Assembly: GCA_948441255.1 (NCBI GenBank)
Contig: CAOJPS010000001.1
Location: 1 to 60,741, forward strand
From: an uncultured Eubacteriaceae bacterium
GTDB taxonomy: Bacteria; Bacillota; Clostridia; Lachnospirales; CAG-274
Length of the DNA stretch: 60,741 nt
Direction: 5' to 3'
Part shown: positions 1 through 60,741 of the stretch, one piece after another
Layout of the letters: each line of letters starts with the position of its first letter
Position numbering within the stretch: the first letter of the stretch is position 1
Made by a program: the position numbers and the translations under genes
Notes under the pieces: model-generated
Databases searched by the model: none
What the model was told of the DNA's origin: nothing
What the model saw: only the letters and a program-made list of their open reading frames with translations

Positions 1-27
1 TTTATAATAATAAGATTTTTAGCCGCA

Positions 28-60
28 TAATTTCGCAGAATAATAAATTCTGCGAAATTA
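28..60. repeat. Perfect palindrome TAATTTCGCAGAAT-n5-ATTCTGCGAAATTA just 3' of the integrase gene
   Basis: Read directly. A related copy (TTTCGCAGA-n9-TCTGCGAAA) lies at 1415-1441 on the other side of int. Confidence 0.8.
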
Positions 61-103
61 TACTTGTATATTGTGTATTTATAGGGAATTTGGCATTTCA
101 TAA

Positions 104-1231
104 CTATTTTTTGACGGCTAATAAATCAGAAAGCTTATTCATATTTTTTTGTTTTAACTCCATTGACGGGTGAACATATCTATCTAATGTTATATTTACG
201 CTTGCGTGACCTAAAATCTCACTTAAACTTTTTATGTCAAATCCTATCTCAACACAGCGAGTAGCGAAAGTATGACGAAGTGCGTGAAAATTGGCGTCTT
301 TAATGCCACATTTTTTTATTGCCGCTTTAAAATGGTTCTGCAATGTCCGAGGTTCTAAAAACTTATTTTTACTCCCTGTCAATAAAAAAGCGTCCCTATG
401 ACACTCAATTTCCTGTAAAACACAATATAAGTTATTAGGAATAGGTATTTTTCTTATTGACGAGCAGCTTTTAGGAACAGAAACAATAACCTTTGTTTTA
501 GGGATTTCAGAATTACTTGTCTGCAATCTCTGCATTGTTTTGTCTACAGATATAAAGCGTTCTTCAAATGATATATCTTTCCACTTTAAAGCGCATACTT
601 CGCCTATTCTTATTCCTGTATACATACAAATTAGTATTCCTATGTTACATAAAGACTTATTATCACATAAGTATTGATTTAGTTTGTGCTGTTCTGAAAC
701 ACTTAAAATTCTCATAGGCTTAAATTCATGTTTTACATAAATTCCGCTGAAATCAGGTATATTTATATCCTCATTTTTTGAGGCGTATATAAAAATACTT
801 TTCAAAATAGATAAAATTCCGGATATAGTTCTTGATGACAGACCTTTTTTATTACCGCCGCTAAAATTTAATAGTTCATTATAAAAATCCATTATATCTC
901 TGCTGGTAATAGAATTAATTAATGACTTATCGAATTTTGGATAAAGATGTACTTTAAGAATATTACTATATTTTATGATACTTGATTCTTTAAGCCGAGA
1001 TTTTAAAGATTCCAGCCACTTTTCAGCCATAACTTTAAAATATATATTATTTGAACCTTTGTATGTTTCATTAATAGCCTTGATAAGCTTTTCTTTAGTT
1101 TCTTTATATGTTTTGCCATAGATATATCCGTATTTTGCTTTATTATCAGCAAATTCCTTAATATAGCGACCTTCCCATCTTCCATCTTTTCTTTTGTAAA
1201 TATTTTCTCCTTTTTTTGACACTTGTATCAC
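104..1231 (-). CDS. Tyrosine site-specific recombinase (phage-integrase family)
   Basis: The N-terminal SAM-like core-binding region begins KRKDGRWEGRY. The C-terminal catalytic region reads GIRIGEVCAL...HALRHTFATRC...LGHASVNITLDRYVH (R..HxxR..H..Y). The true start is possibly the GTG at 1222, 9 nt after GGGAGG. Confidence 0.9.
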   Translation of the reverse strand: MIQVSKKGENIYKRKDGRWEGRYIKEFADNKAKYGYIYGKTYKETKEKLIKAINETYKGSNNIYFKVMAEKWLESLKSRLKESSIIKYSNILKVHLYPKFDKSLINSITSRDIMDFYNELLNFSGGNKKGLSSRTISGILSILKSIFIYASKNEDINIPDFSGIYVKHEFKPMRILSVSEQHKLNQYLCDNKSLCNIGILICMYTGIRIGEVCALKWKDISFEERFISVDKTMQRLQTSNSEIPKTKVIVSVPKSCSSIRKIPIPNNLYCVLQEIECHRDAFLLTGSKNKFLEPRTLQNHFKAAIKKCGIKDANFHALRHTFATRCVEIGFDIKSLSEILGHASVNITLDRYVHPSMELKQKNMNKLSDLLAVKK

Positions 1232-1414
1232 CTCCCTTCTGACGCTTATTTTGACGGCTTATAAATTAAATTCACAAAATACTTATAGAAATTTATATAA
1301 AAATAACCTGTATATCTATGCAATTTAGATAAAAAGTATTTATGTAAACATACATTATTGACAAAATATTTTTTTTATGTTATATTAAAAATGATAAAGT
1401 GGATGTTGTTTTAC

Positions 1415-1441
1415 TTTCGCAGAATTTATTAATCTGCGAAA
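1415..1441. repeat. Palindrome TTTCGCAGA-n9-TCTGCGAAA between the int start region and the amidotransferase 3' end
   Basis: Read directly. It shares the TTTCGCAGAAT / TCTGCGAAA core with the palindrome at 28-60. Confidence 0.75.
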
Positions 1442-1573
1442 ATTGGTTTATTTAAGTATTGATTTTTGTATATCTTTAGTTTCAATTATAACTTTTAATA
1501 TATATTTTCATGGATAAAAAAGAAGTATCATTAATTTTGCTTTTTAATGACACTTCTTTTCTTGTATCCAATA

Positions 1574-2563
1574 TTAATCTAAATGCCCGTCAGCATTAAC
1601 ATCACACAAATAATGTTTTAGTATTTTCGGGTCATATAACAAATCCTCAATATCCGCATAGTCATATCCTATATCAAGCAAGTAATTAACTTCTGTTTCT
1701 GAAACGCCTATACTCTTAGCAAAATCAATGATATAGTTATAATACTCTTTTTCAAAATTCGGCTCTTTTTTATCTTTTTTAAAGAGAGAATAATCATCTA
1801 TACAGCCAAATTCATAACCTCTCAAATACTGATATTCCAGTAAATCAATACTTATTGTGTCAAATGTGTCTTTTTCAATTTTTCCGATTGATTTAATTTT
1901 TATTATGTCTCCGCAATTTATTTTAAGCTCGTTGTAATGTGATTTAATTTTTAATTTATTTAAAGCTTTATTCAAAATCTCTTTTGTGGAGGCGTAAATA
2001 TAAAATTTTCCAAAATTATAAACTGCCATAGGATTGTTACCTTTAACGATAAACATCTCATTTTTGTTATTCAAAACCGTAAAACAAAAAGAACCCTCAA
2101 CTTTTTCAGCCATAAATTTAAGACTGTCAAAGTCGAGGGTATTTTTCTTGTCAATAAGCTGCACAGCGATATATGTATCCGTTTGAATTTTAGTTTTCGG
2201 CAATTTTTCTTTTTTTCTTAAATCCTTGTCATTATAGATGATACCATTATGAGCGAGAGCGAAATCCAGCTTTTCAGAGTAAAACGGATGATTATTAAAA
2301 TTAAATTTTTCATTGCCTTGTGTAGTCATTCGAGTATGCCCCATAATTACTTTAGGATTACATTTAAATTTAAATCTCATTTTATGAGCGGGGAGAGGTT
2401 TTTTATAAATTTTGATATTATTTCTATTTTCATCAATATAAGCAATACCTGTTGCGTCTATGCCTCTCTGCTCACACTCAGCGGATAATACTTTTACAAT
2501 CTTTTCTTTCTGTCTTGCGGTAAAGAAGTTTTCATAGTCAATTATTCCAAATAAGCAGCACAT
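1574..2563 (-). CDS. Class-II (Ntn-type) glutamine amidotransferase domain protein with an uncharacterised C-terminal half
   Basis: The best start gives Met-Cys (MCCLFGIID...), with HTRMTTQG and HNGIIYN motifs typical of GATase_2. That ATG lies 1 nt from the upstream gene's stop, suggesting translational coupling. Confidence 0.75.
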   Translation of the reverse strand: MCCLFGIIDYENFFTARQKEKIVKVLSAECEQRGIDATGIAYIDENRNNIKIYKKPLPAHKMRFKFKCNPKVIMGHTRMTTQGNEKFNFNNHPFYSEKLDFALAHNGIIYNDKDLRKKEKLPKTKIQTDTYIAVQLIDKKNTLDFDSLKFMAEKVEGSFCFTVLNNKNEMFIVKGNNPMAVYNFGKFYIYASTKEILNKALNKLKIKSHYNELKINCGDIIKIKSIGKIEKDTFDTISIDLLEYQYLRGYEFGCIDDYSLFKKDKKEPNFEKEYYNYIIDFAKSIGVSETEVNYLLDIGYDYADIEDLLYDPKILKHYLCDVNADGHLD

Positions 2564-2564
2564 A

Positions 2565-3818
2565 TTATTCTTCCTCGCTTTCCTCATTTATTTCTACAGT
2601 TTCGTTTACATACAATTTTCTTTCTTTCAAATATTTAATAAGCTGTGGATATTTTTGTTTATCAAGTTCTGAAACAAATGTACTCCAAGCAAGACTTTTT
2701 ATTTCTGAATCGGACATATTAACCGCCGCTTCACATATAGCGTCAACCAACTGTATTGAAGCTATAAGAGTGTTATATTTAAGGGAGCCTTTGAATATTC
2801 TGATTTCGATAGTTGAATAGTTGGTAATATTCACACAGGCATATCTTCCGGTATAATTTTTCTTTGCGTCGTCAAGAATATCCATAGGCTCCTGTTTCCA
2901 GCCATATCTCTTAGCCCAGTGATTAAGCTGACTTTCTGTTCTCCTTGAAAATTTTAAAAGCTCATTCCAGTTACTCTCAAAGAAATATAATATTCTCGCA
3001 ATATATTCTTCTTGTTCTTTCGCTGTTTCTCCGAAAGCAGTACGATTTATGTGAATATGCAATCCAGATGTTGTTGTATCGTGACTTCTATAGTCAAGAC
3101 TCAGAGCAATTTTACAAATTTCATTCCACGGCATATTTTCCATATGATATTTTAAAGTCATAGGGTGAGTAACTATTTCCAATCCATCATTAAGAGAGCT
3201 GTCTGTCTTTATATAGATATTTTCAGTGTGTTTATTTGCGCATTCACATATTTCACGGGCATTTTCCTCGTCTTTTCCGCCGCCGTCTATTTCAAGCTCA
3301 CACCCGAAATATCTGTTTCCGCTCCCTTTAAAAACAGGGTCTGGTTTATAGCCATAATCGTGAAGATATTTTGAGTTGTTTTCCCGTTCATAGCAATCAT
3401 CACAATAAGGGTCTTGACCATAACCGTCATCAAGATAATTAGCGTCATCACTATGAAGTAATCTTCCGCATTCATAACATCTTGTATAATAGGTATCATA
3501 GCATTCCTGACACAAATCAATGTTATCATCACCGTAATTACATTCGTTTTCCTCACGCTCGTGACAGCAATCACAAACAAAAGACACTTCGTCAATACAG
3601 TCTGAGCAATAAACCTCATCATTTAATACATAGATTTCTTCTTCCGAAACTCTTTGTCCGCAATATGTACAAAGCTCAGATACTTCATCAATACAATCCT
3701 GACAATAATATCCATTATTAAAAACACAAGCGTCTTCCTTATCTATTTTTTTCTGACAATATAAACAAGTGACAATATTTTTTTCAATAACTTTTTCTTT
3801 CTCAATGATTTCATACAT
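2565..3818 (-). CDS. Amidoligase_2 (glutamine-synthetase-like COOH-NH2 ligase) family protein with an N-terminal 8x CxxC zinc-ribbon array
   Basis: ATG at 3818 is preceded by GGAGG (3826-3830 region). Eight CxxC pairs fall within about aa 18-150. The core motifs are FGCELEIDGGG, DSSLNDGLEIVTHP and SGLHIHINR. The longer ORF reaching 4040 overlaps the upstream gene and lacks an RBS. Confidence 0.75.
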   Translation of the reverse strand: MYEIIEKEKVIEKNIVTCLYCQKKIDKEDACVFNNGYYCQDCIDEVSELCTYCGQRVSEEEIYVLNDEVYCSDCIDEVSFVCDCCHEREENECNYGDDNIDLCQECYDTYYTRCYECGRLLHSDDANYLDDGYGQDPYCDDCYERENNSKYLHDYGYKPDPVFKGSGNRYFGCELEIDGGGKDEENAREICECANKHTENIYIKTDSSLNDGLEIVTHPMTLKYHMENMPWNEICKIALSLDYRSHDTTTSGLHIHINRTAFGETAKEQEEYIARILYFFESNWNELLKFSRRTESQLNHWAKRYGWKQEPMDILDDAKKNYTGRYACVNITNYSTIEIRIFKGSLKYNTLIASIQLVDAICEAAVNMSDSEIKSLAWSTFVSELDKQKYPQLIKYLKERKLYVNETVEINEESEEE

Positions 3819-3831
3819 AATAAATCCTCCG

Positions 3832-4134
3832 TTAATACTCTTCAGCAAGCAGCATTGTACAATAATCAAAATCATCAATAACAAAAATCTTATTCTCAAT
3901 AGAGCCGCCCTTTTCAACCGGAATAAATATTGTATTTTTATATTTAGGTTGTTCCTGTGAATGTGTAATCTGCTGAAATTCTTTGCCGCCAACGCTGATT
4001 TTTTTAAGTTCAAATACCTGTAAATAGTCTTGTTTTTCAACTTTCATAGACTTAATCATAGACCACATCAAGCTTTGCAAATAAAGTGAGATTTCTGAAT
4101 CAATTCCTTTTGTAATGTATTTTTTATCGAACAT
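3832..4134 (-). CDS. Small protein, DUF960-like (YITKGI...DYLQVFEL...ITHSQEQP pattern)
   Basis: A 100-aa ORF with GGAGG upstream. It is the first gene of the three-gene cassette. The family assignment is from memory of the DUF960 pattern only. Confidence 0.5.
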   Translation of the reverse strand: MFDKKYITKGIDSEISLYLQSLMWSMIKSMKVEKQDYLQVFELKKISVGGKEFQQITHSQEQPKYKNTIFIPVEKGGSIENKIFVIDDFDYCTMLLAEEY

Positions 4135-4172
4135 AACTGACCTCCTATTTTACATAAAAATTGCTTCAGTCA

Positions 4173-4216
4173 AAAAATCCCCTTTTGCTTATTAATCAAA
4201 GCAAAAGGGGATTTTT
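4173..4216. terminator. Perfect 16-bp-arm hairpin AAAAATCCCCTTTTGC-n12-GCAAAAGGGGATTTTT
   Basis: Read directly. A/T runs on both sides. It separates the COG2865-like gene from the amidoligase cassette. Confidence 0.6.
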
Positions 4217-4450
4217 TATAAACGCTGTCTGTTATTTTTTAATAATGTACTTCGCTAATTTAAAAGCTTGTTTTACTGATATACAAACTACTTTTTTTGT
4301 TACTTTGAATAAAATTTCTGCCATTTTAAACACCTCCATTCTGAAATTTGGGTACAAATGTGAATTCTATAAACTCACAAAATTATAATATATAATTAAA
4401 AATCTTAATTTTACGCTCATTATATATCCTTTGATTTATAAATTAATAAA

Positions 4451-4492
4451 AAAATCCGATTACTACTGTTTGTACAATAGCAATCGGATTTT
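4451..4492. terminator. Hairpin AAAATCCGATT-n20-AATCGGATTTT downstream of the COG2865-like gene
   Basis: Read directly, with flanking A/T runs. It lies about 70 nt 3' of the stop at 4560. Confidence 0.55.
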
Positions 4493-4559
4493 TAGTTTTT
4501 ATGATTTTCTCAATAATATTTATAAATTATAAAAAACTTTAAATTAAATATAAAACATT

Positions 4560-5555
4560 TTAATCATAATTTAAAACAAATTTTTCGCCAACTTTTATTC
4601 TTTTAAATGTATACTTGGTATATCTTCCATTTTTTATTTGCTCAATTTTACCTTTATCGCATAAATCTTTTAAAATCTTATATGTACTTGTTAAACCTAT
4701 ATCAAGTATTTCTTCGGCAATTTTTCTTGTAATAAAATCATTTTCTTTAATATAATTAAGTATTTTTATTTTGTACATTTCCTTTTTATCAGACGTATTA
4801 TTCATATGAGTTTTTTCTGTGCTGAACTTAGGCAATATTACCTTGAAAACTCCTTTTGACGCATTAAATAAAGGCTTTTTTTCTTTGTCAGCATATAAAT
4901 AATTAATTATACTTATTCCTGTCCCGCAATTTTCAATATATCCCATTTTACAGAATAAATCAGCAAGCTTTATATTTCTTGACTGTGAGGCACCCATTAA
5001 TACAGAATCCAACTCAAATTCATTTATTAATCCGCCTAAAGATATAAATTCTATTTTGTTATTATAGATGTTTATATTTGTGCTTCCGCTAAAGAAATAA
5101 TCTTTATGAATAACGCAGTTTAATAAAATTTCTTTTATACACTCTTTGGGATAGTTAATTATATTTGTTTTTTTTAATTCTAAAATATAATTATTTTTAT
5201 TGTAAAAGATTACAAAATCATAGGTATCTTGAAATTGCTTTAAAACGGAACCTGTAAACTCTTTTTTATGTGTAATAACTTTATTATTTTCCTCAAATAT
5301 ATTAACTCTTATTGTATGATTGCATTGGTCAGAAAGTAAAAACGCAAGATTAGTATATAAGCCCTCAATATTTTTTATATAAAACTTATTCATCTGACTT
5401 TTCCATTCTTTAATATAACGACTGCATATTTCTTTATCGAAATATTCAAATGTCAAATCTTGGTTTAGGCTTGTTCCTGTTTCATAGGATTCAGATTGTG
5501 TTATTGTATTATTATTTTTTCTAAATTCAATTTTGTTACTTTTACTTAAATGCAC
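4560..5555 (-). CDS. COG2865/Schlafen-group ATPase-fold (HATPase_c_4-like) putative transcriptional regulator with a C-terminal wHTH
   Basis: NCVIHKDYFFSGSTNINIYNNKIEFISLGGL, SQSRNIKLADLF and CGTGIS motifs. The C-terminal ITRKIAEEILDIGLTSTYKILKDLCDKGKIE looks like a wHTH. GTG start 8 nt after GAGGT. Confidence 0.55.
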   Translation of the reverse strand: MHLSKSNKIEFRKNNNTITQSESYETGTSLNQDLTFEYFDKEICSRYIKEWKSQMNKFYIKNIEGLYTNLAFLLSDQCNHTIRVNIFEENNKVITHKKEFTGSVLKQFQDTYDFVIFYNKNNYILELKKTNIINYPKECIKEILLNCVIHKDYFFSGSTNINIYNNKIEFISLGGLINEFELDSVLMGASQSRNIKLADLFCKMGYIENCGTGISIINYLYADKEKKPLFNASKGVFKVILPKFSTEKTHMNNTSDKKEMYKIKILNYIKENDFITRKIAEEILDIGLTSTYKILKDLCDKGKIEQIKNGRYTKYTFKRIKVGEKFVLNYD

Positions 5556-5643
5556 AATTTATAACCTCAATTCTTTTTCTTTTATCTTTCTTTTATATTT
5601 CTTTTATAATATCAAAAAGAAAAAGAATAATCAAGATTATTTT

Positions 5644-5826
5644 TTATAAATTAGATTCAATAAATTTAATTAAATCTTTTTTGTATATCTTCCAAAGCCT
5701 TTTATTTCCCAGTTTGAATCCTTTTAGTTTACCGCTTTTTAAATATCTTGATAAAGTTGGTCTGCTTATATTTAAAATTTTGCATACATCCTTAAAACTT
5801 AAAATTTCTGAATATTTATCAAACAT
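5644..5826 (-). CDS. Excisionase-type / MerR-superfamily HTH DNA-binding protein
   Basis: LSFKDVCKILNISRPTLSRYLKSGKLKGFKLGNKRLWKIYKKDLIKFI. The ATG at 5826 has GAGGT 8 nt upstream and overlaps the end of the upstream gene. Confidence 0.7.
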   Translation of the reverse strand: MFDKYSEILSFKDVCKILNISRPTLSRYLKSGKLKGFKLGNKRLWKIYKKDLIKFIESNL

Positions 5827-6979
5827 ATAAATGAACCTCATTTCTTCCCTTACATTTTTTCTTTGCTGTTTTATAATATTTTATTTCAGTATCGGAAATC
5901 TCTTTAAATCCTAAAAGTGAGTCGGGCGACTGTATAAAACCAATATTTTCTATTGTAACAGGTATTGGATTTAATCCCATTTCCTCAAAACAATTTTGAA
6001 TATTATCATATACATCCATACTGTTAAACAAATTTATTCCCACTGTTTTTAAATCATATTCACAGTTTTTTTCACAGTATCTCAATAATTTTATCATTTT
6101 GTTTTTACGTTTTTTCTTTCCGTTCTGTTGTTTTTCAATTATTTTTTCAGCAAGATAACTTCCGGTATAACAACAGGCAGTTGAACATTTAATCATAGCA
6201 TTATATATACTGCGAACACTTTGTTCCATCTTATTATAAAGCATACATAATACACCATAAGTATCTTCATTATTTGTATATCTTCTGATATATTTACGCT
6301 CACATCTAAGTTCCATACGCAAGGTATTATGATAAAAATCTACAATATCTTCAGGATAGCCTCTGTCGATAGCAGCTTTATGTTTATTATATAAAACAAA
6401 CTCTACGCCTTTAGATTTACTTAAAACATTATAGGAATCCTCTCTGCTGAATTTATCGCATTTTTCCTCTAATTTGGTATTAAGTCTATAACCCTTGCAC
6501 AACGGCATTCTTCTCATAATAAGTATAAACTGCTTTATTATATTTTCGTGTATTTCTTTTATGTCTTTTGTAAAATCAATTCTGCTAAGATTAAAGTCGT
6601 TTACGTCAATAGCATTATTAATAATATTCCCCAAAATTTCCGCAATAAATTTATTTAGTCTTTTAATAGCTATTATAAACTCATATATATCATTAATACT
6701 GTTTTTATATGTACCTTCTTCTATCAGACGTGACGGATTAACCTGTATTATAAGTTTATAACACATATCATATGTATATTTAAGCTTTTCTTTATCTGTA
6801 CATTTTCTAAATGTAATAATAATCCCTTTATCAACATAAGCTGTGGACGTAAAAGGATATAATTTACTATTTCCCGCTGTTCTGTCAGGAAAACAATCAA
6901 GAGTTTCCTTTAAATTATTATATTCCTCAAATGTAATTATTTTGTTAATTTCAAATGTATGTATAAAAAATATACTCAT
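5819..6979 (-). CDS. Hypothetical protein, possibly a rolling-circle type replication initiator
   Basis: LSRIDFTKDIK and LRMELRCERKYI resemble RxD...D and RxE(L)R blocks of Rep_trans / gene II-X type initiators. It sits in the position of rep in an int-xis-rep module. This is a weak call. Confidence 0.35.
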   Translation of the reverse strand: MSIFFIHTFEINKIITFEEYNNLKETLDCFPDRTAGNSKLYPFTSTAYVDKGIIITFRKCTDKEKLKYTYDMCYKLIIQVNPSRLIEEGTYKNSINDIYEFIIAIKRLNKFIAEILGNIINNAIDVNDFNLSRIDFTKDIKEIHENIIKQFILIMRRMPLCKGYRLNTKLEEKCDKFSREDSYNVLSKSKGVEFVLYNKHKAAIDRGYPEDIVDFYHNTLRMELRCERKYIRRYTNNEDTYGVLCMLYNKMEQSVRSIYNAMIKCSTACCYTGSYLAEKIIEKQQNGKKKRKNKMIKLLRYCEKNCEYDLKTVGINLFNSMDVYDNIQNCFEEMGLNPIPVTIENIGFIQSPDSLLGFKEISDTEIKYYKTAKKKCKGRNEVHLYV

Positions 6980-7247
6980 AAAATACATTCCTTTCTTTTA
7001 TTTCTTTTTTATAATAATGTTGTAAAATAATAAAAATTAATATATCATTATTTTTCATAAACATATTTATAATAAATATTAGTTTAAATAATACCCAATA
7101 AATCATATATAGTATATAAAATACAGTACATATTATAAAGCAATAATATTTGGGGCAGAGGGGCTATCTACTGTTTAGAGGATAAATATGGCGGGAAAAA
7201 CTATATATATTTGCCTGAATTATTTTTTTTAAAAAATTATTTTAAAA

Positions 7248-7280
7248 AAAGTAGTATTTTCGTTATAAAAATACTACTTT
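7248..7280 (-). terminator. Rho-independent terminator of the 935-aa gene (AAAGTAGTATTTT-n-AAAATACTACTTT)
   Basis: A 13-bp stem, followed on the minus strand by a T-run (plus-strand A7 at 7244-7250). Confidence 0.7.
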
Positions 7281-7329
7281 TACCACATTGTGAAAAATAA
7301 TGTTTATAAAATTTTTTATATGAAGAGTT

Positions 7330-10137
7330 TTATTTTTTCTGTTTCAACACATTTTGTTTATGTAAATTTTGAAGATATGTCCAGAAATAATTTATATTTT
7401 TATATTTACCAATATCAATATTCTTAGAATTATCGTTAAACAATATTTTATTTACCGCTTCTAAGTAAAACATTATCAATTCTTTATGTTCTTTTTCTTT
7501 TTCAATTTCTTTATCTTTTTCAGTTTCTTTATCTTTTTTTGTTTTTTTAGTTTTTTTAATATTCTTGTCTTTTTCAGCTTCCTTAGCCTTTTTGGCTTCC
7601 TCCGCCTCCTTAGCTTTCTTAATTTTTTTGGATTCAATAATTATTTTTTGGGTTATATTTTTCCAGATTTCAAGACATATCCAAAAATGTTCTGTATTTT
7701 CAAATTTATCAAGTGAAATATTGTTATATTCAAATAACAAATTATTTACTTTATCTAAGTAGATTTTTTTATTGTTTTTAGATATTGCGCTTTTTTCATA
7801 TTCATAATTTATTTTTTCCCTTATATCGTTCCATATTTGTAAACATTTTCTAAAATACTCTGTATTTTTATATTTAATTAAATTATCCTCATCAGTAATT
7901 AGTACCTCGTTTGCTTTAGTTAAAAATTTTTTTATTTGTTTTTTAGAAATTATTTCATCATTATACTCATTATTTAATTCTCTTGAGATATTCTTTTTAA
8001 TTTTAGTTGATATATTTTGACACTTTTGAAGATATCTCCAGAAATAGTTTATATTTTTATATTTATATAGAGAATTTGTACTGGTGTTAAACAATAATTT
8101 ATCTATTCTGTCTAAATGATTTTTCTTCTCTTCATCAGACAATAAATTTTCTTCACATTCATTAATTATTTTTATTGATATATTATTCCAAATTTCCAAG
8201 CACTTTAGAAAATAATCTTTTTGTTCGTATATATCTAAAAAATATTCATTATTTTTAAATAATACTTCATCAGATTTTTCTAATAATTTAATTGCTGTAT
8301 TATCAGATATTTCATTATTTGAAAATTTATCCAATAATATATTTCTTGTTTTTACCCATATCTTTTGAGCTTGTATATATTTATCAAAAACAAAAAGATT
8401 ATCCTGATTTGATGGACTAATCCTTGCGATTCTTTTTTCTATTCGTTTTCGTATAGTTTCAGCAAAATTTCTAACTAAGTCATTTTTATTTTTTAATTCC
8501 CAGCCCACGTCTTTACATATTTTATTTTTAGAAAAAATATATTTGCAATATTTATCTTTTAATGTTTCAATCTTAAAAGGTTTATGGCAATTTTCACATA
8601 ACTTTATTAAATCTTTTTCTTCAAGTATATGCAGCAAAAACGCCCCTATAAGCTCTTCAACATATGAAAATACATAAGCGTTTAGCGTACTCATATTAAT
8701 AAAGTCCCCAACAAGGTTATAGATATTTTTATAGTCTTTTATATTTACAATCTCATTATTTTTAATTTTAGAACTAACCTTTGTAATTGTTCTTTTTATT
8801 TTTTGTTCTCTTTTAACTTTTTCAATTTCAAAGAAAAAGTTAATACGGCTATTATCATCTATATTTCTTAAATTGGATATAATATTAATTGTTTTATAAT
8901 CTTCTTTTTTTATTTCTTCTTCATAAAATATTCTTTCTTTTTCTGAATTATCAGAATTGTCCTGAGCAATTATTTCTAATACTTTTTTCAAAATACCTAT
9001 GCTTTTTTTCAAGGATAAAATAGGCGATAGGCTTTCATTTGATATATTATATTTATAATCCCTTATTATTTCTAATATATCAAAATCTTCAATTTCAAGA
9101 TTTTTTTGAACCCATTCCTCAATAACATTCGCATAGAACAATAATTTTGTATAATATAAATCAGATATATTATTGTTTTCATTAAATAAGTTTATTAGGT
9201 ATATATAAGCGATTTGTTTAAAAAACAAAATAATGTAATATGGATATGTTTTATACTTGATATAATAAGTCTTTTTATATCTAAGCAACAAATCCATATT
9301 AGGAACGCTTTTTTTAAAATCAAGAATTGCTTTAAAAATATCATCTTTTGATGTATTCTCTATTTTTAATAAGTTTGATATTATATTTTCGGAATATTCA
9401 AAGCTTTCGATATTATCTATAATTCGGCAAATATTAATTATATCATTTGTATTATAATATATTTTTTCATTTGAATTAAGTTCTTTTTTATTACACCATA
9501 CCTCAACGCCTGTATCTTCCAGTCTTACTATATAACTTTCATAGTTATAGTTTATAGATTCCACAAAATAGCTTTTTATTTTCTGAGTTTTTTTATAAAA
9601 TAAATTTTCTGTTTTTTTTAACTTTAGATATATTTTATCTAATGGAGTTAATACTGTTTTATTTAACAACTCAAAATCAGGTTTAAATATATCGTCTATA
9701 AGTTTTTTATGAAATATGTATTTATTTTTCTCGTTTGTGTTTAGGTTATTATAATACTTAAAAAATTGACTGTAAAAAACATTAGAATATAACTTATTTA
9801 TATTATTATTTTGAGACTCAAAGTCATACAAAAATCTTAAATTTAAAAATCTCAAATAATTTTTAAATTTAATTAAGATTGAATCTAAATTTTCTTTTGT
9901 AGGCTTTGGTATTTTTAGAAAATCAAAAAAACATTTTTCAGCGTTTCTTAAAGATAAATTACTTTCTTCTAATATTTTTATGATTTTACTTTTATTAGTT
10001 CTGGAAATAGGGTTATCTTCTATTATTTCTTTTCTCTCAAAATATTTCATTTTATTGTCAAACTCGTATTCACGATAATATATTGCCTCTTCGTCTACTT
10101 CATCTTTAATTTCCATAATTTTTATTTCCTTTCGCAT
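7330..10137 (-). CDS. Large orphan protein (935 aa) with a Cys cluster, five to six C-terminal ~65-aa repeats and a Lys/Glu-rich tract
   Basis: A long uninterrupted ORF in 22%-GC DNA. Repeats have the form ...LLF(N/E)...YKN(I/T)(N/E)YFW.CL(E/Q)IW.NI..KI... The Cys cluster is CENCHKPFK..YCKYIFSKNKICKD. I recognise no enzymatic motif. Confidence 0.7.
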   Translation of the reverse strand: MRKEIKIMEIKDEVDEEAIYYREYEFDNKMKYFERKEIIEDNPISRTNKSKIIKILEESNLSLRNAEKCFFDFLKIPKPTKENLDSILIKFKNYLRFLNLRFLYDFESQNNNINKLYSNVFYSQFFKYYNNLNTNEKNKYIFHKKLIDDIFKPDFELLNKTVLTPLDKIYLKLKKTENLFYKKTQKIKSYFVESINYNYESYIVRLEDTGVEVWCNKKELNSNEKIYYNTNDIINICRIIDNIESFEYSENIISNLLKIENTSKDDIFKAILDFKKSVPNMDLLLRYKKTYYIKYKTYPYYIILFFKQIAYIYLINLFNENNNISDLYYTKLLFYANVIEEWVQKNLEIEDFDILEIIRDYKYNISNESLSPILSLKKSIGILKKVLEIIAQDNSDNSEKERIFYEEEIKKEDYKTINIISNLRNIDDNSRINFFFEIEKVKREQKIKRTITKVSSKIKNNEIVNIKDYKNIYNLVGDFINMSTLNAYVFSYVEELIGAFLLHILEEKDLIKLCENCHKPFKIETLKDKYCKYIFSKNKICKDVGWELKNKNDLVRNFAETIRKRIEKRIARISPSNQDNLFVFDKYIQAQKIWVKTRNILLDKFSNNEISDNTAIKLLEKSDEVLFKNNEYFLDIYEQKDYFLKCLEIWNNISIKIINECEENLLSDEEKKNHLDRIDKLLFNTSTNSLYKYKNINYFWRYLQKCQNISTKIKKNISRELNNEYNDEIISKKQIKKFLTKANEVLITDEDNLIKYKNTEYFRKCLQIWNDIREKINYEYEKSAISKNNKKIYLDKVNNLLFEYNNISLDKFENTEHFWICLEIWKNITQKIIIESKKIKKAKEAEEAKKAKEAEKDKNIKKTKKTKKDKETEKDKEIEKEKEHKELIMFYLEAVNKILFNDNSKNIDIGKYKNINYFWTYLQNLHKQNVLKQKK

Positions 10138-10173
10138 TAAAACTCAACTTTTATTTTTTGTTTTTTAAATAAA

Positions 10174-10212
10174 ATGTCTCCATATTTTTATGGCTAAATA
10201 TACTGGAGACAT
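10174..10212. promoter_or_regulatory. Inverted repeat ATGTCTCCA-n21-TGGAGACAT in the divergent control region
   Basis: Read directly. It ends 17 nt upstream of the candidate -35 box. Confidence 0.4.
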
Positions 10213-10229
10213 CGCTTATAATAAATACG

Positions 10230-10258
10230 TTGACCCCTCTTGATTTTTATTTTATACT
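10230..10258 (+). promoter_or_regulatory. Near-consensus sigma-A type promoter (TTGACC-17 nt-TATACT) facing the 204-aa gene
   Basis: Hexamers and the 17-nt spacing were counted directly. Confidence 0.5.
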
Positions 10259-10438
10259 AACTATCGAAAGCAGGAATATTACTTATAAAATTCCTTGAAT
10301 TTCATTTTAAAGCTTTAAGATAAAGATTAATTATGTTAAAAATATCTCCATTTTATTATTAATTTTATCATAAATAATCTATAATATCAAGGTATACCTA
10401 AATACAAGTTTAAGTAAATTAACAAGGAGGAATTATTA

Positions 10439-11053
10439 ATGAATAAAAATGATAGGAAACTTATTAATAAATTATTAAAAGCATTGGATTTAAAAGAGGA
10501 ATATGTTGAGCATAAAGCTTTAAACACCGCTGTTCAGAATGATTTGGAAACAAACATCTCTGAGAAGTCTCACTCTAATGAAAGCTATGATAAAATTACC
10601 AAAAGCATAGATATAGCGAAACAACGCAAATTAGCTGATGATATACAAAATATTGATGATTTTCAGAAATTTAAAGATAATATAATTCAAAAATTTCAGT
10701 TGCTTTTGGAATTAAAAAAGAATATTAATTCAAAAATCAAGCCTTCTTTAAAGTCAACTAAAAACGAAGTCAAAACAATAAAAAGTAAAATAAAAATAAT
10801 AACAGCGGATATTAAAGATTTATTTTCAATTACCTCTGATTTAAAAGCTGATATTAAAGATTATGAAAAAACAGTAAAATCTAACGCAAAGGATATTAAA
10901 GAAATCAAGGAGACTTTACAAAAAATAGCTATTTTACAGGGAATAATCTCTTCCGGTGATGATTTTGAGGATATAAAGAAATCAGCAAAGAAAACGCTTC
11001 GTGCCTCAAAAATTAACAATGAAAATCAGTTTTTTAAAAATATACGTTTTTAA
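10439..11053 (+). CDS. Hypothetical coiled-coil protein (204 aa)
   Basis: AAGGAGG RBS. The sequence is Lys/Asp/Ile-rich with heptad-like segments (ADIKDLFSITSDLKADIKDYEKTVKSNAKDIKEIKETLQKI). Confidence 0.6.
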   Translation: MNKNDRKLINKLLKALDLKEEYVEHKALNTAVQNDLETNISEKSHSNESYDKITKSIDIAKQRKLADDIQNIDDFQKFKDNIIQKFQLLLELKKNINSKIKPSLKSTKNEVKTIKSKIKIITADIKDLFSITSDLKADIKDYEKTVKSNAKDIKEIKETLQKIAILQGIISSGDDFEDIKKSAKKTLRASKINNENQFFKNIRF

Positions 11054-11089
11054 ATAATTATGTTTAAAATTTGAAAGGAGCTGGATTTT

Positions 11090-12706
11090 ATGTCAGAAAA
11101 AAATTATTCTGTTAAAGAAAAATTTGCGGACAATGGCTGTATTAATTTTAAAATCAGTATTATTGAAAAAGAAATAATAAGAGATATTAAAGGAAATAAC
11201 ATAGCCGTAAAATTTTTAGTATGCGTAAAATATCCAGATGGGAAAGAGTGTAAAAAGTGGCTGGAGGATTTAACGAATATAGACTATTTTAAAGAGTTTG
11301 GAATAATTGATGTATTATTTACTTCTAAATTAAGAAAACAACTCTTAGAAACTCTTTTTGTTGAGGCAAATAAGGCGAAAACAATATATAAAATTAAAGT
11401 AAGTTCTGGTTATCAGGTTATTAATTATACACCATTATTTGTTTTTGGAAATAATTTTTACTGGAGTAAAGATATTAAAGAAGAGCTTCAAATAAACTCC
11501 CCTTATAATATTACATTGAGCAGTAAAGATGTTTTTAATGAAGATTTCCTGTCAACTTTAGAAAGCTATATGAATCTTTTACCGTGTGTAACAGAGCTTC
11601 TCTTTTATACAGCAGAGTTTGCCATAGTGAAACAATTTATCGAAAAATCTGGAATAAAATGTAGTTTTGCCACTGTTTTTATAGCCACTTCCGGACACTT
11701 AAAAACAACATTATCAGAGTTATTTTATCTTTGGCTTGATGATATCAAAGAGCAGACAATTAAGTTTTTTAATCCTCCAAAAAATAAAATTTTATTTGAT
11801 AAAATTGATTCTCTTTTGGGACTAAATCTTTTATTTGACGACCTTAGAATAATTGATAATACCTATGATAATAAAAAACAAGCACGAAATCTTGATAATG
11901 CTGTAAGGTATGCCGCAGAGGATGGAAAAGCTAATCTAATTATTACAGGAGAAACCATCGAATCTGTTGGAATATTTAGTTGTCTTGACAGAGTTTTTCA
12001 GATTTACATAAAGGAAATGAAAGCTTCTGAAATAAGGGAATTAAAAATTCGCCTGACAAACTTAAAGAAAAATTTTATGCCTTATGTTTCGGCAATGTTT
12101 GCGGAAGTATTAATAAAAAACCATAATGAGGTTATTCAATTTATTAAAGATTTTTATACTGCGAATAATAACAAAGTCTATATAGAACACGAATATGTCA
12201 CCAGAACAGAACGTTACGCAATGTTTATTAAACTGACACAAAAATTATTTGTTAAATATATTTTAAGAAACTACCCAGAAATAAATAATCTTAATGATAA
12301 TTTTGAAAAAGCGCTTAAATACCAAACCACACACCATATTAATATGCTTCAAAAGAAAAAAATTGCTGAAACAGAAACTAATTATATAATTCTATTTTAT
12401 TACGCTATATTTGAGAATAGTTCTATCAAAATACTTGAAGAACCGAGGGAATATTTAGCTAATGAGGGTACTTGCTGCGTTAATGATAAAGGTCAGCTAT
12501 TTATAACTCGTGAAACATTAGAGCAAGCGTTTCAAAAGTATTATGAAAAAAATATTTATATTAATATTAATAAATTAATCAAAAAGTTTAATCAAGAAGG
12601 TTTATTATTTTTAGATACAAGCAGCAGAGGCTATCAAAAAAATTATAAACAGAAAAAACATTATGTTATAAATTTAAAACTTTTATCAAGCAAACTTAAA
12701 GAATAA
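11090..12706 (+). CDS. Hypothetical protein (538 aa) with a degenerate P-loop-like segment
   Basis: AAAGGAG RBS. ATSGHLKTT (Walker-A-like, but lacking the GK glycine) is followed about 45 aa later by LNLLFDDL (Walker-B-like). It may be a DUF927/D5-like helicase relative; this is very tentative. Confidence 0.55.
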   Translation: MSEKNYSVKEKFADNGCINFKISIIEKEIIRDIKGNNIAVKFLVCVKYPDGKECKKWLEDLTNIDYFKEFGIIDVLFTSKLRKQLLETLFVEANKAKTIYKIKVSSGYQVINYTPLFVFGNNFYWSKDIKEELQINSPYNITLSSKDVFNEDFLSTLESYMNLLPCVTELLFYTAEFAIVKQFIEKSGIKCSFATVFIATSGHLKTTLSELFYLWLDDIKEQTIKFFNPPKNKILFDKIDSLLGLNLLFDDLRIIDNTYDNKKQARNLDNAVRYAAEDGKANLIITGETIESVGIFSCLDRVFQIYIKEMKASEIRELKIRLTNLKKNFMPYVSAMFAEVLIKNHNEVIQFIKDFYTANNNKVYIEHEYVTRTERYAMFIKLTQKLFVKYILRNYPEINNLNDNFEKALKYQTTHHINMLQKKKIAETETNYIILFYYAIFENSSIKILEEPREYLANEGTCCVNDKGQLFITRETLEQAFQKYYEKNIYININKLIKKFNQEGLLFLDTSSRGYQKNYKQKKHYVINLKLLSSKLKE

Positions 12707-12832
12707 AAAATTTTTTAAATCTGAGCGTTAAGCGTATAAACAGCTATTTTAATTATGCAATATATACATATTATAGTAATAATTTTATTATTATTATATA
12801 TGCCGATTTTAATAAAAGGAGGTTATGTACAT

Positions 12833-13003
12833 ATGTATACATCTATTCTACACAAGGCTGACGGCTGTATAGATATTGACTCTGAAATTATAAAATTTAG
12901 AGCGAAGCTTACAGCTAAGAGACTTGCCGATATGGGTATAAATCAAGAAAATATTAAATTGCTTTTAAATAAAGATAAGTATATAAACCAATTTACTAAA
13001 TAG
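12833..13003 (+). CDS. Small hypothetical protein (56 aa)
   Basis: ATG 10 nt after AAAGGAGG. The upstream part of the 82-aa ORF is hydrophobic junk without an RBS. Confidence 0.4.
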   Translation: MYTSILHKADGCIDIDSEIIKFRAKLTAKRLADMGINQENIKLLLNKDKYINQFTK

Positions 13004-13010
13004 AAAATTT

Positions 13011-13046
13011 TCCTTGCTATGGTTATATATTTTATCATAGCAAGGA
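13011..13046. promoter_or_regulatory. Perfect 11-bp-arm hairpin TCCTTGCTATG-n14-CATAGCAAGGA, 27 nt upstream of the recombinase start
   Basis: Read directly. No T-run follows it. Confidence 0.45.
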
Positions 13047-13072
13047 TAAAATATATAAGAGGGAGGAAAATT

Positions 13073-15352
13073 ATGATAAGTGAACCTAAAATCGCTATTT
13101 ACGCAAGAAAGTCAAAATTAACAGAAACAGGAAAATCTATCGATAATCAGATATCTAAGTGCAAAGCTTATGCTTTTTTGAAATTTGACGCAGGCGATAA
13201 TGATATAGAAATATATCACGATGATGGAAAATCAGGATTTTATGCTGACAGACCGGAATATTTAAAAATGCTTAAAGATATTGAAAAAGGTAAAATAAAA
13301 GCTGTTATATGCTATAAATTTGATAGAATTTCAAGGCGTACACTTGATTTGCTTAATTTAGTAGAAAGATTAAAGTCAAAGAAAATAACTTTTGTATCGT
13401 GTTCTGACGATATTGATACAAGCTCTAAAACAGGCAAAGTATTAATGAGTATGTTAGCGATTATAGCTGAGTTTGAACGAGATATTATAGCTGAAAGAAT
13501 ATCCGATAATCTTTATGAATTATCAAAAGAAGGGCGATGGCTTGGCGGTGTAACACCAACCGGATTTTATTCTAAAAAAGAATCAATTATGCTGCACGGA
13601 AGAAAATCAACTGTAAATCACCTTGAACCTATACCCGAAGAGCTTATTGCGGTAAAAAAAATTTATGAAATATTTTTACAAAAACATTCAATAAATGAAA
13701 CGGTAAGATACACTTTAAAAAATAATATCCTCACAAAAAACAATAAAAATCATACGGAAATAAGCATTAAAAATATACTTTCAAATCCTGTATATGCCAT
13801 AGCGGACGAAGATATTTACAATTACTACACTGAAAAGGGAATAGTGCTTTATGCTGAAAAAGAAAACTTTAACGGTATAAATGGCTTAATGGTATACAAT
13901 AAAACTCAGCAGATTAAAGAGCTTAAAGATGACAGTGTTACTTTAAATCCTAAATATATTCATAAAAACTCAGCAAAAAAACGTGAAGACTGGGTTATTT
14001 CCGTAGGAAAACACAAGGGTATTATACAAGGGCGTGACTGGATAGCCGTTCAGGAAACTTTAGCTGAAAATAAAAGCAAATACGCAAGACCAAATAAAAA
14101 AACAAACGCTCTTTTAGGCGGTCTTATCGTTTGTCCTGTATGCGGTAAAAATATGTATGCGCATAAAGAAAACAGGCGCTTTGAGCAAAATGGAGAACCA
14201 AGATTTGTTTATCGTTGTTCCTCAAGAAAGTATGATACAACGGCTTGTACATATAAACCGCTGAGAGGCAGTGTTATCGACAAATTTATTCTTGATACTT
14301 TATGTAAGATTGGAAGTAAAAATTCGGATGAATACTATAAAGCTCTTGAAGATGAAATCAAGCTAAACAGTTATAACGCTTTGCGAGATGAGGAATCAGA
14401 ACTTCAAAAAAAAATAAAGCGGCTTAAATCAGAATTACAGTCACAAATTGAAAATTTACGAATCGCCTCAGGAGCGTCAAAAGAATTTATAATGGCTGAT
14501 ATAAATAAATTGTCAAATGAAATAAAAGTTTATGAAAATCAGCTTAACCAAATACAAGAGAATAAAACAAGCGATACAACAACTCTTAAAGGTTTGGAAA
14601 AAGCGAGAGAATTAATAAATTCTTTTGAGAATCTGATTGATACTATGACTTATGAGGAAAAACTGGAGCTTGTACGGCTAGTTATAGCTAAAGTATATGT
14701 TATAAACAAAGATAATATTACTGATGAAAATGGTAAAAATGTCCCAAATGACGAAGTACATATTTTTCTGAAAGGTATACCAGAAGAAAATTATGAGGAA
14801 TTCTTCAAAAATATAAATCCTATAAAACGGGATTTACAGCAAAATAATGAGAATATTAAGGCTCAGCCCCATTCAAAAGGGGTTGAGCTTTTATTTTGCC
14901 GTAATTCTGATAATGCGCTTATGACATTAATTCACATTATATTACCCATTAAAGAACTTTCAGACAATCCTACGATTGGCGAAAAAATAAAATATTATCG
15001 TTTTATAAATAATCTTACACAGGAAGATTTAGCTAAATTATTAAATATAAGCCGTACTACAATAATAAAATATGAAAATAGTGAGCTTTCTGTCCCTCTA
15101 AATGTTCTAAATAAAGCGGCTGAACTATTTAATATTCCTTCTGATTTTCTTTATGATGATTACAGTTCTTTCTTAGCGTATCCTTGTTCCAAGAAAATAA
15201 AGGAAATACGCAAAAAAGAAAATCTAACACAACAGAAATTGGCTGATAGTCTTAATGTAAGTAAAAAAACAATAAAAACTTGGGAAAGCGGAAGAGGGTT
15301 AATATCCAGAGAGAATTTTCAAAAGTTAAAAAAATTATATCTTAATAATTAA
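13073..15352 (+). CDS. Large serine recombinase (SpoIVCA-like) fused to two C-terminal XRE-type HTH domains
   Basis: GGGAGG RBS. The resolvase domain includes IAIYARKSKLTETGKSIDNQ, ICYKFDRISRR and LAIIAEFERDII. A recombinase domain follows, then a zinc ribbon (CPVCGKNMYAH...YRCSSRKYDTTAC) and a coiled coil. After that come IGEKIKYYRFINNLTQEDLAKLLNISRTTIIKYENSE and IKEIRKKENLTQQKLADSLNVSKKTIKTWESG. Confidence 0.9.
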   Translation: MISEPKIAIYARKSKLTETGKSIDNQISKCKAYAFLKFDAGDNDIEIYHDDGKSGFYADRPEYLKMLKDIEKGKIKAVICYKFDRISRRTLDLLNLVERLKSKKITFVSCSDDIDTSSKTGKVLMSMLAIIAEFERDIIAERISDNLYELSKEGRWLGGVTPTGFYSKKESIMLHGRKSTVNHLEPIPEELIAVKKIYEIFLQKHSINETVRYTLKNNILTKNNKNHTEISIKNILSNPVYAIADEDIYNYYTEKGIVLYAEKENFNGINGLMVYNKTQQIKELKDDSVTLNPKYIHKNSAKKREDWVISVGKHKGIIQGRDWIAVQETLAENKSKYARPNKKTNALLGGLIVCPVCGKNMYAHKENRRFEQNGEPRFVYRCSSRKYDTTACTYKPLRGSVIDKFILDTLCKIGSKNSDEYYKALEDEIKLNSYNALRDEESELQKKIKRLKSELQSQIENLRIASGASKEFIMADINKLSNEIKVYENQLNQIQENKTSDTTTLKGLEKARELINSFENLIDTMTYEEKLELVRLVIAKVYVINKDNITDENGKNVPNDEVHIFLKGIPEENYEEFFKNINPIKRDLQQNNENIKAQPHSKGVELLFCRNSDNALMTLIHIILPIKELSDNPTIGEKIKYYRFINNLTQEDLAKLLNISRTTIIKYENSELSVPLNVLNKAAELFNIPSDFLYDDYSSFLAYPCSKKIKEIRKKENLTQQKLADSLNVSKKTIKTWESGRGLISRENFQKLKKLYLNN

Positions 15353-15390
15353 AAGAGATACCTTATTTGCTACATTTGCTTAACTGAGCC

Positions 15391-15738
15391 TCATATAGCA
15401 TTTTCAATACATCTTGCAGCGTAGGTCGCAAGTTTTGTACCCTTGTTATTTTTAAAGGTTGTGACGGCTTTAATCAGGCCTATGGTTCCGACTGAAATTA
15501 AATCTTCGCTGTCTTTGCTGTAATTGGGATATTTTTTTACTATGTGCGCTACAAGTCTTAAGTTGCGTTCCACTAGTATACATTTTGCCTCATTTTTTTC
15601 CTCATCATTTCCGTTTTGAATTTGAAAAAGCCATTTATCTTCTTCCTCAGCCGTTAATGGCTTTGGAAACGCTCCTCCTGTTGAAATGTGTGAAAAAATA
15701 AAAAAACTCTGCAAAAATCCCAAAATCGCGAAAACCAC
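15391..15738 (-). CDS. sigK: 5' segment of sigK (pro-sigma-K, spoIVCB-like), truncated by the island after ...GTKLATYAARCIEN
   Basis: GTG start after GGAGGTG. A short hydrophobic pro-sequence precedes FPKPL, ERNLRLVAHIVKKY, DLISVGTIGLIKAV and GTKLATYAARCIEN. The frame then reads AI-stop instead of the conserved EILMHLR continuation. Confidence 0.85.
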   Translation of the reverse strand: MVFAILGFLQSFFIFSHISTGGAFPKPLTAEEEDKWLFQIQNGNDEEKNEAKCILVERNLRLVAHIVKKYPNYSKDSEDLISVGTIGLIKAVTTFKNNKGTKLATYAARCIENAI

Positions 15739-15838
15739 ATTAACACCTCCAAAGGATAGTCATATATATTATTCAAAATGTGGGGATGTTCGTGCAAGTC
15801 CGACAAAAATTAATGAGATTTTTTAAAAAGATAAAAAA

Positions 15839-15866
15839 GTACCCCTATTATTTTTATTAGGGGTAC
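15839..15866 (-). terminator. dapL terminator (GTACCCCTA-n10-TAGGGGTAC)
   Basis: A 9-bp GC-rich stem. Plus-strand A6 at 15833-15838 gives the T-run on the minus strand. Confidence 0.75.
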
Positions 15867-15876
15867 TTTGTGTATT

Positions 15877-17073
15877 TTAAAACAAAGTTTCAAATCTTTT
15901 CATAGCTTCAATCGTATTTTCTTTATTGTTAAATGAGGTGAGTCTAAAATAATTTTCTCCGTTTTTGCCAAAGCCTGCTCCTGGTGTTCCAACAACGGCT
16001 ATCTTATTGAGCATTAAGTCAAAGAATTCCCAGGAATTCATATTATTAGGACATTCAAACCAAATATATGGAGAATTTATTCCACCAAAGTATTTAATAT
16101 TCTTTTTATCCATAGTTTCTGAAATGATTTTAGCGTTTTCTTTATAATAATTGATCATTTCTTTTGCTTGTTTCATACCGTTTACAGAAAATACTGTTTC
16201 GGCAGCTCTCTGCACAATATAAGGTACTCCGTTGAATTTTGTTGTTTGACGGCGGTTCCACATTTTGTTTAAAGACATCTGCGTGCCGTCGGCGGCCTTT
16301 CCAACAAGTTCTTTTGGAATAATTGTATATCCGCATCTTGTTCCTGTAAATCCCGCTGTTTTTGAGAGTGAACAAAACTCAACAGCACATTTTTTAGCTC
16401 CCTCAACGGCAAAAATGCTTCGAGGGAGAGTTTCGTCTGAAATGAAACATTCATAAGCTGAGTCGAAAAGAATTACAGCGTTGTTTTTAAGAGCGTAATC
16501 TACCCATATTTTAAGCTGCTCCTTGTTATAAACGGCGCCAGTTGGGTTGTTTGGAGAACAAAGATATATTATGTCGGCGTGAACATTTTCATTTGGCATT
16601 GGAAGAAAATTGTTTTCGGCGTTTGCGTCAAGGTACAATATTTTTCTTCCGTTCATTGTATTAGTATCAACATATACAGGATATACAGGGTCGGGAACCA
16701 TAACAATATTGTCAAGGGCAAAAAGGTCTGTTATATTTCCTGTGTCGCTTTTCGCTCCGTCGCTTACAAAAATTTCGTCTATTTCAATATTTACGCCATT
16801 TCTTGAGTAATATTGCTGTATAGCGTTTCTTAAAAAGTCATATCCTTGTTCAGGACCATAGCCTCTGAAAGTTTCGGCTTTTCCCATTTCGTCAACAGCA
16901 GTGTGCAGACTTTTGATGACTTCGCTCGCAAGAGGAAGAGTTACATCGCCGATACCAAGGCGAATAACTTTTTTATCGGGGTTTTCTGCGGTGAAGGTAT
17001 TAACTCTTTTAGCTATTTCAGAAAAAAGATAACTTTCTTTTAAATTAAGGTAGTTTTCATTGAATTTTGCCAT
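15877..17073 (-). CDS. dapL: LL-diaminopimelate aminotransferase
   Basis: MAKFNENYLNLKESYLFSEIAKRV...IRLGIGDVTLPL, SPNNPTG and SLSKTAGFTGTRCGY. ATG at 17073 follows GGGAGG; the longer ORF is an upstream read-through. Confidence 0.9.
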   Translation of the reverse strand: MAKFNENYLNLKESYLFSEIAKRVNTFTAENPDKKVIRLGIGDVTLPLASEVIKSLHTAVDEMGKAETFRGYGPEQGYDFLRNAIQQYYSRNGVNIEIDEIFVSDGAKSDTGNITDLFALDNIVMVPDPVYPVYVDTNTMNGRKILYLDANAENNFLPMPNENVHADIIYLCSPNNPTGAVYNKEQLKIWVDYALKNNAVILFDSAYECFISDETLPRSIFAVEGAKKCAVEFCSLSKTAGFTGTRCGYTIIPKELVGKAADGTQMSLNKMWNRRQTTKFNGVPYIVQRAAETVFSVNGMKQAKEMINYYKENAKIISETMDKKNIKYFGGINSPYIWFECPNNMNSWEFFDLMLNKIAVVGTPGAGFGKNGENYFRLTSFNNKENTIEAMKRFETLF

Positions 17074-17148
17074 TTGTTTACCTCCCAATAAATTTGAAAA
17101 TAATGAATAAAATGTTTTTTCTCTCATTTGTCTAGTACGAAATCGTTT

Positions 17149-17214
17149 TAAGGAAACACCGCGCAAAGGATATTAAAAATAATTTTTATTTTTGAATTAT
17201 GCGGGGTTTCCTTA
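17149..17214. repeat. Family-E palindromic unit (TAAGGAAACACCGC...GCGGGGTTTCCTTA)
   Basis: Termini and AT-rich centre read directly. It matches the copies at 20640, 38010, 48061, 48415, 57812 and 60561. Confidence 0.8.
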
Positions 17215-17266
17215 ATATTATACCAAAAAAGCGTAATGCTGTAAAATACTTTTTTCTATCCTCTAT

Positions 17267-18553
17267 TTATTCTGGAATTGCTGTAAATTGCTCAAGCAGT
17301 TTTGCTGTTGTCGCTACTTTGACGCACGATGAGATTACTTCCATAGCTGTTTTAAGTTCTTCCATATATGGGTAGGATGGCGCTATACGTATACAATCGT
17401 CTTTTGGATTGTTATTGTAGGGATGTGTGGCGCCGGCATTTGTGACAATCACACCGGCTTCTTTGGCAAGTTTTACAGTTTCTTTAGCACAGCCCTCGTA
17501 AGTGAATAACGTTATAAAATAACCTCCGTCCGGTTTTAACCAGCGGCACATTTTATTTTCTTTAAACTCTCTTTCCAATATTTCTATGACCATATCAAAT
17601 TTTGGTCTTAAAATGGAGGCGTGTTTTTCCATATGTTTCATAATATTATCGGCGTTTTTAAAAAACTTGACAAAAGAAAGCTGATTTATTTTGTCATAAC
17701 CGATAGTTTGTATTGACATTCTTTTTTTGATTTCCTCTATGTTATTTTTACTGGCTGAAATCAGCGAAACCCCCGAACCTGGAAACGTTATTTTTGATGT
17801 AGAGAAAAACATATAAATTCTGTCCTCATTTTCATATTTTTCAGCTAGTTTAAATATATCGGCAAGTTTGTTTTCTTTATATATATGATGAACAGCATAA
17901 GCATTGTCCCAAAATATACGGAAGTCGGAAGCGGCTGTTTTCATTTTGGCAAGTCTTTCGACAGTTGAGTCACTGTAAACAGCGCCTGTTGGGTTAGAAT
18001 ACATTGGCACACATATTATACCTTTTATGGTTTCATCTTCAGCGGCAAGTTTTTCAATAATATCCATATCCAAATCATCATTTTTAAAGGGGACAGGTAT
18101 CATATCCAAACCTAATTCCTCACATATTGAAAAGTGTCTGTCATATCCTGGAACAGGACATAAAATTTTGACCTTTGGAAGTTTTAGCCAGGGGGTGCTG
18201 CCGAGAGTTCCAAAAAGACACAATCTTACAAATGTGTCGTATATAAGATTTAAAGCGGAATTTCCACCTATAATTATGCTTTCTTCGGGTATATCTAGTA
18301 GGTCGGAAAAAATTTTTTTTGTTTCAGGAAGTCCATCTAGTATACCATAATTTCGTGCGTCAAAATTATTAGCGGAATGATAGTCATCAAGACCTTTGAG
18401 AATATCATTTGATAAGTCAAGCTGCTTCGCGCCGGGTTTTCCTCTTGACATATCAAGATTAAGTTTCATATCTCTATAATTGTTATATTCTTTTAAATAT
18501 TTATTGTGCAGGGCGGTAAGTTCATCTTTTGACATAGATTTTAATTCTGTCAT
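17267..18553 (-). CDS. PLP-dependent aminotransferase, class I/II fold
   Basis: LNLDMSRGKPGAKQLDL, YSNPTGAVYS and FFSTSKITFPGSG (PLP lysine context). Confidence 0.8.
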   Translation of the reverse strand: MTELKSMSKDELTALHNKYLKEYNNYRDMKLNLDMSRGKPGAKQLDLSNDILKGLDDYHSANNFDARNYGILDGLPETKKIFSDLLDIPEESIIIGGNSALNLIYDTFVRLCLFGTLGSTPWLKLPKVKILCPVPGYDRHFSICEELGLDMIPVPFKNDDLDMDIIEKLAAEDETIKGIICVPMYSNPTGAVYSDSTVERLAKMKTAASDFRIFWDNAYAVHHIYKENKLADIFKLAEKYENEDRIYMFFSTSKITFPGSGVSLISASKNNIEEIKKRMSIQTIGYDKINQLSFVKFFKNADNIMKHMEKHASILRPKFDMVIEILEREFKENKMCRWLKPDGGYFITLFTYEGCAKETVKLAKEAGVIVTNAGATHPYNNNPKDDCIRIAPSYPYMEELKTAMEVISSCVKVATTAKLLEQFTAIPE

Positions 18554-18877
18554 AATAATTTCTCCTTTATCTTGTTAATTTAACCGATGACAATATTCGG
18601 ATTATAGAAATGAATTTTTTTCAAATTCTTTTGTCAAAAAATAAAATAAGTGTTTTTTTCCGAAAATAATCTCACTATGTTTATTGTATCATATAATTAT
18701 GCTATTGTCTTGTAAAAAAATAAAAAAATTTACAAAAAAATTTTTTATGACAATAATAGAGATTTGGTTATATTTTATAATAAATTAAAACAAAATGAAG
18801 GAAGCGGAAATATATCTTGCAAAAAAACTTATTGTTGATTTTTTAATTACGTGGCGGTATCGCCATAAGAAAATGAA

Positions 18878-18912
18878 AAGTGGGTGTGAAAAAGATTTTT
18901 TCATACCCACTT
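18878..18912 (-). terminator. GH43 gene terminator hairpin (AAGTGGGTGTGAAAAA / TTTTTCATACCCACTT)
   Basis: Read directly, immediately 3' of the stop at 18921. Both flanks are T-rich. Confidence 0.65.
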
Positions 18913-18920
18913 TTTTATTT

Positions 18921-20471
18921 TTAAGCTTTGTAATCTACCCAATCAAATTTGGCGTCAACTGTTTTATCATTTTTTCCGTTATAAGCGTATATTCCCACAA
19001 GAGTTCCTGTATGATGTTTTCCTACGGTTACTCCCTCGTCGCTTAAGAAATAACAACGGCCAACTCTTCCTATTAAAATCCAGGTTTCGTTGTCAAGGCT
19101 GTAGAAAAATTCTCTTGTCTGTTTTATAACACGAACTTTAAGATATACCGTTTTTACGTCTGGGTCAAGAGCTATTTCTCCGTTAATGCTTTTTTCAGCG
19201 TTCCTGTTCTCATAAACCCGAAGTTTGAGTCCGTTATCGTAAATCATACAGCATTTGATATGGTTATTTATTCCATAGTAGCACGTGATTCCGGCTTGCT
19301 GTCCGTTAGCGAAAGGTTCAAACTCAAGTTTTGTTGAGAGAGAATATGTAAGTTCGGTTTCACGTCTTACTAAGGTATTGTATGAACTTCTTTCGCAAAG
19401 GTCATATTCCCCCGTTTCTATCGTGAAAAAGCCTTTGTTTTTTGTAAGAGATATTTTGTCGGTTCTGGGATTTCTTATAAATTCCCATTCAAGGCTTAAT
19501 TTATCGTCATCAAAGTCGTCAAATGTTTTTTCCTCGTATTCTGTCCAAGGCAAATCCGGCGCCTCATTTTCCGCTGATGGATTTTTATTTTCTTTTTCGT
19601 TTACGATAAACCAGCCATCATCGGTCCAAGTGACTTTGTCAAGAGCTGTTTCACGTCCCATTGTAGTGCATTTACCCTCATTGACGCGGCAGCAAAGATA
19701 TGTTACCCACCAGTCACCATTCTGGGTTTGTATGAGGTCACCGTGACCGGCGCGCTGAATTTCAGCTGTAGGGTCAGTCTGTTTTAAAGCGGGGTTATAA
19801 GGAGAGGATTCGTAAGGTCCGAAAAGATTTTTTGAGCGGCCGACACTGATTCGGTGTCCGAATCCTGTTCCGCCTTCCGCCAAAATAGCGTAATACCAGC
19901 CGTCTTTTCTTAAAATATGCGGACCTTCGGGACATCTTAAGCCTGTCCCCGGCCATACGTTTACAGGCGGCTCGACTATTGAACAGCAGTCATCGGAAAG
20001 CTTTGTTATTGTAATTCCAGGGGCGGTGATACAATAGTGTGTTCCATCATCGTCAACAAAGTGGGCTGGGTCGATATGGTCGATATCAAGTACAACAGGT
20101 TTTGAATATGGACCCTCTGGATTTTTGGATTTCATAAATAATGTTTTTCGTAATTCTCCTGTGTTATTTTCGGGAGGGTCATTTAGCCTTAATGTGGCGA
20201 AAACATAAAATTCCCCGTTACAATATGAAATATCCGGCGCCCATATACCGTGAGAATCAGAGGTTTCACTGAGATATAAATCATCGTTTTCGGTAATAAC
20301 GTGACCTATAAGCTCCCAATGAACCAAATCTTTTGAGTGATGAATGGGTATTGCCGGAAAATATTGAAAAGAGGAATTAACCATATAATAGTCATCGTTG
20401 ACCCTGACAACAGAGGGGTCGGGATAAAAGCCTTTTAAAACGGGGTTCTGATATGTATTCAAAACAAACAC
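18921..20471 (-). CDS. Glycoside hydrolase family 43 (beta-xylosidase/alpha-L-arabinofuranosidase type) with a C-terminal concanavalin-like domain
   Basis: NPVLKGFYPDPSVVRVNDDYYMVNSSF, WAPDISY and AEGGTGFGH. No signal peptide. Confidence 0.85.
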   Translation of the reverse strand: MFVLNTYQNPVLKGFYPDPSVVRVNDDYYMVNSSFQYFPAIPIHHSKDLVHWELIGHVITENDDLYLSETSDSHGIWAPDISYCNGEFYVFATLRLNDPPENNTGELRKTLFMKSKNPEGPYSKPVVLDIDHIDPAHFVDDDGTHYCITAPGITITKLSDDCCSIVEPPVNVWPGTGLRCPEGPHILRKDGWYYAILAEGGTGFGHRISVGRSKNLFGPYESSPYNPALKQTDPTAEIQRAGHGDLIQTQNGDWWVTYLCCRVNEGKCTTMGRETALDKVTWTDDGWFIVNEKENKNPSAENEAPDLPWTEYEEKTFDDFDDDKLSLEWEFIRNPRTDKISLTKNKGFFTIETGEYDLCERSSYNTLVRRETELTYSLSTKLEFEPFANGQQAGITCYYGINNHIKCCMIYDNGLKLRVYENRNAEKSINGEIALDPDVKTVYLKVRVIKQTREFFYSLDNETWILIGRVGRCYFLSDEGVTVGKHHTGTLVGIYAYNGKNDKTVDAKFDWVDYKA

Positions 20472-20639
20472 TCTCCTTAAATTAATTGTGGAAACGCATA
20501 CAGAAAATAATTATTAATATTTTTAATAATATATACGTATAGCTTTATATTTATATCATATAATTATTTTAATACTTTGTCAATATAAATAAGAAATTTT
20601 TACAATATTTTCAGGAGAAAGTTGTATTCTTTGAAAACA

Positions 20640-20693
20640 TAGGAAACACCGCACAAAGGATAATAATAATTTTTTGAATTATGCGGTATTGCA
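20640..20693. repeat. Family-E palindromic unit
   Basis: TAGGAAACACCGCACAAAGGATAATAATAATTTTTTGAATTATGCGGTATTGCACTA, read directly. Confidence 0.8.
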
Positions 20694-21905
20694 CTAATAG
20701 TCAAATTCTGAAAAACTGTCTTTTAAGAGTTTTAGAATTGTAGGTTCAACGCTGAAGTCGGAGAGTAGTTTGTAATATTCGGTCACTTTGTTTTTTGAGA
20801 TTTTAGGGTTTTCTTTTTTTATAGCTCTTATCATAATATTTTTAGGAGTATGCTCCATATCTATAAATTCAAGTATAGATGTTTTATAGCCAAAAAGTTT
20901 TAATGTTTCTCCTCGTATGCCATCTGTTAAAAGCGCTGAGAAACGCTCTTTTAAAATTCCGTATGATAAAATATTTTTTAGACTGTCATTTTTTACTTGA
21001 TAGAATAATTCGTGCTGGCAGCAGGGAACGCTCATAATTACTTTACAGTGTTGCTTTATTCCATAGGCAATAGCGACGTCGGTCGCTGTATCGCAGGCGT
21101 GAAGAGAGATAATCATATCGGCTTTTTCTTCTGACGTATCCAGACTGGCGATATCATCAGCAAAAAAACTGAGATTTTTATAGCCGATGGTTTTGGCAAG
21201 CTGGCTGCAGTTTTCGACAACGTCTTTCTTTAAATCGAAGCCTTTTATTCTGATATTTTTATTTTTTAGAATGTTAAAGTAATAGTATATAGCGAAAGTA
21301 AGGTATGATTTTCCACAACCCATATCTATTATTAAACCGTCATTTGGAATATATTTTTCCACATCGGCTATCATTTCCAGAAACCTGTTGATTTGGCGAA
21401 ATTTTTTTTGTGACGAATTGTGTACCTTTCCGTTTTTATCGATTAAACCAATTTCAAAAAGCCAATTTATATAAGTTCCCTCTTTAATTATATAGTTTTT
21501 AACAGCGTTATGAGAGATGGTATTTTTTTCAAAGTCAATATTCTCTTTATTTTCAACAATTTTAAATCCTTTTTTCTTATTCATAAGTATTGTAACTATT
21601 CTGTTTGAGTATATTCCGCATTGTTTGAAATTTTCAGTCATAAGTTCCAAAATTTTTTCAACTATGGAAATATAAGATTGTTTTTTATCGTTTTTTTCTA
21701 TTTTTATATTTTCGTGGATAACTTTTTTATCAATATAGCGAGAAATTTGAAATACCTCGCCATCTTTGAGGGTAATTTTTGAAACAACCGCTTTAAAACA
21801 AAGTCCGTCTCCTTTTTTTATTGGATTGCTTAATGTGATTTTTTTAAGAAAGTCAAAGTCTACAATTTCTATGATTTTATTTTTTAATGAATTGAAATCT
21901 TCCAT
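20694..21905 (-). CDS. Class I SAM-dependent methyltransferase
   Basis: Motif I is IIDMGCGKSYLTF. The acidic residue is in IKGFDLKKD, and post-I is ISLHACDTATD. Confidence 0.75.
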   Translation of the reverse strand: MEDFNSLKNKIIEIVDFDFLKKITLSNPIKKGDGLCFKAVVSKITLKDGEVFQISRYIDKKVIHENIKIEKNDKKQSYISIVEKILELMTENFKQCGIYSNRIVTILMNKKKGFKIVENKENIDFEKNTISHNAVKNYIIKEGTYINWLFEIGLIDKNGKVHNSSQKKFRQINRFLEMIADVEKYIPNDGLIIDMGCGKSYLTFAIYYYFNILKNKNIRIKGFDLKKDVVENCSQLAKTIGYKNLSFFADDIASLDTSEEKADMIISLHACDTATDVAIAYGIKQHCKVIMSVPCCQHELFYQVKNDSLKNILSYGILKERFSALLTDGIRGETLKLFGYKTSILEFIDMEHTPKNIMIRAIKKENPKISKNKVTEYYKLLSDFSVEPTILKLLKDSFSEFDY

Positions 21906-21942
21906 TTTTTATTCTCCTGTGATTAACTATATTGCCACGGAT

Positions 21943-22197
21943 TCAGCAATCTGTTAGAATATCGTCAATATTGACGTAGACCAATATTAAATCATCTCCT
22001 ATACATTTTATGTCGCACCATTTTATGTGGTATTCCTGCGAGCTTCCGAAAATTCCAAAAAATTTGCCTCTGGCGGGAATGATTATTTTTTTTATTGTTC
22101 CTGTTTTTATATCTATTTCCATATCGCACACAAAGCCGAGCCGGCAGCCATCGCATACGTTTATAACCTCTTTTTGCTTAATTTCAGATATTCTCAC
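21943..22197 (-). CDS. YlmC/YmxH family sporulation protein (PRC barrel)
   Basis: MRISEIKQKEVINVCDGCRLGFVCDMEIDIKTGTIKKIIIP... Confidence 0.85.
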   Translation of the reverse strand: MRISEIKQKEVINVCDGCRLGFVCDMEIDIKTGTIKKIIIPARGKFFGIFGSSQEYHIKWCDIKCIGDDLILVYVNIDDILTDC

Positions 22198-22299
22198 AAA
22201 ACCGCCCCATTAATTATAATATTATATTATATGCTTTTTTTAGGGGTTTATTTCAATGCGCCTTAAAAACCCTAATGTTTTGCCGGGGATTCCGCAAAC

Positions 22300-22422
22300 T
22301 AGTCAGTGTTTTTAATTTCGCCAAAAATCGGCTCACGCCGACCGCACTTCTTTGCGGCACCCAGTCAGTGTTTTTGGCTTCGCCAAAAATCGGCTTGCGC
22401 CGACCGCACTTCTTTGCGGCAC
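22300..22422 (+). repeat. Two tandem family-B triple-hairpin units (B1 22300-22360, B2 22362-22422)
   Basis: TAGTCAGTG-TTTTTGGC-TTC-GCCAAAAA-TCGGC-TTRC-GCCGA-CCGCA-CTTCTT-TGCGG-CAC, read directly. The first stem of B1 is degenerate. Confidence 0.8.
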
Positions 22423-22424
22423 TA

Positions 22425-22600
22425 ATTAAAAGAAAGAAGCAAAGAACTTTTGCGCGAAACTATCGTTTTGTTGTTAAAAAAATCGGGCAAAGTCACCGCC
22501 GTGATCTTTTTAGCAAAGCGAATGCTTTGCGTTATAAAGTTTAGGGTCAAGCCCTTTTTAAAGGGCTTGCAGGGTGTGGGACAGCGTCCCACAGTCTTTA
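22425..22600 (+). repeat. Composite D-C multi-hairpin repeat abutting the pcrA stop codon
   Basis: About 175 bp co-linear with 54965-55135. It includes AACTTTTGCGCGAAACT.., CACCGCCGTG, AAGCCCTTTTTAAAGGGCTT and GTGGGACAGCGTCCCAC. Confidence 0.8.
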
Positions 22601-24811
22601 TCAGTCAATTTTTTTGAATTTTGACAGCGCCGCCATAAATTTTTTGGTTCCTGCTGACGGAAATTCTACTGTGACCTCGTAGTCCGCTCCAGCCGGGGAA
22701 ATGCTTGTAACTGTTCCTATTCCGTATTTGGCTTGTTTAACTTTATCGCCAACTTTAAAATCTATGATGACGTTTTTTGGCGAAAGCATTTTTGAATAGG
22801 AAGAATAATTTTTGTTTTCCCTTGGATTGTACTTGGAAGAAACTGTTGCGGGGGATTTTACCGTTTTATTAGAGTTTTTTGAGGAAAAAATATCATTTTC
22901 AATAAATTCATCAGGCAGCTCTTTTATAAATCTTGAAGGGGCGTTTGAAATGTAGTTTCCGTGCTGAAGCCTTGTTTTCGCGCAAGTTATGTACAGCTGT
23001 TTTTTTGCTCTTGTTATTCCTACATAACAAAGCCGCCTTTCTTCCTCAACGGCTGTGGGAGAGGGTTCTAAAATACTTCTGTAGCTTGGGAAAATTCCTT
23101 CCTCAAAACCAGCTATGAAAACAACTGGAAATTCAAGCCCTTTTGAACTGTGCAGTGTCATAAGCACAACTGTGTCATCTTCCTCGGAATAGTTGTCTAT
23201 ATCGGCTACAAGAGCAACTTCCTCAAGAAACGCTGATAAATCGGATTTTTCGGAATGTTCCTCAAATTCGGCGGCTTTTGAGATAAGCTCATTTAAATTG
23301 TCTATTCTTCCTTGCGCTTCTTCTGTTCCCTCTTTTTCCAACTCTTCTTTATAGCCTGTTTTAAGCATAACTGTTTCTAAAAGGTCTTTTATGTTAAGAC
23401 TTAAAACATCTTCGCTTAAATCGGAAATTAATTTTCTGAAATCTGAAAGCTTTTTGCTTCGGATTTTTAATTCCGGAATTTCTTCTACATTACGTAAAGC
23501 GTCATAAACAGATATTTCATTACTGTCAGCGAAAGCGGAAACTTTTTCTACAGTGGCGTCGCCTATGCCCCGTTTCGGAACGTTTATAATTCTTTTTAAA
23601 GCAACATCGTCGGAGGGATTATACAAGACTTTTAAATAACACATTATATCTTTTATCTCTTTTCGGCTGTAAAACGGTACTCCGCCAAGAAGACGGTAGG
23701 GGATTGAGTCTTTTACAAGCCTATCTTCTATTGTTCTGGAAAGCGCGTTGTTTCTATATAAAATGGCGAAGTCTTTGTATTCTCGTCCTTTTTCTTTTCC
23801 TTTTTTTATTTCGGAGGCTATGAACATTGCTTCCTCAAGGTCACTTTCGGCTTTTTTATATTTTATAAGTCCGCCTTTTTCGTTGTCTGTCCAAAGTTCT
23901 TTGTCTTTTCGGCTGAAATTGTTTTTTATTACAGCGTTTGCGGCGTCAAGTATTGTTTTGGTGGAACGATAGTTTTGCTCAAGTTTTATTACAGAAGCGT
24001 TTTTGAAATCTTTCTCGAAATCTAATATATTTCTTATGTTTGCCCCCCTCCAGCCATATATGCTTTGGTCATCATCTCCTACAACACAAAGGTTTTGATA
24101 TTTTGAAGATAATTGGCGTATCAAATTGTATTGGCAGGAATTGGTATCTTGGTATTCATCTACCATTATATACAAAAAACGGTCACGATATTTTTCGAGA
24201 ATGTCGGGGTTTTGTGAAAATAATTGTACAGTTTTGAATATTAAATCGTCAAAGTCAAGAGAGTTATTTTGTTTCATTCTTTTTTGATATTCGGTATATA
24301 CTCTTGAAATTGTTTTCATTCTAAAATCATCTCCGGCAAGTTCTGAATATGCCGCGGCTGAGATGAGTTCGTTTTTTTGACCGCTTATCTCATTCATAAT
24401 CATTTTTGCCGGAAAGTTTTTGTCGTTTATGTTAAATGTTTTCAATATATCTTTTATCAGTCTTTCACTGTCATCAGAATCGTAAATTGTAAACTGAGAG
24501 GTATAGCCGAGCCGGTCTATATCTCTTCTGAGTATGCGGACGCAGGAAGAATGGAATGTGCTTACCCATACGTCTTTTCCGAAAGGAGTGATTTTTTCTA
24601 CACGTTCTTTCATTTCTTTTGCCGCTTTATTTGTGAAAGTGATTGCCATAATATTATATGGTCTTATTCCCTGTTCAATTAAATAGGCTATTCTATGAGT
24701 TAAAACTCTTGTTTTTCCGGAACCCGCTCCAGCTAAAAGCAAAAGCGGTCCTTCTGTTTTTAAAACTGCTTTTTTCTGCATTGGGTTTAATCCCGTTGTT
24801 AAATCTGACAT
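22601..24811 (-). CDS. pcrA: ATP-dependent DNA helicase PcrA (UvrD family)
   Basis: LLLLAGAGSGKTRVLTHRIAYL, VDEYQDTN, VGDDDQSIYGWRGA and a C-terminal Tudor-like tail. Confidence 0.95.
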   Translation of the reverse strand: MSDLTTGLNPMQKKAVLKTEGPLLLLAGAGSGKTRVLTHRIAYLIEQGIRPYNIMAITFTNKAAKEMKERVEKITPFGKDVWVSTFHSSCVRILRRDIDRLGYTSQFTIYDSDDSERLIKDILKTFNINDKNFPAKMIMNEISGQKNELISAAAYSELAGDDFRMKTISRVYTEYQKRMKQNNSLDFDDLIFKTVQLFSQNPDILEKYRDRFLYIMVDEYQDTNSCQYNLIRQLSSKYQNLCVVGDDDQSIYGWRGANIRNILDFEKDFKNASVIKLEQNYRSTKTILDAANAVIKNNFSRKDKELWTDNEKGGLIKYKKAESDLEEAMFIASEIKKGKEKGREYKDFAILYRNNALSRTIEDRLVKDSIPYRLLGGVPFYSRKEIKDIMCYLKVLYNPSDDVALKRIINVPKRGIGDATVEKVSAFADSNEISVYDALRNVEEIPELKIRSKKLSDFRKLISDLSEDVLSLNIKDLLETVMLKTGYKEELEKEGTEEAQGRIDNLNELISKAAEFEEHSEKSDLSAFLEEVALVADIDNYSEEDDTVVLMTLHSSKGLEFPVVFIAGFEEGIFPSYRSILEPSPTAVEEERRLCYVGITRAKKQLYITCAKTRLQHGNYISNAPSRFIKELPDEFIENDIFSSKNSNKTVKSPATVSSKYNPRENKNYSSYSKMLSPKNVIIDFKVGDKVKQAKYGIGTVTSISPAGADYEVTVEFPSAGTKKFMAALSKFKKID

Positions 24812-24829
24812 TTTTATTCTCCTTGAAAT

Positions 24830-24922
24830 TAGACTTCTTTCGAAACTTCATATTGATACAAATATTGTAGAAAATATTTTTTTGTTGGATTGGAGTAATT
24901 TTGCGGTTTCGAAAGAAGTCTA
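24830..24922. mobile_element. Family-A MITE-like element, short form (93 bp)
   Basis: TA|GACTTCTTTCGAAAC ... GTTTCGAAAGAAGTC|TA. The terminal TAG on the minus strand is the yerC stop codon. Confidence 0.8.
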
Positions 24923-25207
24923 TTGATTAAGTCTGTTTAAAATTATTTTATAGCCGCCGCTTCCATAATTTAAAGCACGGTTTACTCTGCTTATTGTAGC
25001 TGTGGAAGCTCCGGTTTTTTGGACTATAGCGCTATAGGTTTCACCGTCTGTAAGCATTTTGGCGACTTCTAATCTTTGAGCCAGGCTTTTCAGTTCGTTG
25101 ACAGTGCAGATGTCCTCAAAAAATTTATAGCATTCGGATATGTTTTTCAATTCTAATATAGAGGAAAAAAGCATATCGCAGGAAAAGGTTTTTAATTTGT
25201 CATTCAC
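24920..25207 (-). CDS. YerC/YecD family TrpR-related DNA-binding protein
   Basis: LKSLAQRLEVAKMLTDGETYSAIVQKTGASTATISRVNRALNYGSGGYK. Confidence 0.85.
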   Translation of the reverse strand: MNDKLKTFSCDMLFSSILELKNISECYKFFEDICTVNELKSLAQRLEVAKMLTDGETYSAIVQKTGASTATISRVNRALNYGSGGYKIILNRLNQ

Positions 25208-25234
25208 AAAATCACCACCATTGCAATAGAGTAA

Positions 25235-25258
25235 TAGACTTTTTTTGAAAGAAGTCTA
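25235..25258. repeat. Family-A minimal palindrome (two terminal repeats back to back)
   Basis: TAGACTTTTTTTGAAAGAAGTCTA, read directly. Confidence 0.6.
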
Positions 25259-25627
25259 ATCAGTAACAGGCGTTTACGCAAGTTATTATCATTTTAACAC
25301 TTTAACTCTGTAAATTCAAGAAGTGTTTTTATGATATGAAAAAAATATGTAAAAGGAACTTTTCTTTTGTGCATATTTACCAAAGAGTTATTTTTGATAA
25401 ATATTCGTCAAAATAGTTGTACGTATACGTATTTATTTTTGCTGTTAGTATTTATATGGGGTTAAAAAGTTGAAATATACTTATGTTATTAAAGTTTAAT
25501 GAGTTTTTTTTCTGGAGTTTTTTGTATGATATTCGTACAGAAAATGTTTTTTGAGCGAACAATAAAATATTACTTTTTTAAGTTGATTTATGCGTTTTGT
25601 ACAAAAGGGAGAAAAAAAGCCGGGTTA

Positions 25628-25656
25628 TTGACGAGGGTATTTTTGGTATGATAATA
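25628..25656 (+). promoter_or_regulatory. Candidate promoter for the pectinesterase gene (TTGACG-16 nt-GATAAT)
   Basis: Hexamers read directly. If it is used, the family-A element at 25673-25843 lies in the 5' UTR. Confidence 0.3.
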
Positions 25657-25672
25657 TTATGATAAGTCATAA

Positions 25673-25843
25673 TAGACTTCTTTCGAAACTCCATGTTGAT
25701 ATAAGTATCGTTATAAAAAAATATTTCACTCAATGTTTTTTTTACGCTTTCGGCGTTTAAAAAGCAAAACGCCTAACGCTTCACATTGAATAAAATATTT
25801 TTTTGTTGGATTGATGTAATTTTACGGTTTCGAAAGAAGTCTA
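25673..25843. mobile_element. Family-A MITE-like element, long form (171 bp)
   Basis: It has the same TA-flanked 15-17-bp terminal inverted repeats and an internal hairpin GGCGTTT-n7-AAACGCC. Confidence 0.8.
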
Positions 25844-25905
25844 ATGTTAAACAAAAATGGGTTTGTTTGACTTGATTATATAATAATTTAAAGGGAGGAA
25901 AAAAG

Positions 25906-28900
25906 ATGAACAAACAGATTAGACGTTATTTAAGCGCTGTTATCGCTATGGCGCTTATGTTTACAAGCGTGTTTTCCAATGTTGTTTTGGCGGAAGAAGA
26001 AACCGTTGGTATTGAGGACGTTTCGGCAGACGAGAATGCGGATTTAGGCGGAGATTCGGAAGACGCTGACATTAATGGGGAAACCGATGAAGCAACAGAA
26101 GATGTACAAGATGACAAGGATACGGAGGATGTAATTGAAGACGGGGCGCTTGATCTCGCGGCGGTTACTTATGATGATACGGATATAAGCCTTGCCGCGG
26201 CGGCAACTTATGAGGACTTCGTTAAGCAGTTTGACACGGCTCAGGGCGGTACGCCTGTTGCTGTTGGCGAAACAAAAACTTATACTATTCACAGAACGGA
26301 TTCAAGTCAGGAAGCGATATCATTATCAAACGGTTCTAAAGAAGTCGGCGGAATTTGGTTTGAAGCTACGGCAAGCGGAAGCAAATTACAGGATAACGGC
26401 GTGTCAAACGGTGTTCAGGTTGGAACAAATACAGTGCTGTATGTTCCTGTGAACGGAAAGTCAAATATTACGTTTACTACAGGATATAATACCGCGACTG
26501 TAAAGGTTACTGATGAACTTGGATATGACGATTCATTTGATATTAATCAAAGCGCCTGGGGACCAGATATTTATGAGTATACGGGAAAATCAACAACTGT
26601 CGTTAAGTTTACTATCAGCAGCGGAAGTATATATATAAAAACTATTGATGCTGTTTCTGAAGGTGTGCAGGAAGGTCCGGAACCTGTAACTTGGGAAAAG
26701 AGAGATTTCGCTCTCAATATTAATGGAACAAGTGTTAATGTTGAGGGAGCGAATAAGAAAAGCGGTTCCGCGACAATTACTATTGATGACACAGACGCTG
26801 AAATAGTTTCGGCGGAAGCTAAAGAGGCTTCAATTAAACTTAATCTTGGCGGAAAAGCTTTAAGTTCTGATATGGTTTCGACAACTACTGAAGGTATTGA
26901 GATAAGTGTTGAGGGCGATAATGTGGTTGTAAGTTTTACGGGACAAACAATTGAGCCTTTGACCTATACTATTTCTATAGCTGATTACTCAACGGAAATT
27001 AAAAGCGCGGAGGAATTCGCGGCGAAATTTGATGAGACAAAGGGCGGTACTCCTGTTACTGTTGAAGAGGAATATACATATAACTTTGGAGGACTTATAT
27101 ACGACGGCGGTTATTTTAAAAAAGCCTCAGAAGCTGGAGAAACAAATAAAATGTGGGTTGACGCTACTACAGGCAGCGGATTGAGAAATAACGGCGATAA
27201 TTGCCAGGTTGGCATAGGAGCGGTATTTTATATACCTGTAAATGGGAAAACCACATTAACTTTTAATACTTACGGCGGAGTATACGGCGAAGGTACTTTT
27301 AAAATCAGTGATTCCACTGGTGAATATACTGAACAGAATTTTTCAACTACAGGAGCAGGAGATACAACTGACCAGTTTGTGTATGATGGAAAATCAAAAA
27401 CAGTAATTAAACTTGACCTTACAGGAGCGGGAGCAAAAGGATTTTATTTGAAGAGCATTAAAGCTGTTTCTGAGGGCGTGCAGGCAGGTCCTACTTGGGA
27501 AAAGAGAGATTTCGCTCTAAGTATCAACGGAACAAACGTTAATGTTGAGGGAGCGGCAACCGAAAGCGGCTCGGCAAAAATCACTATTGATGACACAGAC
27601 GCTTCGGTAGTTTCGGCAAAGGCTAAAGAGGCTTCATTGAAACTTAACCTTGGCGGAAAAGCTTTAAGTTTTGATATGGTTTCGACAACTACGGAGGGTA
27701 TTTCAACAAGTGTTGAGGGCAATAATGTGGTTGTAAGTTTTACGGGGCAAACAATCGAGCCTTTGACTTATACTATAAAAGTAATTGATTACTCAACAGA
27801 AATTAAAAGCGCAGAGCAATTCGCGGCGCAGTTTGACGAAACAAAGGGAGGTACTCCTGTTGCTGTTGGAGAAGAAAAAACATATACTCTTGAGGTTACA
27901 GACGCAAGCAAAGGCGTGACTATTGAGGGAAGCGCTCAGGAAGTTTCCGGAATTTGGGTTGACGCCGCAAATGGAAAATTTGATAACGTCGCAACGGGCA
28001 GACTTGGAAACGGGGCACAGTTAAACGGAGGTACGGTTATTTATGTTCCCGTAAACGGAAAATCAACTATTATATTTAGTACGGGATATAACAACGCTTC
28101 AGTGGATGTTTCTGACGACCTTGAATATGAGGATTCATTTAGTATCGCTCAAGGCGGCTGGGGAACAGACACTTATGAATATATTGGAAAATCGAAAACA
28201 GTTGTTAAGTTTACTCTTAAAGGTCAGCTGTATATAAAAAATATTAAGGTCACCTCTGAGGGAGTTCAGGAGGGAGATGTTAAAACCTGGGAAAAAAGAG
28301 ATTTCAGCTTTAAAATTAACGGGGTGCCTGTTAATGTTACAGGTGCGGATAAAAAAGCTGAATCGGCAGTGATTGACCCAACTAATATAACTGTTGTTTC
28401 CGCTTCGTCAACAGACGCTTATCTTAGACTTGACCTTGGCGGAAAAGAACTGACGAAAGAATTGATTACGGAACTTACGGAAGGCACAGAGGCTGATATT
28501 GTTGACGGAAATGTGGTTATAAGCTTTGTGGGCGCTACAGTTGAGCCTAAAACATTTACTTTTAAAATGGTTGACTCGAGTATTGCCCTGGAACCTGTGG
28601 CAGGTGAAACTTATACCTATGATTTTACAAAAGGTGTTGTTCTTCCGGCTTCTGTAGGAAAGGTTAATACATTTGTTACTGATGACGGACTTATGACTAT
28701 TAACGGCGGCGGTGAATTATATTATTATAATACCCACGGTATCGCTATGTATGATGGAAACAGCTTTGAAATTAAAGTGGCTGGCGACGCTTCCGTTTCG
28801 TTTGGCTGTTGTACTTACGGTTCGGCTAAGACTATGACGGCGGCTGTGAAGGACGGAAACGGAGTTGTAACTCCTCTGAGCGATGATATCTCCGGTTCGT

Positions 28901-31842
28901 CAAATAACGGTATAAGAGGAGAGGGAGAAGCTGTTATTTTCTCTTACAAAGGAGAGCCGACAACACTTGTGTTTACTGTTGGAGCGGCAGGAGAAGGTTA
29001 TCTTCACTCTATAACTGTTCAGAACGTAAAAACAAACCTTGATATCGAAAATAACGGTAAAATTGACGTTTGGGATTTTGGCGCTTATCAGATGGATTCT
29101 GAAAAATATAATAATCTGCTTAACGCTGACGTGATTAACGGCTGGTATAATGGTGTTGCCGCGGGAACAGCGGGAGTTAATTTTGTTGAAACATTTACCG
29201 CGGGAAATCTCTCTTGGACTGGTAAATCAAATAACAGATTAAGAACAACAAACACAGCGCTTACACGTACTGACGAGGGTACTAGCGTAACATCAATTAA
29301 GGGATTTGACGCGGCGAAACTGAATATTAACGGCTGTATTTATGTGAACAGTTCTTCCGGCGGAGGTTCTTTCGCTCTTGATTTGCTTAAAGATGATGTG
29401 GTTTATGTTTATGTTAAGATGGATAACGGTGATGACTTTATTACATTTACCAAAGTTGGAAATACTTCTCCAAACGCTTCTGTTAAAGCCGCTATAGACG
29501 GAAGTATTGTTAAATTTATCGCTCCTGAAACGGGAACATATATGATTACTGATACTACGGAAGCCGGAAAAGCGAGATATTATCGCATTACAAGAGAACA
29601 CGCTGAATATGTTACACTTAAAGGTGTTCTTGATGTTCCGGAAGATATGGCGTCTGATTATGAGATTATAATTAGAAACTCTGAAACAAAAGCGGAAACT
29701 GCCGCTCAGATAGACGAAAACGGAAATTACAGCGCTGAACTTTCGGCAGGATATGATTATGAAATAAGACTTGGCAACGCTAAAGGATTTAGAATTTCTA
29801 AAGGAAATAAAATAATTATTGACGGTTCGTCGAAAGAAGTTGTAAATGATATTAAAGTGGTTCCCGTTAATTATATTACATATTCGGGTACACTTTCTGG
29901 ATTTGACGCTGGATATGATATTTCAAAAGCGGAATTTTACTATGAGCCTGTTGATAATGATGATAAACTTAGTTATGGAAACGCTGAATTTGTTATTGAC
30001 GAAAATGGAAAATATACTGTTAAGCTTGCTGAAAATATTACTTACAGACTTGTTATGAAAAATGTGAACGATTATGAGTCTGTTTTGGGCGGTGAAATTA
30101 CCGCTGAGGGCGATAAAAAAGTTGATGACAGCATAGAATGCGTATATGGAGATATTAACGGCGATAATTATCTTACGGCGTCCGATGTCGCTATGGTGCT
30201 TTCTTACACTCTTTCCCCTGATAAAGAGGGATTGTTTACAGATAAACAGTTTAAAGCGGCGGAAGTTGACGGAACTTATCCTATAACGGTGAATGACGCT
30301 TCACTTATTTTGCAGAAGGTTCTTAATTCAAAAAATGAATTCCCTGTTGTTTTGAACGGAGGAGTTATCAGCGGCGGAGATAAAGTTAATTCTAATATTG
30401 AGGTTGCCGCTAAGGATGTTTATACTATTACGGGAAGTTTTGTGACTTCAGACGGCGGAACCGTAAATGTGAGCGGTTTGACATTTACAAGACTTGACGA
30501 CGGATATGTTTATAACGCTGAAATTACTGGCGGAGTCTACAGCGTTAAACTTAGAGACGGCGATTATGAGATTTCCGCTTCCACGGAAGATTCTTATAAA
30601 TCGGCAAGCCATATTGTTGTTAATGGCGCTGACGCTGTTAAGGATATTTATTTCCTTTCCACAAGCGTAACTAAGATTCCTTACGCTAAAGACGTTTATG
30701 TTGACAATGAAGCAGGGGATTATCATTACGCTACTCTTAAAGAGGCTATTGACGCTGTTAATAATATGGATAAAACTCCTTCAAGCGAGGCTGAAAGAAT
30801 TACAATTCATATTGCTCCGGGAACATACAGAGCGCAGTATTCGCTTACTATGCCTTATGTTTCTCTTGTAAATACTGACCCGAGCCAGAAAGTTTTGGTT
30901 ACTTGGTATTATGGTATTGGATATAAATATTACAGCGCCGATTCTTCAGGATTGTATAACCCTATTAACGCCGCTGACAAGTATCTTAAAAATGGAAAGT
31001 CAACTCCATCAACTTCAGACGTTAAACAATGGGGCGCTTCATTCTTTATTCAGGCGACAGCTACTGATTTCCGTGCGGAAAATATATATTTTGAAAACTC
31101 ATTTAACAAGTATATTACACAAGAGGAAATTGATGATGGTGTTGAGCCTAATTTAGCTCAAGGTATAAGATTTGACAGAACTAATTTAAACGCTGACGTG
31201 AAGAGCAAAGCGGCTACGGAAAGAGCCGCGGCTATAGTCGCTTTGGCTGACAGAGCGGAATTTTACAATTGTACGTTTAGTTCTAGCCAAGATACGCTGT
31301 ATATGGGCGGAGGTACTCATCAGTATTATAATAACTGCTTTATTGAGGGTATGACAGATTATATATTTGGCGACGGTGAAATTGTGTTTGACAAGTGTAC
31401 TCTTAATTTCTGCGGATACAGCGACAGCACGATTGGCGGATATATTACGGCTACAAGAGTAGAATCCGGCGGAGAAGGATATCTCTTTAAAGACTGTGAT
31501 ATTACAAGAAACAGCGATGAAGGTATTAAAGTTGGAACAGGATACCTTGGAAGACCTTGGAATCAGAATGCTACAGTTAAATTTATCAATACGCAAATTG
31601 AAAACAAAAAAGCTGATAAATCAAATGCTGAAGATTCGGAAGACCTTATAAATAAAAGAGGCTGGAGCGATTGGGATTCTGGAGTTACCGCTGATAAAGC
31701 TAATTATTATCAGTATAATATGACTTACGGGGATAACGAATGGAAAATGGATAAAGGTACAGAACTTACCCAAGAAGAAGCTGACGCTGTTAATATGACA
31801 GATTATTTTGGAGGCTGGACTCCCGCTCATTATGGTGAATAA
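25906..31842 (+). CDS. Secreted 1978-aa cellulosomal pectin methylesterase (CE8) with three N-terminal ~265-aa modules, Ig/CarbopepD-like repeats and an internal type-I dockerin
   Basis: Signal peptide MNKQIRRYLSAVIAMALMFTSVFSNVVLA. The dockerin is GDINGDNYLTASDVAMVL...AEVDGTYPITVNDASLILQKVL (~30142-30333). CE8 motifs are IHIAPGTYRAQ, SSQDTLY, DYIFGDG and YLGRPW (~30721-31839). Confidence 0.9.
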   Translation: MNKQIRRYLSAVIAMALMFTSVFSNVVLAEEETVGIEDVSADENADLGGDSEDADINGETDEATEDVQDDKDTEDVIEDGALDLAAVTYDDTDISLAAAATYEDFVKQFDTAQGGTPVAVGETKTYTIHRTDSSQEAISLSNGSKEVGGIWFEATASGSKLQDNGVSNGVQVGTNTVLYVPVNGKSNITFTTGYNTATVKVTDELGYDDSFDINQSAWGPDIYEYTGKSTTVVKFTISSGSIYIKTIDAVSEGVQEGPEPVTWEKRDFALNINGTSVNVEGANKKSGSATITIDDTDAEIVSAEAKEASIKLNLGGKALSSDMVSTTTEGIEISVEGDNVVVSFTGQTIEPLTYTISIADYSTEIKSAEEFAAKFDETKGGTPVTVEEEYTYNFGGLIYDGGYFKKASEAGETNKMWVDATTGSGLRNNGDNCQVGIGAVFYIPVNGKTTLTFNTYGGVYGEGTFKISDSTGEYTEQNFSTTGAGDTTDQFVYDGKSKTVIKLDLTGAGAKGFYLKSIKAVSEGVQAGPTWEKRDFALSINGTNVNVEGAATESGSAKITIDDTDASVVSAKAKEASLKLNLGGKALSFDMVSTTTEGISTSVEGNNVVVSFTGQTIEPLTYTIKVIDYSTEIKSAEQFAAQFDETKGGTPVAVGEEKTYTLEVTDASKGVTIEGSAQEVSGIWVDAANGKFDNVATGRLGNGAQLNGGTVIYVPVNGKSTIIFSTGYNNASVDVSDDLEYEDSFSIAQGGWGTDTYEYIGKSKTVVKFTLKGQLYIKNIKVTSEGVQEGDVKTWEKRDFSFKINGVPVNVTGADKKAESAVIDPTNITVVSASSTDAYLRLDLGGKELTKELITELTEGTEADIVDGNVVISFVGATVEPKTFTFKMVDSSIALEPVAGETYTYDFTKGVVLPASVGKVNTFVTDDGLMTINGGGELYYYNTHGIAMYDGNSFEIKVAGDASVSFGCCTYGSAKTMTAAVKDGNGVVTPLSDDISGSSNNGIRGEGEAVIFSYKGEPTTLVFTVGAAGEGYLHSITVQNVKTNLDIENNGKIDVWDFGAYQMDSEKYNNLLNADVINGWYNGVAAGTAGVNFVETFTAGNLSWTGKSNNRLRTTNTALTRTDEGTSVTSIKGFDAAKLNINGCIYVNSSSGGGSFALDLLKDDVVYVYVKMDNGDDFITFTKVGNTSPNASVKAAIDGSIVKFIAPETGTYMITDTTEAGKARYYRITREHAEYVTLKGVLDVPEDMASDYEIIIRNSETKAETAAQIDENGNYSAELSAGYDYEIRLGNAKGFRISKGNKIIIDGSSKEVVNDIKVVPVNYITYSGTLSGFDAGYDISKAEFYYEPVDNDDKLSYGNAEFVIDENGKYTVKLAENITYRLVMKNVNDYESVLGGEITAEGDKKVDDSIECVYGDINGDNYLTASDVAMVLSYTLSPDKEGLFTDKQFKAAEVDGTYPITVNDASLILQKVLNSKNEFPVVLNGGVISGGDKVNSNIEVAAKDVYTITGSFVTSDGGTVNVSGLTFTRLDDGYVYNAEITGGVYSVKLRDGDYEISASTEDSYKSASHIVVNGADAVKDIYFLSTSVTKIPYAKDVYVDNEAGDYHYATLKEAIDAVNNMDKTPSSEAERITIHIAPGTYRAQYSLTMPYVSLVNTDPSQKVLVTWYYGIGYKYYSADSSGLYNPINAADKYLKNGKSTPSTSDVKQWGASFFIQATATDFRAENIYFENSFNKYITQEEIDDGVEPNLAQGIRFDRTNLNADVKSKAATERAAAIVALADRAEFYNCTFSSSQDTLYMGGGTHQYYNNCFIEGMTDYIFGDGEIVFDKCTLNFCGYSDSTIGGYITATRVESGGEGYLFKDCDITRNSDEGIKVGTGYLGRPWNQNATVKFINTQIENKKADKSNAEDSEDLINKRGWSDWDSGVTADKANYYQYNMTYGDNEWKMDKGTELTQEEADAVNMTDYFGGWTPAHYGE
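26209..28575 (+). repeat. Three tandem ~0.8-kb coding modules inside the pectinesterase gene
   Basis: Modules start at about 26209, 27007 and 27811 (..F(V/A)(K/A)(Q/K)FD(T/E).(Q/K)GGTPV..). Sub-blocks ~26692-27065 and ~27495-27868 are near-identical at the DNA level by eye. Confidence 0.8.
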
Positions 31843-31870
31843 ACAGATGAGAAATTAAAGACAAATAAGA

Positions 31871-31906
31871 AAAAGACTCATTCCTTTAAAGGTTTGAGTC
31901 TTTTTT
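31871..31906 (+). terminator. Pectinesterase gene terminator (AAAAGACTCA-n14-TGAGTCTTTTTT)
   Basis: Stem plus T6 read directly, 29 nt after the stop codon. Confidence 0.8.
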
Positions 31907-31930
31907 GATTTTATGGAGGACTTATGATTC

Positions 31931-32125
31931 ACATTCGTTTCATAAATTAAAACCACGGGGCTTTGCCCCGCATCCCACAAGCTAATCAGTGTTTTTGGCT
32001 TCGCCAAAAATCGGCTTACGCCGACCGCACTTCTTTGCGGCACATATTAAAAAGGCTTGACCTAAATTTTATAAGGCAAAACTTTGTTTTGCCAGAGAAA
32101 AACTAAAATTATCGGCTAAATTAAT
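31931..32125 (-). repeat. Composite repeat F1 (a C-type unit with a family-B unit inserted at 31983-32043)
   Basis: It is the reverse complement of 36081-36212, plus a 61-bp B insertion inside the AAGCCTTTTTAAAGGCTT hairpin. Confidence 0.8.
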
Positions 32126-32283
32126 TTTAATTGCAGTATTTTTAAATTGCCGCAAGGTATATTATTACATCAAAAATTTATGAGATGAACGTGCTTATGA
32201 TTTTTATGTGCTTGTGCCGGCATTATTATTGTGTTATAATATCCTTATAATGGTTTACGCGGAATGGAAAGGAGCTTTCCTTT

Positions 32284-33726
32284 ATGAATATTACATTATT
32301 GACCGATTTTTATGAACTTACTATGATGCAGGGATATTTTAAGACGGGAGAGGGTCAAAGACGGGCTGTTTTTGACCTGTTTTACAGAAATAACCCAAAT
32401 AACGGAGGATATTCTATATGTGCTGGTCTTGCGCAGGTGGTTGAGTATATCAAAAAAATTGGATTTTCTGAAGATGATATTGAGTATTTGAAAAATTTTT
32501 CTGTTTTTGATGAGAATTTTTTGGACTATTTGAGAAAATTTAGATTTAATGGTGATATTTTTGCTGTTCCTGAGGGGACGGTTGTTTTTCCCGGAGAACC
32601 GCTTTTAAGAATTTCAGCTTCTATTATTGAGGCACAATTTATTGAAACTACTATTTTGAATATTATAAATCATCAAAGCCTTATCGCTACTAAAGCGTCG
32701 AGAGTTGTTTGGGCGGCTCACGGTGATAGAGTGCTTGAGTTTGGACTGAGGAGAGCCCAAGGGCCGGACGCTGGACTTTATGGGGCAAGAGCCGCTATTA
32801 TTGGAGGCTGTTCCGCTACCAGCAACGTTTTGGCTGGAAAAATGTTTGATGTGCCTGTAAGCGGTACTCACGCGCATAGCTGGGTTATGAGTTTTGATGA
32901 TGAGATTACCGCTTTTAGAAAATACGCTGAAATTTTTCCTCATAATTGTATATTGCTGGTGGATACCTATGACACTTTGCATTCTGGCATACCTAACGCT
33001 ATTAAAGTTTTTTCAGAACTTAAAAAGAAAAATATGCTCTTTGATGGATATGGTGTAAGACTTGACAGCGGTGATTTTTCATATATATCCGAAAAAGCGA
33101 GGGAAATGCTTGATGACGCAGGGTTTTATGACGCTGTCATATGTGCCTCAAGCGACCTTGACGAATATATTATTACTTCCCTAAAACAGCAGGGAACGAA
33201 AATAAGCGTTTGGGGCGTGGGGACCAATCTTATTACTTCTAAAGACTGTCCCGCTTTTGGCGGAGTTTATAAACTTGCCGCTGAAGAAAAAGACGGCAGA
33301 ATTAATCCTAAAATAAAAATTTCTGAAAATTTGGATAAAATTACAAACCCTGGGGTTAAGAAAATTTTTAGGTTATATGATAAAAACACAAAAAAGATTA
33401 AAGCTGACCTTATTGCCCTAGAACACGAAAAAATTGACGAAAGAAAAGATATTACTATTTTTGACCCTTTGGCGGTTTGGAAAACTATGACGCTTAAAGC
33501 TGGAAGATTTTTTGCGAGGGAACTTCTTGTTCCTGTTTTTGTGAAGGGGGTTTGTGTTATGAAAGAACGTTCTGTTATGGAAATAAGAAAATATTGTATG
33601 GAGGAAACAGCTACGTTATGGCCGGAGTATAAAAGACTTGTTAATCCTCATATATTGCCTGTTGATTTGTCTAATGAACTTTTTGAACTGAAAAAGAAAA
33701 TGATTGGCGAGAGCAGAAGGTTTTAA
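32284..33726 (+). CDS. pncB: Nicotinate phosphoribosyltransferase
   Basis: MNITLLTDFYELTMMQGYF, EFGLRRAQGPD, GTHAHSWVM and RLDSGD. Confidence 0.9.
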   Translation: MNITLLTDFYELTMMQGYFKTGEGQRRAVFDLFYRNNPNNGGYSICAGLAQVVEYIKKIGFSEDDIEYLKNFSVFDENFLDYLRKFRFNGDIFAVPEGTVVFPGEPLLRISASIIEAQFIETTILNIINHQSLIATKASRVVWAAHGDRVLEFGLRRAQGPDAGLYGARAAIIGGCSATSNVLAGKMFDVPVSGTHAHSWVMSFDDEITAFRKYAEIFPHNCILLVDTYDTLHSGIPNAIKVFSELKKKNMLFDGYGVRLDSGDFSYISEKAREMLDDAGFYDAVICASSDLDEYIITSLKQQGTKISVWGVGTNLITSKDCPAFGGVYKLAAEEKDGRINPKIKISENLDKITNPGVKKIFRLYDKNTKKIKADLIALEHEKIDERKDITIFDPLAVWKTMTLKAGRFFARELLVPVFVKGVCVMKERSVMEIRKYCMEETATLWPEYKRLVNPHILPVDLSNELFELKKKMIGESRRF

Positions 33727-33760
33727 AAATTTGTTTAAAATATAAAAAGTCTGTCTATAA

Positions 33761-33930
33761 TAGACTTCTTTCGAAACCGCAAAATTACTCCAATCCAACA
33801 AAAAAATATTTTATTCAATGTGAAGCGAAAGGCGTTTTGCTTTTTAAACGCCGAAAGCGTTAAGAAACATTGTAGAAAATATTTTTTTCTAACAATATTT
33901 GTATCAATATGAAGTTTCGAAAGAAGTCTA
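33761..33930. mobile_element. Family-A MITE-like element, long form (170 bp), inverted relative to 25673-25843
   Basis: TA|GACTTCTTTCGAAACCGCAAAATTACTCC ... GAAGTTTCGAAAGAAGTC|TA. Confidence 0.8.
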
Positions 33931-33949
33931 GTAATAAGGAGGTATTTTT

Positions 33950-35914
33950 TTGAAAGATGACAATATTATGAAAAATGAAAAGCTTAAATATTTAAAGCTT
34001 CTCGCGAGACAATATCCTGATATTAATACAGCTTGTACCGAAATTATTAATTTGAAGGCAATTTTGAATTTGCCAAAGGGAACAGAGCATTTTCTTTCAG
34101 ATATTCACGGTGAGTATGAAGCTTTTAATCACGTTCTTAGAAATGCTTCTGGTGTTATAAGGAATCATATTGAGGAAATATTTGGCTCGACTTTGATGGA
34201 AAGCGATAAAAGAAATTTAGCTACACTTATTTATTATCCTGAATTGCGTCTTGAGGTTGTTAAACGAAAAGAAAATAATATGAATGACTGGTATAAAATA
34301 AATCTTTTCAGACTTATTCAGATTTGTAAAAGAGTGGCTTATAAATATACACGGTCTAAAGTGCGCAAGGCTATGCCTGAAAATCTTACATATATTATTG
34401 AGGAATTGATTCACGAGGATTCCGCAAGACTTCACAAGCACGAATATTATAATGAAATTATTAATACTATTATTCGTCTTAATATGGCTGATAAATTTAT
34501 TATCGCTATATCTAATGTTATTCACAGACTGGCTATTGACCATTTGCACGTTATAGGTGATATTTATGACAGAGGAGAGGCCGCTGAGAAAATTATGGAT
34601 GTTCTTATGGATTATCATTCATTAGATGTTCAGTGGGGCAATCACGATATTTCCTGGATGGGTGCTTCTTCGGGCAGTATAGCTTGTATATGTAATGTTA
34701 TAAGAATTTCGTGCAGATATTGTAATCTAAATACTATTGAGGAAAGCTATGGTATTAATCTTATTCCGCTTGCTACCTTTGCTATGGAGGTTTATAAGGA
34801 CGATGACTGCGAGAGATTTGTTTCTTCCGGAGGTGAAGACGAAAACGGTCTTATATCTAAAATGCACAAGGCTATTACGGTTATTCAGTTTAAAATAGAA
34901 GCGCAAACTATTTTGAGAAATCCGGAGTTTGAAATGGGACACAGAATACTTCTTGATAAAATTGATTTTGAAAAAGGCACTGTTATTGCTGACGGAAGGG
35001 AATTTAAACTTATTGATACAAATTTTCCTACTATTGACCCTAAAAATCCTTTTGAACTTAGCGAACAGGAAACGGAGCTTATTGAGAAGATTCAGCAGTC
35101 TTTTATTAATAGTGAAAAATTGCATCAGCACGTTAGATTTTTATTTAATAAGGGCAGTATGTATAAAGTTTATAACTCGAATTTGCTTCTTCACGGCTGT
35201 GTTCCTCTTAATTCTGACGGCTCTTTTAGAACTATTAAAATTTCTGGTGTTGAGTATGGTGGAAAGGCTTTGTTTGATAAGCTTGAGGAAATAGCCCGCT
35301 CGGGATTTTATGCTAAATGCGGAACGCCGGAGAGAATTAAAGGACAAGATTATATGTGGTATTTGTGGTGCGGAGCTTGCTCGCCGCTGTACGGCAAAGA
35401 TAAAATGACTACATTTGAGAGATATTTTATTGATGATAAGAGTCTGTATCACGAGAGGAAAGACTGTTATTATAAGCTTACAAATAATGAGGATATTTGT
35501 TTGAAAATATTGGGTGAGTTTGGTCTTTCGGGAGAAAATTCTCATATAATTAACGGTCACGTTCCTGTTAAGGTTGTTAAGGGGGAAAGCCCTATTAAAG
35601 CGAACGGCAAGCTTTTTATAATTGACGGAGGATTTGCTAAAGCTTATCAGTCTGTTACAGGAATAGCTGGATATACCCTGATTTATAACTCAAAAGGACT
35701 TGTGCTGGCTTCTCACGAGCCTTTTTCCTCTACTATTGAGGCTGTTGAGCAGGAAAAAGACATTGTTTCAAATACTCGTTTCCTTGAATTAAACGGCGGA
35801 ATTACAATGGTGGACAGTACAGACGACGGCAAAGAAATTAAATCTAGAATTAATGACCTTGAAGACCTTGTGGAAGCCTACAACTCGGGACTTATTAAAG
35901 AATTTGCTAAGTGA
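33950..35914 (+). CDS. fbp: Fructose-1,6-bisphosphatase, class 3
   Basis: YLKLLARQYPDINTACTEIINLKAILNLPKGTEHFLSDIHGEYEAF, GDIYDRG and GNHD. TTG start 8 nt after AAGGAGG; an alternative ATG is at 33968. Confidence 0.9.
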   Translation: MKDDNIMKNEKLKYLKLLARQYPDINTACTEIINLKAILNLPKGTEHFLSDIHGEYEAFNHVLRNASGVIRNHIEEIFGSTLMESDKRNLATLIYYPELRLEVVKRKENNMNDWYKINLFRLIQICKRVAYKYTRSKVRKAMPENLTYIIEELIHEDSARLHKHEYYNEIINTIIRLNMADKFIIAISNVIHRLAIDHLHVIGDIYDRGEAAEKIMDVLMDYHSLDVQWGNHDISWMGASSGSIACICNVIRISCRYCNLNTIEESYGINLIPLATFAMEVYKDDDCERFVSSGGEDENGLISKMHKAITVIQFKIEAQTILRNPEFEMGHRILLDKIDFEKGTVIADGREFKLIDTNFPTIDPKNPFELSEQETELIEKIQQSFINSEKLHQHVRFLFNKGSMYKVYNSNLLLHGCVPLNSDGSFRTIKISGVEYGGKALFDKLEEIARSGFYAKCGTPERIKGQDYMWYLWCGACSPLYGKDKMTTFERYFIDDKSLYHERKDCYYKLTNNEDICLKILGEFGLSGENSHIINGHVPVKVVKGESPIKANGKLFIIDGGFAKAYQSVTGIAGYTLIYNSKGLVLASHEPFSSTIEAVEQEKDIVSNTRFLELNGGITMVDSTDDGKEIKSRINDLEDLVEAYNSGLIKEFAK

Positions 35915-36080
35915 TTTTATAGTAAGCGAAATTGAAGAGAAGCTATAATGAGAAATTTATGTTTTTTTAGAAAAATGTCAAAAGCGCAGAAAGAAAATAT
36001 TTCAATTAACACGTTCGTTACATAAATTTTTTTGATGTAAGAACATATTTCTTTGTAATTTAAAAACAATACGATTAGAA

Positions 36081-36212
36081 TTAATTTAGCCGATAATTTT
36101 AATTTTTCTCCGGCAAAACGCAGTTTTGCCTTATAAAATTTAGGTCAAGCCTTTTTAAAGGCTTGTGGGGTGTGGGGCAAAGCCCCACGGTTTTAATTTA
36201 TGAAACGACCGT
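36081..36212 (+). repeat. Composite repeat F2 (uninterrupted C-type unit)
   Basis: ..GCCGATAATTTTAATTTTTCTCCGGCAAAACGCAGTTTTGCC..AGGTCAAGCCTTTTTAAAGGCTTGTGGGGTGTGGGGCAAAGCCCCACGGTTTTAA.. Confidence 0.8.
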
Positions 36213-36323
36213 GTTTCAATTAATATAGATACTTGCCAATTGTTTCATTTTGTAGTATTATAGGATAGTATGATTTTGTTTTGTACAATCTTATAACTAT
36301 AAAAGAAAAGAGGAGAATCTTAA

Positions 36324-37781
36324 ATGAAGGTTTTTAAAAAATTTATTGTGATTTTAATTGCTGTTTCGGCAATTGTTTCGAGCGTTGCTGTTTTTGCTTT
36401 TGACGGTGATGAGGAAATGAAATCTATTTCAATAAGTTTTTCGGAAATTAAGAAAAACATTGAAAAGAAAAATAAAGGCAATATTGTTCTTGATGTTTTT
36501 CTTGACAAGGATTTTGATGGTTGTTATGGAAATCAGCTTGATGAGGTTTCTAAGTATATTTATGACATAATTACACAGCCGGAGATAATTGAGATGTCAA
36601 AGGACGGAATAAGTTCTTTGGGTGATGCTGAGGTAAAAGGCAGAGATGGTAAGTGGATTGAATTGACTGGCAAAGCGACGTTTAAGGAAATAGAGGATTC
36701 TAATTTTAAACAGTTATTTTATGCTGTCGCGGCGCTTGATTATGATATGCCAGAGGTTTTTTGGATTGATATTGAAAAAATTGGCGTTAATATGGTGGGA
36801 ATAGGAAATAGAGTATGGGTTGCTATTCAAGTTTTCGGCGATTATGATAATTATTATTGTGATGGATATTCTTCAAAGAAGGACGTTGAAAGAGATATTG
36901 AAAAAATTGATGAGGTCCGCAAAGATGTTCATAAGGAAATTGAGGGCAGGGATATATATAATAAACTGAGATATATTAATAGTTTTCTTGTTGAAAAAAA
37001 TGAGTATAATAGACTTCTTGGCGAAGCTGATTTGGAACTTGACGACAGACTTTGGAAATGCGTCAGCGCACTTGTTTATGGAAGCACCGATTTGAAAAAT
37101 GCTTTAAATCCTGTTTGTGAGGGATATTCTAGAGCGTTTAAAATTCTTTGTGAAAAAGAAGGTATTCAATGTGTTCTTGCTTCGGGTATTATTCCAGCAT
37201 CTGAAGCTGACGGTGAAGGCGAGCCTCATATGTGGAATTATGTTCAGCTTGATAATGAAAAGTGGTATGCTGTTGACGTTACTTTTAATGACCCTATTTT
37301 TTCGGGCAGCAATATTACTCCTGAATTTATTGAGAAATGTAAATATAAATATTTTCTTATTGGTGAGGATAAACTTTTAAATATAAATAAAGACGAAAAT
37401 ATGGCTGTGCATTTGCCAAGCGGTGATGGAATAGCGTTTGTGGATGTTTTTGGATTAAAATATCCTTCTTTGGAAAAAGATGATTATGTATATGTTGAGC
37501 CTGACACTATAGTCACTACAGAAAATACAACTGAAATTACAACTATGGAGAGTACAACTGAAACCACTACGGAAGAAGTTACATATAAGTATGGCGATAT
37601 TGATAAAGATGGAGATGTTTCTGTTAAAGATGCCTCTGAACTTCTTGAAAGTATTTTGAAGGGAACTGTTACAGAGCACCATAAAAAATATGGAAATCTT
37701 GATAAAAGCAATACCGAGTTGACTGCCGCTGATGTTTCAATTGTGCTTCAGATTGCGCTTGATAATATTTCTTATGAATAG
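36324..37781 (+). CDS. Secreted transglutaminase-like (Cys-His-Asp) protein with a C-terminal dockerin
   Basis: It has a signal peptide. The catalytic context is CEGYSRAF (Cys), HMWNYVQL (His) and AVDVTFND (Asp). A Thr/Glu linker precedes the dockerin YGDIDKDGDVSVKDASELL...LTAADVSIVLQIAL (~37584-37778). Confidence 0.8.
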   Translation: MKVFKKFIVILIAVSAIVSSVAVFAFDGDEEMKSISISFSEIKKNIEKKNKGNIVLDVFLDKDFDGCYGNQLDEVSKYIYDIITQPEIIEMSKDGISSLGDAEVKGRDGKWIELTGKATFKEIEDSNFKQLFYAVAALDYDMPEVFWIDIEKIGVNMVGIGNRVWVAIQVFGDYDNYYCDGYSSKKDVERDIEKIDEVRKDVHKEIEGRDIYNKLRYINSFLVEKNEYNRLLGEADLELDDRLWKCVSALVYGSTDLKNALNPVCEGYSRAFKILCEKEGIQCVLASGIIPASEADGEGEPHMWNYVQLDNEKWYAVDVTFNDPIFSGSNITPEFIEKCKYKYFLIGEDKLLNINKDENMAVHLPSGDGIAFVDVFGLKYPSLEKDDYVYVEPDTIVTTENTTEITTMESTTETTTEEVTYKYGDIDKDGDVSVKDASELLESILKGTVTEHHKKYGNLDKSNTELTAADVSIVLQIALDNISYE

Positions 37782-38007
37782 ACTTCTTTCGAAACCGCAA
37801 AATTACTCCAATCCAACAAAAAAATATTTTATTCAATAGTCAGCGCTTTTGCTGTGCAAAAGCCGGCTTTGCCGTCCGCACTTCTTTGCGGCGCTAATTT
37901 AGCGAAAGGCATTTTGCTTTTTAAATGCCGAAAGCGTTAAGAAACATTGTAGAAAATATTTTTTTCTAACAATATTTGTATCAATATGGAGTTTCGAAAG
38001 AAGTCTA
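37779..38007. mobile_element. Family-A MITE-like element, long form, carrying a nested family-B variant (37837-37894)
   Basis: Its first three nt (TAG) are the stop codon of the preceding gene. The interior equals 33761-33930 plus a 58-bp insert TAGTCAGCGCTTTTGCTGTGCAAAAGCCGGCTTTGCCGTCCGCACTTCTTTGCGGCGC. Confidence 0.8.
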
Positions 38008-38009
38008 AT

Positions 38010-38067
38010 AAAGGAAATACCGACAAATTAAAAAATTATTTTTAATATCCTTCGTGCGGTGTTTCAT
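38010..38067. repeat. Family-E palindromic unit
   Basis: AAAGGAAATACCGACAAATTAAAAAATTATTTTTAATATCCTTCGTGCGGTGTTTCAT. Confidence 0.75.
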
Positions 38068-38115
38068 AATGGTGTTTATTTAAAGCGATTTATTTTTTTG
38101 AAAGGATTTTTTAAA

Positions 38116-39273
38116 ATGTCAGATAAAATAAAAGTTATGAGTATTTTTGGAACAAGACCCGAGGCTACTAAAATGGCCCCTCTTATTAAGGTTATGGAAG
38201 AAAACGAGCATATTGAGCCTATTGTGTGCGTTACCGCTCAGCACAGGCAGATGCTTGACCAGGTGCTTGATATTTTTAAAATTAAACCTCATTATGACTT
38301 GGACATTATGACGCAAAAACAAACTCTTACAGATATTACTACAAGGGCTTTGGCTGGGCTTGAAAAGGTTATGAAAGAGGCGAAGCCGGATATTGTTCTT
38401 GTACATGGGGATACTACAACTACTTTCGCTGGTTCTTTGGCGGCGTTTTACAGTCAGATTAAGACGGGTCACGTTGAGGCGGGGCTTAGAACTTATGATA
38501 AATTTCAGCCTTTTCCGGAGGAAATGAACAGAAAACTTACTGGCGCTATGGCTGATTTGCATTTCGCTCCTACCATTCTTGCTAAAGAACATTTGCTTAA
38601 AGAGAATGTTGATGAGAAAAGTATTTTTATTACAGGAAACACTGCTGTTGACTGTCTTAAAACAACTATTGAGGAGAATTATAAATTTTCTCTTGATGAA
38701 CTTAATAATATTGATTATAAAAATAAAAGAGTTATAACAATGACGGCTCATAGAAGAGAAAATCTTGGAGAACCCCTTGAAAATATTTGCAGGGCAGTTC
38801 TCAAAATTGTTGAGGATAACTATGATGTTGAGGTTGTTTATGCTGTTCATTTTAATCCTCTTGTGCAGAAAACGGCGAGAAAAATTCTTGGAAATCATCC
38901 TAGAGTGCATTTGACTGACCCTATCGATATGAAAGATATGCACAATCTTATGAATTTATCTTATTTGGTTATGACAGATTCCGGCGGTTTGCAGGAAGAA
39001 GTTCCGTCTATGAATAAGCCGGTTTTGGTGCTGAGGAATGTGACGGAAAGACCAGAGGGGGTTGACGCTGGTACTCTTAGGCTTGCGGGAGTTGAGGAGA
39101 ACAGTATTTACAAAGAAGCTGATATAATACTTAATGATAGAGATGTTTATGAAAAAATGGCAAAGGCAAAAAATCCTTTTGGCGACGGTTTTGCCGCTGA
39201 GAGAATTGTTGACGCTGTTTTATACCATTTTGGCATTATTCAGAAAAGACCAGAAGATTATTGTATTCTTTGA
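38116..39273 (+). CDS. wecB: UDP-N-acetylglucosamine 2-epimerase (non-hydrolysing)
   Basis: IKVMSIFGTRPEATKMAPL, VLVHGDTTT, HVEAGLRT and DSGGLQEE. Confidence 0.9.
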   Translation: MSDKIKVMSIFGTRPEATKMAPLIKVMEENEHIEPIVCVTAQHRQMLDQVLDIFKIKPHYDLDIMTQKQTLTDITTRALAGLEKVMKEAKPDIVLVHGDTTTTFAGSLAAFYSQIKTGHVEAGLRTYDKFQPFPEEMNRKLTGAMADLHFAPTILAKEHLLKENVDEKSIFITGNTAVDCLKTTIEENYKFSLDELNNIDYKNKRVITMTAHRRENLGEPLENICRAVLKIVEDNYDVEVVYAVHFNPLVQKTARKILGNHPRVHLTDPIDMKDMHNLMNLSYLVMTDSGGLQEEVPSMNKPVLVLRNVTERPEGVDAGTLRLAGVEENSIYKEADIILNDRDVYEKMAKAKNPFGDGFAAERIVDAVLYHFGIIQKRPEDYCIL

Positions 39274-39293
39274 TTTTTTAAGGAGGGTTTTGA

Positions 39294-39563
39294 TTGCGGA
39301 AAGATATTATGAAAGCACTCGCTATGCTTACACAAGTGGGAATTTCTATGATTGTTCCTATATTTCTTTGCGTTTGGGTTGGAAAAGCTTTGGACAAAGC
39401 ATTTGATACGGGAGTTTTATTTTTGCTTGTTTTTATTGTTTTGGGCGTTGGAGCCGCTTTCAGAACCCTTTATATGATGACTGTTTTTAAATATAAGAAA
39501 AAGGCGGAGGAAGAACAAAAAAGACTTGATATGTTTAAAGGACGTTCTTCTGATGAAAAATAA
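39294..39563 (+). CDS. atpZ: AtpZ/AtpI-family small membrane protein of the ATP synthase operon
   Basis: ALAMLTQVGISMIVPIFLCVWVGKALD plus a second TM segment. It lies immediately upstream of atpI. Confidence 0.7.
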   Translation: MRKDIMKALAMLTQVGISMIVPIFLCVWVGKALDKAFDTGVLFLLVFIVLGVGAAFRTLYMMTVFKYKKKAEEEQKRLDMFKGRSSDEK

Positions 39564-39586
39564 ATTTATTTTTGGATGTGTTGATT

Positions 39587-39991
39587 ATGTTTAAATTATC
39601 CGATACAAGCAAAAGGCTTGTTAAAGTTATGCTTGCTATTTCTTTGATTGGTTTGGGCGCTGGTGTTATTATTACTCAAATATGGTTTCCGTCTGAAACT
39701 TTTAAATATGTATATGGAACTGTTTTTGGTATGATATTTTCGGTGCTTAAATTGATGCTCCTTGAAAGAACGCTGAATAAATCCGCTGATTTTCCAGAGG
39801 GCCAGGCTCAAAATTATGTAAGGCTTCATTATATGCTTAGATACTTTCTTACTGGCGCTGTTTTGGTTGTTGCCGCTGTAAAGGGAGGGGTTTCCTCTAT
39901 TTTAGGGGTTGTGGTTTGTTTGGCGTCTTTAAGACCGGCGGTTCATATTGTGAACTGGCAATATAAAAAACAAGAAAAACAGGATTTTTAA
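39587..39991 (+). CDS. atpI: ATP synthase subunit I
   Basis: A four-TM small protein at the operon position before atpB. The start is uncertain (TTG 39572 or ATG 39587). Confidence 0.65.
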   Translation: MFKLSDTSKRLVKVMLAISLIGLGAGVIITQIWFPSETFKYVYGTVFGMIFSVLKLMLLERTLNKSADFPEGQAQNYVRLHYMLRYFLTGAVLVVAAVKGGVSSILGVVVCLASLRPAVHIVNWQYKKQEKQDF

Positions 39992-40057
39992 AAATTGATG
40001 TCTATAGGGAATTGATTCACGGAAATTAATTTTCACGTCCGCCGCAGGCGATTTAAA

Positions 40058-40498
40058 GTTTTTGGGCAAGCCTTTTTCAATATGTGCCGCAAAGAAGTGC
40101 GGACGGCTTGCGGTTTCGGGCAGCGCCCGACTAATATTTTAAATAAAATTATATTAACGTGAGTTCGATGAAATTTTATATTAATTTGACCCTTTTTCTA
40201 TCGAAACGGGAACGCTTTCCCGATAAAAAGGGTCCAAACCCCCAAAAATGCTCCCTGCGCATTAAAAACCTTGAGGTTTCACCCTGGCTGCATGGGCGAG
40301 CAACAAAATCTTTGATTTTGTGACCAGCCTCAAACTCCACAAACATAGTCAGTGTTTTTGGCTTCGCCAAAAATCGGCTTACGCCGACCGCACTTCTTTG
40401 CGGCACATATTGAAAAAAGTTTGACAAAAACTTTTGCGCGAAACTATGTTTCGCTGAGGTTCACTGTAATTTTTCACCGAACTCACGTTATATTATAA
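40058..40498. repeat. Repeat mosaic in the atpI-atpB spacer
   Basis: All elements read directly. They are a divergent family-B unit (40084-40134, inverted) and a ~350-bp segment bounded by inverted repeats AACGTGAGTTCG / CGAACTCACGTT (40149-40167 and 40478-40498). That segment contains a 47-nt long hairpin (40188-40234), a canonical B unit (40346-40406) and a D module (40417-40462). Confidence 0.75.
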
Positions 40499-40718
40499 AA
40501 AATAAAAAATTCTGTTTAATTTTTCAAAAATTGATTTCCGTGGGATTGATTTTTTAGATATTGCATTTTTATGATTTTAGTGATAAAATTTTATCAAAAG
40601 GGTTTTTTAGGAATAAATATGCTTTTAGACCTTTTTATGTTTATTTTAGTTCTTCTGGAGGGTAAATTATTGCTCTTCTTTAGATAATCAAAAAAATGAG
40701 GAAGGAGGTATAATTACC

Positions 40719-41492
40719 ATGAATTTTAGTGTTGGACTCATTAAGGAGATGTCTACAATGACGGAAGGCATTACTGAAGCTGTTTCTGAAGCCGCTGAAA
40801 GCGGTCTTAATATTCAAAATCACGTGCTTTGCTCTGATTTTCTTGGAACGGGTTTCAGAATTACCTATACAACTATGAACACCTGGATTATTATGGGCGT
40901 TCTTATTTTGTTTGCTGTTATTGTAAGGATTAAGCTGAATAAATTCAAGGCTGTACCTGAGTCGGGCTTTCAGAATTTTATCGAGGCCATTGTTGAGGCT
41001 ATGGATAATTTTGTTGGCTCAAATATGGGTGAAAAGTATAGTTACTTTGGAAACTGGTTTTTTGGAGTGTTTGTATTTATTTTAATCTCTAATCTTATTG
41101 GTCTTTTAGGTTTTAGAGCGCCTACGGCGGATTTGGCTACTACAGCCTGCCTAGGTTTCTCTACTTTTTTCCTTATCCATTTTATGGGAATTATCAAAGG
41201 TAAAAAAGAATACTTTAAAGGCTATTTTGAGCCGTTTCCGTTTTGGCTGCCTATGAATATTATCAGTGAACTGGCAACTCCTGTTTCTTTGAGTTTCCGT
41301 CTTTTTGGTAATATCCTTGGCGGTTCTATTATTATGGGATTGTTCTATACTTTACCTGCTTATGTTAAAGTTGGTATCCCTGCTGCGCTTCATATTTATT
41401 TTGATGTTTTTGCCGGTTGTTTGCAGACGTTTATATTCGTTATGCTGAGTATGTCTTTTATTGCCGACAAAATACCTGATGAAACAAAGTAG
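40719..41492 (+). CDS. atpB: F0F1 ATP synthase subunit a
   Basis: SFRLFGNILGG motif, multi-TM, good RBS. Confidence 0.95.
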   Translation: MNFSVGLIKEMSTMTEGITEAVSEAAESGLNIQNHVLCSDFLGTGFRITYTTMNTWIIMGVLILFAVIVRIKLNKFKAVPESGFQNFIEAIVEAMDNFVGSNMGEKYSYFGNWFFGVFVFILISNLIGLLGFRAPTADLATTACLGFSTFFLIHFMGIIKGKKEYFKGYFEPFPFWLPMNIISELATPVSLSFRLFGNILGGSIIMGLFYTLPAYVKVGIPAALHIYFDVFAGCLQTFIFVMLSMSFIADKIPDETK

Positions 41493-41517
41493 TTGTATCT
41501 AAATTTTTTATTTTTAA

Positions 41518-41817
<300 letters not shown>

Positions 41818-41868
41818 TATTCTGAAAATAAGACCTTATAATTAAAACCGAAAGGAGGTTTCCGTCTT

Positions 41869-42387
41869 TTGGAAGATTTTATACTTAGTTTAGACATAAA
41901 CTTGCTTAAAGATGTGGCTTTTCAGCTTTTAAATACGGTTATTCTCTGTGCTGTTTTATCTTATCTTCTTTATAAGCCCGTTAAAAACTTTCTTGCCGCC
42001 AGACGAGAGAGAATAGCGGGGCAGATTGATTCTGCTGAAAATCAGCTTGCGGAAGCTAATAAAATGAAAGCTTTGTATGAGGAAAAGCTTAAATCTATTG
42101 ATAAAGAAAGAGAAAATATTTTGAGCGACGCGAGAACAAAGGCTGTTAAAAGAGAACAGGAAATTATCGCGGAGGCTAAAGAAGAGGCTGACGCTCTTAA
42201 AAACAGAGCTATGGTCGATATTCAGAGAGAACAGGAAAAAGCCAAGGACGAAATCAAAAAGCAGATTATTGAAGTTTCTTCTATTATGGCAAGTAAGTTT
42301 GTTGCCGTTTCCATTAACCAAAGTCAGCAGGATAAACTGGTTGATGAGGTTATTTCAGATTTGGGGGAAGTTAAATGGCTCAGTTAG
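41869..42387 (+). CDS. atpF: F0F1 ATP synthase subunit b
   Basis: TTG start after AAAGGAGG. An N-terminal TM segment is followed by a long charged helix. Confidence 0.9.
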   Translation: MEDFILSLDINLLKDVAFQLLNTVILCAVLSYLLYKPVKNFLAARRERIAGQIDSAENQLAEANKMKALYEEKLKSIDKERENILSDARTKAVKREQEIIAEAKEEADALKNRAMVDIQREQEKAKDEIKKQIIEVSSIMASKFVAVSINQSQQDKLVDEVISDLGEVKWLS

Positions 42388-42920
42388 CGGCGGGAAGGTA
42401 TGCCAACGCTCTTTTTGATTTGGCTTTGGAGTCCTCTAAACTTGATGTTTTTGAGGAGGAAATTAAACTTGTTCTTGATACTATGAAAAATGATAAGGAA
42501 TTTTTGCTTGTTTTAAATCATCCCCAGATTTCTGGCGGGGAAAAAATGAGTATTTTGGAAAATGCCTTTAAAGGCAAAGTTTCTGATGAAATTATGGGAT
42601 TGTTTTCTGTTGCTTTGAATAAAAACAGAGAAACCCAGATTATTGATATGCTTGAGATTTTTGTTAAAAAGGCAGAGGAGTATAAGGGTGTTGAAACCGC
42701 TGTTGTTACCTCCGCCAAACCTTTGAGCGAGGGTCAGATTGAGAGCATTAAAGAAAAATTATCTAAAAATTTGAATAAGCAGATTTTTATTCAGGCGGAG
42801 GTTGATGAGTCCCTTTTGGGCGGAGTTTGTGTTAAGGTTGCGGGTCATATTATTGACGGTAGCATTAAAAAACAGCTTGACGACCTCAAAAAACAGCTTT
42901 TGAATATACATCTTGCGTAG
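42375..42920 (+). CDS. atpH: F0F1 ATP synthase subunit delta
   Basis: RYANALFDLALE, LLGGVCVKVAGHIIDGSIK. Confidence 0.9.
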   Translation: MAQLAAGRYANALFDLALESSKLDVFEEEIKLVLDTMKNDKEFLLVLNHPQISGGEKMSILENAFKGKVSDEIMGLFSVALNKNRETQIIDMLEIFVKKAEEYKGVETAVVTSAKPLSEGQIESIKEKLSKNLNKQIFIQAEVDESLLGGVCVKVAGHIIDGSIKKQLDDLKKQLLNIHLA

Positions 42921-42933
42921 TAAAGGAGTGTAA

Positions 42934-44445
<1,512 letters not shown>

Positions 44446-44461
44446 ATAGAGAGGTGATATT

Positions 44462-45322
44462 ATGGCATCAATGCGTGATATTAAGCGCAGAATTAAAAGT
44501 GTCAATAGCACCCAGCAAATTACCAAAGCTATGAATCTTGTCGCGAGCTCTAAGCTTACGAGGGCAAAAAACAGGCTTATGGACACTCGTCCTTTCTTTC
44601 AGGAAACAAGAAAAGTTATCGCCGGCGTTGTTAATGGCTCTAAAGGAATTTCTCACCCGTTTTTGGAACAGAGAGAGGTTAAGAAGAAAGCTGTTATCCT
44701 TATTACAGGGGACAGGGGGCTTTGCGGAGGCTATAACGCCAATGTGAGCAAAGCGGCTATGGAATGCGTTGACGATATTAATAATGTTTCCGCCGTGACT
44801 GTCGGAAGCAAAGGAAGGGAATTCTTTAAAAGAAGGGGAGTTAATATTCTTGAGTCTTATACGGGAATTTCCGAAAACCCCAGTTATTCTGACGCTTTGA
44901 AAATTGGACAGTTGGCACTTGATTTATTTACTAAGGGAGAAGCTGACGAGGTTTATCTCGCTTATACGGAGTTTATTTCCACTCTTTCCTCAGAGCCTAA
45001 GCTTATTAAGGTTCTTCCTGTTGACGTAAATGAATTTACTGATGATAACACCGATTCGGAGCAGGCGCTTACTATTTATGAGCCTGACGAGGAGGCTGTT
45101 TTGGAATATGTTATTCCTAAATATGTTAATACCGTTATATTCGGCGCTATGGTTGAATCAGCTGTATGTGAACTCGGCGCGAGAATGACCGCTATGGATT
45201 CCGCTACAGAAAACGCTTCGGAGATGATTGACACACTTAATCTTCTCTATAACAGGGCAAGACAGGGCGCTATTACTCAGGAAATTACCGAAATTGTCGG
45301 CGGCAGCGGTATTTATGATTAA
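44462..45322 (+). CDS. atpG: F0F1 ATP synthase subunit gamma
   Basis: MASMRDIKRRIKSVNSTQQITKAMNLVASSKL, ITQEITEIVGG. Confidence 0.95.
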   Translation: MASMRDIKRRIKSVNSTQQITKAMNLVASSKLTRAKNRLMDTRPFFQETRKVIAGVVNGSKGISHPFLEQREVKKKAVILITGDRGLCGGYNANVSKAAMECVDDINNVSAVTVGSKGREFFKRRGVNILESYTGISENPSYSDALKIGQLALDLFTKGEADEVYLAYTEFISTLSSEPKLIKVLPVDVNEFTDDNTDSEQALTIYEPDEEAVLEYVIPKYVNTVIFGAMVESAVCELGARMTAMDSATENASEMIDTLNLLYNRARQGAITQEITEIVGGSGIYD

Positions 45323-45334
45323 GAAAAGGAGTGA

Positions 45335-46732
<1,398 letters not shown>

Positions 46733-46753
46733 TTAAGGTAACGGGTGATTTAT

Positions 46754-47161
46754 ATGGCAGAAAATAAAATACGATTACGTATTGTTACGCCTGTAAGGGA
46801 GCTTTATGACAAGGAAGCCGAAATGGTAATCATGCGTTCCTCAATCGGTGATATTGGTATTTTACACGGTCATCAGCCATTGACGACAACTTTGGATTAT
46901 GGTTTTTTACGTATAATTAATGGTGATGAGGAAGTTAGAGCGACTATTTTTGGAGGGTTTGCCAGCGTGGATTCCAGAGGTATTACAATTCTTTCTGACG
47001 CCGCTGAGTGGCCTGATGAAATTGATGTCCAAAGGGCTATGGCCGCTAAGGAAAGAGCTGAAAGCCGTATTAGGAGCAATGACGGAAATATTGATATTGC
47101 CAGAGCCGAGCTTGCTTTAAGGCGTGCGTTGATTAGGCTTGAAGCCAAAGAGAAAAAATAA
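46754..47161 (+). CDS. atpC: F0F1 ATP synthase subunit epsilon
   Basis: LRIVTPVRELYDKEAEMVIMRSSIGDIGILHGHQPL. Confidence 0.9.
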   Translation: MAENKIRLRIVTPVRELYDKEAEMVIMRSSIGDIGILHGHQPLTTTLDYGFLRIINGDEEVRATIFGGFASVDSRGITILSDAAEWPDEIDVQRAMAAKERAESRIRSNDGNIDIARAELALRRALIRLEAKEKK

Positions 47162-47191
47162 TTTACAAACGAAAGTCTTTACGTTCGTGAA

Positions 47192-47226
47192 AAAAATCTT
47201 CGGAAAAATTTTTCCGAAGATTTTTT
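47192..47226. terminator. Bidirectional terminator between atpC and the cohesin gene (AAAAATCTTCGG-n10-CCGAAGATTTTT)
   Basis: Read directly. Confidence 0.85.
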
Positions 47227-47250
47227 GCTGTATTTAAGGCTTTTATATTT

Positions 47251-47967
47251 TTACTGTTCAATGGTAATTCTTGCTCCCTGACTATATATAGGAACATTTT
47301 TAAAATTGGAATCGCGAATCATATAAAATTCCCTGTTTATAAATCCAGGTTCGATACGTATGGCAGCTTTGCCTGCCTTTACTGCTTTAAATTTTGCTCG
47401 GAATAATGTGCCGTCGCTGTTGACAATTTCGGATGTGACCTTTCCTTTAAATTCAAAGCCGTTTATTTTTTTGTTTTTAATTGATTTGCTAATTCCGTCA
47501 TTGACCAGTTTCGCGTCAATGAGCGGTATTCTTTTTTCGGAATTTTTGAGCAAAACCTCGGCGGCTGAATTCATTTCTTCTTCATCGCCTTTGACTGGAA
47601 TTATAGGGTAAGTAACTTGTGAATAAGAATCAAGGTCTAAATATGATACTTCAAAAGAATAGTCTTTAAATCCGGGATTGTTTGATATAACAAAATCTAC
47701 GTAAAATTCCTCTCCAACTTTTACAGAGTTTTTTGATGGTATTACTTTTATACAAGGCGCATCCTCAGGAAGCTCTGAAACACACATTCCTTCAAATCCG
47801 GAAGTAAGTTCCTGGTATTGCATTACTTCGGTTATTTCGATTTTTTTGCTGTTTCCAGCAGAATCAGTTATTGTTATTTCTTCCGCAAAATAAACGCCTG
47901 AATTAAGTGCTGTGACCGCGGTTATAAGTCCAATGCCCACTGCCTTTTTTATATTCATAAAAATCAC
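47251..47967 (-). CDS. Secreted single-cohesin-domain protein
   Basis: It has a signal peptide. KVIPSKNSVKVGEEFYVDFVISNNPGFKDYSFEVSY...GTLFRAKFKAVKAGKAAIRIE follows the cohesin pattern. I see no dockerin, SLH or sortase signal. Confidence 0.6.
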   Translation of the reverse strand: MIFMNIKKAVGIGLITAVTALNSGVYFAEEITITDSAGNSKKIEITEVMQYQELTSGFEGMCVSELPEDAPCIKVIPSKNSVKVGEEFYVDFVISNNPGFKDYSFEVSYLDLDSYSQVTYPIIPVKGDEEEMNSAAEVLLKNSEKRIPLIDAKLVNDGISKSIKNKKINGFEFKGKVTSEIVNSDGTLFRAKFKAVKAGKAAIRIEPGFINREFYMIRDSNFKNVPIYSQGARITIEQ

Positions 47968-48060
47968 TCCTTTTTTATAATATCGTTCTTTAGAAAATAC
48001 TGTATAAAGTATAATAAGAATAGTTTTTAAATTTAAAACTTAGTATAATTATCTTTTAAT

Positions 48061-48239
48061 TTAAGGAAATACCGCATAATTAAAAAATAAAAATAATTTT
48101 AGCGATAGCGGCAAAAAAATTTGAATGAAAGTGTTATTTTTTCAAGGAAAAAATGACACGAAACGAGAAAGCGTTCTCGTTCAAATGAAACTTTTTTTGT
48201 AAAATTATTTTTATTTCCTTTTGTGCGGTGTTTCCTTAA
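48061..48239. repeat. Family-E element, long form (179 bp)
   Basis: TTAAGGAAATACCGCATAATT ... TTGTGCGGTGTTTCCTTAA termini, with an insert related to the interior of 60561-60706. Confidence 0.8.
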
Positions 48240-48414
48240 GAAATATTGACTAAAAACGCGCGTTAAAAATCATAATTTCTTATAAATTAATTATAATTCA
48301 TTGTTATATAAAAAACAATAGTTATGTTATTTTTGTAAAATTTATGTAATATAGCTGTAAAAAAAAGGTATACTATAATTTTAAAAAAATAAATGGATTA
48401 AGCTGGAATTTATA

Positions 48415-48472
48415 TAGAAAAACACCGCACAAAGGATATAAAAAATAATTTTTTAATTTGTCGGTGTTTCTA
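48415..48472. repeat. Family-E palindromic unit
   Basis: TAGAAAAACACCGCACAAAGGATATAAAAAATAATTTTTTAATTTGTCGGTGTTTCTA. Confidence 0.75.
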
Positions 48473-48579
48473 TAAATAAAAACTTGGGGTTGTTATTATT
48501 GGGATTATAGTATATAATATAATTATAACAATTCTATGTAATATTGAGTATTTTATTTTTATGTAAAGGATTGGAATTT

Positions 48580-49113
48580 ATGCTTGAATCTTCTGTTGAA
48601 AAACTTGCGGAAAGCAAATTGACTATATTATATCTTCTTAATAAAATGGATATGCCTATGTCTAAGGGACAGATTTGCCAGTTTGCCCTTGAGGCTAATT
48701 ATATTGAGTATTTTTCTTTGCAGGGATATATTTCTGAAATGGTGGAGAGAAATTTACTTAGAGAAATCAGAGAGTCTGAAAAATTGATTTATATTAATAC
48801 TATTGAGGGGGAAAAAATGCTTTCTCTTTTTATACATAGAATTCCTAAAGATATTAAGGAAAAAGTTAGTCAATATGTTGAAAAGATGAGAAGCAAAGTT
48901 AAAAAGGAACTGGAAACAAAAGCGGTTTATTCGCATACGGGAGAAAATAATTATACTGTAGACTGTGGAATTTATGAAAATAAAAGAACCCTTATTGAGA
49001 TTAAAATAAATGTTGTTTCTAAAGAACAAGCGGTTTTAGCCTGCAAAAATTGGAAGAACAAAACCGATTCGGTATATTTGGATATTGTCACAAGCCTTTT
49101 GCGTAAAAGTTGA
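48580..49113 (+). CDS. DUF4364-family putative transcriptional regulator (PadR-like wHTH)
   Basis: KLTILYLLNKMDMPMSKGQICQFALEANYIEYFSLQGYISEMVERNLL. Confidence 0.6.
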   Translation: MLESSVEKLAESKLTILYLLNKMDMPMSKGQICQFALEANYIEYFSLQGYISEMVERNLLREIRESEKLIYINTIEGEKMLSLFIHRIPKDIKEKVSQYVEKMRSKVKKELETKAVYSHTGENNYTVDCGIYENKRTLIEIKINVVSKEQAVLACKNWKNKTDSVYLDIVTSLLRKS

Positions 49114-49151
49114 TTGTAAATTATTATTTCTTAGTTCAATCAACTTTTTTT
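49109..49151 (+). terminator. Terminator GTTGATTG-n20-CAATCAAC-T7
   Basis: Read directly. It overlaps the stop codon of the DUF4364 gene. Confidence 0.55.
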
Positions 49152-49153
49152 AT

Positions 49154-49228
49154 TATACTTCTTTCGAAACTTCATATCTATACTAATATCGACCCAAGAA
49201 AATATTTTATAGTTTCGAAAGAAGTCTA
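49154..49228. mobile_element. Family-A MITE-like element, short degenerate form (75 bp)
   Basis: TATACTTCTTTCGAAAC ... GTTTCGAAAGAAGTCTA. Confidence 0.7.
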
Positions 49229-49231
49229 TTG

Positions 49232-49918
49232 CTAAAACAGATTAAAAGGGAATATATTATTTGGATTTATTGTGTATTTTTCTAGGGAGTTTGATGTGGG
49301 ATTTATAAATTCTATTGAATTTGAAAAAAGCGCTGTTTTTGTGAATTTATTTTTATATTTTCCTTTTATTCCAAAGTTTGGGTTGTATTTTGTGTCGCCA
49401 AATATTGGCAGACCTATATTTGAAAGCTGAAGCCGTATTTGGTGGTGACGGCCTGTTTTTAAGTTTATTTTTAAAAGGCTTAAAATGCCGTATTCTTCTG
49501 AAGAACAAGTTTTTATAAGACTGTATGAGAGTTCGGCGTATTTTGAGTTTTTTGTGTTTTTATTTACTATTTTTGAAATGTTCAATCTTTCATTTTTTAT
49601 TATGTAATCTGTTAAAGTATCTTCTTTTTTTTCGGGGATTCCGCATACGACAGCAAGATATGTCTTTTTGAAAGTCTTATTTCGCAGTTGTTCTGAAATA
49701 AAATTACAAGATTTTTTGTTTTTGGCAAAAACCATTATTCCTCCTACAGGTCTGTCTAGACGATGAATTAAAAACGTTTGTGAGTTTGTATGTGAGCTTA
49801 TGATACTCAAAAGATTATTATCCGCTGTTTTATCACTTTGGACAGGCATACCTTGAGGTTTTTCGACTATTATTATATTTTTATCAGTAAATATTATATT
49901 TATATTTTCATTAGTCAT
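49232..49918 (-). CDS. RluA-family pseudouridine synthase
   Basis: IIVEKPQGMPVQ, HRLDRPVGGIMVFAK. Confidence 0.85.
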   Translation of the reverse strand: MTNENINIIFTDKNIIIVEKPQGMPVQSDKTADNNLLSIISSHTNSQTFLIHRLDRPVGGIMVFAKNKKSCNFISEQLRNKTFKKTYLAVVCGIPEKKEDTLTDYIIKNERLNISKIVNKNTKNSKYAELSYSLIKTCSSEEYGILSLLKINLKTGRHHQIRLQLSNIGLPIFGDTKYNPNFGIKGKYKNKFTKTALFSNSIEFINPTSNSLEKYTINPNNIFPFNLF

Positions 49919-50558
49919 TTTTTTTCTCCATTTGTTTCTGTTTTTCTCTCGCTGTTTTTGAAAATATACAGCCGCAGTAATCTTGGCGGTATAGGCTATA
50001 TTCTTTTGAAAGTTCTATTGAACGTTTATATCCGTTTTTCTTTTTAAAATCGGAGTAAAGATATTTTATTCCGTATTTTTCTGAAAGTTCTTTGCCGATT
50101 TTATTTAATTTCTCTGAGTTTTTATAGGGACTTACTGAAAGGGTCGTTGAGAAGTAATCGAATTGTTTTGTTTTTGCCACAGCCGCTGTTTTTTCAAGAC
50201 GTAGTTTGTAGCATATGGAACAGCGTTCTCCTCCCTCAGGTAAATTTTCAAGGCCTTTTGTGAGCGAAAAAAATGGAGTATTGTCATAAACAGCTTCTAT
50301 TATATCAATATTTGAAGGCAAAGGCATTTCTTTGATAAGTCTTTTTTGCTCTGCCGCTCTTTTTTCAAATTCTTCTTTTGGCGATATATTTGGATTATAG
50401 TAGTAGATGGTTATTTTGAAAAATTTGGAAAGATATTCAAGAACATAGCTGCTGCAGGGAGCGCAGCAGCTATGAAGCAAAAGCTTGGGCTGTTCATTTC
50501 TTTCTTTTAAATTTTTGAGAGTTAAGGCAAGTTCTTTATCATAATTTATTTTGTTCAT
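49911..50558 (-). CDS. queH: Epoxyqueuosine reductase QueH
   Basis: LLLHSCCAPCSSYVLEYL, CSICYKLRL, RQDYCGC. Confidence 0.85.
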   Translation of the reverse strand: MNKINYDKELALTLKNLKERNEQPKLLLHSCCAPCSSYVLEYLSKFFKITIYYYNPNISPKEEFEKRAAEQKRLIKEMPLPSNIDIIEAVYDNTPFFSLTKGLENLPEGGERCSICYKLRLEKTAAVAKTKQFDYFSTTLSVSPYKNSEKLNKIGKELSEKYGIKYLYSDFKKKNGYKRSIELSKEYSLYRQDYCGCIFSKTAREKQKQMEKKND

Positions 50559-50571
50559 TATATACCTCTGT

Positions 50572-51168
50572 CTATGAAAGAAGTTCCTTTGTTTCTTCCG
50601 GTGTTAATGATGTGAAATGTTCGTCAGTGTTGTTTCTGATATCCGTTTCATCAATGGTTTCTGGTATTTCTGTTTGTTCGGAAATTTCGGAATCTTTTCG
50701 TCTGTATCGGTTTTCTCGATGTTGTTTTTTCTCTACAGTTATTACATTTTCGTGATTTGAAATATCATCTATGGCTTGTTCTATTTCTGTTAATTTATCA
50801 AATACTTTATCAGTATCGGAAGTTACTAAAGGATTGAGATATTTCTCAGTTAAAAATTCATAGTCTTTTCTGAAATTATTTATAAGATTTTTCTGATTGG
50901 CGATATTCAGTTTTAAATATTTTATTTGATTTATTGTTGCCTGTTTTAATTCAGCCGCTTCTTTTTTTGCCTGTGAAAGAATTTTCTCGGTTTCAGAATG
51001 GGCGGCTTTTATTATATTATCGGCGGCAATCTGAGCGTTTATTATAGCCTTGTTTATTGTGGATGATTTTTCTTTATATTCGTTAAGCCGGTTTTCAAGT
51101 TCTTCAATATAATTGTCAACTTCTTCAGGGTTGTATCCTTTTCTTACTATTTGAAAATCATAAGACAT
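50572..51168 (-). CDS. DivIVA domain-containing protein
   Basis: FQIVRKGYNPEEVDNYIEEL followed by a coiled coil. Confidence 0.75.
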   Translation of the reverse strand: MSYDFQIVRKGYNPEEVDNYIEELENRLNEYKEKSSTINKAIINAQIAADNIIKAAHSETEKILSQAKKEAAELKQATINQIKYLKLNIANQKNLINNFRKDYEFLTEKYLNPLVTSDTDKVFDKLTEIEQAIDDISNHENVITVEKKQHRENRYRRKDSEISEQTEIPETIDETDIRNNTDEHFTSLTPEETKELLS

Positions 51169-51303
51169 TTTTTTTGCTCCTTTTTGGCAAAGTTCTAAAT
51201 TTATTTACAGAGAAACACAAAATTGATTGACTATAATCACATTTATGATATCATTAAATTTTAAATGTTTCAAGTGGTTTGTTAATTTATTTTTAGTATT
51301 TTT

Positions 51304-51780
51304 TTATGTATAAATTCCTTTTTTTCCTGTCATATGTTCAATGGAAAATTCCATCATACACAGACGATTCCATTCTTTTTCTATTTCTGTTTGACGTCCG
51401 ATTTCACTGTCGTTTGGATTATATTTTACCGCAAGCAGCTCTATTGCTTTTCTGATTTCATCTTCATTTTCCATAATGTGAATTTTGCCGAAAGCTATTA
51501 CGCTTTTATAGCTGGTTGTGTATTTTTCTGGAATTATAAGGTCTTGGCTTATGACACAAAAAGAAGCTTTATTATTTTTCTTTATAGCGTCTATTTTATG
51601 TCCTGTTTTTGCTCCGTGAAAGTATAATTTGGAGTTATAATATATGTAACTTAGAGGAACCGCGTAAGGATAATCGTTATCTCCCGATAAAGCTAATACT
51701 CCGGAGGTTTCTTTTTTTAAAATTTCAATACTTTCCTCTGATGTTAAAATTTGTTTTTTTCTTCTCATTTCTCTAAACAT
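51304..51780 (-). CDS. Pyridoxamine 5'-phosphate oxidase family (FMN-binding split-barrel) protein
   Basis: MFREMRRKKQILTSEESIEILKKETSGVLAL..YPYAVPLSYIY..KLYFHGAKTGHKIDAI. ATG at 51780 follows AGGAGG. Confidence 0.75.
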   Translation of the reverse strand: MFREMRRKKQILTSEESIEILKKETSGVLALSGDNDYPYAVPLSYIYYNSKLYFHGAKTGHKIDAIKKNNKASFCVISQDLIIPEKYTTSYKSVIAFGKIHIMENEDEIRKAIELLAVKYNPNDSEIGRQTEIEKEWNRLCMMEFSIEHMTGKKGIYT

Positions 51781-51945
51781 ATTATTACCTCCTTTCATAA
51801 TATTACATTTATCGACATTCATATGTGTATATTTTACACTTTATGTTATATATTTGTCAATATATTATAAAAGATGATTATAAGCAATAAACTTGTGAAA
51901 TTATAATTGTGCGGTATTGCCTTAAAATTTATTTTATAAAAATAC

Positions 51946-51974
51946 TTGACAAAGATTTCAAGGTGTGGTATTAT
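51946..51974 (+). promoter_or_regulatory. infC-rpmI-rplT promoter (TTGACA-17 nt-TATTAT)
   Basis: Hexamers and spacing were counted directly. Confidence 0.65.
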
Positions 51975-51981
51975 TTCTAAA

Positions 51982-52110
51982 GTAAAGAAGAAGCTTATTT
52001 CTCACCTTACGGCAAACGCTTTGAGGTTATTTATTTTGCTCACAGTCGGGGGTTTTCTCGATTGATGTGTCAATTTATCGGAAATTAAGCGGCGTATGCC
52101 GTTTTTTTAT
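51982..52110 (+). promoter_or_regulatory. L20-leader-type 5' leader of the infC operon, ending in a short hairpin plus T7
   Basis: Its position matches the Firmicutes L20 leader. AAGCGGC-GTAT-GCCGTTT followed by a T-run lies at 52087-52107. The structure was not modelled. Confidence 0.45.
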
Positions 52111-52128
52111 TTATAGGAGGTGCTCGCA

Positions 52129-52635
52129 ATTACTGAGTTAATGATTAATGAACAAATTAGGGATAAGGAAATCCGTTTGATAGGTGATAAGGGAGAACAA
52201 ATTGGTATTCTCTCGGCTAGAGAGGCTCAGAAAATAGCTGATGAAAAACGTCTTGACCTTGTTAAAATTTCACCTACCGCAAAGCCGCCCGTTTGTAAGA
52301 TTATGGATTACAGCAAATATAAATTTGACCTTGCGAAAAAAGAAAAAGAAGCACGGAAGAAACAAAAAGTGATTTCAATAAAAGAATTGCGTCTATCCCC
52401 GAATATTGACACACATGATGTTGAGGTAAAAGTCAAGAAAGCGATAGGGTTTCTTAAAGATGGGAATAAAGTTAAAATAAGTATACGTTTCCGCGGACGA
52501 GAACTTGCGAGAACTGATAGCGCTGTTGAAATGATGAAAGATTTTGCTGAAAAGGTTTCGGAGGTTGGTTCGGTTGAAAAGCCGCCTAAAATGGAAGCTC
52601 GTACAATGGCAATGTTTCTTACGCCAAAGGCTTGA
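52129..52635 (+). CDS. infC: Translation initiation factor IF-3, probable ATT start
   Basis: INEQIRDKEIRLIGDKGEQIGI... AGGAGG at 52115-52120 overlaps the GTG used by the ORF track. The in-frame ATT at 52129 lies 8 nt downstream. Confidence 0.9.
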   Translation: MTELMINEQIRDKEIRLIGDKGEQIGILSAREAQKIADEKRLDLVKISPTAKPPVCKIMDYSKYKFDLAKKEKEARKKQKVISIKELRLSPNIDTHDVEVKVKKAIGFLKDGNKVKISIRFRGRELARTDSAVEMMKDFAEKVSEVGSVEKPPKMEARTMAMFLTPKA

Positions 52636-52733
52636 TTATGGCGAAACAATAAAAAATGAACAAGTGAGAAATTCGTTATTATTTTGCGCTAAAAATTTTG
52701 TGGTTTGTTTATAAATCTAAGGAGGAAATGAAA

Positions 52734-52931
52734 ATGCCTAAATTGAAAACAAAAAAAGCTGTAGCGAAACGTGTCAGCGTTACAGGAACTGGAAAGTTAA
52801 AAAAGACTAAAGCTAATAAACAGCATATATTGACAAAAAAGAGTCCTAAAAGAAAAAGAGATTTGAGAAAATCTGACCTTGTTGATTCAACTAATTTAAA
52901 ACAAATGAAGAGAGTATTACCATACATCTAA
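52734..52931 (+). CDS. rpmI: 50S ribosomal protein L35
   Basis: [27 protein letters not shown] 8 nt after AAGGAGG. Confidence 0.95.
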
Positions 52932-52953
52932 TTAATTAAGGAGGACTTTTAAA

Positions 52954-53307
52954 ATGGCTAGAGTAAAAGGCGCTTTAAACGCGCGTAAAAGACATAAAAA
53001 GGTTTTGAAAATGGCTAAAGGCTTTAGAGGAGCAAGAAGCAAGCAATATAGAGTGGCTAAACAGTCTGTTATGAAAGCTATGGCTCACGCTTTTGCCGGC
53101 AGAAAGCAGACAAAAAGAGAATATAGACGACTTTGGATTGTTAGAATTAATGCCGCTGCTAGAATTAATGGCTTATCATATAGTAAATTTATGAATGGGC
53201 TTAAAGTCGCTGGAATTAACATCAATAGAAAAATGCTTGCGGAGTTGGCTGTAAATGACGCTAACGCTTTCTCTAAACTTGTTGATACAGCTAAAGCTAA
53301 TATTTAA
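52954..53307 (+). CDS. rplT: 50S ribosomal protein L20
   Basis: [27 protein letters not shown]. Confidence 0.97.
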
Positions 53308-53324
53308 TTATGATAATAGAAAAG

Positions 53325-53357
53325 AAACACGCCAGATTTTTAATCTGGCGTGTTTTT
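53325..53357. terminator. Bidirectional terminator AAACACGCCAGATT-n3-AATCTGGCGTGTTT
   Basis: A 14-bp stem read directly, between rplT and the convergent anti-sigma gene. Confidence 0.85.
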
Positions 53358-53366
53358 GTGAGATGG

Positions 53367-54227
53367 TTATTCCAAATTTAAACTGTCAAGTATATTGTTC
53401 ATTTCACTTTCGGAAAAACCGAAGAATGAAAACGCGTATTTATAGTTGTCTTTTGAGATGCTGTAGATGTAGGCAGTTTTTTCTTTTGTTTCATCGCTTT
53501 CTTTAAATGTGCTGAATTTATAGCCTTTGGCTGTTGTATATTCTCCTAATGTGCCTTCGTCTATATCGCTTATTGTAGCTGATGTTACGTCTTCGTTAAA
53601 ATCGTATTTAACTGCTGTGATTCCAAAAGCTTTTTTTTCTGGATTTCCATAGGTTGCCCAGACTTCAGTTTTGGAGCTGTCTGTTCCGAAATCCATTTTT
53701 TCGCCAAAAATGTTAGATAACTCTAAGTTTGGCATAATCTCTGGAAGAGGGATATTTATATTGAAGCTTTCTTTCGCTTCGTCTATGGAATTAAACGAAA
53801 TTTTTTCGCCGATTTCCGCTTTTGCTTTAGAAAGTGGATTTTCTTCGGATTTTTCGAGAATATTATCTAATGTGCTTTTATCAATTTCCTGATTTGAGGT
53901 AATTGTGTAGAATTTATCCCCTTTTGAAAAACTGTAGTGATTTAAGAGAATAGCACCGCTTATGCTTACTGTCGCTATTGAGGCTATAGCTGCCGCTATT
54001 GCCGCTGTTTTGGTAAATTTGAGTTTTCTTTTCATAGTTATATCGTCCTTTCTGTTTTTATTTTTGATGTCCTCCGCAAATTTAAAAGGATTTTCCGGTT
54101 TGATAAAATTATTTTTATCTATCGGGAGTTTATCCAACAGAATATCAATACTTTCAATATCACCGTCGTCTATTGCCTTTTCAATTTCCATACGAAGTTT
54201 TATGAGGTTTTTATTGTTTTTTTCCAT
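53367..54227 (-). CDS. Putative anti-sigma factor (single-pass membrane protein)
   Basis: It lies downstream of the ECF sigma gene. It has a cytoplasmic N-terminus, one TM segment (TAAIAAAIASIATVSISGAILL) and an extracytoplasmic domain. Confidence 0.5.
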   Translation of the reverse strand: MEKNNKNLIKLRMEIEKAIDDGDIESIDILLDKLPIDKNNFIKPENPFKFAEDIKNKNRKDDITMKRKLKFTKTAAIAAAIASIATVSISGAILLNHYSFSKGDKFYTITSNQEIDKSTLDNILEKSEENPLSKAKAEIGEKISFNSIDEAKESFNINIPLPEIMPNLELSNIFGEKMDFGTDSSKTEVWATYGNPEKKAFGITAVKYDFNEDVTSATISDIDEGTLGEYTTAKGYKFSTFKESDETKEKTAYIYSISKDNYKYAFSFFGFSESEMNNILDSLNLE

Positions 54228-54323
54228 TTTAAAGACCCCCTCGCGGTAAAATTAATCGATTAATGTTTACAATTATATATGTAATATTTTCTTGATTGTA
54301 ACTTATAATTTATCGGTATTTTC

Positions 54324-54866
54324 TTAATAAAAATTTTCTTCGGCAAACTCCTGTACCAACGCTTTTATCTCTTTTCTTAGCCTTACATAGCGCATTCTTA
54401 CGGCTGAATAGCTTATTCCAAGTTCTTTTGCTATTTCTTCCATAGTTTTGTTTTTTATATAGTACATAATGTATAATTTTTTTTTATCTTCAGTGAGCAT
54501 ATCTATAATGTCTGATATAAAGTCAAACTCATTTATTTTCTTATCTATTGTATCTAATATATCATAGGTATTGTCAGCGATATATGAGATGTTGTCGTTG
54601 TTGATTTCTGTTATAAGTTTATTATAAAGCTCTCTTTTATGTTTTTTTACTAAGTTTTTTGCCGTTTGAAAAATAAATCCTCCGATATTTGGATGACTTA
54701 AAATACAGCTGGATTTTTCATAAACAATCAGAAAAACTTCCTGAGTTATGTCACGCGCGGAAGTTTCATCTTTTATGCTGAAATATATGTATTTTAACAC
54801 TTTTTCATAATATTTACGGCATAATTCATCAAAAAATAAATCGAAATTTTTTTTCAATAAAATCAC
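54324..54866 (-). CDS. ECF-type sigma-70 family RNA polymerase sigma factor
   Basis: Region 2 is DITQEVFLIVYEK; region 4 is MEEIAKELGISYSAVRMRYVRLRKEI. Confidence 0.8.
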   Translation of the reverse strand: MILLKKNFDLFFDELCRKYYEKVLKYIYFSIKDETSARDITQEVFLIVYEKSSCILSHPNIGGFIFQTAKNLVKKHKRELYNKLITEINNDNISYIADNTYDILDTIDKKINEFDFISDIIDMLTEDKKKLYIMYYIKNKTMEEIAKELGISYSAVRMRYVRLRKEIKALVQEFAEENFY

Positions 54867-54964
54867 CCCTACTTATATATGTAGGATTTTATTAAATGTA
54901 ACAAAATTACGCACTAAAAAAAGCGCTTCAATTTTTATGAGAACGCTTTTTTTAGGATATTTTT

Positions 54965-55170
54965 ACTTCTTTCTTGAAAGAAAGAAGTAAAGAACTTTTG
55001 TGCGAAACTGCGTTTCGCTGTAAAAAAATCACGGCGAAACCACCGCCGCTTTTTTTTTATCAAAACGAAAGGGTTGTGTTTTGGGTCAAGGGACTAGTCC
55101 CTTGCAGAGTGTGGGACAAAGTCCCACGGTTTTAAGTTACCTATATAAGACAGAGTCCCACGGTTTTAAT
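54965..55170 (+). repeat. Composite D-C multi-hairpin repeat abutting the guaB stop codon
   Basis: Co-linear with 22425-22600. It includes GCGAAACTGCGTTTCGC, AAGGGACTAGTCCCTT, GTGGGACAAAGTCCCAC and a partial duplication AGTCCCACGGTTTTAA at 55150-55170. Confidence 0.8.
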
Positions 55171-55174
55171 GCCG

Positions 55175-56683
55175 TTATTTTACAGGTGTAACGTTTTTGT
55201 CTTTAAGTACAACGTCGTGAGCACCGCCTTCAACAATACTTGTTGATGAAACAAGAGTGATTTTCGCTTTTTTCTGAAGCTCGGGTATTGTGAGTGCCCC
55301 ACAGTTGCACATTGTTGAACGGACTTTACTGAGTGTAAGACTGACGTTGTCGTGCAGGTTTCCGGCGTATGGAACATAGGAGTCGACCCCCTCCTCAAAA
55401 GAAAGCTTGCTTGCTCCTCCCATATCATAACGCTGCCAGTTTCTTGCTCTCGCAGAACCTTCTCCCCAGTATTCCTTCATATAGTTGCCGTTTACCGAAA
55501 CTTTATTTGTGGGACTTTCGTCAAATCTTGAGAAATATCTTCCAAGCATAACAAAGTCCGCTCCCATAGCTAACGCTAATGTGATATGATAATCGTGAAC
55601 AATTCCTCCGTCAGAGCAGATTGGAACATATATTCCCGTTTCTTTATAATATTCATCTCTTGCGGCGGCTACTTCTATTACGGCTGTAGCTTGTCCTCGT
55701 CCAATTCCTTTTTGTTCTCTTGTTATACAAATTGAACCTCCGCCTATGCCGATTTTAACAAAATCTGCTCCGGCTTTTGCCAAAAACAAAAAGCCTTCTT
55801 TATCGACAACGTTTCCCGCTCCTACTTTTACTGTATCGCCGTATTTTTCTCGAATATAGTCTATTGTTATTTTCTGCCACTCAGAAAAACCTTCAGAGGA
55901 ATCTATGCATAATACGTCCGCTCCGGCTTCCACAAGAGCTGGAACACGGTCTTCATAATCTCTTGTGTTGATTCCTGCTCCTACTATATATCTTTTTTGG
56001 GAATCCAAAAGCTCTATTGGGTTTTCTTTGTGAGAATCGTAGTCTTTTCTGAAGACAAATGCTACAAGTCTGCCTTCGGAATCAATTATAGGCAGAGAAT
56101 TTAGTTTGTTGTCCCAAATTATATTGTTTGCTTCTTTAAGGCTTGTACCTTCTTTGGCGTATATTAGGTTTTCAACAGGGGTCATAAATTCTTTGACTTT
56201 TACTGTACGTTCCATTCGGCTTAACCGATAGTCACGGCCTGTAACGATACCAATAAGTTTTCCGTTTGAGGTTCCGTCTTCTGTTACAGCTACGGTAGTG
56301 TGACCCGTTTTTTCCTTAAGGTCTAAAATGTCTTGAAGTGTTTGATCGGGTTTGATGTTGGAATCGCTTGTTACAAAACCGGCTTTATAATTTTTTACTC
56401 GTTTGACCATTTCAGCTTGACTTTCAATTGCTTGAGAGCCGTATATAAAAGAAATACCTCCCTCTTTGGCAAGAGCGATAGCCATTTTGTCGTCTGATAC
56501 TGACTGCATAATTGCTGACACAAGGGGAATATTCATTGAAAGAAATGGGGTTTCACCTTTTTTGAATTTTACAATAGGGGTTTTTAATGAAGCGTTTGCT
56601 GGTGTGCATTCACAGGAAGAATATCCCGGGACAAGCAGATATTCACTGAAAGTATGAGAGGGTTCGTTAAAATAATATGTCAT
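55175..56683 (-). CDS. guaB: IMP dehydrogenase (with CBS pair)
   Basis: [13 protein letters not shown] catalytic loop, [13 protein letters not shown]. Confidence 0.85.
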
Positions 56684-56753
56684 TTTTTCTGCTCCTTTTC
56701 TTTAATATAATATTAAAATTATACATATTTTTTGGAAAAAGTCAATAGTGTTT

Positions 56754-56788
56754 AAAAAAAATTACTTATCCTTTTTGGGATAAGTAAT
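56754..56788 (-). terminator. fba terminator (ATTACTTATCC-n6-GGATAAGTAAT)
   Basis: An 11-bp stem. Plus-strand A7 at 56754-56760 gives the T-run on the minus strand. Confidence 0.8.
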
Positions 56789-56811
56789 TTTTATCAATTT
56801 AATAAAAGGCA

Positions 56812-57759
56812 TTATTTAAGTGAATCAACTGAACCAAGTACGTTTTTGATTTTTCCCTCAACAAGGTTCTGAATAAGTACTCTAGCGTCGCCTAAGTATC
56901 CTCTTGGGTCGAAAGCTTCGGGTTTTTCTGACATAGCTTTTCTGATAGCCGCTGTCATAGCGAGTCTTATGTCTGTATCCATATTTATTTTGCATACCGC
57001 CATAGAAGCCGCTTTTCTAAGCATTTCATTTGGAATACCTTTAGCTCCGTTGATTTTTCCTCCGAAATCGTTGCACATCTGAACACAGTCTGCGTCAACA
57101 GAAGAAGCCCCGTGAAGAACGATAGGATATTTAGCGTAGCCCGCCGCTTCAAGTTTTTGTGTGATAGTTTCAAGTCTGGCGAAGTCGAGTTTTGGCTCTC
57201 CTTTGAATTTATAAGCTCCGTGGCTTGTACCAATAGCTATAGCGAGAGAATCAACACCTGTTCTCTGAACAAAATCTACAGCCTGGTCAGGGTCGGTATA
57301 AGTAGCGTTTGCCGCGTCAACTTTTACTTCGTCCTCAACTCCGGCAAGTTTGCCAAGTTCTGCCTCAACAACAACACCTTTGTCGTGGGCGTATTTTACA
57401 ACTTCAATTGTTTTTGCTACGTTTTCCTCATATTCATAATGAGAACCATCAAACATAACAGAAGTAAAACCTGCTTCAATAACTTCTTTTACTGTTTCAA
57501 AATCGGGACCGTGGTCTAGATGAAGTGCGATATCGATTCCTGTTTCATCGATAGCCGCGTCAACCATTCCTTTTAAGTATTTTGGACCAGCGTATTTGAG
57601 CGCGCTTTTTGAAACCTGTAATATACAAGCGGAATTAAGTGCCGCCGCCGCTCTTGTGACACCCTGAATGATTTCCATATTGTTGATGTTGAAAGCGCCG
57701 ATTGCGTACTTTCCATCGAAAGCTTTTTCAAACATTTCTTTACTTGTTACCAATGCCAT
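56812..57759 (-). CDS. fba: Class II fructose-1,6-bisphosphate aldolase
   Basis: YAIGAFNINNMEIIQG, LHLDHG, VMFDGS, LHGASS. Confidence 0.92.
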   Translation of the reverse strand: MALVTSKEMFEKAFDGKYAIGAFNINNMEIIQGVTRAAAALNSACILQVSKSALKYAGPKYLKGMVDAAIDETGIDIALHLDHGPDFETVKEVIEAGFTSVMFDGSHYEYEENVAKTIEVVKYAHDKGVVVEAELGKLAGVEDEVKVDAANATYTDPDQAVDFVQRTGVDSLAIAIGTSHGAYKFKGEPKLDFARLETITQKLEAAGYAKYPIVLHGASSVDADCVQMCNDFGGKINGAKGIPNEMLRKAASMAVCKINMDTDIRLAMTAAIRKAMSEKPEAFDPRGYLGDARVLIQNLVEGKIKNVLGSVDSLK

Positions 57760-57811
57760 AGTTTAATAACCCCTTTCCGGTTTTTTTAATTTAATAATCG
57801 GTGGTTAATTT

Positions 57812-57863
57812 ATGGAAATACCGCGAAATTATTTTTATTTCCTCTTTGTGCGGTGTTTCCTTA
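57812..57863. repeat. Family-E palindromic unit
   Basis: ATGGAAATACCGCGAAATTATTTTTATTTCCTCTTTGTGCGGTGTTTCCTTA. Confidence 0.75.
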
Positions 57864-57954
57864 TAAAAATCAGCCATCGGTCTATCTTTTTCTATTATAA
57901 TATAAAAGAAAAATTATTACAATGAAAAATTTGAAAAATATTCTTTTTTTATGT

Positions 57955-58698
57955 TCAGTCAACTTTTCTGTTTTGAGGAAGTTTTGACGCTATTATTTCC
58001 ATTACTTTATTTGGAAGGTCATTTATTTCATCTTTTGTGAGATTTTCCGTTTGTATTGGGTCGTGTACATATACGTCTACTTTCGCTGGTGTTATTGTTC
58101 CGCCGTGCTGTTCCATAATTTTGTATGAGCCGTCAAGAGTTACGGGGACAATGGGAACTTTGGATTTTGTGGCAAGTTTGAATGAGCCGTGTTTAAATTC
58201 ACGGATTTCATCGCACTGACTTCTTGTTCCTTCGGGAAAAACCACAAGAGAATGTCCGTTTTTTAAAACTTCTATTCCTTCCAATATTATTTTTAACGAT
58301 TGTTTTATATCGCTTCTGTCCATAAATACGCAATGAATATATTTCATCCAGCTCCTTACAATCAGTGCCTTTGTCATTTCGATTTTAGCTACGAAACCAG
58401 TGTTTTTTTCTATTGCCGCCATAAATATAGCTATATCAAAATTTCCCTGATGATTGCTCATAAAAAGCACAGGTCCATCTTTGGGTATTTTCTCCTGGTT
58501 ATGTACAACTATATTGGCTCCGCTTACTTTTATTCTTTTTTTTGCCCATTTTGTTGTTACTTTAAAGGCATATTCGTCAAGTTCTTTATATTTTCCTTGT
58601 TTTTCAAGTATTTTGGCTTTAATTAATTTTATTGAACTGAATGCTATTGAAATTATGAAACTAAAAAACCAATAGACGCTTCTTAGACTTTTGAACAT
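57955..58698 (-). CDS. plsC: 1-acyl-sn-glycerol-3-phosphate acyltransferase
   Basis: FMSNHQGNFD (HX4D), FPEGTRS. Confidence 0.85.
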   Translation of the reverse strand: MFKSLRSVYWFFSFIISIAFSSIKLIKAKILEKQGKYKELDEYAFKVTTKWAKKRIKVSGANIVVHNQEKIPKDGPVLFMSNHQGNFDIAIFMAAIEKNTGFVAKIEMTKALIVRSWMKYIHCVFMDRSDIKQSLKIILEGIEVLKNGHSLVVFPEGTRSQCDEIREFKHGSFKLATKSKVPIVPVTLDGSYKIMEQHGGTITPAKVDVYVHDPIQTENLTKDEINDLPNKVMEIIASKLPQNRKVD

Positions 58699-58768
58699 TT
58701 ATATTGTCCCCCTTGTAAAATTTTCCTATAGTTTTATGGTATAATTATATTTTGATATTGTCAAGAAT

Positions 58769-58807
58769 AAAATTTTATTTTATTTTTTATTATGCGGTAT
58801 TTCCTTA
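58769..58807. repeat. Family-E half unit (one terminus only)
   Basis: ...TTATTATGCGGTATTTCCTTA. Confidence 0.5.
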
Positions 58808-58823
58808 ATTGACTATAACGCAT

Positions 58824-58865
58824 AAAAAACAGCTTTAATTTTATGACAGTTAAAGCTGTTTTTTG
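58824..58865 (-). terminator. Terminator AACAGCTTTAA-n11-TTAAAGCTGTT with flanking A/T runs
   Basis: Read directly, 3' of the lipoprotein gene stop at 58882. Confidence 0.75.
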
Positions 58866-58881
58866 CTGATAATATTTTAAG

Positions 58882-59928
58882 CTATTTCTTTTTTACCGCA
58901 TATTTTTCTTTTGGAGTGTAGAAAAAGTCTTCTCCAGGTATTACACCCCCAATTGAATCAGGATTTGAATTGTATAATTCTGTAAGGAAATTTGTTACGG
59001 CGGTGTCCAGTTCGCCGCCGTCAGTGTAAACAAGACTACAGTTTGGAATTGCTTTTTCCGCTATGCTGGCTTTTGACACCGCTTTGAATTTTTCGGCAAG
59101 TTTTGCTGTTTCGGGAACATTTTCGGCTGCTTTTGTTATGGAATCATAATATTCTTGAAGAAAATGTCCGAATACCCGAGGGTGTTTTTGGGCGTATTCT
59201 TTTTGGACAGCGATACAGCTGGAGATTACTTCTGTATCGGAGATATTTTCCCATTCTTTTGAAACATTTATTACTGTTCTTAAATTCGGGTTTTCCGCTG
59301 ATATTGTTGAGATATATGGCTCATAAAGAACACTTATGGCAGCTTCTTTCGATGTCATAAACGATATGAGTTCAGTTGGGCTTTTATATTCTATTGTCAC
59401 ATTCTCAACAGAGTTTTCTTTAAAAATTTCATTTAAAATGTATTCGCAGACGCCTTCTTTATCAGAAATATATATTGTTTTATTTGACAAGTCTTTTATT
59501 GATTTTATTGTGTTCCCTGTTTCTGTTATATAAATGTTTCCAATAGAGTTTATCGCGGCAATCTGAACATTTCCGTTGGTTTTATTATATAAAACAGACG
59601 CCGTGTTTGCGGGAATTGCCGCTATTTGTATTTCGTTATTTGAAAATTTTTCCGCAAGTTCGTTAATTGAGTCGGTTACTGTAAAGTGATAGGAATTATA
59701 GGCGTTTTCATTTTCCTCAAGTTCCATAAGATTTAAAAATCCTATTTCAGCAGCCCCCTTTAAACAACCTAAATAAACGTTTGAGGTTGGAAAATTTTCA
59801 GCTTCTTCCTCAGCCTCTGTTTTGTTTGTTTCGAATTCTACTCGTATTTCCTCGTCATCTCCGCAGCCTGAAAAAGAAAGTGTTATTATTGAAAGCAAAA
59901 GCGTAAATGTTAGTTTGAGAACTTTCAT
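58882..59928 (-). CDS. Lipoprotein, NMT1/THI5-like ABC-transporter substrate-binding protein family
   Basis: ATG at 59928 after AGGAGG. Lipobox LSFSGC. The family call is by overall pattern only. Confidence 0.55.
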   Translation of the reverse strand: MKVLKLTFTLLLSIITLSFSGCGDDEEIRVEFETNKTEAEEEAENFPTSNVYLGCLKGAAEIGFLNLMELEENENAYNSYHFTVTDSINELAEKFSNNEIQIAAIPANTASVLYNKTNGNVQIAAINSIGNIYITETGNTIKSIKDLSNKTIYISDKEGVCEYILNEIFKENSVENVTIEYKSPTELISFMTSKEAAISVLYEPYISTISAENPNLRTVINVSKEWENISDTEVISSCIAVQKEYAQKHPRVFGHFLQEYYDSITKAAENVPETAKLAEKFKAVSKASIAEKAIPNCSLVYTDGGELDTAVTNFLTELYNSNPDSIGGVIPGEDFFYTPKEKYAVKKK

Positions 59929-60031
59929 AATTGTTTTATTACCTCCTTGTGTTTCCCTATATATAATTCTTAAAGATAATTTTAATTGCGCTGACACAAT
60001 TTGTCAAGGAAATATAAGAAATTTCGATAAT

Positions 60032-60499
60032 TTAACTATTAAAGAAATTGTCGAATTCGTCTTCCAGCTTAGCGGAATCATCGCTTATTATCAATATTAC
60101 GTAATTATCTTTTGTTTTTAAAACGTGGTCTTTTAATTTTTTTGATTCGGAAACGTTGTCTTCCCAAGAGGATATAAGTCCTGAAACCTCATTTGCTATA
60201 GCTTTTTCTATATTTTCGACAGAGGCTCCGCCTTTTGTTTTTGCCAATATTATTTTGTCGGAGTTTTCATTTTTTGTGGAATATACAAAACCTTCCTCAA
60301 TGTCGTCGATTGATATTCCATATCGCTGCGCTGTATTTATGTCTTTTAAATCCTCTGTTGATGGGTTATCAAAGTTTGCTGTTGAAATTAACTTGTCTCG
60401 CATATCCGAAAAGACTATATTGTTTTCTGATTTGCTGTTTTGACAGCCAGCAAAAATAAATATACTTATTATTAGCGCTGAAATTGTTTTTATAGGCAT
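60032..60499 (-). CDS. Small lipoprotein (DUF4358-like)
   Basis: Lipobox IFAGC. Size and pattern resemble clostridial DUF4358 proteins. Confidence 0.5.
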   Translation of the reverse strand: MPIKTISALIISIFIFAGCQNSKSENNIVFSDMRDKLISTANFDNPSTEDLKDINTAQRYGISIDDIEEGFVYSTKNENSDKIILAKTKGGASVENIEKAIANEVSGLISSWEDNVSESKKLKDHVLKTKDNYVILIISDDSAKLEDEFDNFFNS

Positions 60500-60560
60500 T
60501 TTTTTACCTCCTGTTGTATTATATAGTGAAAGAATTTAAAAGGAAGTAAAAAAATTTATT

Positions 60561-60706
60561 TTAGGAAACACCGCACAAAGAGGAAATAAAAATAATTTTG
60601 CAAAAAAATACGCTTCAAGTGGGTTTAAAAACCCACACTTCCGCTCAATTTTTTTGCCGCTCACGCTAAAATTATTTTTATTTTTTAATTATGCGGTATT
60701 TCCTTT
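60561..60706. repeat. Family-E element, long form (146 bp)
   Basis: TTAGGAAACACCGCACAAAGAGG ... AATTATGCGGTATTTCCTTT, with the internal hairpin GTGGGTTTAAAAACCCAC. Confidence 0.8.
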
Positions 60707-60741
60707 ACTCAAAAGTCTGCGAAGTGCTTCACAATTCGCTT

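Follow-up and report, generated by a model that had tools for sequence, protein, structure and literature searches.

The window, a 60,741-nt stretch of DNA from an uncultured Eubacteriaceae bacterium, carries a mobile-element cassette whose core is a pair of enzymes: an amidoligase with an N-terminal array of LIM-like zinc modules and, directly behind it, a class-II Ntn glutaminase-type protein (GATase). The ligase and the GATase form a real unit that recurs far beyond this locus. We tentatively propose that the two constitute a split amidotransferase on an integrative mobilizable element, amidating a protein for establishment.

Gene order and pairing across relatives

Three minus-strand genes are packed in the order DUF960, zinc-module plus Amidoligase_2 protein and stand-alone class-II Ntn GATase (Table 1), and the open reading frames and gaps (13 nt and 1 nt) are as originally described. 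The gap between the DUF960 and ligase genes contains GGAGG, and the GATase gene, beginning 1 nt past the ligase gene, opens with ATG TGC TGC. Two strong hairpins flank the cassette, giving a terminator-bracketed unit of 2.7 kb. The upstream one (MFE -32.8 kcal/mol, z=-5.9) ends 37 nt from the DUF960 start codon and has comparable counterparts at 19 of 60 related loci versus 2.6% of control genes; it may insulate the cassette or control read-through. The downstream one has an MFE of -25 kcal/mol (z=-8.1). A 30-aa open reading frame beyond the upstream hairpin may encode a leader or small peptide, its membership in the cassette being uncertain; small peptides are encoded at the matching position in other loci, and an Rfam scan of the upstream leader regions gave no match.

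Table 1. Features of the cassette and its flanks, in window positions
Feature	Position	Strand	Remarks
Downstream terminator-like hairpin	1511..1570	-	immediately past the GATase stop codon; UUUUUU after
Class-II Ntn GATase	1574-2563	-	329 aa
GATase C-terminal extension, ~130 aa	1574..1963	-	acidic, poorly conserved, without family match
Class-II (Ntn) glutaminase domain	1964..2563 (aa 1-200)	-	starts Met-Cys
LIM-array amidoligase	2565-3818	-	417 aa; phrog_16683 E=8e-87
Glutamine-synthetase-like carboxylate-amine ligase domain	2568..3356 (aa 155-417)	-	PF12224
Four predicted Zn modules, about two LIM-like domains	3393..3767 (aa 18-142)	-	eight CxxC; pI 4.05
DUF960 protein	3832-4134	-	100 aa; RBS AGGAGG
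Upstream terminator-like hairpin	4172..4217	-	19-bp perfect stem, then T-run
30-aa upstream ORF (MAEILFKVTKKVVCISVKQAFKLAKYIIKK)	4232..4324	-	stop 14 nt ahead of the hairpin

Among 107 non-redundant related loci, 90 place the Met-Cys start of the GATase -1 to +5 nt from the ligase stop codon, a spacing typical of fixed-ratio subunits. The GATase gene lies immediately downstream of the ligase gene in 75 of the 81 close genome loci with room for it, and more than 100 independent loci repeat the same gene order, an arrangement far beyond chance. The pairing is held to about 31% identity, in phages as well as in integrative mobilizable elements; in relatives at 31-41% identity the place of the GATase is taken by a divergent Ntn protein that begins 'MC...' (hhalign probability 97%, E=1e-10). 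Mycobacteriophage Marvin has the same pairing (gp105/gp106), and the pair is plentiful among phages, both lytic and temperate. PHROGs searches on the neighbours in distant viral loci were uninformative. The family comprises 9,519 clusters at 50% identity with E<=1e-3 and 1,592 with E<=1e-30, with up to 2,376 member sequences in single 90% clusters. Of the three-gene set in the original prediction, the co-occurrence extends to the two enzymes and not consistently to DUF960, which lies upstream of the pair in 44 of 75 close genome loci (59%) and is missing from 41%.

The cassette sits on a small mobile element within a sporulation-excised (sigK/skin) island, a location that had been called unusual. 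Its relatives are found on a wide range of other backbones, with integrases, relaxases or serine recombinases, and we regard the link to sporulation or the skin element as incidental. Integrases, a relaxase, NikA and a primase are among the genes around cassette loci, and at least 10 loci have the cassette and a NikA-relaxase operon pointing away from each other.

The three proteins

The amidoligase, Ntn class-II GATase and DUF960 assignments of the original prediction hold, all with Pfam matches and, for the ligase and DUF960, with matching folds. The ligase matches Amidoligase_2 (PF12224) over aa 202-361 (E=4.8e-6, 27.1 bits versus a cutoff of 22) and phrog_2443, annotated 'amidoligase' (E=3e-9), and contains the motifs FGCELEIDGGG, DSSLNDGLEIVTHP and SGLHIHINR. 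In an alignment of 93 homologues E174, E176, D206, S208, E214, H254, H256 and E338 are invariant, and R340 is kept in at least 90% of the sequences; judging from the motifs, these acidic, His and Arg residues are probably equivalent to the metal- and phosphate-binding residues of glutamine synthetase (GS). With the AF2 model (pLDDT 90), Foldseek retrieved YbdK (1r8g/1tt4), GS III, GmaS and PafA/Dop at probabilities of 0.96-1.0; the TM-scores of 0.26-0.39 are low partly from normalisation over the whole two-domain model. A PDB sequence search with the ligase returned nothing, and a profile search added LIM proteins only. An ATP-dependent amide-forming activity is predicted for the ligase; the searches found no characterised Amidoligase_2 member or homologue.

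The N-terminal array contains the eight CxxC pairs reported originally (C18/21, 39/42, 50/53, 71/74, 82/85, 103/106, 114/117 and 139/142), but their reading as four predicted zinc ribbons gives way to that of probable LIM-like treble clefs, distinct from classical ribbons, as modelled from the sequence. Foldseek matched the modules to LMO2, CRP1 and PINCH (E about 6e-5), and a profile search against the PDB to LIM proteins (E=0.003). Pfam LIM (PF00412) is sub-threshold on the window array (E=9e-4, 19.8 bits versus a cutoff of 22.9), and a precomputed PF00412 match exists on some homologues. The zinc ligands predicted in the window array are Cys throughout; those of LIM domains are usually mixed Cys, His and Asp. 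The array had been taken for an extra component, whereas, by its sequence distribution, such an array is what this very large family normally carries and not an add-on: six CxxC pairs are found in 107 of the best 120 matches, and the window copy, with eight, has one extra module. The array is strongly acidic, with a pI of about 4.05 across all 116 homologues. A pI near 4 throughout the family favours a protein target over a nucleic acid, so that of the two targeting roles first suggested, protein and nucleic acid, we retain the former and disfavour a DNA- or RNA-binding module.

The GATase matches GATase_6 (E=4e-14, 53.2 bits, cutoff 27) and GATase_7 (E=8e-10) over aa 67-197, and its residues 1-199 align with the GlmS glutaminase domain in NCBIfam. 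The Met-Cys start noted originally is present in 107 of 108 aligned sequences, the window protein counted. The Cys after Met, R77, N106-G107 and D129 are kept in at least 95% of 107 homologues, and these residues align with the glutamine site of GlmS and PurF; the protein keeps all residues with which the glutamyl part of glutamine, or that of a gamma-glutamyl amide, would be bound. Its N-terminal domain is basic (charge +10.8). The C-terminal extension of about 130 aa, said originally to be free of recognisable motifs, has no Pfam match (best E=0.088). No cognate synthase or acceptor domain is fused to the GATase, the candidate acceptor being the separate upstream gene. Because there is no fused synthase but only an unconserved tail, the protein is provisionally filed, from its sequence, as a stand-alone Ntn glutamine/gamma-glutamyl amidohydrolase and not as a canonical amidotransferase. 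To our knowledge, the Ntn domain is fused to a synthase in every characterised class-II amidotransferase, and the characterised stand-alone members we know of, such as EgtC, are hydrolases.

The DUF960 protein matches PF06124 over profile positions 1-94 of 94 (E=6e-24) and is modelled as two helices and a five-stranded sheet (AF2 pLDDT 94). Its sole structural match is 2R41, whose function is undescribed (TM 0.73-0.77); a PDB sequence search gave nothing, a profile search added 2R41 only, and a BFVD fold search gave nothing significant. DUF960 also occurs where the pair is missing; in SCC-like elements, for instance, it belongs to the small-protein set of the ccr complexes alongside the UDG inhibitor SAUGI. 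It is a frequently co-transcribed small mobile-element protein, an optional neighbour and not a required subunit. We also considered its invariant C-terminus (TMLLAEEY in the alignment) as a tag resembling those of Pup or tubulin, and rejected this: the tail is part of the fold in the model (pLDDT 91), the pair often occurs without DUF960, and DUF960 occurs alone.

Function of the pair

From the observed domain identities, folds, active-site conservation, gene order and spacing and mobile-element context, we infer a physical complex, its substrate, its chemistry and its biological role as follows. The cassette would serve an integrative mobilizable element as an accessory module, with a co-translated two-enzyme pair as its core. 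The LIM array would bring in a protein or peptide substrate, whose carboxylate the ligase would phosphorylate using ATP; the Ntn partner would free ammonia from glutamine, and the ammonia would attack the acyl-phosphate, for a net reaction of X-COOH + Gln + ATP -> X-CONH2 + Glu + ADP + Pi. The two proteins would act together as a split glutamine amidotransferase, the target being a host or element protein modified while the element establishes itself in the cell, in an anti-defence or entry role. The near-universal pairing, the tight spacing and the conserved Ntn glutamine site argue for this reading, as does the GS/YbdK/PafA fold with its invariant acidic, His and Arg motifs. Its protein-target, mobile-element part draws on the acidic LIM-like modules, the basic N-terminal domain of the GATase, the mobile backbone and the kinship of DUF960 with SCC elements. 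Our preference is tentative, as the fusion of characterised class-II enzymes and the hydrolytic activity of the stand-alone ones count against a split amidotransferase. So does the finding that other Amidoligase_2 genes lie near genes for gamma-glutamyl cyclotransferases, which cannot donate ammonia and therefore point to gamma-glutamyl bond cleavage. Against a role in establishment, mob genes are adjacent in a minority of loci only, and some loci have defence-type neighbours (AAA_15/RloB, Abi_alpha).

A somewhat less probable but still credible scheme is one of ligase and remover, in which the ligase would couple glutamate, or some other amino acid, to an amine of a protein or metabolite by an amide of the gamma-glutamyl type, and the GATase-like thiol amidohydrolase would later remove or process it. 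This is reportedly the reading of the 2009 comparative study and of the Pfam description. It has precedents in Pup/PafA/Dop and EgtA/EgtC, and the ligase fold is common to PafA/Dop, YbdK and GmaS. What the Ntn site reads is a glutamyl group whose alpha positions are free, a description that gamma-glutamyl-X fits as well as glutamine; the cyclotransferases that accompany related amidoligases and the hydrolytic stand-alone class-II domains agree with such a scheme. However, two enzymes co-made in a fixed ratio would run a futile cycle of ligation and hydrolysis unless separated in time or space, whereas amidation would give a net change, a point in its favour. No tag protein is encoded either, the C-terminus of DUF960 being folded and DUF960 itself absent from many close loci.

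A doubtful scenario, taken further into host conflict, is an entry-phase counter-defence of integrative mobilizable elements and phages. Once produced in the new host, the LIM array would capture one particular host protein (a defence or DNA-processing factor, for example), which the two enzymes would neutralise covalently by amidating or glutamylating its critical carboxylates or amines. The conserved terminator-like hairpin would control expression, with DUF960 as a separate factor, likewise directed at the host. The original label of a conflict or modification system is plausible, and no match to a characterised pathway was found.

It is improbable, in our judgement, that the pair modifies a small molecule or the cell wall, by amidation or aminoacylation of a peptidoglycan precursor or surface polymer, so that cells with the element exclude phages or competing elements. 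MurT/GatD, a ligase and a glutaminase acting on lipid II, offers an analogy, in 10 non-redundant loci a gene for a small hydrophobic peptide stands immediately in front, and a cell-wall role is repeated for phiEco32 in papers citing Iyer et al. (2009). Yet the three proteins have no obvious signal peptide or membrane segment as judged by eye, a multi-module LIM array is ill explained by a small-molecule substrate, and there are no linked cell-wall genes. We give slightly less credence again to anti-phage or anti-plasmid defence cargo, for example a toxic protein modifier triggered by infection. Some elements do have defence-type neighbours (one locus places the cassette beside AAA_15/AAA_21, RloB and Abi_alpha), the HATPase_c_4 neighbour in the window matches the PADLOC Aga/AbiEi models, and the upstream hairpin suggests tight repression. 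The three cassette proteins themselves had 0 matches in PADLOC-DB v2 at E<=0.01, no sensor or effector domain is evident, and the many lytic and temperate phages that have the pair speak more for an offensive or takeover role. Hypermodification of DNA bases, shielding element DNA from restriction, is very improbable: viral contigs do join amidoligase and amidotransferase Pfam domains with thymidine-hypermodification genes, but no gene for a 5-hmdU kinase, aGPT-Pplase, dUMP hydroxymethylase or TET/JBP enzyme accompanies the cassette in the window or across 160 loci, DNA would be an unlikely partner for an acidic zinc array, and an integrated element is replicated with host nucleotides. We also considered a nitrogen-metabolism 'auxiliary metabolic gene' and see no support for it in the case of an enzyme that has a LIM fusion and sits on mobilizable elements, and the Klebsiella CfmP 'amidoligase' is an ATP-grasp enzyme and irrelevant as a relative.

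The pair is very common on phages and on the mobile elements of gut bacteria, including dominant gut Clostridia, and the ligase, the GATase and DUF960, the last also a component of the recombinase complex in SCCmec-type resistance islands, are without experimentally assigned function. A defined substrate would assign a function to thousands of genes, could reveal a new protein modification in conflicts between mobile elements and hosts, and would settle whether stand-alone class-II Ntn domains serve as trans-acting ammonia donors; if the counter-defence scenario were true, it would represent a new class of enzymatic anti-defence by amide-bond protein modification. The compact terminator-bracketed unit is directly clonable.

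Comparison with known systems

The PafA/Dop-Pup system of Actinobacteria shares with the cassette a GS-fold ligase (Foldseek 4bjr, 7oyh, 5lrt), which in PafA activates the gamma-carboxylate of glutamate and modifies proteins, and both have a companion enzyme acting on glutamine or a glutamyl amide. In the cassette, however, the companion is of the Ntn class-II type rather than a paralogue of PafA, PafA has no LIM array, sequence similarity between the cassette ligase and PafA is undetectable, and no Pup-like small disordered tag ending in Gln or Glu is encoded with the ligase. MurT/GatD, which carries out the glutamine-dependent amidation of lipid II iso-glutamate, likewise combines an ATP-dependent ligase-type subunit with a separate, co-transcribed glutaminase. 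MurT, though, has a Mur-ligase fold and GatD is a class-I triad glutaminase, their substrate is a cell-wall precursor and their genes are chromosomal housekeeping genes. The same two folds as in the cassette cooperate through a gamma-glutamyl amide intermediate in EgtA/EgtC (ergothioneine) and GmaS/N-methylglutamate synthase, but these pathways belong to small-molecule metabolism, involve further enzymes and have neither a zinc array nor a mobile-element context. Among the small proteins of the SCC ccr complex (SAUGI, DUF960, DUF1643), DUF960 is of the same Pfam family and lies near recombinase and primase genes; SCC-type elements are without the amidoligase and GATase, whereas in the window DUF960 heads an enzyme operon.

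The closest systems are the phage and prophage pairs (Iyer, Abhiman, Burroughs & Aravind 2009), in which mobile DNA likewise carries the two families in this order, as in phiEco32, LUZ24-like phages such as UFV-P2 (ORF23/25), Marvin and OM43 phages. As the original prediction noted, the phage amidoligase and GATase pairing goes back to the 2009 study: papers citing it credit it with the pairing, and describe the function as still to be explored. In UFV-P2 a homing HNH gene lies between the two genes, and one of our loci (L170) is likewise interrupted by an HNH endonuclease gene, as read from its motif. LUZ24-like phages accompany the pair with ATP-grasp and COOH-NH2_lig genes, both of which are absent from the window subfamily. 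The latter differs further in its N-terminal LIM-like zinc array (the 2009 study may already show zinc-finger fusions), in its occurrence mainly on integrative mobilizable elements of gut Clostridia, and in the DUF960 or small hydrophobic peptide often placed in front. To the pair on phages, known since the 2009 prediction, the window cassette adds a variant with an eight-CxxC LIM array.

Proteins encoded by the cassette

The ORF coordinates agree with the original prediction of three packed minus-strand genes with gaps of 13 nt and 1 nt (see the table), and the Amidoligase_2 core of the second product is supported by a Pfam profile (27.1 bits against a cutoff of 22) and by structure matching. 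The AlphaFold2 model of this ligase (mean pLDDT 90) consists of an N-terminal run of four zinc modules and a C-terminal glutamine-synthetase-type domain, the latter matching YbdK, GS III, GmaS and PafA/Dop in a structure search. E174, E176, E214, H254, H256 and E338 are invariant among 93 homologues and R340 is kept in at least 90% of them; the protein is a GS-fold ligase, predicted to be ATP-dependent, with an intact active-site signature. The four modules and all eight CxxC pairs (8/8) are present as proposed, but the modules appear LIM-like rather than classical zinc ribbons: the same model matches the tandem LIM domains of LMO2, CRP1 and PINCH, and LIM proteins were also found by sequence profile (E=0.003), with the Pfam LIM score of the window ligase slightly under threshold. 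Nor is the array an extra component, as had been thought, since it is a hallmark of the family. An indexed search gave more than 2,730 ligase matches. The best 120 each share 42% identity or more and usually run to some 370 aa; the CxxC number is six in 107 of these 120 and in 75 of 77 genome loci, eight in the window ligase and four to twelve in distant relatives. The zinc region is strongly acidic, with a pI of 4.05 in the window and a median of 4.05 (maximum 4.77) across 116 homologues.

The GATase falls into GATase_6/GATase_7 (Pfam), and its residues 1-199 align to the GlmS glutaminase domain (NCBIfam). At least 95% of 107 homologues keep the Cys that follows Met and the residues equivalent to the Arg, Asn-Gly and Asp of the GlmS/PurF glutamine site; the protein is an Ntn enzyme with an intact glutamyl-binding site. 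The last ~130 residues, originally described as an extension with no recognised motif, are poorly conserved and gave no family match. The first gene, read as DUF960-like, indeed encodes a DUF960 protein (Pfam, E=6e-24), modelled (pLDDT 94) as two helices and a five-stranded sheet; its sole structural match is 2R41, an Enterococcus protein of unknown function, and a search of BFVD with the fold gave no match. The C-terminal stretch ...TMLLAEEY is unchanged across all 30 sequences of the alignment.

Features of the cassette and its surroundings in the window
Feature	Positions	Strand	Remarks
DUF960 gene (gene 1)	3832-4134	-	100 aa; preceded by AGGAGG
Ligase gene (gene 2)	2565-3818	-	417 aa; 13-nt gap after gene 1 contains GGAGG
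GATase gene (gene 3)	1574-2563	-	329 aa; starts ATG TGC TGC, 1 nt past the ligase TAA
Upstream hairpin	4172-4217		19-bp perfect stem, then T-run; fold z-score -5.9; 37 nt separate its end from the DUF960 start codon
Downstream hairpin	1511-1570		directly 3' of the GATase stop codon; fold z-score -8.1
Tyrosine integrase	104-1231		in putative smaller element
HATPase_c_4 + wHTH protein	4560-5555	-	adjoins cassette
Large serine recombinase	13019-15352		777 aa; two C-terminal HTH domains; abuts SigK fragment
SigK N-terminal fragment	15391-15738		115 aa; SigK profile positions 12-115 of 235

Conservation of the pair and its upstream elements

An exhaustive search with the ligase returned 9,519 clusters at 50% identity with a cutoff of E<=1e-3, and 1,592 when this was tightened to E<=1e-30. 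We used profiles made from the window proteins to score 160 related loci: 80 from IMG/VR and 80 from genomes, the latter nearly all of gut Oscillospiraceae, Ruminococcus and other Clostridia. The GATase gene lies directly 3' of the ligase gene in 75 of the 81 close genome loci with room for it. Of 107 non-redundant loci, 90 have a spacing of -1 to +5 nt between the ligase stop and the Met-Cys start; the few exceptions carry only short or antisense ORFs at the site expected for the GATase gene, and we suspect gene decay or assembly errors. In distant viral relatives (31-41% identity) the ligase is followed by a divergent 'MC...' protein that aligns to the GATase profile across the catalytic motifs (hhalign probability 97%, E=1e-10), and Mycobacteriophage Marvin gp105/gp106 is a further such pair. 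Gene order and overlap-type spacing of the pair are fixed across deep divergence.

The predicted triad holds for this pair but not for DUF960, which is optional and precedes the ligase in 44 of 75 (59%) close genome loci with a GATase. Clustering of all neighbours limited positional conservation to these three genes; a small serine resolvase often lies 3' of the pair. DUF960 is found apart from the pair as well: in a Cetobacterium SCC-like element (with DUF1643, D5_N primase and serine recombinase), in Paenibacillus (with DUF932, RadC and YqaJ) and alone in Clostridium weizhouense. The staphylococcal SCC ccr complex includes three short proteins, SAUGI, DUF960 and DUF1643.

Ahead of DUF960, 20-59 nt before its start codon, 19 of 60 non-redundant loci carry a terminator-like GC-rich hairpin with a T-run (the window and the related loci L015, L016, L025, L046, L088, L091 and others), compared with 42 of 1594 (2.6%) other genes in the same loci. 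The hairpin-to-RBS interval leaves no space for a sigma-70 promoter, and Rfam gave no match. Like the Tn916 terminator described in PMC11658703, the hairpin may act as an insulator or control read-through. Ten related loci (L001, L014, L025, L027, L037, L045, L065, L086, L090 and L093) encode a small hydrophobic peptide (...LGIILAAAAAILCTIIDQVMKEE) that lies 0-40 nt ahead of the ligase or DUF960. A six-frame search of 170 loci found 17 occurrences of the motif, 16 of them directly before the cassette (10 non-redundant). This peptide may be a fourth, membrane-associated component; the window has a different 30-aa ORF upstream (4232-4324).

Two observations concern variant arrangements. Between the amidoligase and Ntn genes of viral contig L170, positions 9152-9607 encode a 151-aa candidate HNH homing endonuclease (by motif reading), and ORF24 of the LUZ24-like phage UFV-P2, at the same spot, is annotated as an HNH endonuclease. 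In C. difficile phage-plasmids of ~130 kb (pCd11_2, locus L176, 117986-119107, and Clostridioides phage AR1086-1), a related amidoligase gene, whose product has 39% identity in the catalytic domain, has no GATase gene beside it and adjoins genes for a DUF1653 protein and anaerobic ribonucleotide reductase.

Mobile-element context

A skin-like insertion forms the right end of the island; 13019-15738 is part of an intervening element that continues past the window start to its other end. The cassette appears to sit in a smaller integrative element, inside or beside this island, together with a tyrosine integrase, HATPase_c_4, HTH_17 excisionase-like and rolling-circle Rep-like proteins. The HATPase_c_4 + wHTH protein matches PADLOC Aga SIR2-PNTD (E=3e-11), AbiEi and phrog_12156, and may be a regulator or defence-related gene of the element. 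Near-identical palindromes, TTTCGCAGAAT...ATTCTGCGAAA, flank the integrase gene at 28-61 and 1412-1441 and could be terminators or recombinase/regulator binding sites. A 935-aa protein (7330-10137, minus strand) has internal ~60-aa repeats (NINYFW.YLQ / EYF.KCLEIWN), a Lys/Glu-rich tract and DNA repeats at 7358-8065 within its gene; neither it nor two plus-strand ORFs at 10439-12706 matched Pfam, NCBIfam, PHROG or PADLOC. The remaining sequence is ordinary chromosomal DNA, with genes for GH43, a giant protein with a pectinesterase domain, ATP synthase and IMPDH.

The G+C content of the cassette (32-35%) exceeds that of neighbouring island DNA (20-27%; window 1001-11000), which suggests acquisition from a higher-GC lineage; the nearest relatives are metagenomic proteins with 70% identity, and Oscillospiraceae come next at ~55%. 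The cassette is carried by mobile elements. The order cassette, then tyrosine integrase recurs in other elements, and at least 10 loci (L040, L042, L063, L076, L083, L095, L101, L103, L104, L117) show '<relaxase <NikA, >(DUF960) >ligase >GATase' and then a small serine resolvase or tyrosine integrase, so that the cassette diverges from the mobilisation operon and lies beside the presumed oriT region. Other backbones hold serine recombinases, D5_N primases and DUF3846. Given this variety, the sporulation-excised location, at first considered unusual, is incidental.

Proposed chemistry, role and relation to known systems

We propose that ligase and GATase act jointly on one substrate, a protein or peptide that the LIM array would recruit. 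The ligase would form an acyl-phosphate, which ammonia from glutamine would convert to an amide. Such a split glutamine amidotransferase is favoured because enzymes made in a fixed ratio would then yield a net reaction and because the Ntn partner has a glutaminase site. A close rival is that the ligase makes a gamma-glutamyl-type linkage that its partner later cleaves: gamma-glutamyl cyclotransferases accompany related ligases, and the stand-alone class-II domains characterised so far are hydrolases. The Pfam entry places ligases of this kind beside a thiol peptidase resembling GATase or beside a cyclotransferase of AIG2 type. As to the biological role, abundance in phages, adjacency to mobilisation genes and the company of DUF960 incline us towards element establishment or counter-defence; defence and cell-wall modification are less probable.

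The original reading thus stands in its gene arrangement and in part of its interpretation. The cassette is genuine, occurs widely and has yet to be characterised: the literature search yielded no experiments on any Amidoligase_2 member and no PADLOC model matched its proteins, in line with the original remark that no experimentally defined function was known. In the literature found, with Iyer et al. 2009 represented by papers citing it, we saw no mention of a LIM-like array that typifies the family, of DUF960 or a small peptide as an optional first gene, of the terminator-like hairpin in front or of carriage by mobilizable elements. The core ligase + GATase pairing, by contrast, was predicted in 2009 (Iyer et al., via citing papers), as the original prediction had stated for phages and conjugative elements; those papers place the genes in phiEco32, LUZ24-like phages, Marvin, OM43 phages and others, and state that the function of the pair 'remains to be explored'. 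Amidoligase and amidotransferase domains have also been noted beside thymidine-hypermodification genes.

Follow-up and report, generated by a model that had tools for sequence, protein, structure and literature searches.

Introduction

Serine integrases have been studied both as developmental switches of spore-forming bacteria and as genome-engineering tools, and how their direction is controlled is under active study. CD1231, the characterised sigK recombinase of C. difficile (505 aa), carries only a short helical extension, and its directionality factor (RDF) is CD1234 (PMC5025042). A long C-terminal extension is found in the SpoIVCA-like large serine recombinase (LSR) of Bacillus phage vB_BsuS-Goe14, where it is cut off by integration; this integrase gene spans attP, the target is spoVK, and its authors recognised no known domain in the tail (bioRxiv 10.1101/2021.11.22.469490). 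The RDF of SPbeta binds its integrase, SprA, at the zinc-ribbon domain (DBD2) and the adjoining part of the coiled coil, and the extreme C-terminus of SprA is needed for excision and affects directionality (bioRxiv 10.1101/2025.01.03.631226). Engineered integrase-RDF fusions are able to switch direction (PMC5737554). Splitting of a gene by integration is also described for SSV-type tyrosine integrases of archaeal viruses and plasmids, in which attP is located inside the ORF (PMC7253208, PMC8371274).

Here we describe a recombinase gene of a sigK-inserted element that continues into two XRE-type helix-turn-helix (HTH) domains. It is located in a window of 60,741 nt (the whole stretch of DNA analysed) from an uncultured Eubacteriaceae bacterium (GenBank assembly GCA_948441255.1, contig CAOJPS010000001.1). 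This fused design is conserved but little described; our literature searches found no paper describing natural LSR-XRE fusions.

Results

One gene encodes the recombinase and two HTH domains

The LSR-tandem-HTH gene occupies positions 13073..15352 of the + strand (759 codons plus the stop codon at 15350-15352), as established by an uninterrupted reading frame, Pfam domains and fused homologues. The frame is open from 13019, and its start ATG at 13073, located 6-7 nt downstream of AGAGGGAGG, is aligned with the start of the homologues. In the initial annotation, one frame was described as encoding an LSR joined to two Cro/C1-type HTH units, a description borne out by the continuous frame, Pfam, AlphaFold2 (AF2) models and homologues; the stretch at 14800-14970, where a break would have made the HTH part a separate gene, holds neither a stop nor a frameshift. 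Contigs of four mouse-gut metagenome runs from one study (contigs only; the runs possibly include the window's source sample) are identical to the window and show zero indels, one of them reaching across 13695-14910 and others across 14895-15358. Fused homologues in other assemblies provide independent support, and the union of an LSR with two XRE-type HTH domains in one real protein is a confirmed observation. An artefact, i.e., a missing base or lost stop that joined two genes during sequencing or assembly, is exceedingly improbable: the source genome is a 282-contig assembly and low-depth unitigs of the metagenome runs end near a hairpin inside the gene, but the absence of indels in the four runs and the recurrence of the fusion in about 10 independent assemblies, where the joint is conserved and in frame, argue against it.

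The first part of the protein has the features of an LSR. The Resolvase catalytic domain (residues 7-156; 13091..13540, + strand; PF00239, 125.9 bits) has the conserved serine motif YARKS, and its relatives in PDB include the TP901-1 and SPbeta integrases. It is followed by the Recombinase domain (residues 189-333; 13637..14071, + strand; PF07508, 54.5 bits) and a zinc-ribbon domain (residues 347-410 and 538-567; 14111..14773, + strand; PF13408 and AF2 model) with an inserted coiled coil (residues 416-521). The Zn_ribbon_recom Pfam match covers residues 347-410, and the four cysteines (C354, C357, C382 and C392) are invariant in an alignment of 19 sequences. The coiled coil is predicted by AF2 as two long antiparallel helices (416-464 and 469-499) placed between zinc-ribbon strands 360-382 and 538-567, the latter comprising strands 538-544 and 561-567. 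The attachment sites are also of the LSR type, with a palindromic attP and a short core common with attB. The ratio dN/dS of the LSR part is 0.06-0.13, and this core would be the enzyme that excises the element from sigK.

The frame ends with two XRE-type HTH domains, the first at residues 635-693 (14975..15151, + strand; HTH_3 and HTH_19, pLDDT >90) and the second at residues 696-757 (15158..15343, + strand; a second HTH_3 stretch and AF2 model); the HTH peptides quoted in the initial annotation indeed start at nt 14975 and about 15188. Profile and structure analysis of the C-terminus agreed with its assignment to the XRE (Cro/C1, HTH_3) family: PF01381 (HTH_3) scores 76.2 bits against a curated cut-off of 23, in two stretches, PF12844 scores 61.2 bits against 30.2, and both domains are modelled by AF2 as five-helix XRE folds of the kind known from 434 Cro and the N-terminal domains of P22 c2 and SinR. 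The tail resembles, according to Foldseek, C.BclI, C.AhdI, P22 c2, SinR and ImmR (target-normalised TM 0.7-0.9, rmsd 1.1-1.4 A). For the HTH domains, dN/dS is mostly 0.09-0.43 (sequences with dS 0.5 to >2), but in the L002 lineage the value for the second HTH reaches ~0.9-1.2. The recombinases of L002 and L011 are 91% identical in the LSR part vs. 38% in the second HTH, with strongly different recognition-helix regions. A search for operator repeats gave nothing convincing in 12700-15420 or in the non-coding stretches of the window, L001, L002 and L011, and no operator-like repeat was common to the att flanks, the promoter region and the joint between the LSR and the tail.

The joint has a predicted structure and contains a terminator-like hairpin

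The apparent "linker" between the two parts is structured, with a disordered loop predicted at residues 585-602 (14825..14878, + strand; pLDDT <50 in both models) and then a beta-hairpin formed by AF2 strands at residues 604-625 (VELLFCR...LMTLIHIILP; 14882..14947, + strand). The beta-hairpin is predicted to pack against the final strand of the zinc ribbon, close to the coiled-coil base: in the model, residues 604-627 dock onto 559-569, zinc-ribbon residues 405-413 and the coiled-coil base (425-437 and 503-508), with contacts of 559-569 reaching 615-627 and a score of 0.64 vs. 0.18 for the best control. This score expresses the confidence of a model in which two halves of one chain were docked, rather than a measurement; 58 of 80 solved complexes attained the mark applied to it, as did 2 of 110 mismatched pairs, with at least 50% of contacts in agreement between runs and a partner pLDDT of at least 80. 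The modelled contact is made by the beta-hairpin, the HTH domains being without confident contact. The joint is under purifying selection (dN/dS 0.08-0.22 for pairs with unsaturated dS).

The DNA encoding the loop contains the 5' arm and loop of a terminator-like hairpin, which a terminator scan placed together with its U-run inside the ORF (14858..14901, + strand). It has the form of an intrinsic terminator, a GC-rich stem-loop directly followed by a U-run: a 13-bp stem with 7 GC pairs and an 8-nt loop, then TATTTTG. Its fold energy is -24.7 kcal/mol (z -5.7), and 0 of 200 shuffles were as good. Such a hairpin recurs with different stem sequences in about 7-8 relatives (z -3.8 to -7.9), and in L009 a stop codon is located immediately 5' of it. 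Neither this hairpin nor the kinship with relatives that have attP in the joint had been noted in the initial annotation. A separate tail protein translated from an internal start was considered and rejected, since no conserved ATG, GTG or TTG and no conserved ribosome-binding site (RBS) was found behind the hairpin (an ATG in the window has no RBS, and L001 has no candidate at all). The reading that the hairpin might be a second att site, or the relic of an attP, was likewise rejected, the similarity being put down to chance: in the window, the hairpin and the P' arm of the attachment site have a common 8-mer (AGGCTCAG), but its orientation is wrong for an att arm, and this match is absent in L001, L002, L011 and L012-L014.

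The gene forms one end of a sigK insertion

The recombinase gene is located at one end of an element of >15 kb that interrupts sigK. The sigK 5' half (15391..15738, - strand) ends with ...ARCIEN and then Ala-Ile-stop, which are encoded by DNA of the element, and the 3' half is found at 578-964 of another contig of the same genome, C30, which also carries attL. When joined in silico, the two halves produce an in-frame 232-aa sigma-K reading ...ARCIENEILMNLR..., and the element thus has the attributes of the skin type (an interrupted sigK, both halves present, an in-frame join). A comparison with attL on C30 placed attR at 15378..15430, where the P' arm (GCTTAACTGAGCCTCATAT, 15378-15396) is followed by the core common to attL and attR (15399-15406; CATTTTCA on the + strand, TGAAAATG in the sigK sense) and next by the sigK arm. 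The attP reconstructed from attL of C30 and attR of the window is a palindrome with 19-nt inverted arms. The stop codon of the recombinase gene precedes the P' arm, and the integrated element carries the gene whole. The joint of the excised form was not seen in contigs of the four metagenome runs, in which loose contig ends at 15395-15435 turned out to be sigK genes of other organisms.

A small ORF of 55-57 aa (12836..13003 in the window, + strand) accompanies the recombinase in all related loci according to gene tables and alignment. It has no Pfam match, and we only infer it to be a candidate directionality factor. A palindrome at 13011-13046 is located between this ORF and the RBS of the recombinase, a position kept in L001 and L002.

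Relatives are fused, split or tail-less

The fusion recurs in about 10 homologues (736-754 aa, 42-72% identical) from other assemblies, which answers in the affirmative whether other serine recombinases share it. A profile search with the tail alignment over 1.84 billion representatives returned mostly multi-HTH repeat proteins and was useful for two groups of matches, namely a further 50%-identity cluster with the fusion (P0238) and tail-only ORFs of about 140-170 aa. A tblastn search of the phage collection with the window's tail gave no match at 1e-10.

In deeper-branching relatives, the attP palindrome is at the position equivalent to the window's loop-coding DNA. In the integrated elements L016 and L017, attR carries the LSR frame and attL the HTH frame, each of which reads sigK antisense in codon phase, and excision in silico generates 749-codon frames across a 50-nt palindrome. 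The sigK junction of L057 is in the same phase, and the HTH frame of L061 begins at the sigK junction; an LSR gene spanning its own attP is thus present in these four loci, but not in the window. In all ten Oscillospirales loci, the start of the HTH frame directly adjoins the sigK 3' half. L007 and L058 are contigs in the attP form, their palindrome being located in the joint, and the similarity of L056 to L007 starts at the palindrome centre. For L004 (P0013), the best joint palindrome is no better than background. Since attP is in the joint of the split relatives, integration, which is often into sigK, separates the LSR from its HTH tail.

The window's type-1 clade (SH-aLRT 99) is nested in a family with split outer branches, in a quick, midpoint-rooted tree with long branches on which the choice between a split and an unsplit ancestral state rests. 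Truncated forms are nested within this clade: the tail has been lost or truncated in L006, P0010-P0012, P0014 and P0015, and the L006 case is an in-frame loss of both HTH domains that leaves the LSR intact. The near-neutral ratio of L002 and the repeated loss of the tail suggest that integrated sigK elements, that of the window included, could gain little from the tail. Furthermore, tail-less derivatives persist at sigK and split copies are without the tail when integrated; thus, the tail is probably not needed for excision.

The combination of an LSR with a C-terminal HTH_3 domain, in this case a single one, is also encoded by the cultured temperate Clostridium phage vB_CpeS-CP51, whose 655-aa integrase (NC_021325.1) is annotated only as 'integrase' or 'putative resolvase'. 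The joint contains a 52-nt palindrome, which we infer to be attP, and the phage has an ImmR/ImmA-like pair. Exact-pattern and protein-based scans of genome contigs and blastn of the phage collection did not find an integrated form of CP51.

Discussion

The reading that we tentatively prefer, with a confidence approaching but not reaching an even chance, is that of a one-gene fused LSR that is a derived variant of an attP-spanning family and has a tail serving the free phase of the element. The protein consists of an LSR with a zinc-ribbon domain that continues into a flexible loop, a beta-hairpin predicted to pack back onto this domain and two XRE DNA-binding domains. The gene would belong to an old family characterised by a single reading frame that runs from an LSR across the attachment site into a double-HTH tail. 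Split relatives encode a tail-less enzyme and a separate tail ORF at the element's other end when integrated, and the fused enzyme in the excised circle reconstructed in silico. In the presumably derived clade of the window, attP would have been relocated to a position immediately behind the stop codon, which leaves the tail permanently attached, and the old attP position would now be held by the conserved terminator-like RNA hairpin. The tail may act as a sequence-specific DNA-binding module held beside the zinc-ribbon domain and may serve the element while it is free, by a part in integration or in the control of the excised circle, and not its excision, with the intragenic terminator potentially capping the amount of full-length enzyme. 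Several observations are at odds with this scheme, namely the failure to find an operator-like repeat common to the att flanks, promoter region and joint, the uneven constraint on the HTH domains (L002) together with several tail losses, and the fact that an efficient intragenic terminator would generate mRNAs that lack a stop codon and hence could hardly give a useful product. A bolder extension, for which we see a low probability, is that the double-HTH tail and its docking hairpin form a natural state-dependent module of serine integrases, and that the tailed state, decided by the state of the DNA in split relatives, is governed in the window's clade by the terminator instead, which would set the ratio of tailed to tail-less isoforms and hence direction or timing at sigK.

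Other explanations of the tail were weighed against the same observations. The tail could be a transcription factor riding on a carrier enzyme, its HTH pair binding an operator of the element, at the promoter of the recombinase or one nearby, and repressing or timing expression; auto-repression was among the suggestions of the initial annotation. This would suit two canonical XRE/HTH_3 domains with controller proteins and repressors of phages and elements as nearest folds, the recognition-helix divergence between the close recombinases L002 and L011, which is reminiscent of immunity modules, and the conserved position of the palindrome upstream of the recombinase RBS. Nevertheless, this explanation appears rather unlikely: L004 and L058 have separate XRE regulators beside the recombinase and CP51 has its ImmR/ImmA-like pair, so that the tail is not the sole repressor in related elements, no repeated operator motif was found, and the predicted docked hairpin would tether the tail to the zinc-ribbon domain, an odd arrangement for a free repressor.

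That same predicted docking, which includes the coiled-coil base along with the zinc-ribbon domain, would be expected of a built-in directionality device, an RDF in cis, as suggested in the initial annotation, acting via protein contacts of the beta-hairpin and perhaps of the HTH domains and biasing the enzyme for or against excision. The RDF site and the indispensable C-terminus of the SPbeta integrase are at a like place, engineered Int-RDF fusions switch direction, and whether the enzyme of split relatives has a tail depends on the state of the DNA. We consider such a device doubtful, given that the HTH domains make no confident contact, every member has a separate conserved small ORF as a more usual RDF candidate, and the window's enzyme is tailed in both DNA states, so that its tail alone cannot distinguish them. 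Even more doubtful is a relic, in which transcripts of the window's clade would mostly end at the intragenic terminator, the working enzyme would be effectively tail-less and the open frame of the tail would owe its persistence to weak selection or recent ancestry. The strong conserved hairpin preceding the tail, the repeated losses and truncations and a dN/dS near 1 in one lineage are consistent with a relic, but the open frame with a recognisable HTH pair, the constraint seen in most comparisons at substantial dS, the lack of a stop codon in a terminated transcript and the retention of the tail across clades at most 42% identical all argue against it.

Overall, a DNA-binding tail predicted at the site of directionality-factor action may offer a means of integrase control; many members have this tail joined to the enzyme, or removed from it, by recombination itself. 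The window represents the permanently fused variant, and closely related fused, split and tail-deleted enzymes at the same sigK site form a natural comparison set, which is complemented by a terminator-like RNA structure conserved within a coding frame. The presence of the same gene type in the cultured phage CP51 makes the idea accessible at the bench. There are also implications for annotation, as such genes are named only 'integrase' or 'recombinase family protein', and the tail ORFs at the far end are called unrelated XRE regulators.

Comparison with known systems

As in the case of B. subtilis SpoIVCA and C. difficile CD1231, the LSR gene of the window is at the end of a sigK element, which interrupts the codons ...ARCIEN|EILM.... 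The likeness to skin-type elements extends to the order of the LSR domains, to a small accessory ORF in the neighbourhood and to sigK itself, which excision would return to a continuous frame. Unlike CD1231, which is distant in sequence, the window's enzyme is longer by ~190 residues (loop, predicted docked beta-hairpin and two XRE HTH domains). The initial statement that known LSRs end after the coiled coil stands for CD1231 with its merely helical extension, but does not extend to Goe14, with its long tail, or to CP51, with its HTH_3 domain. The CP51 integrase differs from that of the window in having one HTH rather than two, and is ~34% identical to P0238, a distant fused relative. The Goe14 design is that of L016, L017, L057 and L061, the likeness being one of gene layout; the window is unlike it in having attP after the stop codon and a gene that remains whole upon integration.

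Like the engineered Int-RDF proteins (PMC5737554; SPbeta Int-RDF, PDB 9dxd), the window's enzyme has a C-terminal add-on predicted at the zinc-ribbon domain and coiled-coil base; those fusions are artificial and their add-on is a known RDF, whereas the natural HTH tail is at most a putative RDF. The SSV-type integrases, members of another superfamily, are an analogue of the split relatives, with the difference that integration breaks the catalytic protein itself in the former and detaches only the tail in the latter, while in the window nothing is split.

A large serine recombinase and two HTH domains in one frame

The frame from 13019 to 15352 on the forward strand is open throughout and, counted from the ATG at 13073 (a start that fits the homologues and a ribosome-binding site, AGAGGGAGG, 6–7 nt upstream), codes for 759 residues. 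Pfam assigns Resolvase to residues 7–156, Recombinase to 189–333, Zn_ribbon_recom to 347–410 and HTH_3 to two stretches (~636–696 and 706–750; 76 bits vs. a cut-off of 23), in agreement with NCBIfam, where the front half matches CcrB and XisF-type recombinase models and the back half RstR, HipB and MqsA-type HTH models. In the full-length AlphaFold2 model (mean pLDDT 71), the coiled coil consists of long helices 416–464 and 469–499, with one half of the zinc ribbon on either side, and two five-helix bundles occupy residues 635–693 and 696–757. By Foldseek, these HTH domains resemble restriction-modification controller proteins and repressors of phages and other elements (C.BclI, C.AhdI, P22 c2, SinR, ImmR; rmsd 1.1–1.4 Å).

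The initial annotation had described 13073–15352 as a large serine recombinase (LSR) continuing into two XRE-type HTH units, and the 759-residue frame with profile matches on both halves bears this out; the peptides it quoted lie where it placed them, and the HTH_3 matches and predicted bundles agree with its view of the C-terminus. The sequence contains neither stop nor frameshift at 14800–14970. Four mouse-gut metagenome runs of a single study, among which the source sample may be, yielded contigs that match the window exactly and show no indel, one covering 13695–14910 and others 14895–15358. The fusion is real, and the chance of an assembly or sequencing artefact is negligible.

Conservation of the fusion

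A search of 5.8 billion proteins recovered fused homologues of 736–754 aa with 42–72% identity (P0003, P0004, P0005, P0007, P0008, P0009, P0013, P0059) as well as fragments, together with many relatives of 570–630 aa without HTH domains; searching cluster representatives with a profile brought in P0238 (716 aa), a fused protein still further removed. This architecture is conserved, and descriptions of it are scarce. From codon alignments, using pairs with unsaturated synonymous sites (dS 0.5 to above 2), dN/dS was 0.06–0.13 for the LSR core, 0.08–0.22 for the joint (residues 571–632) and mostly 0.09–0.43 for the HTH domains. The values for the joint mark it as constrained coding sequence rather than a read-through spacer, and no conserved start codon or ribosome-binding site was found behind it. 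Constraint on the C-terminal tail is uneven: between loci L002 and L011 the LSR is 91% identical and the second HTH domain 38%, with dN/dS there of ~1.2. The closest relative, L006 (LSR 83% identical to that of the window), has lost both HTH domains through a deletion that preserves the frame; the hairpin described below and the final ~13 codons remain, as does the same attR at sigK (L006 3700–3930).

The joint: predicted docking and a terminator-like hairpin

Residues 585–602 form a disordered loop in both AlphaFold2 models, followed by strands 604–610 and 616–625 (VELLFCR...LMTLIHIILP), with pLDDT of ~77 in the tail-only model and lower in the full-length one. When zinc ribbon and coiled coil (335–585) and tail (600–759) were modeled as separate chains, the complex scored 0.64 (best control, 0.18), a mark attained by 58 of the 80 solved complexes, against 2 of the 110 mismatched pairs; runs agreed in at least 50% of contacts, with partner pLDDT of at least 80. 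All confident tail-side contacts fall within residues 604–627, which are predicted to pair with the last zinc-ribbon strand (559–569) and to touch zinc-ribbon residues 405–413 and the coiled-coil base (425–437, 503–508); the HTH domains made no confident contact with zinc ribbon or coiled coil in this prediction. As modeled, the joint is more than a passive linker; since the two modeled partners belong to one chain, the docking can at best suggest a way of anchoring the tail.

The DNA coding for this loop and the first strand holds a terminator-like hairpin (14858–14901; 13-bp GC-rich stem, 8-nt loop and U-run) with a folding energy, as RNA, of −24.7 kcal/mol (z −5.7). Seven relatives have the same structure (z −3.8 to −7.9), always followed by UUUUUAUUUUG-like runs, with stem GGCUCAGCCCC shared by the window and L006, GCUCAAUCCC in L001, L002 and L011, GGUUGUAUCG in L013 and L014, and a shorter, shifted stem in L012; the conserved residues 'LFC' are the translated U-run. 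In L009 (P0014), a TGA stop directly precedes the same hairpin, which there resembles an ordinary terminator. Were it an efficient terminator in the window, transcripts would end without a stop codon.

Two layouts of the element

The fused gene stands last in an element interrupting sigK, whose 5' half (15391–15738, reverse strand; ending ...ARCIEN-Ala-Ile-stop) follows it and whose 3' half lies on C30, a contig of the same genome bearing attL. Both attL and attR contain TGAAAATG, and with the halves joined in silico, sigma-K reads through in frame as a 232-aa protein. The reconstructed attP, GCTTAACTGAGACTCATAT-TGAAAATGCT-ATATGAGGCTCAGTTAAGC, has inverted arms of 19 nt, and the recombinase stop lies 25 nt before its P' arm. 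This layout, with attP just 3' of the stop (type 1), recurs at sigK in L001 and L011, and in L012–L014 a complete attP palindrome stands 50–70 nt after the gene, i.e., in the unrecombined form.

Several further observations concern these elements. The roe-deer rumen MAG RGIG4831 (L012–L015) has four fused-gene copies on separate contigs, three of them followed by the complete palindrome; these copies may represent unintegrated or multi-copy elements. At L002/L010 (6220–8013), a type-1 element has gone into a different large serine recombinase gene rather than into sigK, with overlap of the two ORFs where they meet. Beside attL, a Cys-rich ORF (C30 2–571, L050) runs off the contig, so the element extends beyond the 15.4 kb that lie in the window, its middle being unassembled. 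Thirteen further tblastn matches to the recombinase on ~11 contigs of the same 2.6-Mb genome (two contigs with two fragments each) suggest many serine-recombinase elements there.

In a second layout (type 3), attP lies inside the joint-coding DNA, at the loop position where the window has its hairpin. Ten Oscillospirales genomes have a homologue of joint and two HTH domains, 37–39% identical, starting directly at the sigK 3'-half junction. In L016, L017 and L022, an LSR (41–43% identical in L017 and L022) follows in the same orientation after 2–4 kb and runs into the sigK 5' half antisense; LSR and HTH frames both read sigK antisense in codon phase. Excision in silico of L016 and L017 restores a 749-codon frame across a ~50-nt palindrome (GTTTCATTCAGGTATAGATAGCATTTGCTATTTTGACCTCAATGAAAC); the L022 tail is interrupted by a TAG stop. 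L057 shares junction and phase, the HTH frame of L061 likewise begins at the sigK junction, and L064 has the opposite orientation. Fused genes whose joint contains a strong palindrome occur on L007 (P0059) and L058 (P0238; 15 contigs, phage-like neighbours), and a tail-only copy, L056, resembles L007 from the palindrome centre onwards. In type-3 elements, integration detaches the tail, which excision would join on again. Since the recombinase frame of integrated split elements stays open for ~140 codons through the sigK 5'-half antisense (L017 8514–10688), the integrated enzyme would carry a long host-DNA-coded tail unless translation stops earlier.

Across 399 sampled genomes of the class, the module occurs in 10 and is fused in an integrated element only in that of the window, which is a permanently fused variant of the LSR-tail family. 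In a quick maximum-likelihood tree of LSR cores, a single clade (SH-aLRT 99) takes in every type-1 gene, the truncated and tail-less forms branching from within it; its sister clade contains P0013, in whose joint the best palindrome does not stand out from background, and type-3 lineages (P0059, L016/L017/L022, P0238) take outer branches. An ancestral type 3 and a derived type 1 are the more economical reading, not a demonstration, because the tree is midpoint-rooted with long branches.

Possible roles of the tail

Two independent comparisons indicate that the tail is probably dispensable for excision: the integrated type-3 copy codes for a tail-less enzyme, and type-1 derivatives without the tail have been retained in sigK, a site at which host selection for sporulation should maintain excision. 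The zinc-ribbon domain of LSRs reads the outer part of att half-sites, and the tail would add a canonical DNA-binding module anchored beside it. On these grounds our tentative preference is for an action during the free-element phase, either in integration or in control of the excised circle. A fused transcriptional regulator appears less likely.

A directionality device acting by protein contact, akin to the RDF-like function in cis raised in the initial annotation (RDF, recombination directionality factor), finds parallels in SPbeta integrase, where zinc-ribbon domain and coiled-coil base are the site of action of both the RDF and the extreme C-terminus (bioRxiv 10.1101/2025.01.03.631226), and in engineered Int-RDF fusions that switch direction (PMC5737554); however, each family member has beside it a small conserved ORF, which is the more conventional candidate for an RDF, and we consider such a device improbable. 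A relic tail, largely silenced by the terminator-like hairpin, seems more improbable still.

The candidate RDF is a 55–57-aa ORF (12836–13003, forward strand) that immediately precedes the recombinase in all type-1 loci and, in L017 and L020, adjoins the tail ORF; Pfam gives no match to it, and a single Arg is invariant. Just 5' of the recombinase ribosome-binding site, 13008–13058 can form two mutually exclusive hairpins (11-bp arms, 13011–13046; 14-bp arms, 13023–13058), and L001 and L002 have a hairpin of other stem sequence at the matching spot.

Comparison with known systems

Literature searches found no paper describing natural LSR-XRE fusions, and, unlike the window's recombinase, C. 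difficile CD1231 and SpoIVCA are without such a tail (PMC5025042). A split design has been published for phage Goe14, whose integrase loses 131 residues upon integration, a tail in which its authors found no known domain (bioRxiv 10.1101/2021.11.22.469490), and SSV-type integrases are its tyrosine-recombinase analogue (PMC7253208, PMC8371274). The deposited integrase of the cultured Clostridium perfringens phage vB_CpeS-CP51 (L070 2486–4453; NC_021325.1 26914–28881), annotated as integrase only, combines an LSR with one HTH_3 domain and has a 52-nt palindrome in the joint (L070 4159–4212). If this palindrome is attP, integration of CP51 would split its integrase gene.

Follow-up and report, generated by a model that had tools for sequence, protein, structure and literature searches.

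A probable skin-type island in sigK of an uncultured Eubacteriaceae bacterium, with its attachment sites and an empty-site allele

Reconstitution of a gene by excision of a skin (sigK-intervening) element is a textbook programmed DNA rearrangement. The mechanism of skin elements has been established experimentally in Bacillus subtilis and Clostridioides difficile (PMC5025042, PMC6957869). Excision of the 14.6-kb C. difficile element, skinCd, in the mother cell requires a small directionality factor controlled by sigma-E/SpoIIID (PMC5025042). The two known directionality factors are encoded close to their recombinases: Skr at the 5' end of spoIVCA in B. subtilis, and CD1234 near CD1231 in C. 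difficile (PMC6957869, PMC5025042). [quoted passage not shown] Comparable events occur at other loci. Thus, SPbeta in spsM, gin in gerE, yin in yabG and the Anabaena fdxN element (XisF) are excised by serine recombinases from a terminally differentiating cell, which rebuilds the interrupted gene, as would be the case for the island described here; they differ from it in target gene and recombinase lineage. Like this island, gin is not prophage-like (PMC5595907).

The window analyzed here, meaning the whole stretch of 60,741 nt, is one whole contig of 60,741 bp. Its positions 1-15398 very probably belong to a sigK-intervening (skin-type) genomic island that runs off the left contig end. The island fits the description of Galperin et al. 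(10.1101/2022.02.25.481979). In that survey, the recombinase gene usually adjoins the 3' fragment of sigK, whereas here it adjoins the 5' fragment, as in B. subtilis. The island part of the window has a GC content of 26.5%, versus 35.8% for positions 15399-60741. A first-pass annotation, made from the sequence alone, had described a sharp drop in base composition on the recombinase side; the fall is real but gradual, with 30.6% GC across the recombinase gene and a minimum of 23% at 7-13 kb. The chromosome side of the window is ordinary, encoding PcrA/UvrD, NAPRTase, the ATP synthase operon and IMPDH.

The minus-strand ORF at 15391-15738 encodes a 115-aa protein that begins at a GTG codon and ends in Ala-Ile-stop (...ATYAARCIEN-AI-stop). 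As the first-pass annotation had judged by eye, it is a pro-sigma-K with the motifs FPKPL, ERNLRLVAHIVKKY, DLISVGTIGLIKAV and GTKLATYAARCIEN, an assignment borne out by Pfam, NCBIfam and tblastn. Specifically, the ORF matched Pfam Sigma70_r2 at 1.4e-14 (profile positions 1-61 of 71) and two NCBIfam SigK models at ~1e-42, with a weaker match to SigE (~1e-31). Residues 4-114 of B. subtilis SigK aligned to it at 53% identity, including the pro-sequence, which corresponds to B. subtilis residues 4-27. Judged by these matches, the resemblance to SigK is not due to chance. The SigK match covered only positions 12-115 of 235, the first half of the profile. The sigK 5' segment (15400..15738, minus strand) thus comprises codons 1-113 of pro-sigma-K, from the pro-sequence through region 2 to ...ARCIEN. 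The Ala-Ile-stop indeed stands where sigma-K/E proteins continue EILMHLR, and the gene is broken at nt 339-340, between codons 113 and 114, with island-only sequence from 15398. A tblastn search with B. subtilis SigK found no sigK 3' half in the 60,741-nt window, in agreement with the first-pass annotation. The only region-4 match, at 54324-54866, was considered for this role and rejected, as it lies in a distinct sigma-70-family protein of 180 aa whose domains are all of region 4.

A large serine recombinase (LSR) is encoded on the plus strand at 13073..15352 (759 aa, taking the ATG at 13073 as the start; the mechanical ORF begins at 13019). The gene is convergent with the sigK 5' segment and ends at 15352, 38 nt before the stop of the sigK ORF at 15391, the tail-to-tail arrangement that had first been noticed. 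The protein contains Resolvase (1.9e-36), Recombinase (1.5e-14) and Zn_ribbon_recom (6.8e-12) domains and the catalytic motif Y-x-R-x-S, as IYARKS, at residues 9-14 of the 759-aa protein. It matched the PHROG 95 integrase at 5e-102 and scored 139 bits on the XisF model, below the cut-off of 375. The nearest phage integrases, those of Clostridium phages CP51 and HM T and of Terrisporobacter phage TPELB_ph1, are 30-36% identical. Identity to B. subtilis SpoIVCA is 24% over the full length. From residue ~630 to 760, the protein carries an uncommon C-terminal extension with two XRE-type HTH_3 domains, which SpoIVCA (500 aa) does not have. Among 50%-identity representatives, a single match running through this extension was found in a few relatives only (P0377, P0383 and P0478). 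The LSR gene is intact, with the same architecture, in three independent metagenome assemblies. It was assembled independently as a 759-aa gene in two contigs (L002 and L013), and the recombinase-XRE fusion is therefore real. The XRE domains hint at control outside the sporulation cascade.

Two complete small elements with the same break as the window and with both sigK halves served as the model for the far end of the island. As far as could be found, both are unannotated and uncharacterized. In the first (L005; Alkaliphilus chromosome, CP058557.1), a convergent gene for a 552-aa LSR comes after the 5' fragment, and the 3' fragment lies 5.59 kb downstream. In the second (L010, 5.57 kb; MAG GCA_964308995.1), the LSR is at the attR end beside the 3' fragment, whereas that of the window is at the attL end. 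Both elements share with the window the form of attL, the AAAT centre, palindromic P and P' arms and the recombinase clade: identity to the window's LSR is 35% for L005 and 70% for L010, the latter over window residues 19-599 in the numbering of the 777-aa ORF. They differ from it in being about three times smaller, in carrying other cargo and in having recombinases without the XRE extension. Their attL reads TGTAT(T/A)GAAAAT|GCTAT... and their attR ...ATAG(C/A)AAAT|GAAAT..., and the island-side arms are mutual inverted repeats around AAAT. Accordingly, before the 3' half was seen, the far end of the island was predicted to carry the reverse complement of GCTATATGAGGCTCAGTTAAGC, with a read-through peptide of approximately LTEPHIANEILM.

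A search with the C-terminal half of the L010 protein yielded a sigK 3' half (P0244) that starts MRLTETHIENEILMNLRSGKK. The peptide observed across its P arm was RLTETHIENEILM, against the predicted LTEPHIANEILM. The first-pass annotation had proposed looking for this segment to the left of the window; a 3' half does exist, and its island arm is the inverted repeat of the arm in the window. P0244 is encoded on five short contigs, attR having been assembled in five samples. Two of its contigs come from ERZ14650993 and ERZ14651009, samples that also contain attL contigs identical to the window's sigK-5'/recombinase junction, with ~3x coverage in every case. Shared samples and matching arms, rather than a single contig, connect the two sigK halves.

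Comparison of the two junctions defined the attachment sites. On the minus strand of the window, attL reads ...GCAAGATGTATTGAAAATGCTATATGAGGCTCAGTTAAGC..., and attR reads ...GCGCTTAACTGAGACTCATATTGAAAATGAAATCCTAATG.... The 11-bp attL core, TATTGAAAATG (15399..15409, minus strand), is identical at attR and in the empty site described below, and the crossover must lie inside it. The break that had been placed at about 15397-15402 by eye agrees with this position. The P' arm, GCTATATGAGGCTCAGTTAAGC (15378..15399, minus strand), pairs as an inverted repeat with the P arm, GCTTAACTGAGACTCATATTGA, at attR (L278-L282); the arms are complementary at 19/22 positions (binomial P ~7e-8). From this symmetry we infer that the crossover falls at the central AA of AAAT, 15401-15402. 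A short identical core within imperfect inverted repeats is typical serine-integrase geometry. Every Clostridial attL junction examined starts GCTAT after GAAAAT.

An empty site was found through cluster membership; an attempt to reach it via the neighbouring aminotransferase gene returned occupied sites only. Specifically, the 90% cluster of P0244 also includes the window's 115-aa fragment and a 231-aa protein, P0362, which is an intact SigK. P0362 is encoded on a 1,691-bp contig (L283) of the conspecific MAG GCA_948574535.1, where sigK is flanked by the same aminotransferase and ABC-transporter genes as the two junctions. Positions 1-616 of L283 correspond to 16014-15399 of the window at 99.84% identity, positions 606-1677 correspond to the attR flank at 99.35% identity, and the overlap of the two alignments is exactly the 11-bp core. 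These alignments fix both boundaries to the base and make the island a discrete insertion. Relative to the island strain, L283 has 1 SNP per 616 bp on one flank and 6-7 per 1,072 bp on the other; based on these few SNPs, it represents a sister strain without the island rather than an excision product. Joining the two halves in silico gave a 231-aa SigK without a stop, one residue (A29T) apart from P0362. This composite scored 304.4 bits on NF004471 (cut-off 252), 296.3 bits on TIGR02846, just under the cut-off of 298.65, and 225 on SigE. Read from these alignments, the element is a discrete, LSR-integrated island whose precise excision would rebuild sigK. Both junctions and the empty site thus back the original proposal of an island that exceeds 15 kb, interrupts sigK and has a large serine recombinase at its edge, in the manner of spoIVCB/spoIVCA/skin. 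The first-pass annotation had also suggested defining the att junctions and comparing a close relative that lacks the island, and had named two outcomes that would count against it: that no 3' segment exists or that the ORF is a full-length unrelated protein. Both tests came out in its favour, with the two halves linked across contigs as described above.

These data bear on two further explanations of the locus. According to the first, the junction is an assembly chimera, a suspicion raised by the MAG origin of the contig and by the island extending beyond its end. This is effectively refuted: independent assemblies of three ENA samples contain the same aminotransferase/sigK 5'/recombinase junction at 99.9-100% identity, those of five samples contain attR, and the junctions follow serine-integrase att geometry. 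According to the second, the insertion is a dead end: the recombinase has lost the ability to excise the island, and sigK is a permanent pseudogene in a lineage that has ceased to sporulate. The exact composite SigK is absent from a collection of 15 billion proteins, which therefore holds no excision product of the island-bearing strain, and look-ups of the 5' junction in ERZ14650993, ERZ14651013 and ERZ14651009 returned the occupied state only, as this explanation would have it. We nevertheless consider a dead end quite improbable. Both sigK halves are free of further lesions, being 99.3-99.8% identical to the intact allele with one amino acid change per 231; the recombinase ORF is intact in independent assemblies with all three catalytic and DNA-binding domains; and the att arms are still symmetric at 19/22 positions.

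We compared the insertion site with those of the known elements. The B. subtilis junction was established from sequence, using a search with the N-terminus of B. subtilis SigK. The spoIVCB product is a 156-aa protein (P0123; cluster name, B. subtilis RNA polymerase sigma-K factor / spoIVCB peptide precursor) that reads ...ARCIENEI|VITKGG, and the DNA keeps GAG ATT after AAT. Its locus (L011) has nucB upstream and, downstream, a convergent gene for a 500-aa recombinase (spoIVCA) and ars genes, neighbours that identify it as skin. Thus, in B. subtilis skin (spoIVCB, spoIVCA, skr ... spoIIIC) as in the window, sigK is split inside the CIENEILM motif in region 2.4, the recombinase gene adjoins the 5' fragment convergently, the N-terminal pro-sequence of SigK is kept, and a short identical core lies in imperfect inverted repeats of ~21-22 bp (PMC5025042). 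The break is at CIENEI| in B. subtilis and at CIEN| here, a difference of two codons; the core reported for B. subtilis is 5 bp, versus 11 bp here; and the recombinases are only 24% identical. At the nucleotide level, the two insertion sites overlap with an offset of ~6 nt, the divergence here coming right after AAT-G. By this comparison of sequences, the insertion site is not meaningfully different from that of B. subtilis skin, with an offset crossover and distant recombinases. The first-pass annotation had stated that the insertion point differs from those of known elements. Against B. subtilis this is overstated, as the offset is two codons within the same motif; it does hold for C. difficile, C. 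tetani and PhiS63. SkinCd (CD1231 and CD1234), the C. tetani skin element and PhiS63 are likewise LSR elements in sigK of Clostridia, but the PhiS63 site is at nt 427, in the 3' part of sigK, and those of skinCd and skinCt are similar (PMC3442830), whereas the break in the window is in region 2.4. Further, C. difficile SigK is made without a pro-sequence (PMC5025042), whereas SigK here has one, and the orientation of skinCd is opposite to that of this island.

Among uncultured Clostridia, CIEN|A is a very common junction, yet elements of this kind appear to be unstudied. In the 120 N-terminal fragments that best match that of the window, 106 breaks come right after CIEN, and 98 of these are followed by Ala; in the corresponding list of fragments from Bacilli, the breaks occur one to four residues later. 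The fragment lists seem biased towards short proteins, so they show that many fragments exist rather than what fraction of sigK genes is split. For the same reason, the conclusion that most sigK genes are split, suggested by match lists made up entirely of short proteins, was rejected. A scan of genome contigs with TATAGMAAATGARATHYTNATG was likewise set aside as a count of split genes, because the M in the pattern admits intact sigK/sigE genes in which Ile is encoded by ATA (TGT ATA GAA AAT GAA); among the at least 120 matches listed, all but two (L026 and L092) were uninterrupted genes, and the genome of the window was not represented. In these two, the LSRs at the attR sites are ~35% identical to that of the window. 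An example of a pattern that excludes intact genes is GAAAATGCTAT after the ARCIEN codons. In JGI metagenomes, a window-specific attR pattern gave 24 matches; seven proved to be genuine attR sites belonging to other elements, and this island was not among the 24.

The island is at least 18.3 kb long, comprising 15,398 bp in the window and 2,895 bp on a contig from its far end (L279), without overlap between them. Because the window and the attR contigs do not overlap, this length is only a lower bound. A look-up with the terminal integrase for a leftward extension returned a single 1.7-kb contig that ends at window position 76.

Within the window, the co-oriented minus-strand genes at 104..6988 look like a nested integrative module, judging from their profile matches. 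They encode a tyrosine integrase (104-1231), a glutamine amidotransferase (1574-2587), an amidoligase (2565-4040), DUF960 (3832-4134), a HATPase_c_4 protein (4560-5555), an HTH_17 excisionase-like protein (5644-5841) and a Rep-like protein (5819-6988), the last with a weak Pfam match (E = 4e-4) just below the curated cut-off. Next are three orphan genes: one for a 935-aa Asn/Lys-rich protein (7330-10137, minus strand) in DNA of 20-25% GC, and two on the plus strand for proteins of 204 aa (10439-11053) and 538 aa (11090-12706). Searches of Pfam, PHROGs and PADLOC gave nothing significant for the genes of 7330-12706. At the attR end (L278/L279), the far part of the island, of at least 2,895 bp, carries a predicted Septu pair of adjacent, co-oriented genes (PADLOC: PtuA, 4.5e-126; PtuB, 1.9e-46). 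The pair ends 6 nt short of the ORF of the sigK 3' half, whose start precedes the attR core by 20 nt; in L279, PtuB is shortened. [quoted passage not shown]

A 56-aa ORF with the ribosome-binding site AAAGGAGG lies directly upstream of the LSR gene in the same orientation (12833..13003, plus strand). It aligns end to end and without gaps with a 58-aa ORF in the corresponding place in L010 (30% identity, E = 3e-10), that element also having a small ORF upstream of its recombinase. A small ORF, skr, likewise lies just upstream of the B. subtilis recombinase gene (PMC6957869); skr overlaps spoIVCA, whereas the 56-aa ORF does not overlap the LSR gene. Searches with family profiles gave no match for the 56-aa protein, which has no homology to Skr or CD1234. 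Because the Skr and CD1234 genes occupy comparable places beside their recombinase genes, the 56-aa protein is probably, from its position, a candidate recombination directionality factor. Between the small ORF and the recombinase ribosome-binding site, at 13012..13045, the sequence contains a hairpin with a perfect 10-bp stem (CCTTGCTATG / CATAGCAAGG), which could be an operator or an attenuator.

Based on these features, the LSR encoded at the edge integrated a circular element into sigK, its attP being a 22-bp imperfect inverted repeat around TATTGAAAATG and its target attB lying within the C-I-E-N-E codons. Integration left the 5' segment in the window and separated it by at least 18.3 kb from the 3' segment, which is on another contig. 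The same LSR, recombining attL with attR and probably directed by the 56-aa protein, would release the island as a circle and rejoin ...TGT ATT GAA AAT | GAA ATC CTA ATG... to encode the 231-aa pro-sigma-K. The attB junction expected after excision is ...TGTATTGAAAATGAAATCCTAATG... (synthetic attB, ...GCAAGATGTATTGAAAATGAAATCCTAATGAACC...), and the attP expected on the circle is ...CTCATATTGAAAATGCTATATGAG... (synthetic attP, ...AACTGAGACTCATATTGAAAATGCTATATGAGGCTCAGTT...). By analogy with B. subtilis and C. difficile, developmental excision in the mother cell is likely: the island would be lost from this terminally differentiating cell and kept in the spore germ line. As SigK retains its pro-sequence, activation would, as in B. 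subtilis, require proteolytic processing in addition to excision.

How excision is controlled is where a further explanation enters. The island may instead be an ordinary integrative element, a prophage remnant or mobilizable island, that uses sigK as a conserved attB and is excised through its own regulators, such as the LSR-fused XRE domains, or under stress, and not by the mother-cell sigma factors; sporulation would then need occasional excision or be impaired. PhiS63 of C. perfringens sets a precedent, being a functional phage with sigK as attB (PMC3442830). Several features of the island point the same way: the two XRE HTH domains on the recombinase, the homologous XRE proteins encoded by separate genes beside att in two other elements (L008 and L258), and the second integrase/excisionase/Rep module in the cargo. 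In addition, inspection by eye of the 20-30% GC DNA upstream of the small ORF and of sigK gave no callable sigma-E/sigma-K type promoter, which also favours this explanation. A promoter-like CATATTATA at 12768-12776 was rejected, as it has no correctly spaced -35 and partial matches are meaningless in DNA so AT-rich. Weighing against an ordinary element, no phage structural genes were seen among the 18.3 kb of island, and IMG/VR contained no match to its exact 20-nt attP or to its recombinase protein. In viral contigs, most matches to a generic 16-nt attP were due to chance, with a recombinase match at 6/120 of the loci listed, and a 23-nt attR pattern gave one chance match only. These negative searches provide no evidence that the island is a known virus. 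Moreover, >100 protein clusters across Clostridia retain the same junction, a pattern more readily understood if carrying the element does not preclude sporulation. We therefore regard an ordinary element as unlikely, though it deserves more weight than a dead end. It does not exclude the skin-type reading, as SPbeta does both (PMC4191935).

For the skin-type reading, a broader interpretation is possible, which we offer tentatively and as rather doubtful in its entirety. The CIEN|EILM site of Clostridia may be served by a serine-integrase clade of its own, ~24% identical to SpoIVCA, that converged on the same dozen bp as B. subtilis skin. The element may be a defence and mobility island, with Septu and a nested integrase module, and not a decayed prophage, and the fusion of its integrase to an XRE-type repressor may allow one protein both to sense or regulate and to excise. 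Region 2.4 of sigK might then be a general 'safe harbour' that is discarded only in the mother cell and is open to elements of several origins.

The known principle of skin elements is unchanged by this island, which adds one more example, this one with both att sites fixed to the base, an allele of the empty site and a candidate directionality factor. Because the att sites are known to the base, the skin hypothesis is directly testable. Secondary features of note in this island are its Septu genes, the fusion of XRE domains to the recombinase and a junction of a Clostridial class that is very common but unstudied. The fusion suggests a wiring of excision to a repressor-type input. Finally, skin-type islands can carry predicted anti-phage systems such as Septu, which would pass to the spore line and be lost from the mother cell.

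The large serine recombinase that adjoins the sigK 5′ segment (13073-15352) ends in two XRE-type helix-turn-helix domains at residues ~630-760. The recombinase of the related 5.57-kb element L010, which is 70% identical to that of the window, lacks these domains, and matches spanning the XRE extension were limited to a few of the 50%-identity representatives (P0377, P0383, and P0478). In other elements, XRE proteins homologous to the tail are encoded by standalone genes adjoining att (L008:10354-10938 and L258:1684-2100). The same type of tail lies beside attL in L004, the element of the closest relative, whose sigK fragment is 86% identical. There it is frameshifted (L004:10401-10885), reflecting either decay or an assembly error. 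Between the 56-aa ORF and the ribosome-binding site of the recombinase lies a hairpin (13012-13045) whose 10-bp stem pairs perfectly. The stem includes TTGCTATG, similar to the beginning of the island arm, ATGCTATATG, and the hairpin could be a recombinase binding site or an attenuator.

At the left end of the window, two similar palindromic hairpins (TTTCGCAGAAT...ATTCTGCGAAA; 27-61 and 1412-1441) flank a tyrosine integrase gene (104-1231). The window's own contig stops at position 1 and an independent contig, L001, at position 76, suggesting a repeat or variable joint at this end. Three neighbouring genes (1574-4134), for a glutamine amidotransferase, an amidoligase rich in Cys (PHROG 16683, 1.2e-86), and a DUF960 protein, are reminiscent of peptide-ligase cargo in mobile elements. 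Further along, DNA of ~20% GC encodes a 935-aa Asn/Lys-rich protein (7330-10137) that had no match in Pfam, PHROGs, or PADLOC; its sequence looks to contain internal repeats.

The far end of the island, which lies outside the window, carries a Septu anti-phage pair encoding PtuA (438 aa) and PtuB (205 aa) on two metagenome contigs (L278:482-2399 and L279:1016-2741). The ORF for the sigK 3′ half has its ATG 6 nt past the end of this pair, and the attR core follows 20 nt downstream of that start. Compared with L278, L279 lacks ~63 bp, which leaves PtuB at 141 aa; the defence gene therefore differs among samples.

Besides sigK, the sole sigma-like match within the window was a minus-strand gene (54324-54866) for a 180-aa sigma-70-family protein, possibly of ECF type. 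It contains only Sigma70_r4_2 and Sigma70_r4 domains and is not related to sigK. Beyond the window, intact sigK genes and likewise intact sigE genes of many Firmicutes contain the sequence TGTATAGAAAATGAAAT(H)(Y)TNATG, 22 nt in length (among the matches listed, loci L014-L133). The core target is thus common to the two sigma genes, and recombinases must tell sigK apart via the outer arms. Finally, one fragment in the Clostridia-type list, P0105 (among the best 120 matches), is broken between ENEI and FMTKG. Because this junction and its arm (TKGG) are of the B. subtilis type, the Bacillus-type element may also be present outside Bacilli.

Follow-up and report, generated by a model that had tools for sequence, protein, structure and literature searches.

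How a set of short, TA-flanked repeats came to lie between and at the ends of genes is the question raised by a 60,741-nucleotide stretch of an uncultured Eubacteriaceae genome, which we refer to as the window. The original prediction described these repeats (family A) as MITE-like, non-autonomous elements of IS630/Tc1-mariner affinity that duplicate a TA target and donate stop codons to two genes. We followed up each part of this description using terminus counts, alignments, profile searches and comparison with related genomes.

Copies, size classes and dispersal

Allowing up to two mismatches, the terminal sequence GACTTCTTTCGAAAC matched the window 12 times against 0.27 matches expected, a number that none of 100 shuffles reached; one of the 12, at 26332, lies inside the pectinesterase gene and was set aside as a chance match. 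Sequence reads and alignment together with this count confirmed six TA-flanked copies exactly where they had been predicted, five of them bounded by GACTTCTTTCGAAAC…GTTTCGAAAGAAGTC and one collapsed to 22 bp, and an nhmmer search with a profile of 26 long copies found no further copies in the window. The copies, delimited from their first A to their last T, are as follows:

24831..24921, + strand: copy 1, short form, 91 bp; ATT duplication at 24828-24830 and 24922-24924
25236..25257, strand not applicable: copy 2, collapsed form in the 5' region of the yerC-like gene, 22 bp; AAT flanks at 25233-25235 and 25258-25260
25674..25842, + strand: copy 3, long form, 169 bp; AAT flanks at 25671-25673 and 25843-25845
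33762..33929, - strand: copy 4, long form, 168 bp; AAT at 33759-33761 versus AGT at 33930-33932
37780..38006, - strand: copy 5, composite form, 227 bp; AAT flanks at 37777-37779 and 38007-38009
49155..49227, + strand: copy 6, short degenerate form, 73 bp; ATT flanks at 49152-49154 and 49228-49230

All are AT-rich, and with lengths of 22-227 bp, perfect 16-nt terminal inverted repeats and no ORF of at least 80 aa inside any of the six, they have the size and ends of MITEs. In copy 2 both ends are fused through their common palindromic core, TTTCGAAA, with two mismatches. Copy 4, whose flanks form an imperfect duplication with one mismatch, follows the NAPRTase stop and precedes the RBS of the fructose-1,6-bisphosphatase (FBPase) gene; it contains a terminator-like hairpin on the + strand (33820-33840). 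As RNA, copies 3 and 4 fold strongly (-52.1 kcal/mol, z = -7.7, and -51 kcal/mol, z = -7.4, respectively). Copy 5 owes about 63 extra nt to a family-B unit at about 37838-37900. The left end of copy 6 reads ATAC, with T replacing the G of AGAC, and the copy recurs with the same 118-nt intergenic gap in two same-strain ENA contigs (L204, L205), while a third (L206) stops short of the site.

Measured from G to C, family A falls into recurring classes of about 77, 93, 167 and 224 bp, and the 20-bp collapsed form is known from copy 2 only. The A::B composite is found in three further loci (L225, L231, L242) at 223-224 bp, next to 225 bp for copy 5. Alignment supports the proposal that the short forms are deletion derivatives of the long form, since they fit deletion between its internal AAAATATTTT repeats. 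Shorter forms would arise by deletion, either between these palindromic repeats or from the TTTCGAAA core of one end to that of the other, and the longer form by capture of a family-B unit; the size classes and the composite would then have spread as such.

The family is dispersed rather than confined to this region, as ends specific to family A occur on 40 stretches, and copies on more than 40 contigs, of four related MAG species, again in recurrent size classes. Window and MAG copies are 93-96% identical, compared with 72-78% for orthologous coding DNA between these genomes; among the genome contigs searched, the closest PcrA relative was 55% identical. No match was found on plasmids or phages, and a literature search for the end sequence returned nothing relevant. 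Exact-protein look-ups returned mostly same-strain contigs, in which the insertions are present or the assembly is interrupted within them. Short-read assemblies break at family A repeats, as in L121 and L122, whose ends fall within copies.

The target site and its empty counterparts

A close relative (Logan SRR15970513, DNA identity 89-95%) provided orthologous sites in contig L252. The site of copy 1 reads CTTAATC-AAT-TTCAAGG (reverse strand), with a single AAT and a gap of 94 nt, and that of copy 3 reads GTTTAAC-ATT-ATGACTT (reverse strand), with a single ATT and a gap of 172 nt. Both gaps equal the G…C core plus A, T and 3 bp. The single TA expected in an empty site was therefore found at neither locus; each empty site has one A-N-T and falls 3 nt short of the length that a TA duplication predicts, which refutes such a duplication. 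Family A is thus polymorphic for presence and absence between close relatives.

Eight paralogous empty sites in related MAGs gave the same count, each with a single A-N-T; six of them read directly as 5 extra nt in the filled site (the 3-bp duplication plus A and T), and the alignment is less clear-cut on this point for the other two (L238_535 and L212_6730). The copy 2 locus lacks a clean empty site: about 48 nt of L252 cannot be aligned with the window here, roughly 40 of them extra. In contigs L257 and L258 of the relative, both copy 5 and the neighbouring family-C element are absent, but the spacer is too diverged there to yield a base-exact empty site; a metagenome scan for the empty copy 5 site gave 0 matches. 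Orthologous pairs between CAYLJL and CATJCJ, at about 75% identity, are likewise too diverged for empty sites at base level.

The flanks of 77 elements point to the same boundary. All 77 carry A at -1 and 75 carry A at -4, with T at +1 in 74 and at +4 in 71. The central base was compared in 54 elements and was the same at -3 and +3 in 47 of them (p about 3e-9); the duplication is therefore the 3-bp A-N-T and the element AGAC…GTCT. The conspicuous TA consists of the last base of the duplication and the first base of the element. Constant bases beside a terminal repeat can thus pass for a duplication, and here it was the variable central base that exposed the real one. Bacterial IS5 transposons, like the eukaryotic Pangu elements, target 5'-ANT-3' (PMC4482050), and both the flank counts and the empty sites place family A with this type of target.

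The inner bases of the duplication behave differently from the outer ones. T>C and A>G changes at -2 and +2 occur in 9 and 15 of 77 elements, compared with 2 and 6 of 77 at the outer bases. In a subfamily with CA…TG, to which several CAYLJL copies belong, the two positions change together as an inverted repeat, which a plain 3-bp duplication does not predict. They also differ from the paralogous empty sites. It is conceivable, if unlikely, that these bases are not plain target copies, the non-transferred strand being cut by the transposase outside the element, with donor-flank nucleotides carried along and sometimes fixed at the new site. If so, the geometry of cleavage by an uncharacterised group of transposases could be read from natural copies.

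Genes beside the insertions

Copies 1, 3 and 5 adjoin the following features:

24920..25207, - strand: YerC/TrpR-like gene, Trp_repressor match; TAG stop at 24922-24920
25628..25655, + strand: promoter-like site TTGACG-16-GATAAT, a consensus match only, upstream of copy 3
25906-31842, + strand: pectinesterase gene, 1978 aa, Pectinesterase match
36324..37781, + strand: transglutaminase-like gene, Transglut_core match; TAG stop at 37779-37781

The Trp_repressor, Pectinesterase and Transglut_core assignments bear out the predicted gene names, except that Pfam finds no dockerin in the transglutaminase-like gene; a Dockerin_1 match just under the Pfam cut-off lies within the pectinesterase instead.

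The ORF ends confirm that the junction creates TAG and that two genes stop on it. The yerC-like stop is formed by the T of the duplication (24922) and the AG of copy 1 (24921-24920), and the transglutaminase-like stop likewise by the T of the duplication and the AG of copy 5. The further suggestion that the elements had entered pre-existing stop codons is wrong for the yerC-like gene. Under the A-N-T model the ancestral YerC was expected to end …NQFQGE, and exactly this was found in the homologue from the strain without the insertion (P0005), which ends …LNQFQGE and whose stop lies 2 nt before the pcrA ATG. Copy 1 thus removed four codons (FQGE) from the YerC-like protein and separated the gene from pcrA. 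For the transglutaminase-like gene the suggestion holds approximately: a homologue without the element (P0122, 89% identical and likewise 485 aa long) terminates at the same residue (…ISYE*). A general enrichment of the junction TAG as a gene stop was considered and rejected, since among 188 termini it ends a long frame at 12, compared with 20 and 23 termini that have long frames in the other two reading frames.

Copy 3 was correctly placed between the promoter-like site and the RBS of the pectinesterase gene, and the stretch with the promoter-like site is unchanged in the empty-site strain (alignment with L252). The insertion would add a 172-nt hairpin-forming leader to the pectinesterase mRNA, and copy 1 separates yerC from the pcrA RBS, which formerly abutted the yerC stop, by a hairpin-forming insert of 94 nt; both may influence expression. 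Two close relatives that differ by insertions in the pectinesterase leader and between the yerC-like gene and pcrA amount to a natural experiment. In this lineage, MITE sequence makes up part of the stop codons, 5' leaders and operon junctions.

The probable mobilising transposase, rival readings and known relatives

The window contains no transposase gene. A search for an autonomous partner with the same terminal repeats recovered a 919-bp insertion sequence (L085/L243) with ends identical to those of family A and AAT/AAT flanks, albeit of the IS5 and not the IS630 family. It encodes HTH_Tnp_4 and DDE_Tnp_1 domains, both above Pfam cut-offs, in two ORFs joined at an A-run, giving a transposase of about 260 aa between short terminal repeats. 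The two ORFs score 77.7 and 91.1 bits against NF033581 (NCBIfam transpos_IS5_4), each below the 140-bit whole-protein cut-off because the frameshift splits the gene. Exact family A ends also bound L244 and L110, and L246 and L250 differ by 1-2 mismatches per end. All transposases found between family A ends have the IS5-family signature (HTH_Tnp_4 plus DDE_Tnp_1, NF033581) and none qualifies as IS630. The insertion sequences found have only their ends in common with family A, the subterminal sequence being different. ISWpi1 was rejected as a partner, the Wolbachia locus (L104) carrying a solitary end only. Other Clostridia, Lactobacillales and Rickettsiales harbour related insertion sequences whose ends are the same or nearly so, and 142-bp elements in other phyla gave no Rfam match; the same 15-nt end in several bacterial phyla points to a widely exchanged IS5 lineage.

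Family A is very probably a group of MITEs mobilised in trans by an IS5-family DDE transposase and inserting with a 3-bp A-N-T duplication. The mobilising enzyme would be encoded by an insertion sequence about 920 bp long, in which a frameshift at an A-run joins two reading frames. The element proper is AGACTTCTTTCGAAAC…GTTTCGAAAGAAGTCT, with its 16-nt terminal inverted repeat; its target, within a Y-ANT-R context, is A-N-T, in most cases AAT or ATT, and those 3 bp are duplicated. That the transposase acting in this genome is of this kind is suggested by the shared ends.

The IS630/Tc1-mariner reading, with an element GAC…GTC inserted at TA and TA duplicated, draws on the TA that adjoins the G…C core in all window copies and at 80 of the 139 termini that match exactly. 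It is nonetheless highly improbable, being already refuted by the orthologous sites in L252; moreover, the equality of -3 and +3 would need a tandem ANTANT target, and insertion sequences with these ends encode transposases of the other family. More difficult to separate is a version of the same MITE in which TA (or CA/TG) are the outermost element bases and only the central N of A-N-T is duplicated, as the filled and empty sequences are then the same as under the 3-bp model. Such a 1-bp duplication would explain the inverted-repeat covariation at -2/+2 and the mismatch to paralogous empty sites, but the almost invariant -4 and +4 are what copies of the same target bases should give, and we know of no 1-bp duplication reported for IS5-family elements. 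A 3-bp ANT has been reported for that family (PMC4482050), and we consider the 1-bp version quite unlikely.

It might also be argued that the copies are not mobile at all and represent a conserved functional palindrome that serves as structured RNA, as a terminator or as an operator (of the adjacent TrpR-like YerC regulator, for instance). The strong folds (z from -3.7 to -7.7), the terminator-like central hairpin of the long form and the clustering of three copies around the yerC-like gene fit such a role. However, no Rfam match was found in the window, copies lie in both orientations and in unrelated contexts, close relatives differ in their presence together with the duplications, and the same ends bound transposase genes. 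As an origin this reading is contradicted and hardly credible, although the copies may have acquired a secondary, co-opted role. Family A, as a set of IS5-type MITEs, is an ordinary kind of bacterial mobile DNA that has been moving recently.

Several known repeats invite comparison. REP/BIME elements are GC-rich palindromes of 20-40 bp mobilised by a Y1 (RAYT) transposase without target duplication; family A, which is AT-rich and has 3-bp duplications and the ends of DDE insertion sequences, does not belong with them, and the 'widespread MITE' of Cardinium is IS982-derived and unrelated. RUP (Streptococcus pneumoniae, IS630-Spn1) and the Correia elements (Neisseria) are TA-duplicating MITEs that, like family A, are of this size, lie between genes, give transcripts that form hairpins and insert beside or into the ends of genes, whereas family A duplicates A-N-T and has the ends of an IS5-family transposase. 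Closer are the IS5-associated MITEs BrickBuilt, MITE293 and MITE700 of Porphyromonas gingivalis and ATR of Neisseria with ISNme1 (PMC4596501). Like family A, these are short, AT-rich and non-coding, with ends identical or nearly identical to those of an IS5-family insertion sequence around an unrelated interior (type II MITEs), and the end motifs, GAGACCTTTGCAAAA compared with AGACTTCTTTCGAAAC, are similar in form. Family A differs from them in its uncultured Clostridia host, its end sequence and its strict 3-bp A-N-T duplication, those of BrickBuilt being reported as irregular (PMC4596501). The 919-bp, two-ORF partner L085, classed by NCBIfam transpos_IS5_4 and Pfam domains alone, resembles ISCaa2 and ISCaa3 (ISL2-group/ISWpi1-like, IS5 family), which are 914-916 bp long with two ORFs and a -1 frameshift (PMC3196728). 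Among eukaryotic PHIS elements, whose transposase class is related to IS5, Pangu duplicates ANT, and PIF/Harbinger with its Tourist MITEs has TWA (PMC4482050). Family A shares the A-N-T consensus of Pangu, but in a bacterial host, with a far smaller partner and without a second (Myb-like) protein.

Architecture of the family A copies

The 15-nt terminus GACTTCTTTCGAAAC has 12 matches in the window with up to two mismatches (0.27 expected; no shuffle reaches 12), the twelfth of which, at 26332 inside the pectinesterase ORF, is a chance match. Reading of the sequence and an alignment of the copies bore out the six predicted elements:

24830-24922, copy 1
25235-25258, copy 2
25673-25843, copy 3
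33761-33930, copy 4, inverted relative to the others
37779-38007, copy 5, likewise inverted, holding an extra family B unit (~63 nt, 37838-37900)
49154-49228, copy 6, with a G>T change in its left end

A search of the window with a profile of 26 long copies found no further family A members. The long form spans 167 bp, from G to C. It is a palindrome in three tiers: the terminal stem (17 bp), a stem of 13 bp formed by AAAAAAATATTTT, and a GC hairpin at the centre. RNA folds reach -52 kcal/mol (z = -7.7) for copy 3 and -51 kcal/mol (z = -7.4) for copy 4. AAAATATTTT is self-complementary and therefore also a direct repeat, and copy 1 matches the remainder expected after deletion between two such repeats, as had been proposed for the short forms. 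The terminal-repeat core TTTCGAAA is also palindromic; end-to-end recombination predicts a 20-bp palindrome, GACTTCTTTCGAAAGAAGTC, and copy 2 is this palindrome with two C>T changes.

Target-site duplication

The original prediction had family A duplicating a TA dinucleotide. Flank statistics were computed over 77 elements:

Position -1, A in 77/77 elements
Position +1, T in 74/77 elements
Position -4, A in 75/77 elements
Position +4, T in 71/77 elements
Positions -3 and +3, same base in 47/54 TA…TA elements (A/A 28, T/T 18, G/G 1; p ~3e-9)

The pattern is A-N-T-A/GAC…GTC/T-A-N-T (slashes mark the ends), and the identical N on both sides makes A-N-T a direct repeat of 3 bp; the element between the two repeats starts in A and finishes in T. 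Given these flanks, a TA duplication would demand a tandem ANTANT target.

We then joined the flanks of each element and searched for uninterrupted paralogues, which yielded eight empty sites. In six of these comparisons the filled site is clearly 5 nt longer outside the G…C core (3 + 1 + 1), while L238_535 and L212_6730 align less cleanly. The A-N-T model also predicted that the yerC-like ORF without copy 1 would read …AAT CAA TTT CAA GGA GAA TAA. A protein search returned a homologue in a close relative (P0005, 97% identical) that ends …LNQFQGE and is encoded on contig L252 (Logan SRR15970513), itself 89-95% identical to the window. Alignment of L252 with the window gave two empty sites, each a single A-N-T:

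Copy 1, CTTAATC-AAT-TTCAAGGAG, gap 94 nt = 89 + 2 + 3
Copy 3, GTTTAAC-ATT-ATGACTT, gap 172 nt = 167 + 2 + 3

As the TA model demands 3 more nt per empty site than L252 has, TA duplication is refuted.

Where the window holds copy 2 (25208-25290), L252 (~2080-2160) has ~48 unalignable nt, roughly 40 extra, so the strains bear different small inserts at one spot upstream of the yerC-like gene. The unalignable stretch contains TAGTCAATCAACTTGA, a motif of yet another repeat that is also a family A insertion target (L226).

Position -2 departs from T in 9/77 elements and +2 from A in 15/77, mostly to C and G, compared with only 2/77 and 6/77 departures at -4 and +4. Several copies in the CAYLJL MAG read CA…TG, and in three comparisons with paralogous sites the altered base does not match the empty site. 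A possible but improbable account is that TA forms part of the element and N alone is duplicated; this would yield the same sequences as the 3-bp model and would explain both the departures and the CA…TG copies. In another reading of low probability, bases of the donor flank may sometimes travel with the element, which would explain the departures.

Stop codons and neighboring genes

The yerC-like ORF (24920..25207, minus strand) stops at 24922-24920 and the transglutaminase-like ORF (36324..37781, plus strand) at 37779-37781, as predicted. The gene names agree with Trp_repressor, Transglut_core and Pectinesterase, except that a Pfam search of the transglutaminase-like gene gave no dockerin; a Dockerin_1 match lies in the pectinesterase, just under Pfam's cut-off.

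Both stops had been tentatively ascribed to insertion into the TA of a pre-existing stop codon. In the relative, the yerC ORF is four codons longer and its TAA lies 2 nt ahead of the pcrA ATG. The window's TAG combines the T of the duplication with AG of copy 1, and a 94-nt hairpin-forming insert from this copy precedes the pcrA RBS. Copy 1 removed four codons and supplied TAG; it therefore landed outside any pre-existing stop codon. For the transglutaminase-like gene, overlap with an old stop holds approximately: the relative's homologue without copy 5 (P0122, 485 aa as well, 89% identity) terminates at the same position, …ISYE-stop, and the duplication on the right points to GAA TAA as the ancestral sequence, so that the insertion left the protein unchanged. 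The copy 5 spacer is too diverged from the relative for a base-exact empty site. When all loci are pooled, open frames of at least 60 codons end on the junction TAG at 12/188 termini, against 20 and 23 termini at which equally long frames run up to the junction in the other two frames; stop donation is thus a by-product and is not enriched.

A promoter-like site, within a stretch that the relative shares unchanged, precedes copy 3 by ~15 nt; if this site is used, the pectinesterase leader would gain 172 nt of structured RNA. In copy 3 the long form's terminator-like hairpin lies on the antisense strand, and in copy 4 on the sense strand. Any effects of these insertions on expression are inferred.

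Candidate partner transposases, dispersal and related repeats

On its own, the 15-mer is found in many phyla, mostly as inverted pairs spaced 50-300 bp. In a rumen Clostridia MAG (L085), exact family A ends enclose a 919-bp element with two ORFs that meet at an A8 run; the ORFs contain HTH_Tnp_4 and DDE_Tnp_1 domains, with matches to NCBIfam transpos_IS5_4. An insertion sequence on L244 has exact ends (95% aa identity), those on L246 (Lactobacillales, 73%) and L250 differ at 1-2 positions in each end, and on L110 (Rickettsiales) the left end is exact and leads into a transposase with 50-68% identity over aligned segments. Among annotated relatives, the best is a protein labelled 'IS5 family transposase' from a Legionella anisa plasmid (59.7% identity). 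No IS630-type gene was seen between family A ends among the elements examined; the transposase genes there are IS5-type, contrary to the proposed IS630 affinity. These insertion sequences share only their ends with family A. The full-length L085 element lies directly upstream of an IS200-like tnpA (1051-1305; MTEYLHGVHTVQDIKYHIVWITKYRYKIL…).

The same 15-nt ends also enclose an element of ~142 bp, nearly constant in length, in several bacterial groups, among others at:

L044 1499-1640
L087 7210-7351
L102 3756-3897
L053 2643-2784
L081 4559-4700
L049 6070-6211
L071 4930-5070

Its interior is alignable across Rickettsiales, Holosporaceae, Legionella, Chthoniobacterales and Burkholderiales (at most 77% identity between groups), and Rfam contains nothing that matches it; the element may represent a MITE common to protist-associated bacteria of several phyla.

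A family-A-specific pattern (terminus + TYCATRT), run on the genome collection, matched 40 stretches from four MAG species, which shows the family to be dispersed in related genomes:

CAYLJL01, labelled Lachnospiraceae, ~30 contigs
CATJCJ01, labelled Eubacteriales, ~10 contigs
CAJTVH01 and CANOGI01, one contig each

Sizes of 77, 93, 166-167 and 223-225 bp recur, the last being the A::B composite of copy 5 (CAYLJL loci L225, L231, L242); deletion forms and the composite, the latter as a unit, have therefore spread in these forms. Between the window copies and those in these MAGs identity is 93-96%, whereas orthologous coding DNA among these genomes reaches only 72-78%, a disparity that implies recent exchange or recent common activity. 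The CAYLJL MAG also holds head-to-tail arrays (L207 146-318; L230 822-904) of a 61-bp unit made up of the left half of family A (terminus + TTCATATTGATACAAATATTGT…TTTTCTACATTA). Same-strain short-read metagenome contigs terminate within family A copies (L121 at window 33878, L122 at 25804); these repeats thus fragment assemblies of this lineage.

The window contains three further repeat families:

Family B, GC-richer (…GCCGACCGCACTTCTTTGCGGCAC…), free or nested inside family A: 22301-22463, 31984-32084, 37838-37900, 40055-40107, 40347-40447
Family C, palindromic, intergenic (GAAACACCGCACAAAGGA…AAAAATAATTTTT…TGCGGTGTTTC): 17148-17215, 20641-20699, 38014-38064, 48053-48121, 48192-48243, 48408-48470, 57823-57870, 58768-58812, 60554-60715
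Family D, GC-rich hairpin then T-run (CTTGTGGGGTGTGGGGCAAAGCCCCACGGTTTTAA), which looks like a terminator: 22566-22604, 31925-31982, 36161-36218, 55101-55139

Family C also occurs in related MAGs (95% identity to L021), and copies of family A and family C lie within one another (L230, L034). Since the relative lacks family C beside the copy 5 site (L257/L258), it is probably a second mobile family.

Altogether, the MITE reading was right and the TA/IS630 mechanism wrong, given the A-N-T empty sites and the IS5-type transposases between the same ends. Family A belongs with the MITEs of IS5 type: it duplicates 3 bp (A-N-T) on insertion and has moved recently within an uncultured lineage of Clostridia. 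A 5'-ANT-3' target is common to bacterial IS5 transposons and eukaryotic Pangu (PMC4482050). IS5-type MITEs are already known in kind, and family A is a new representative.
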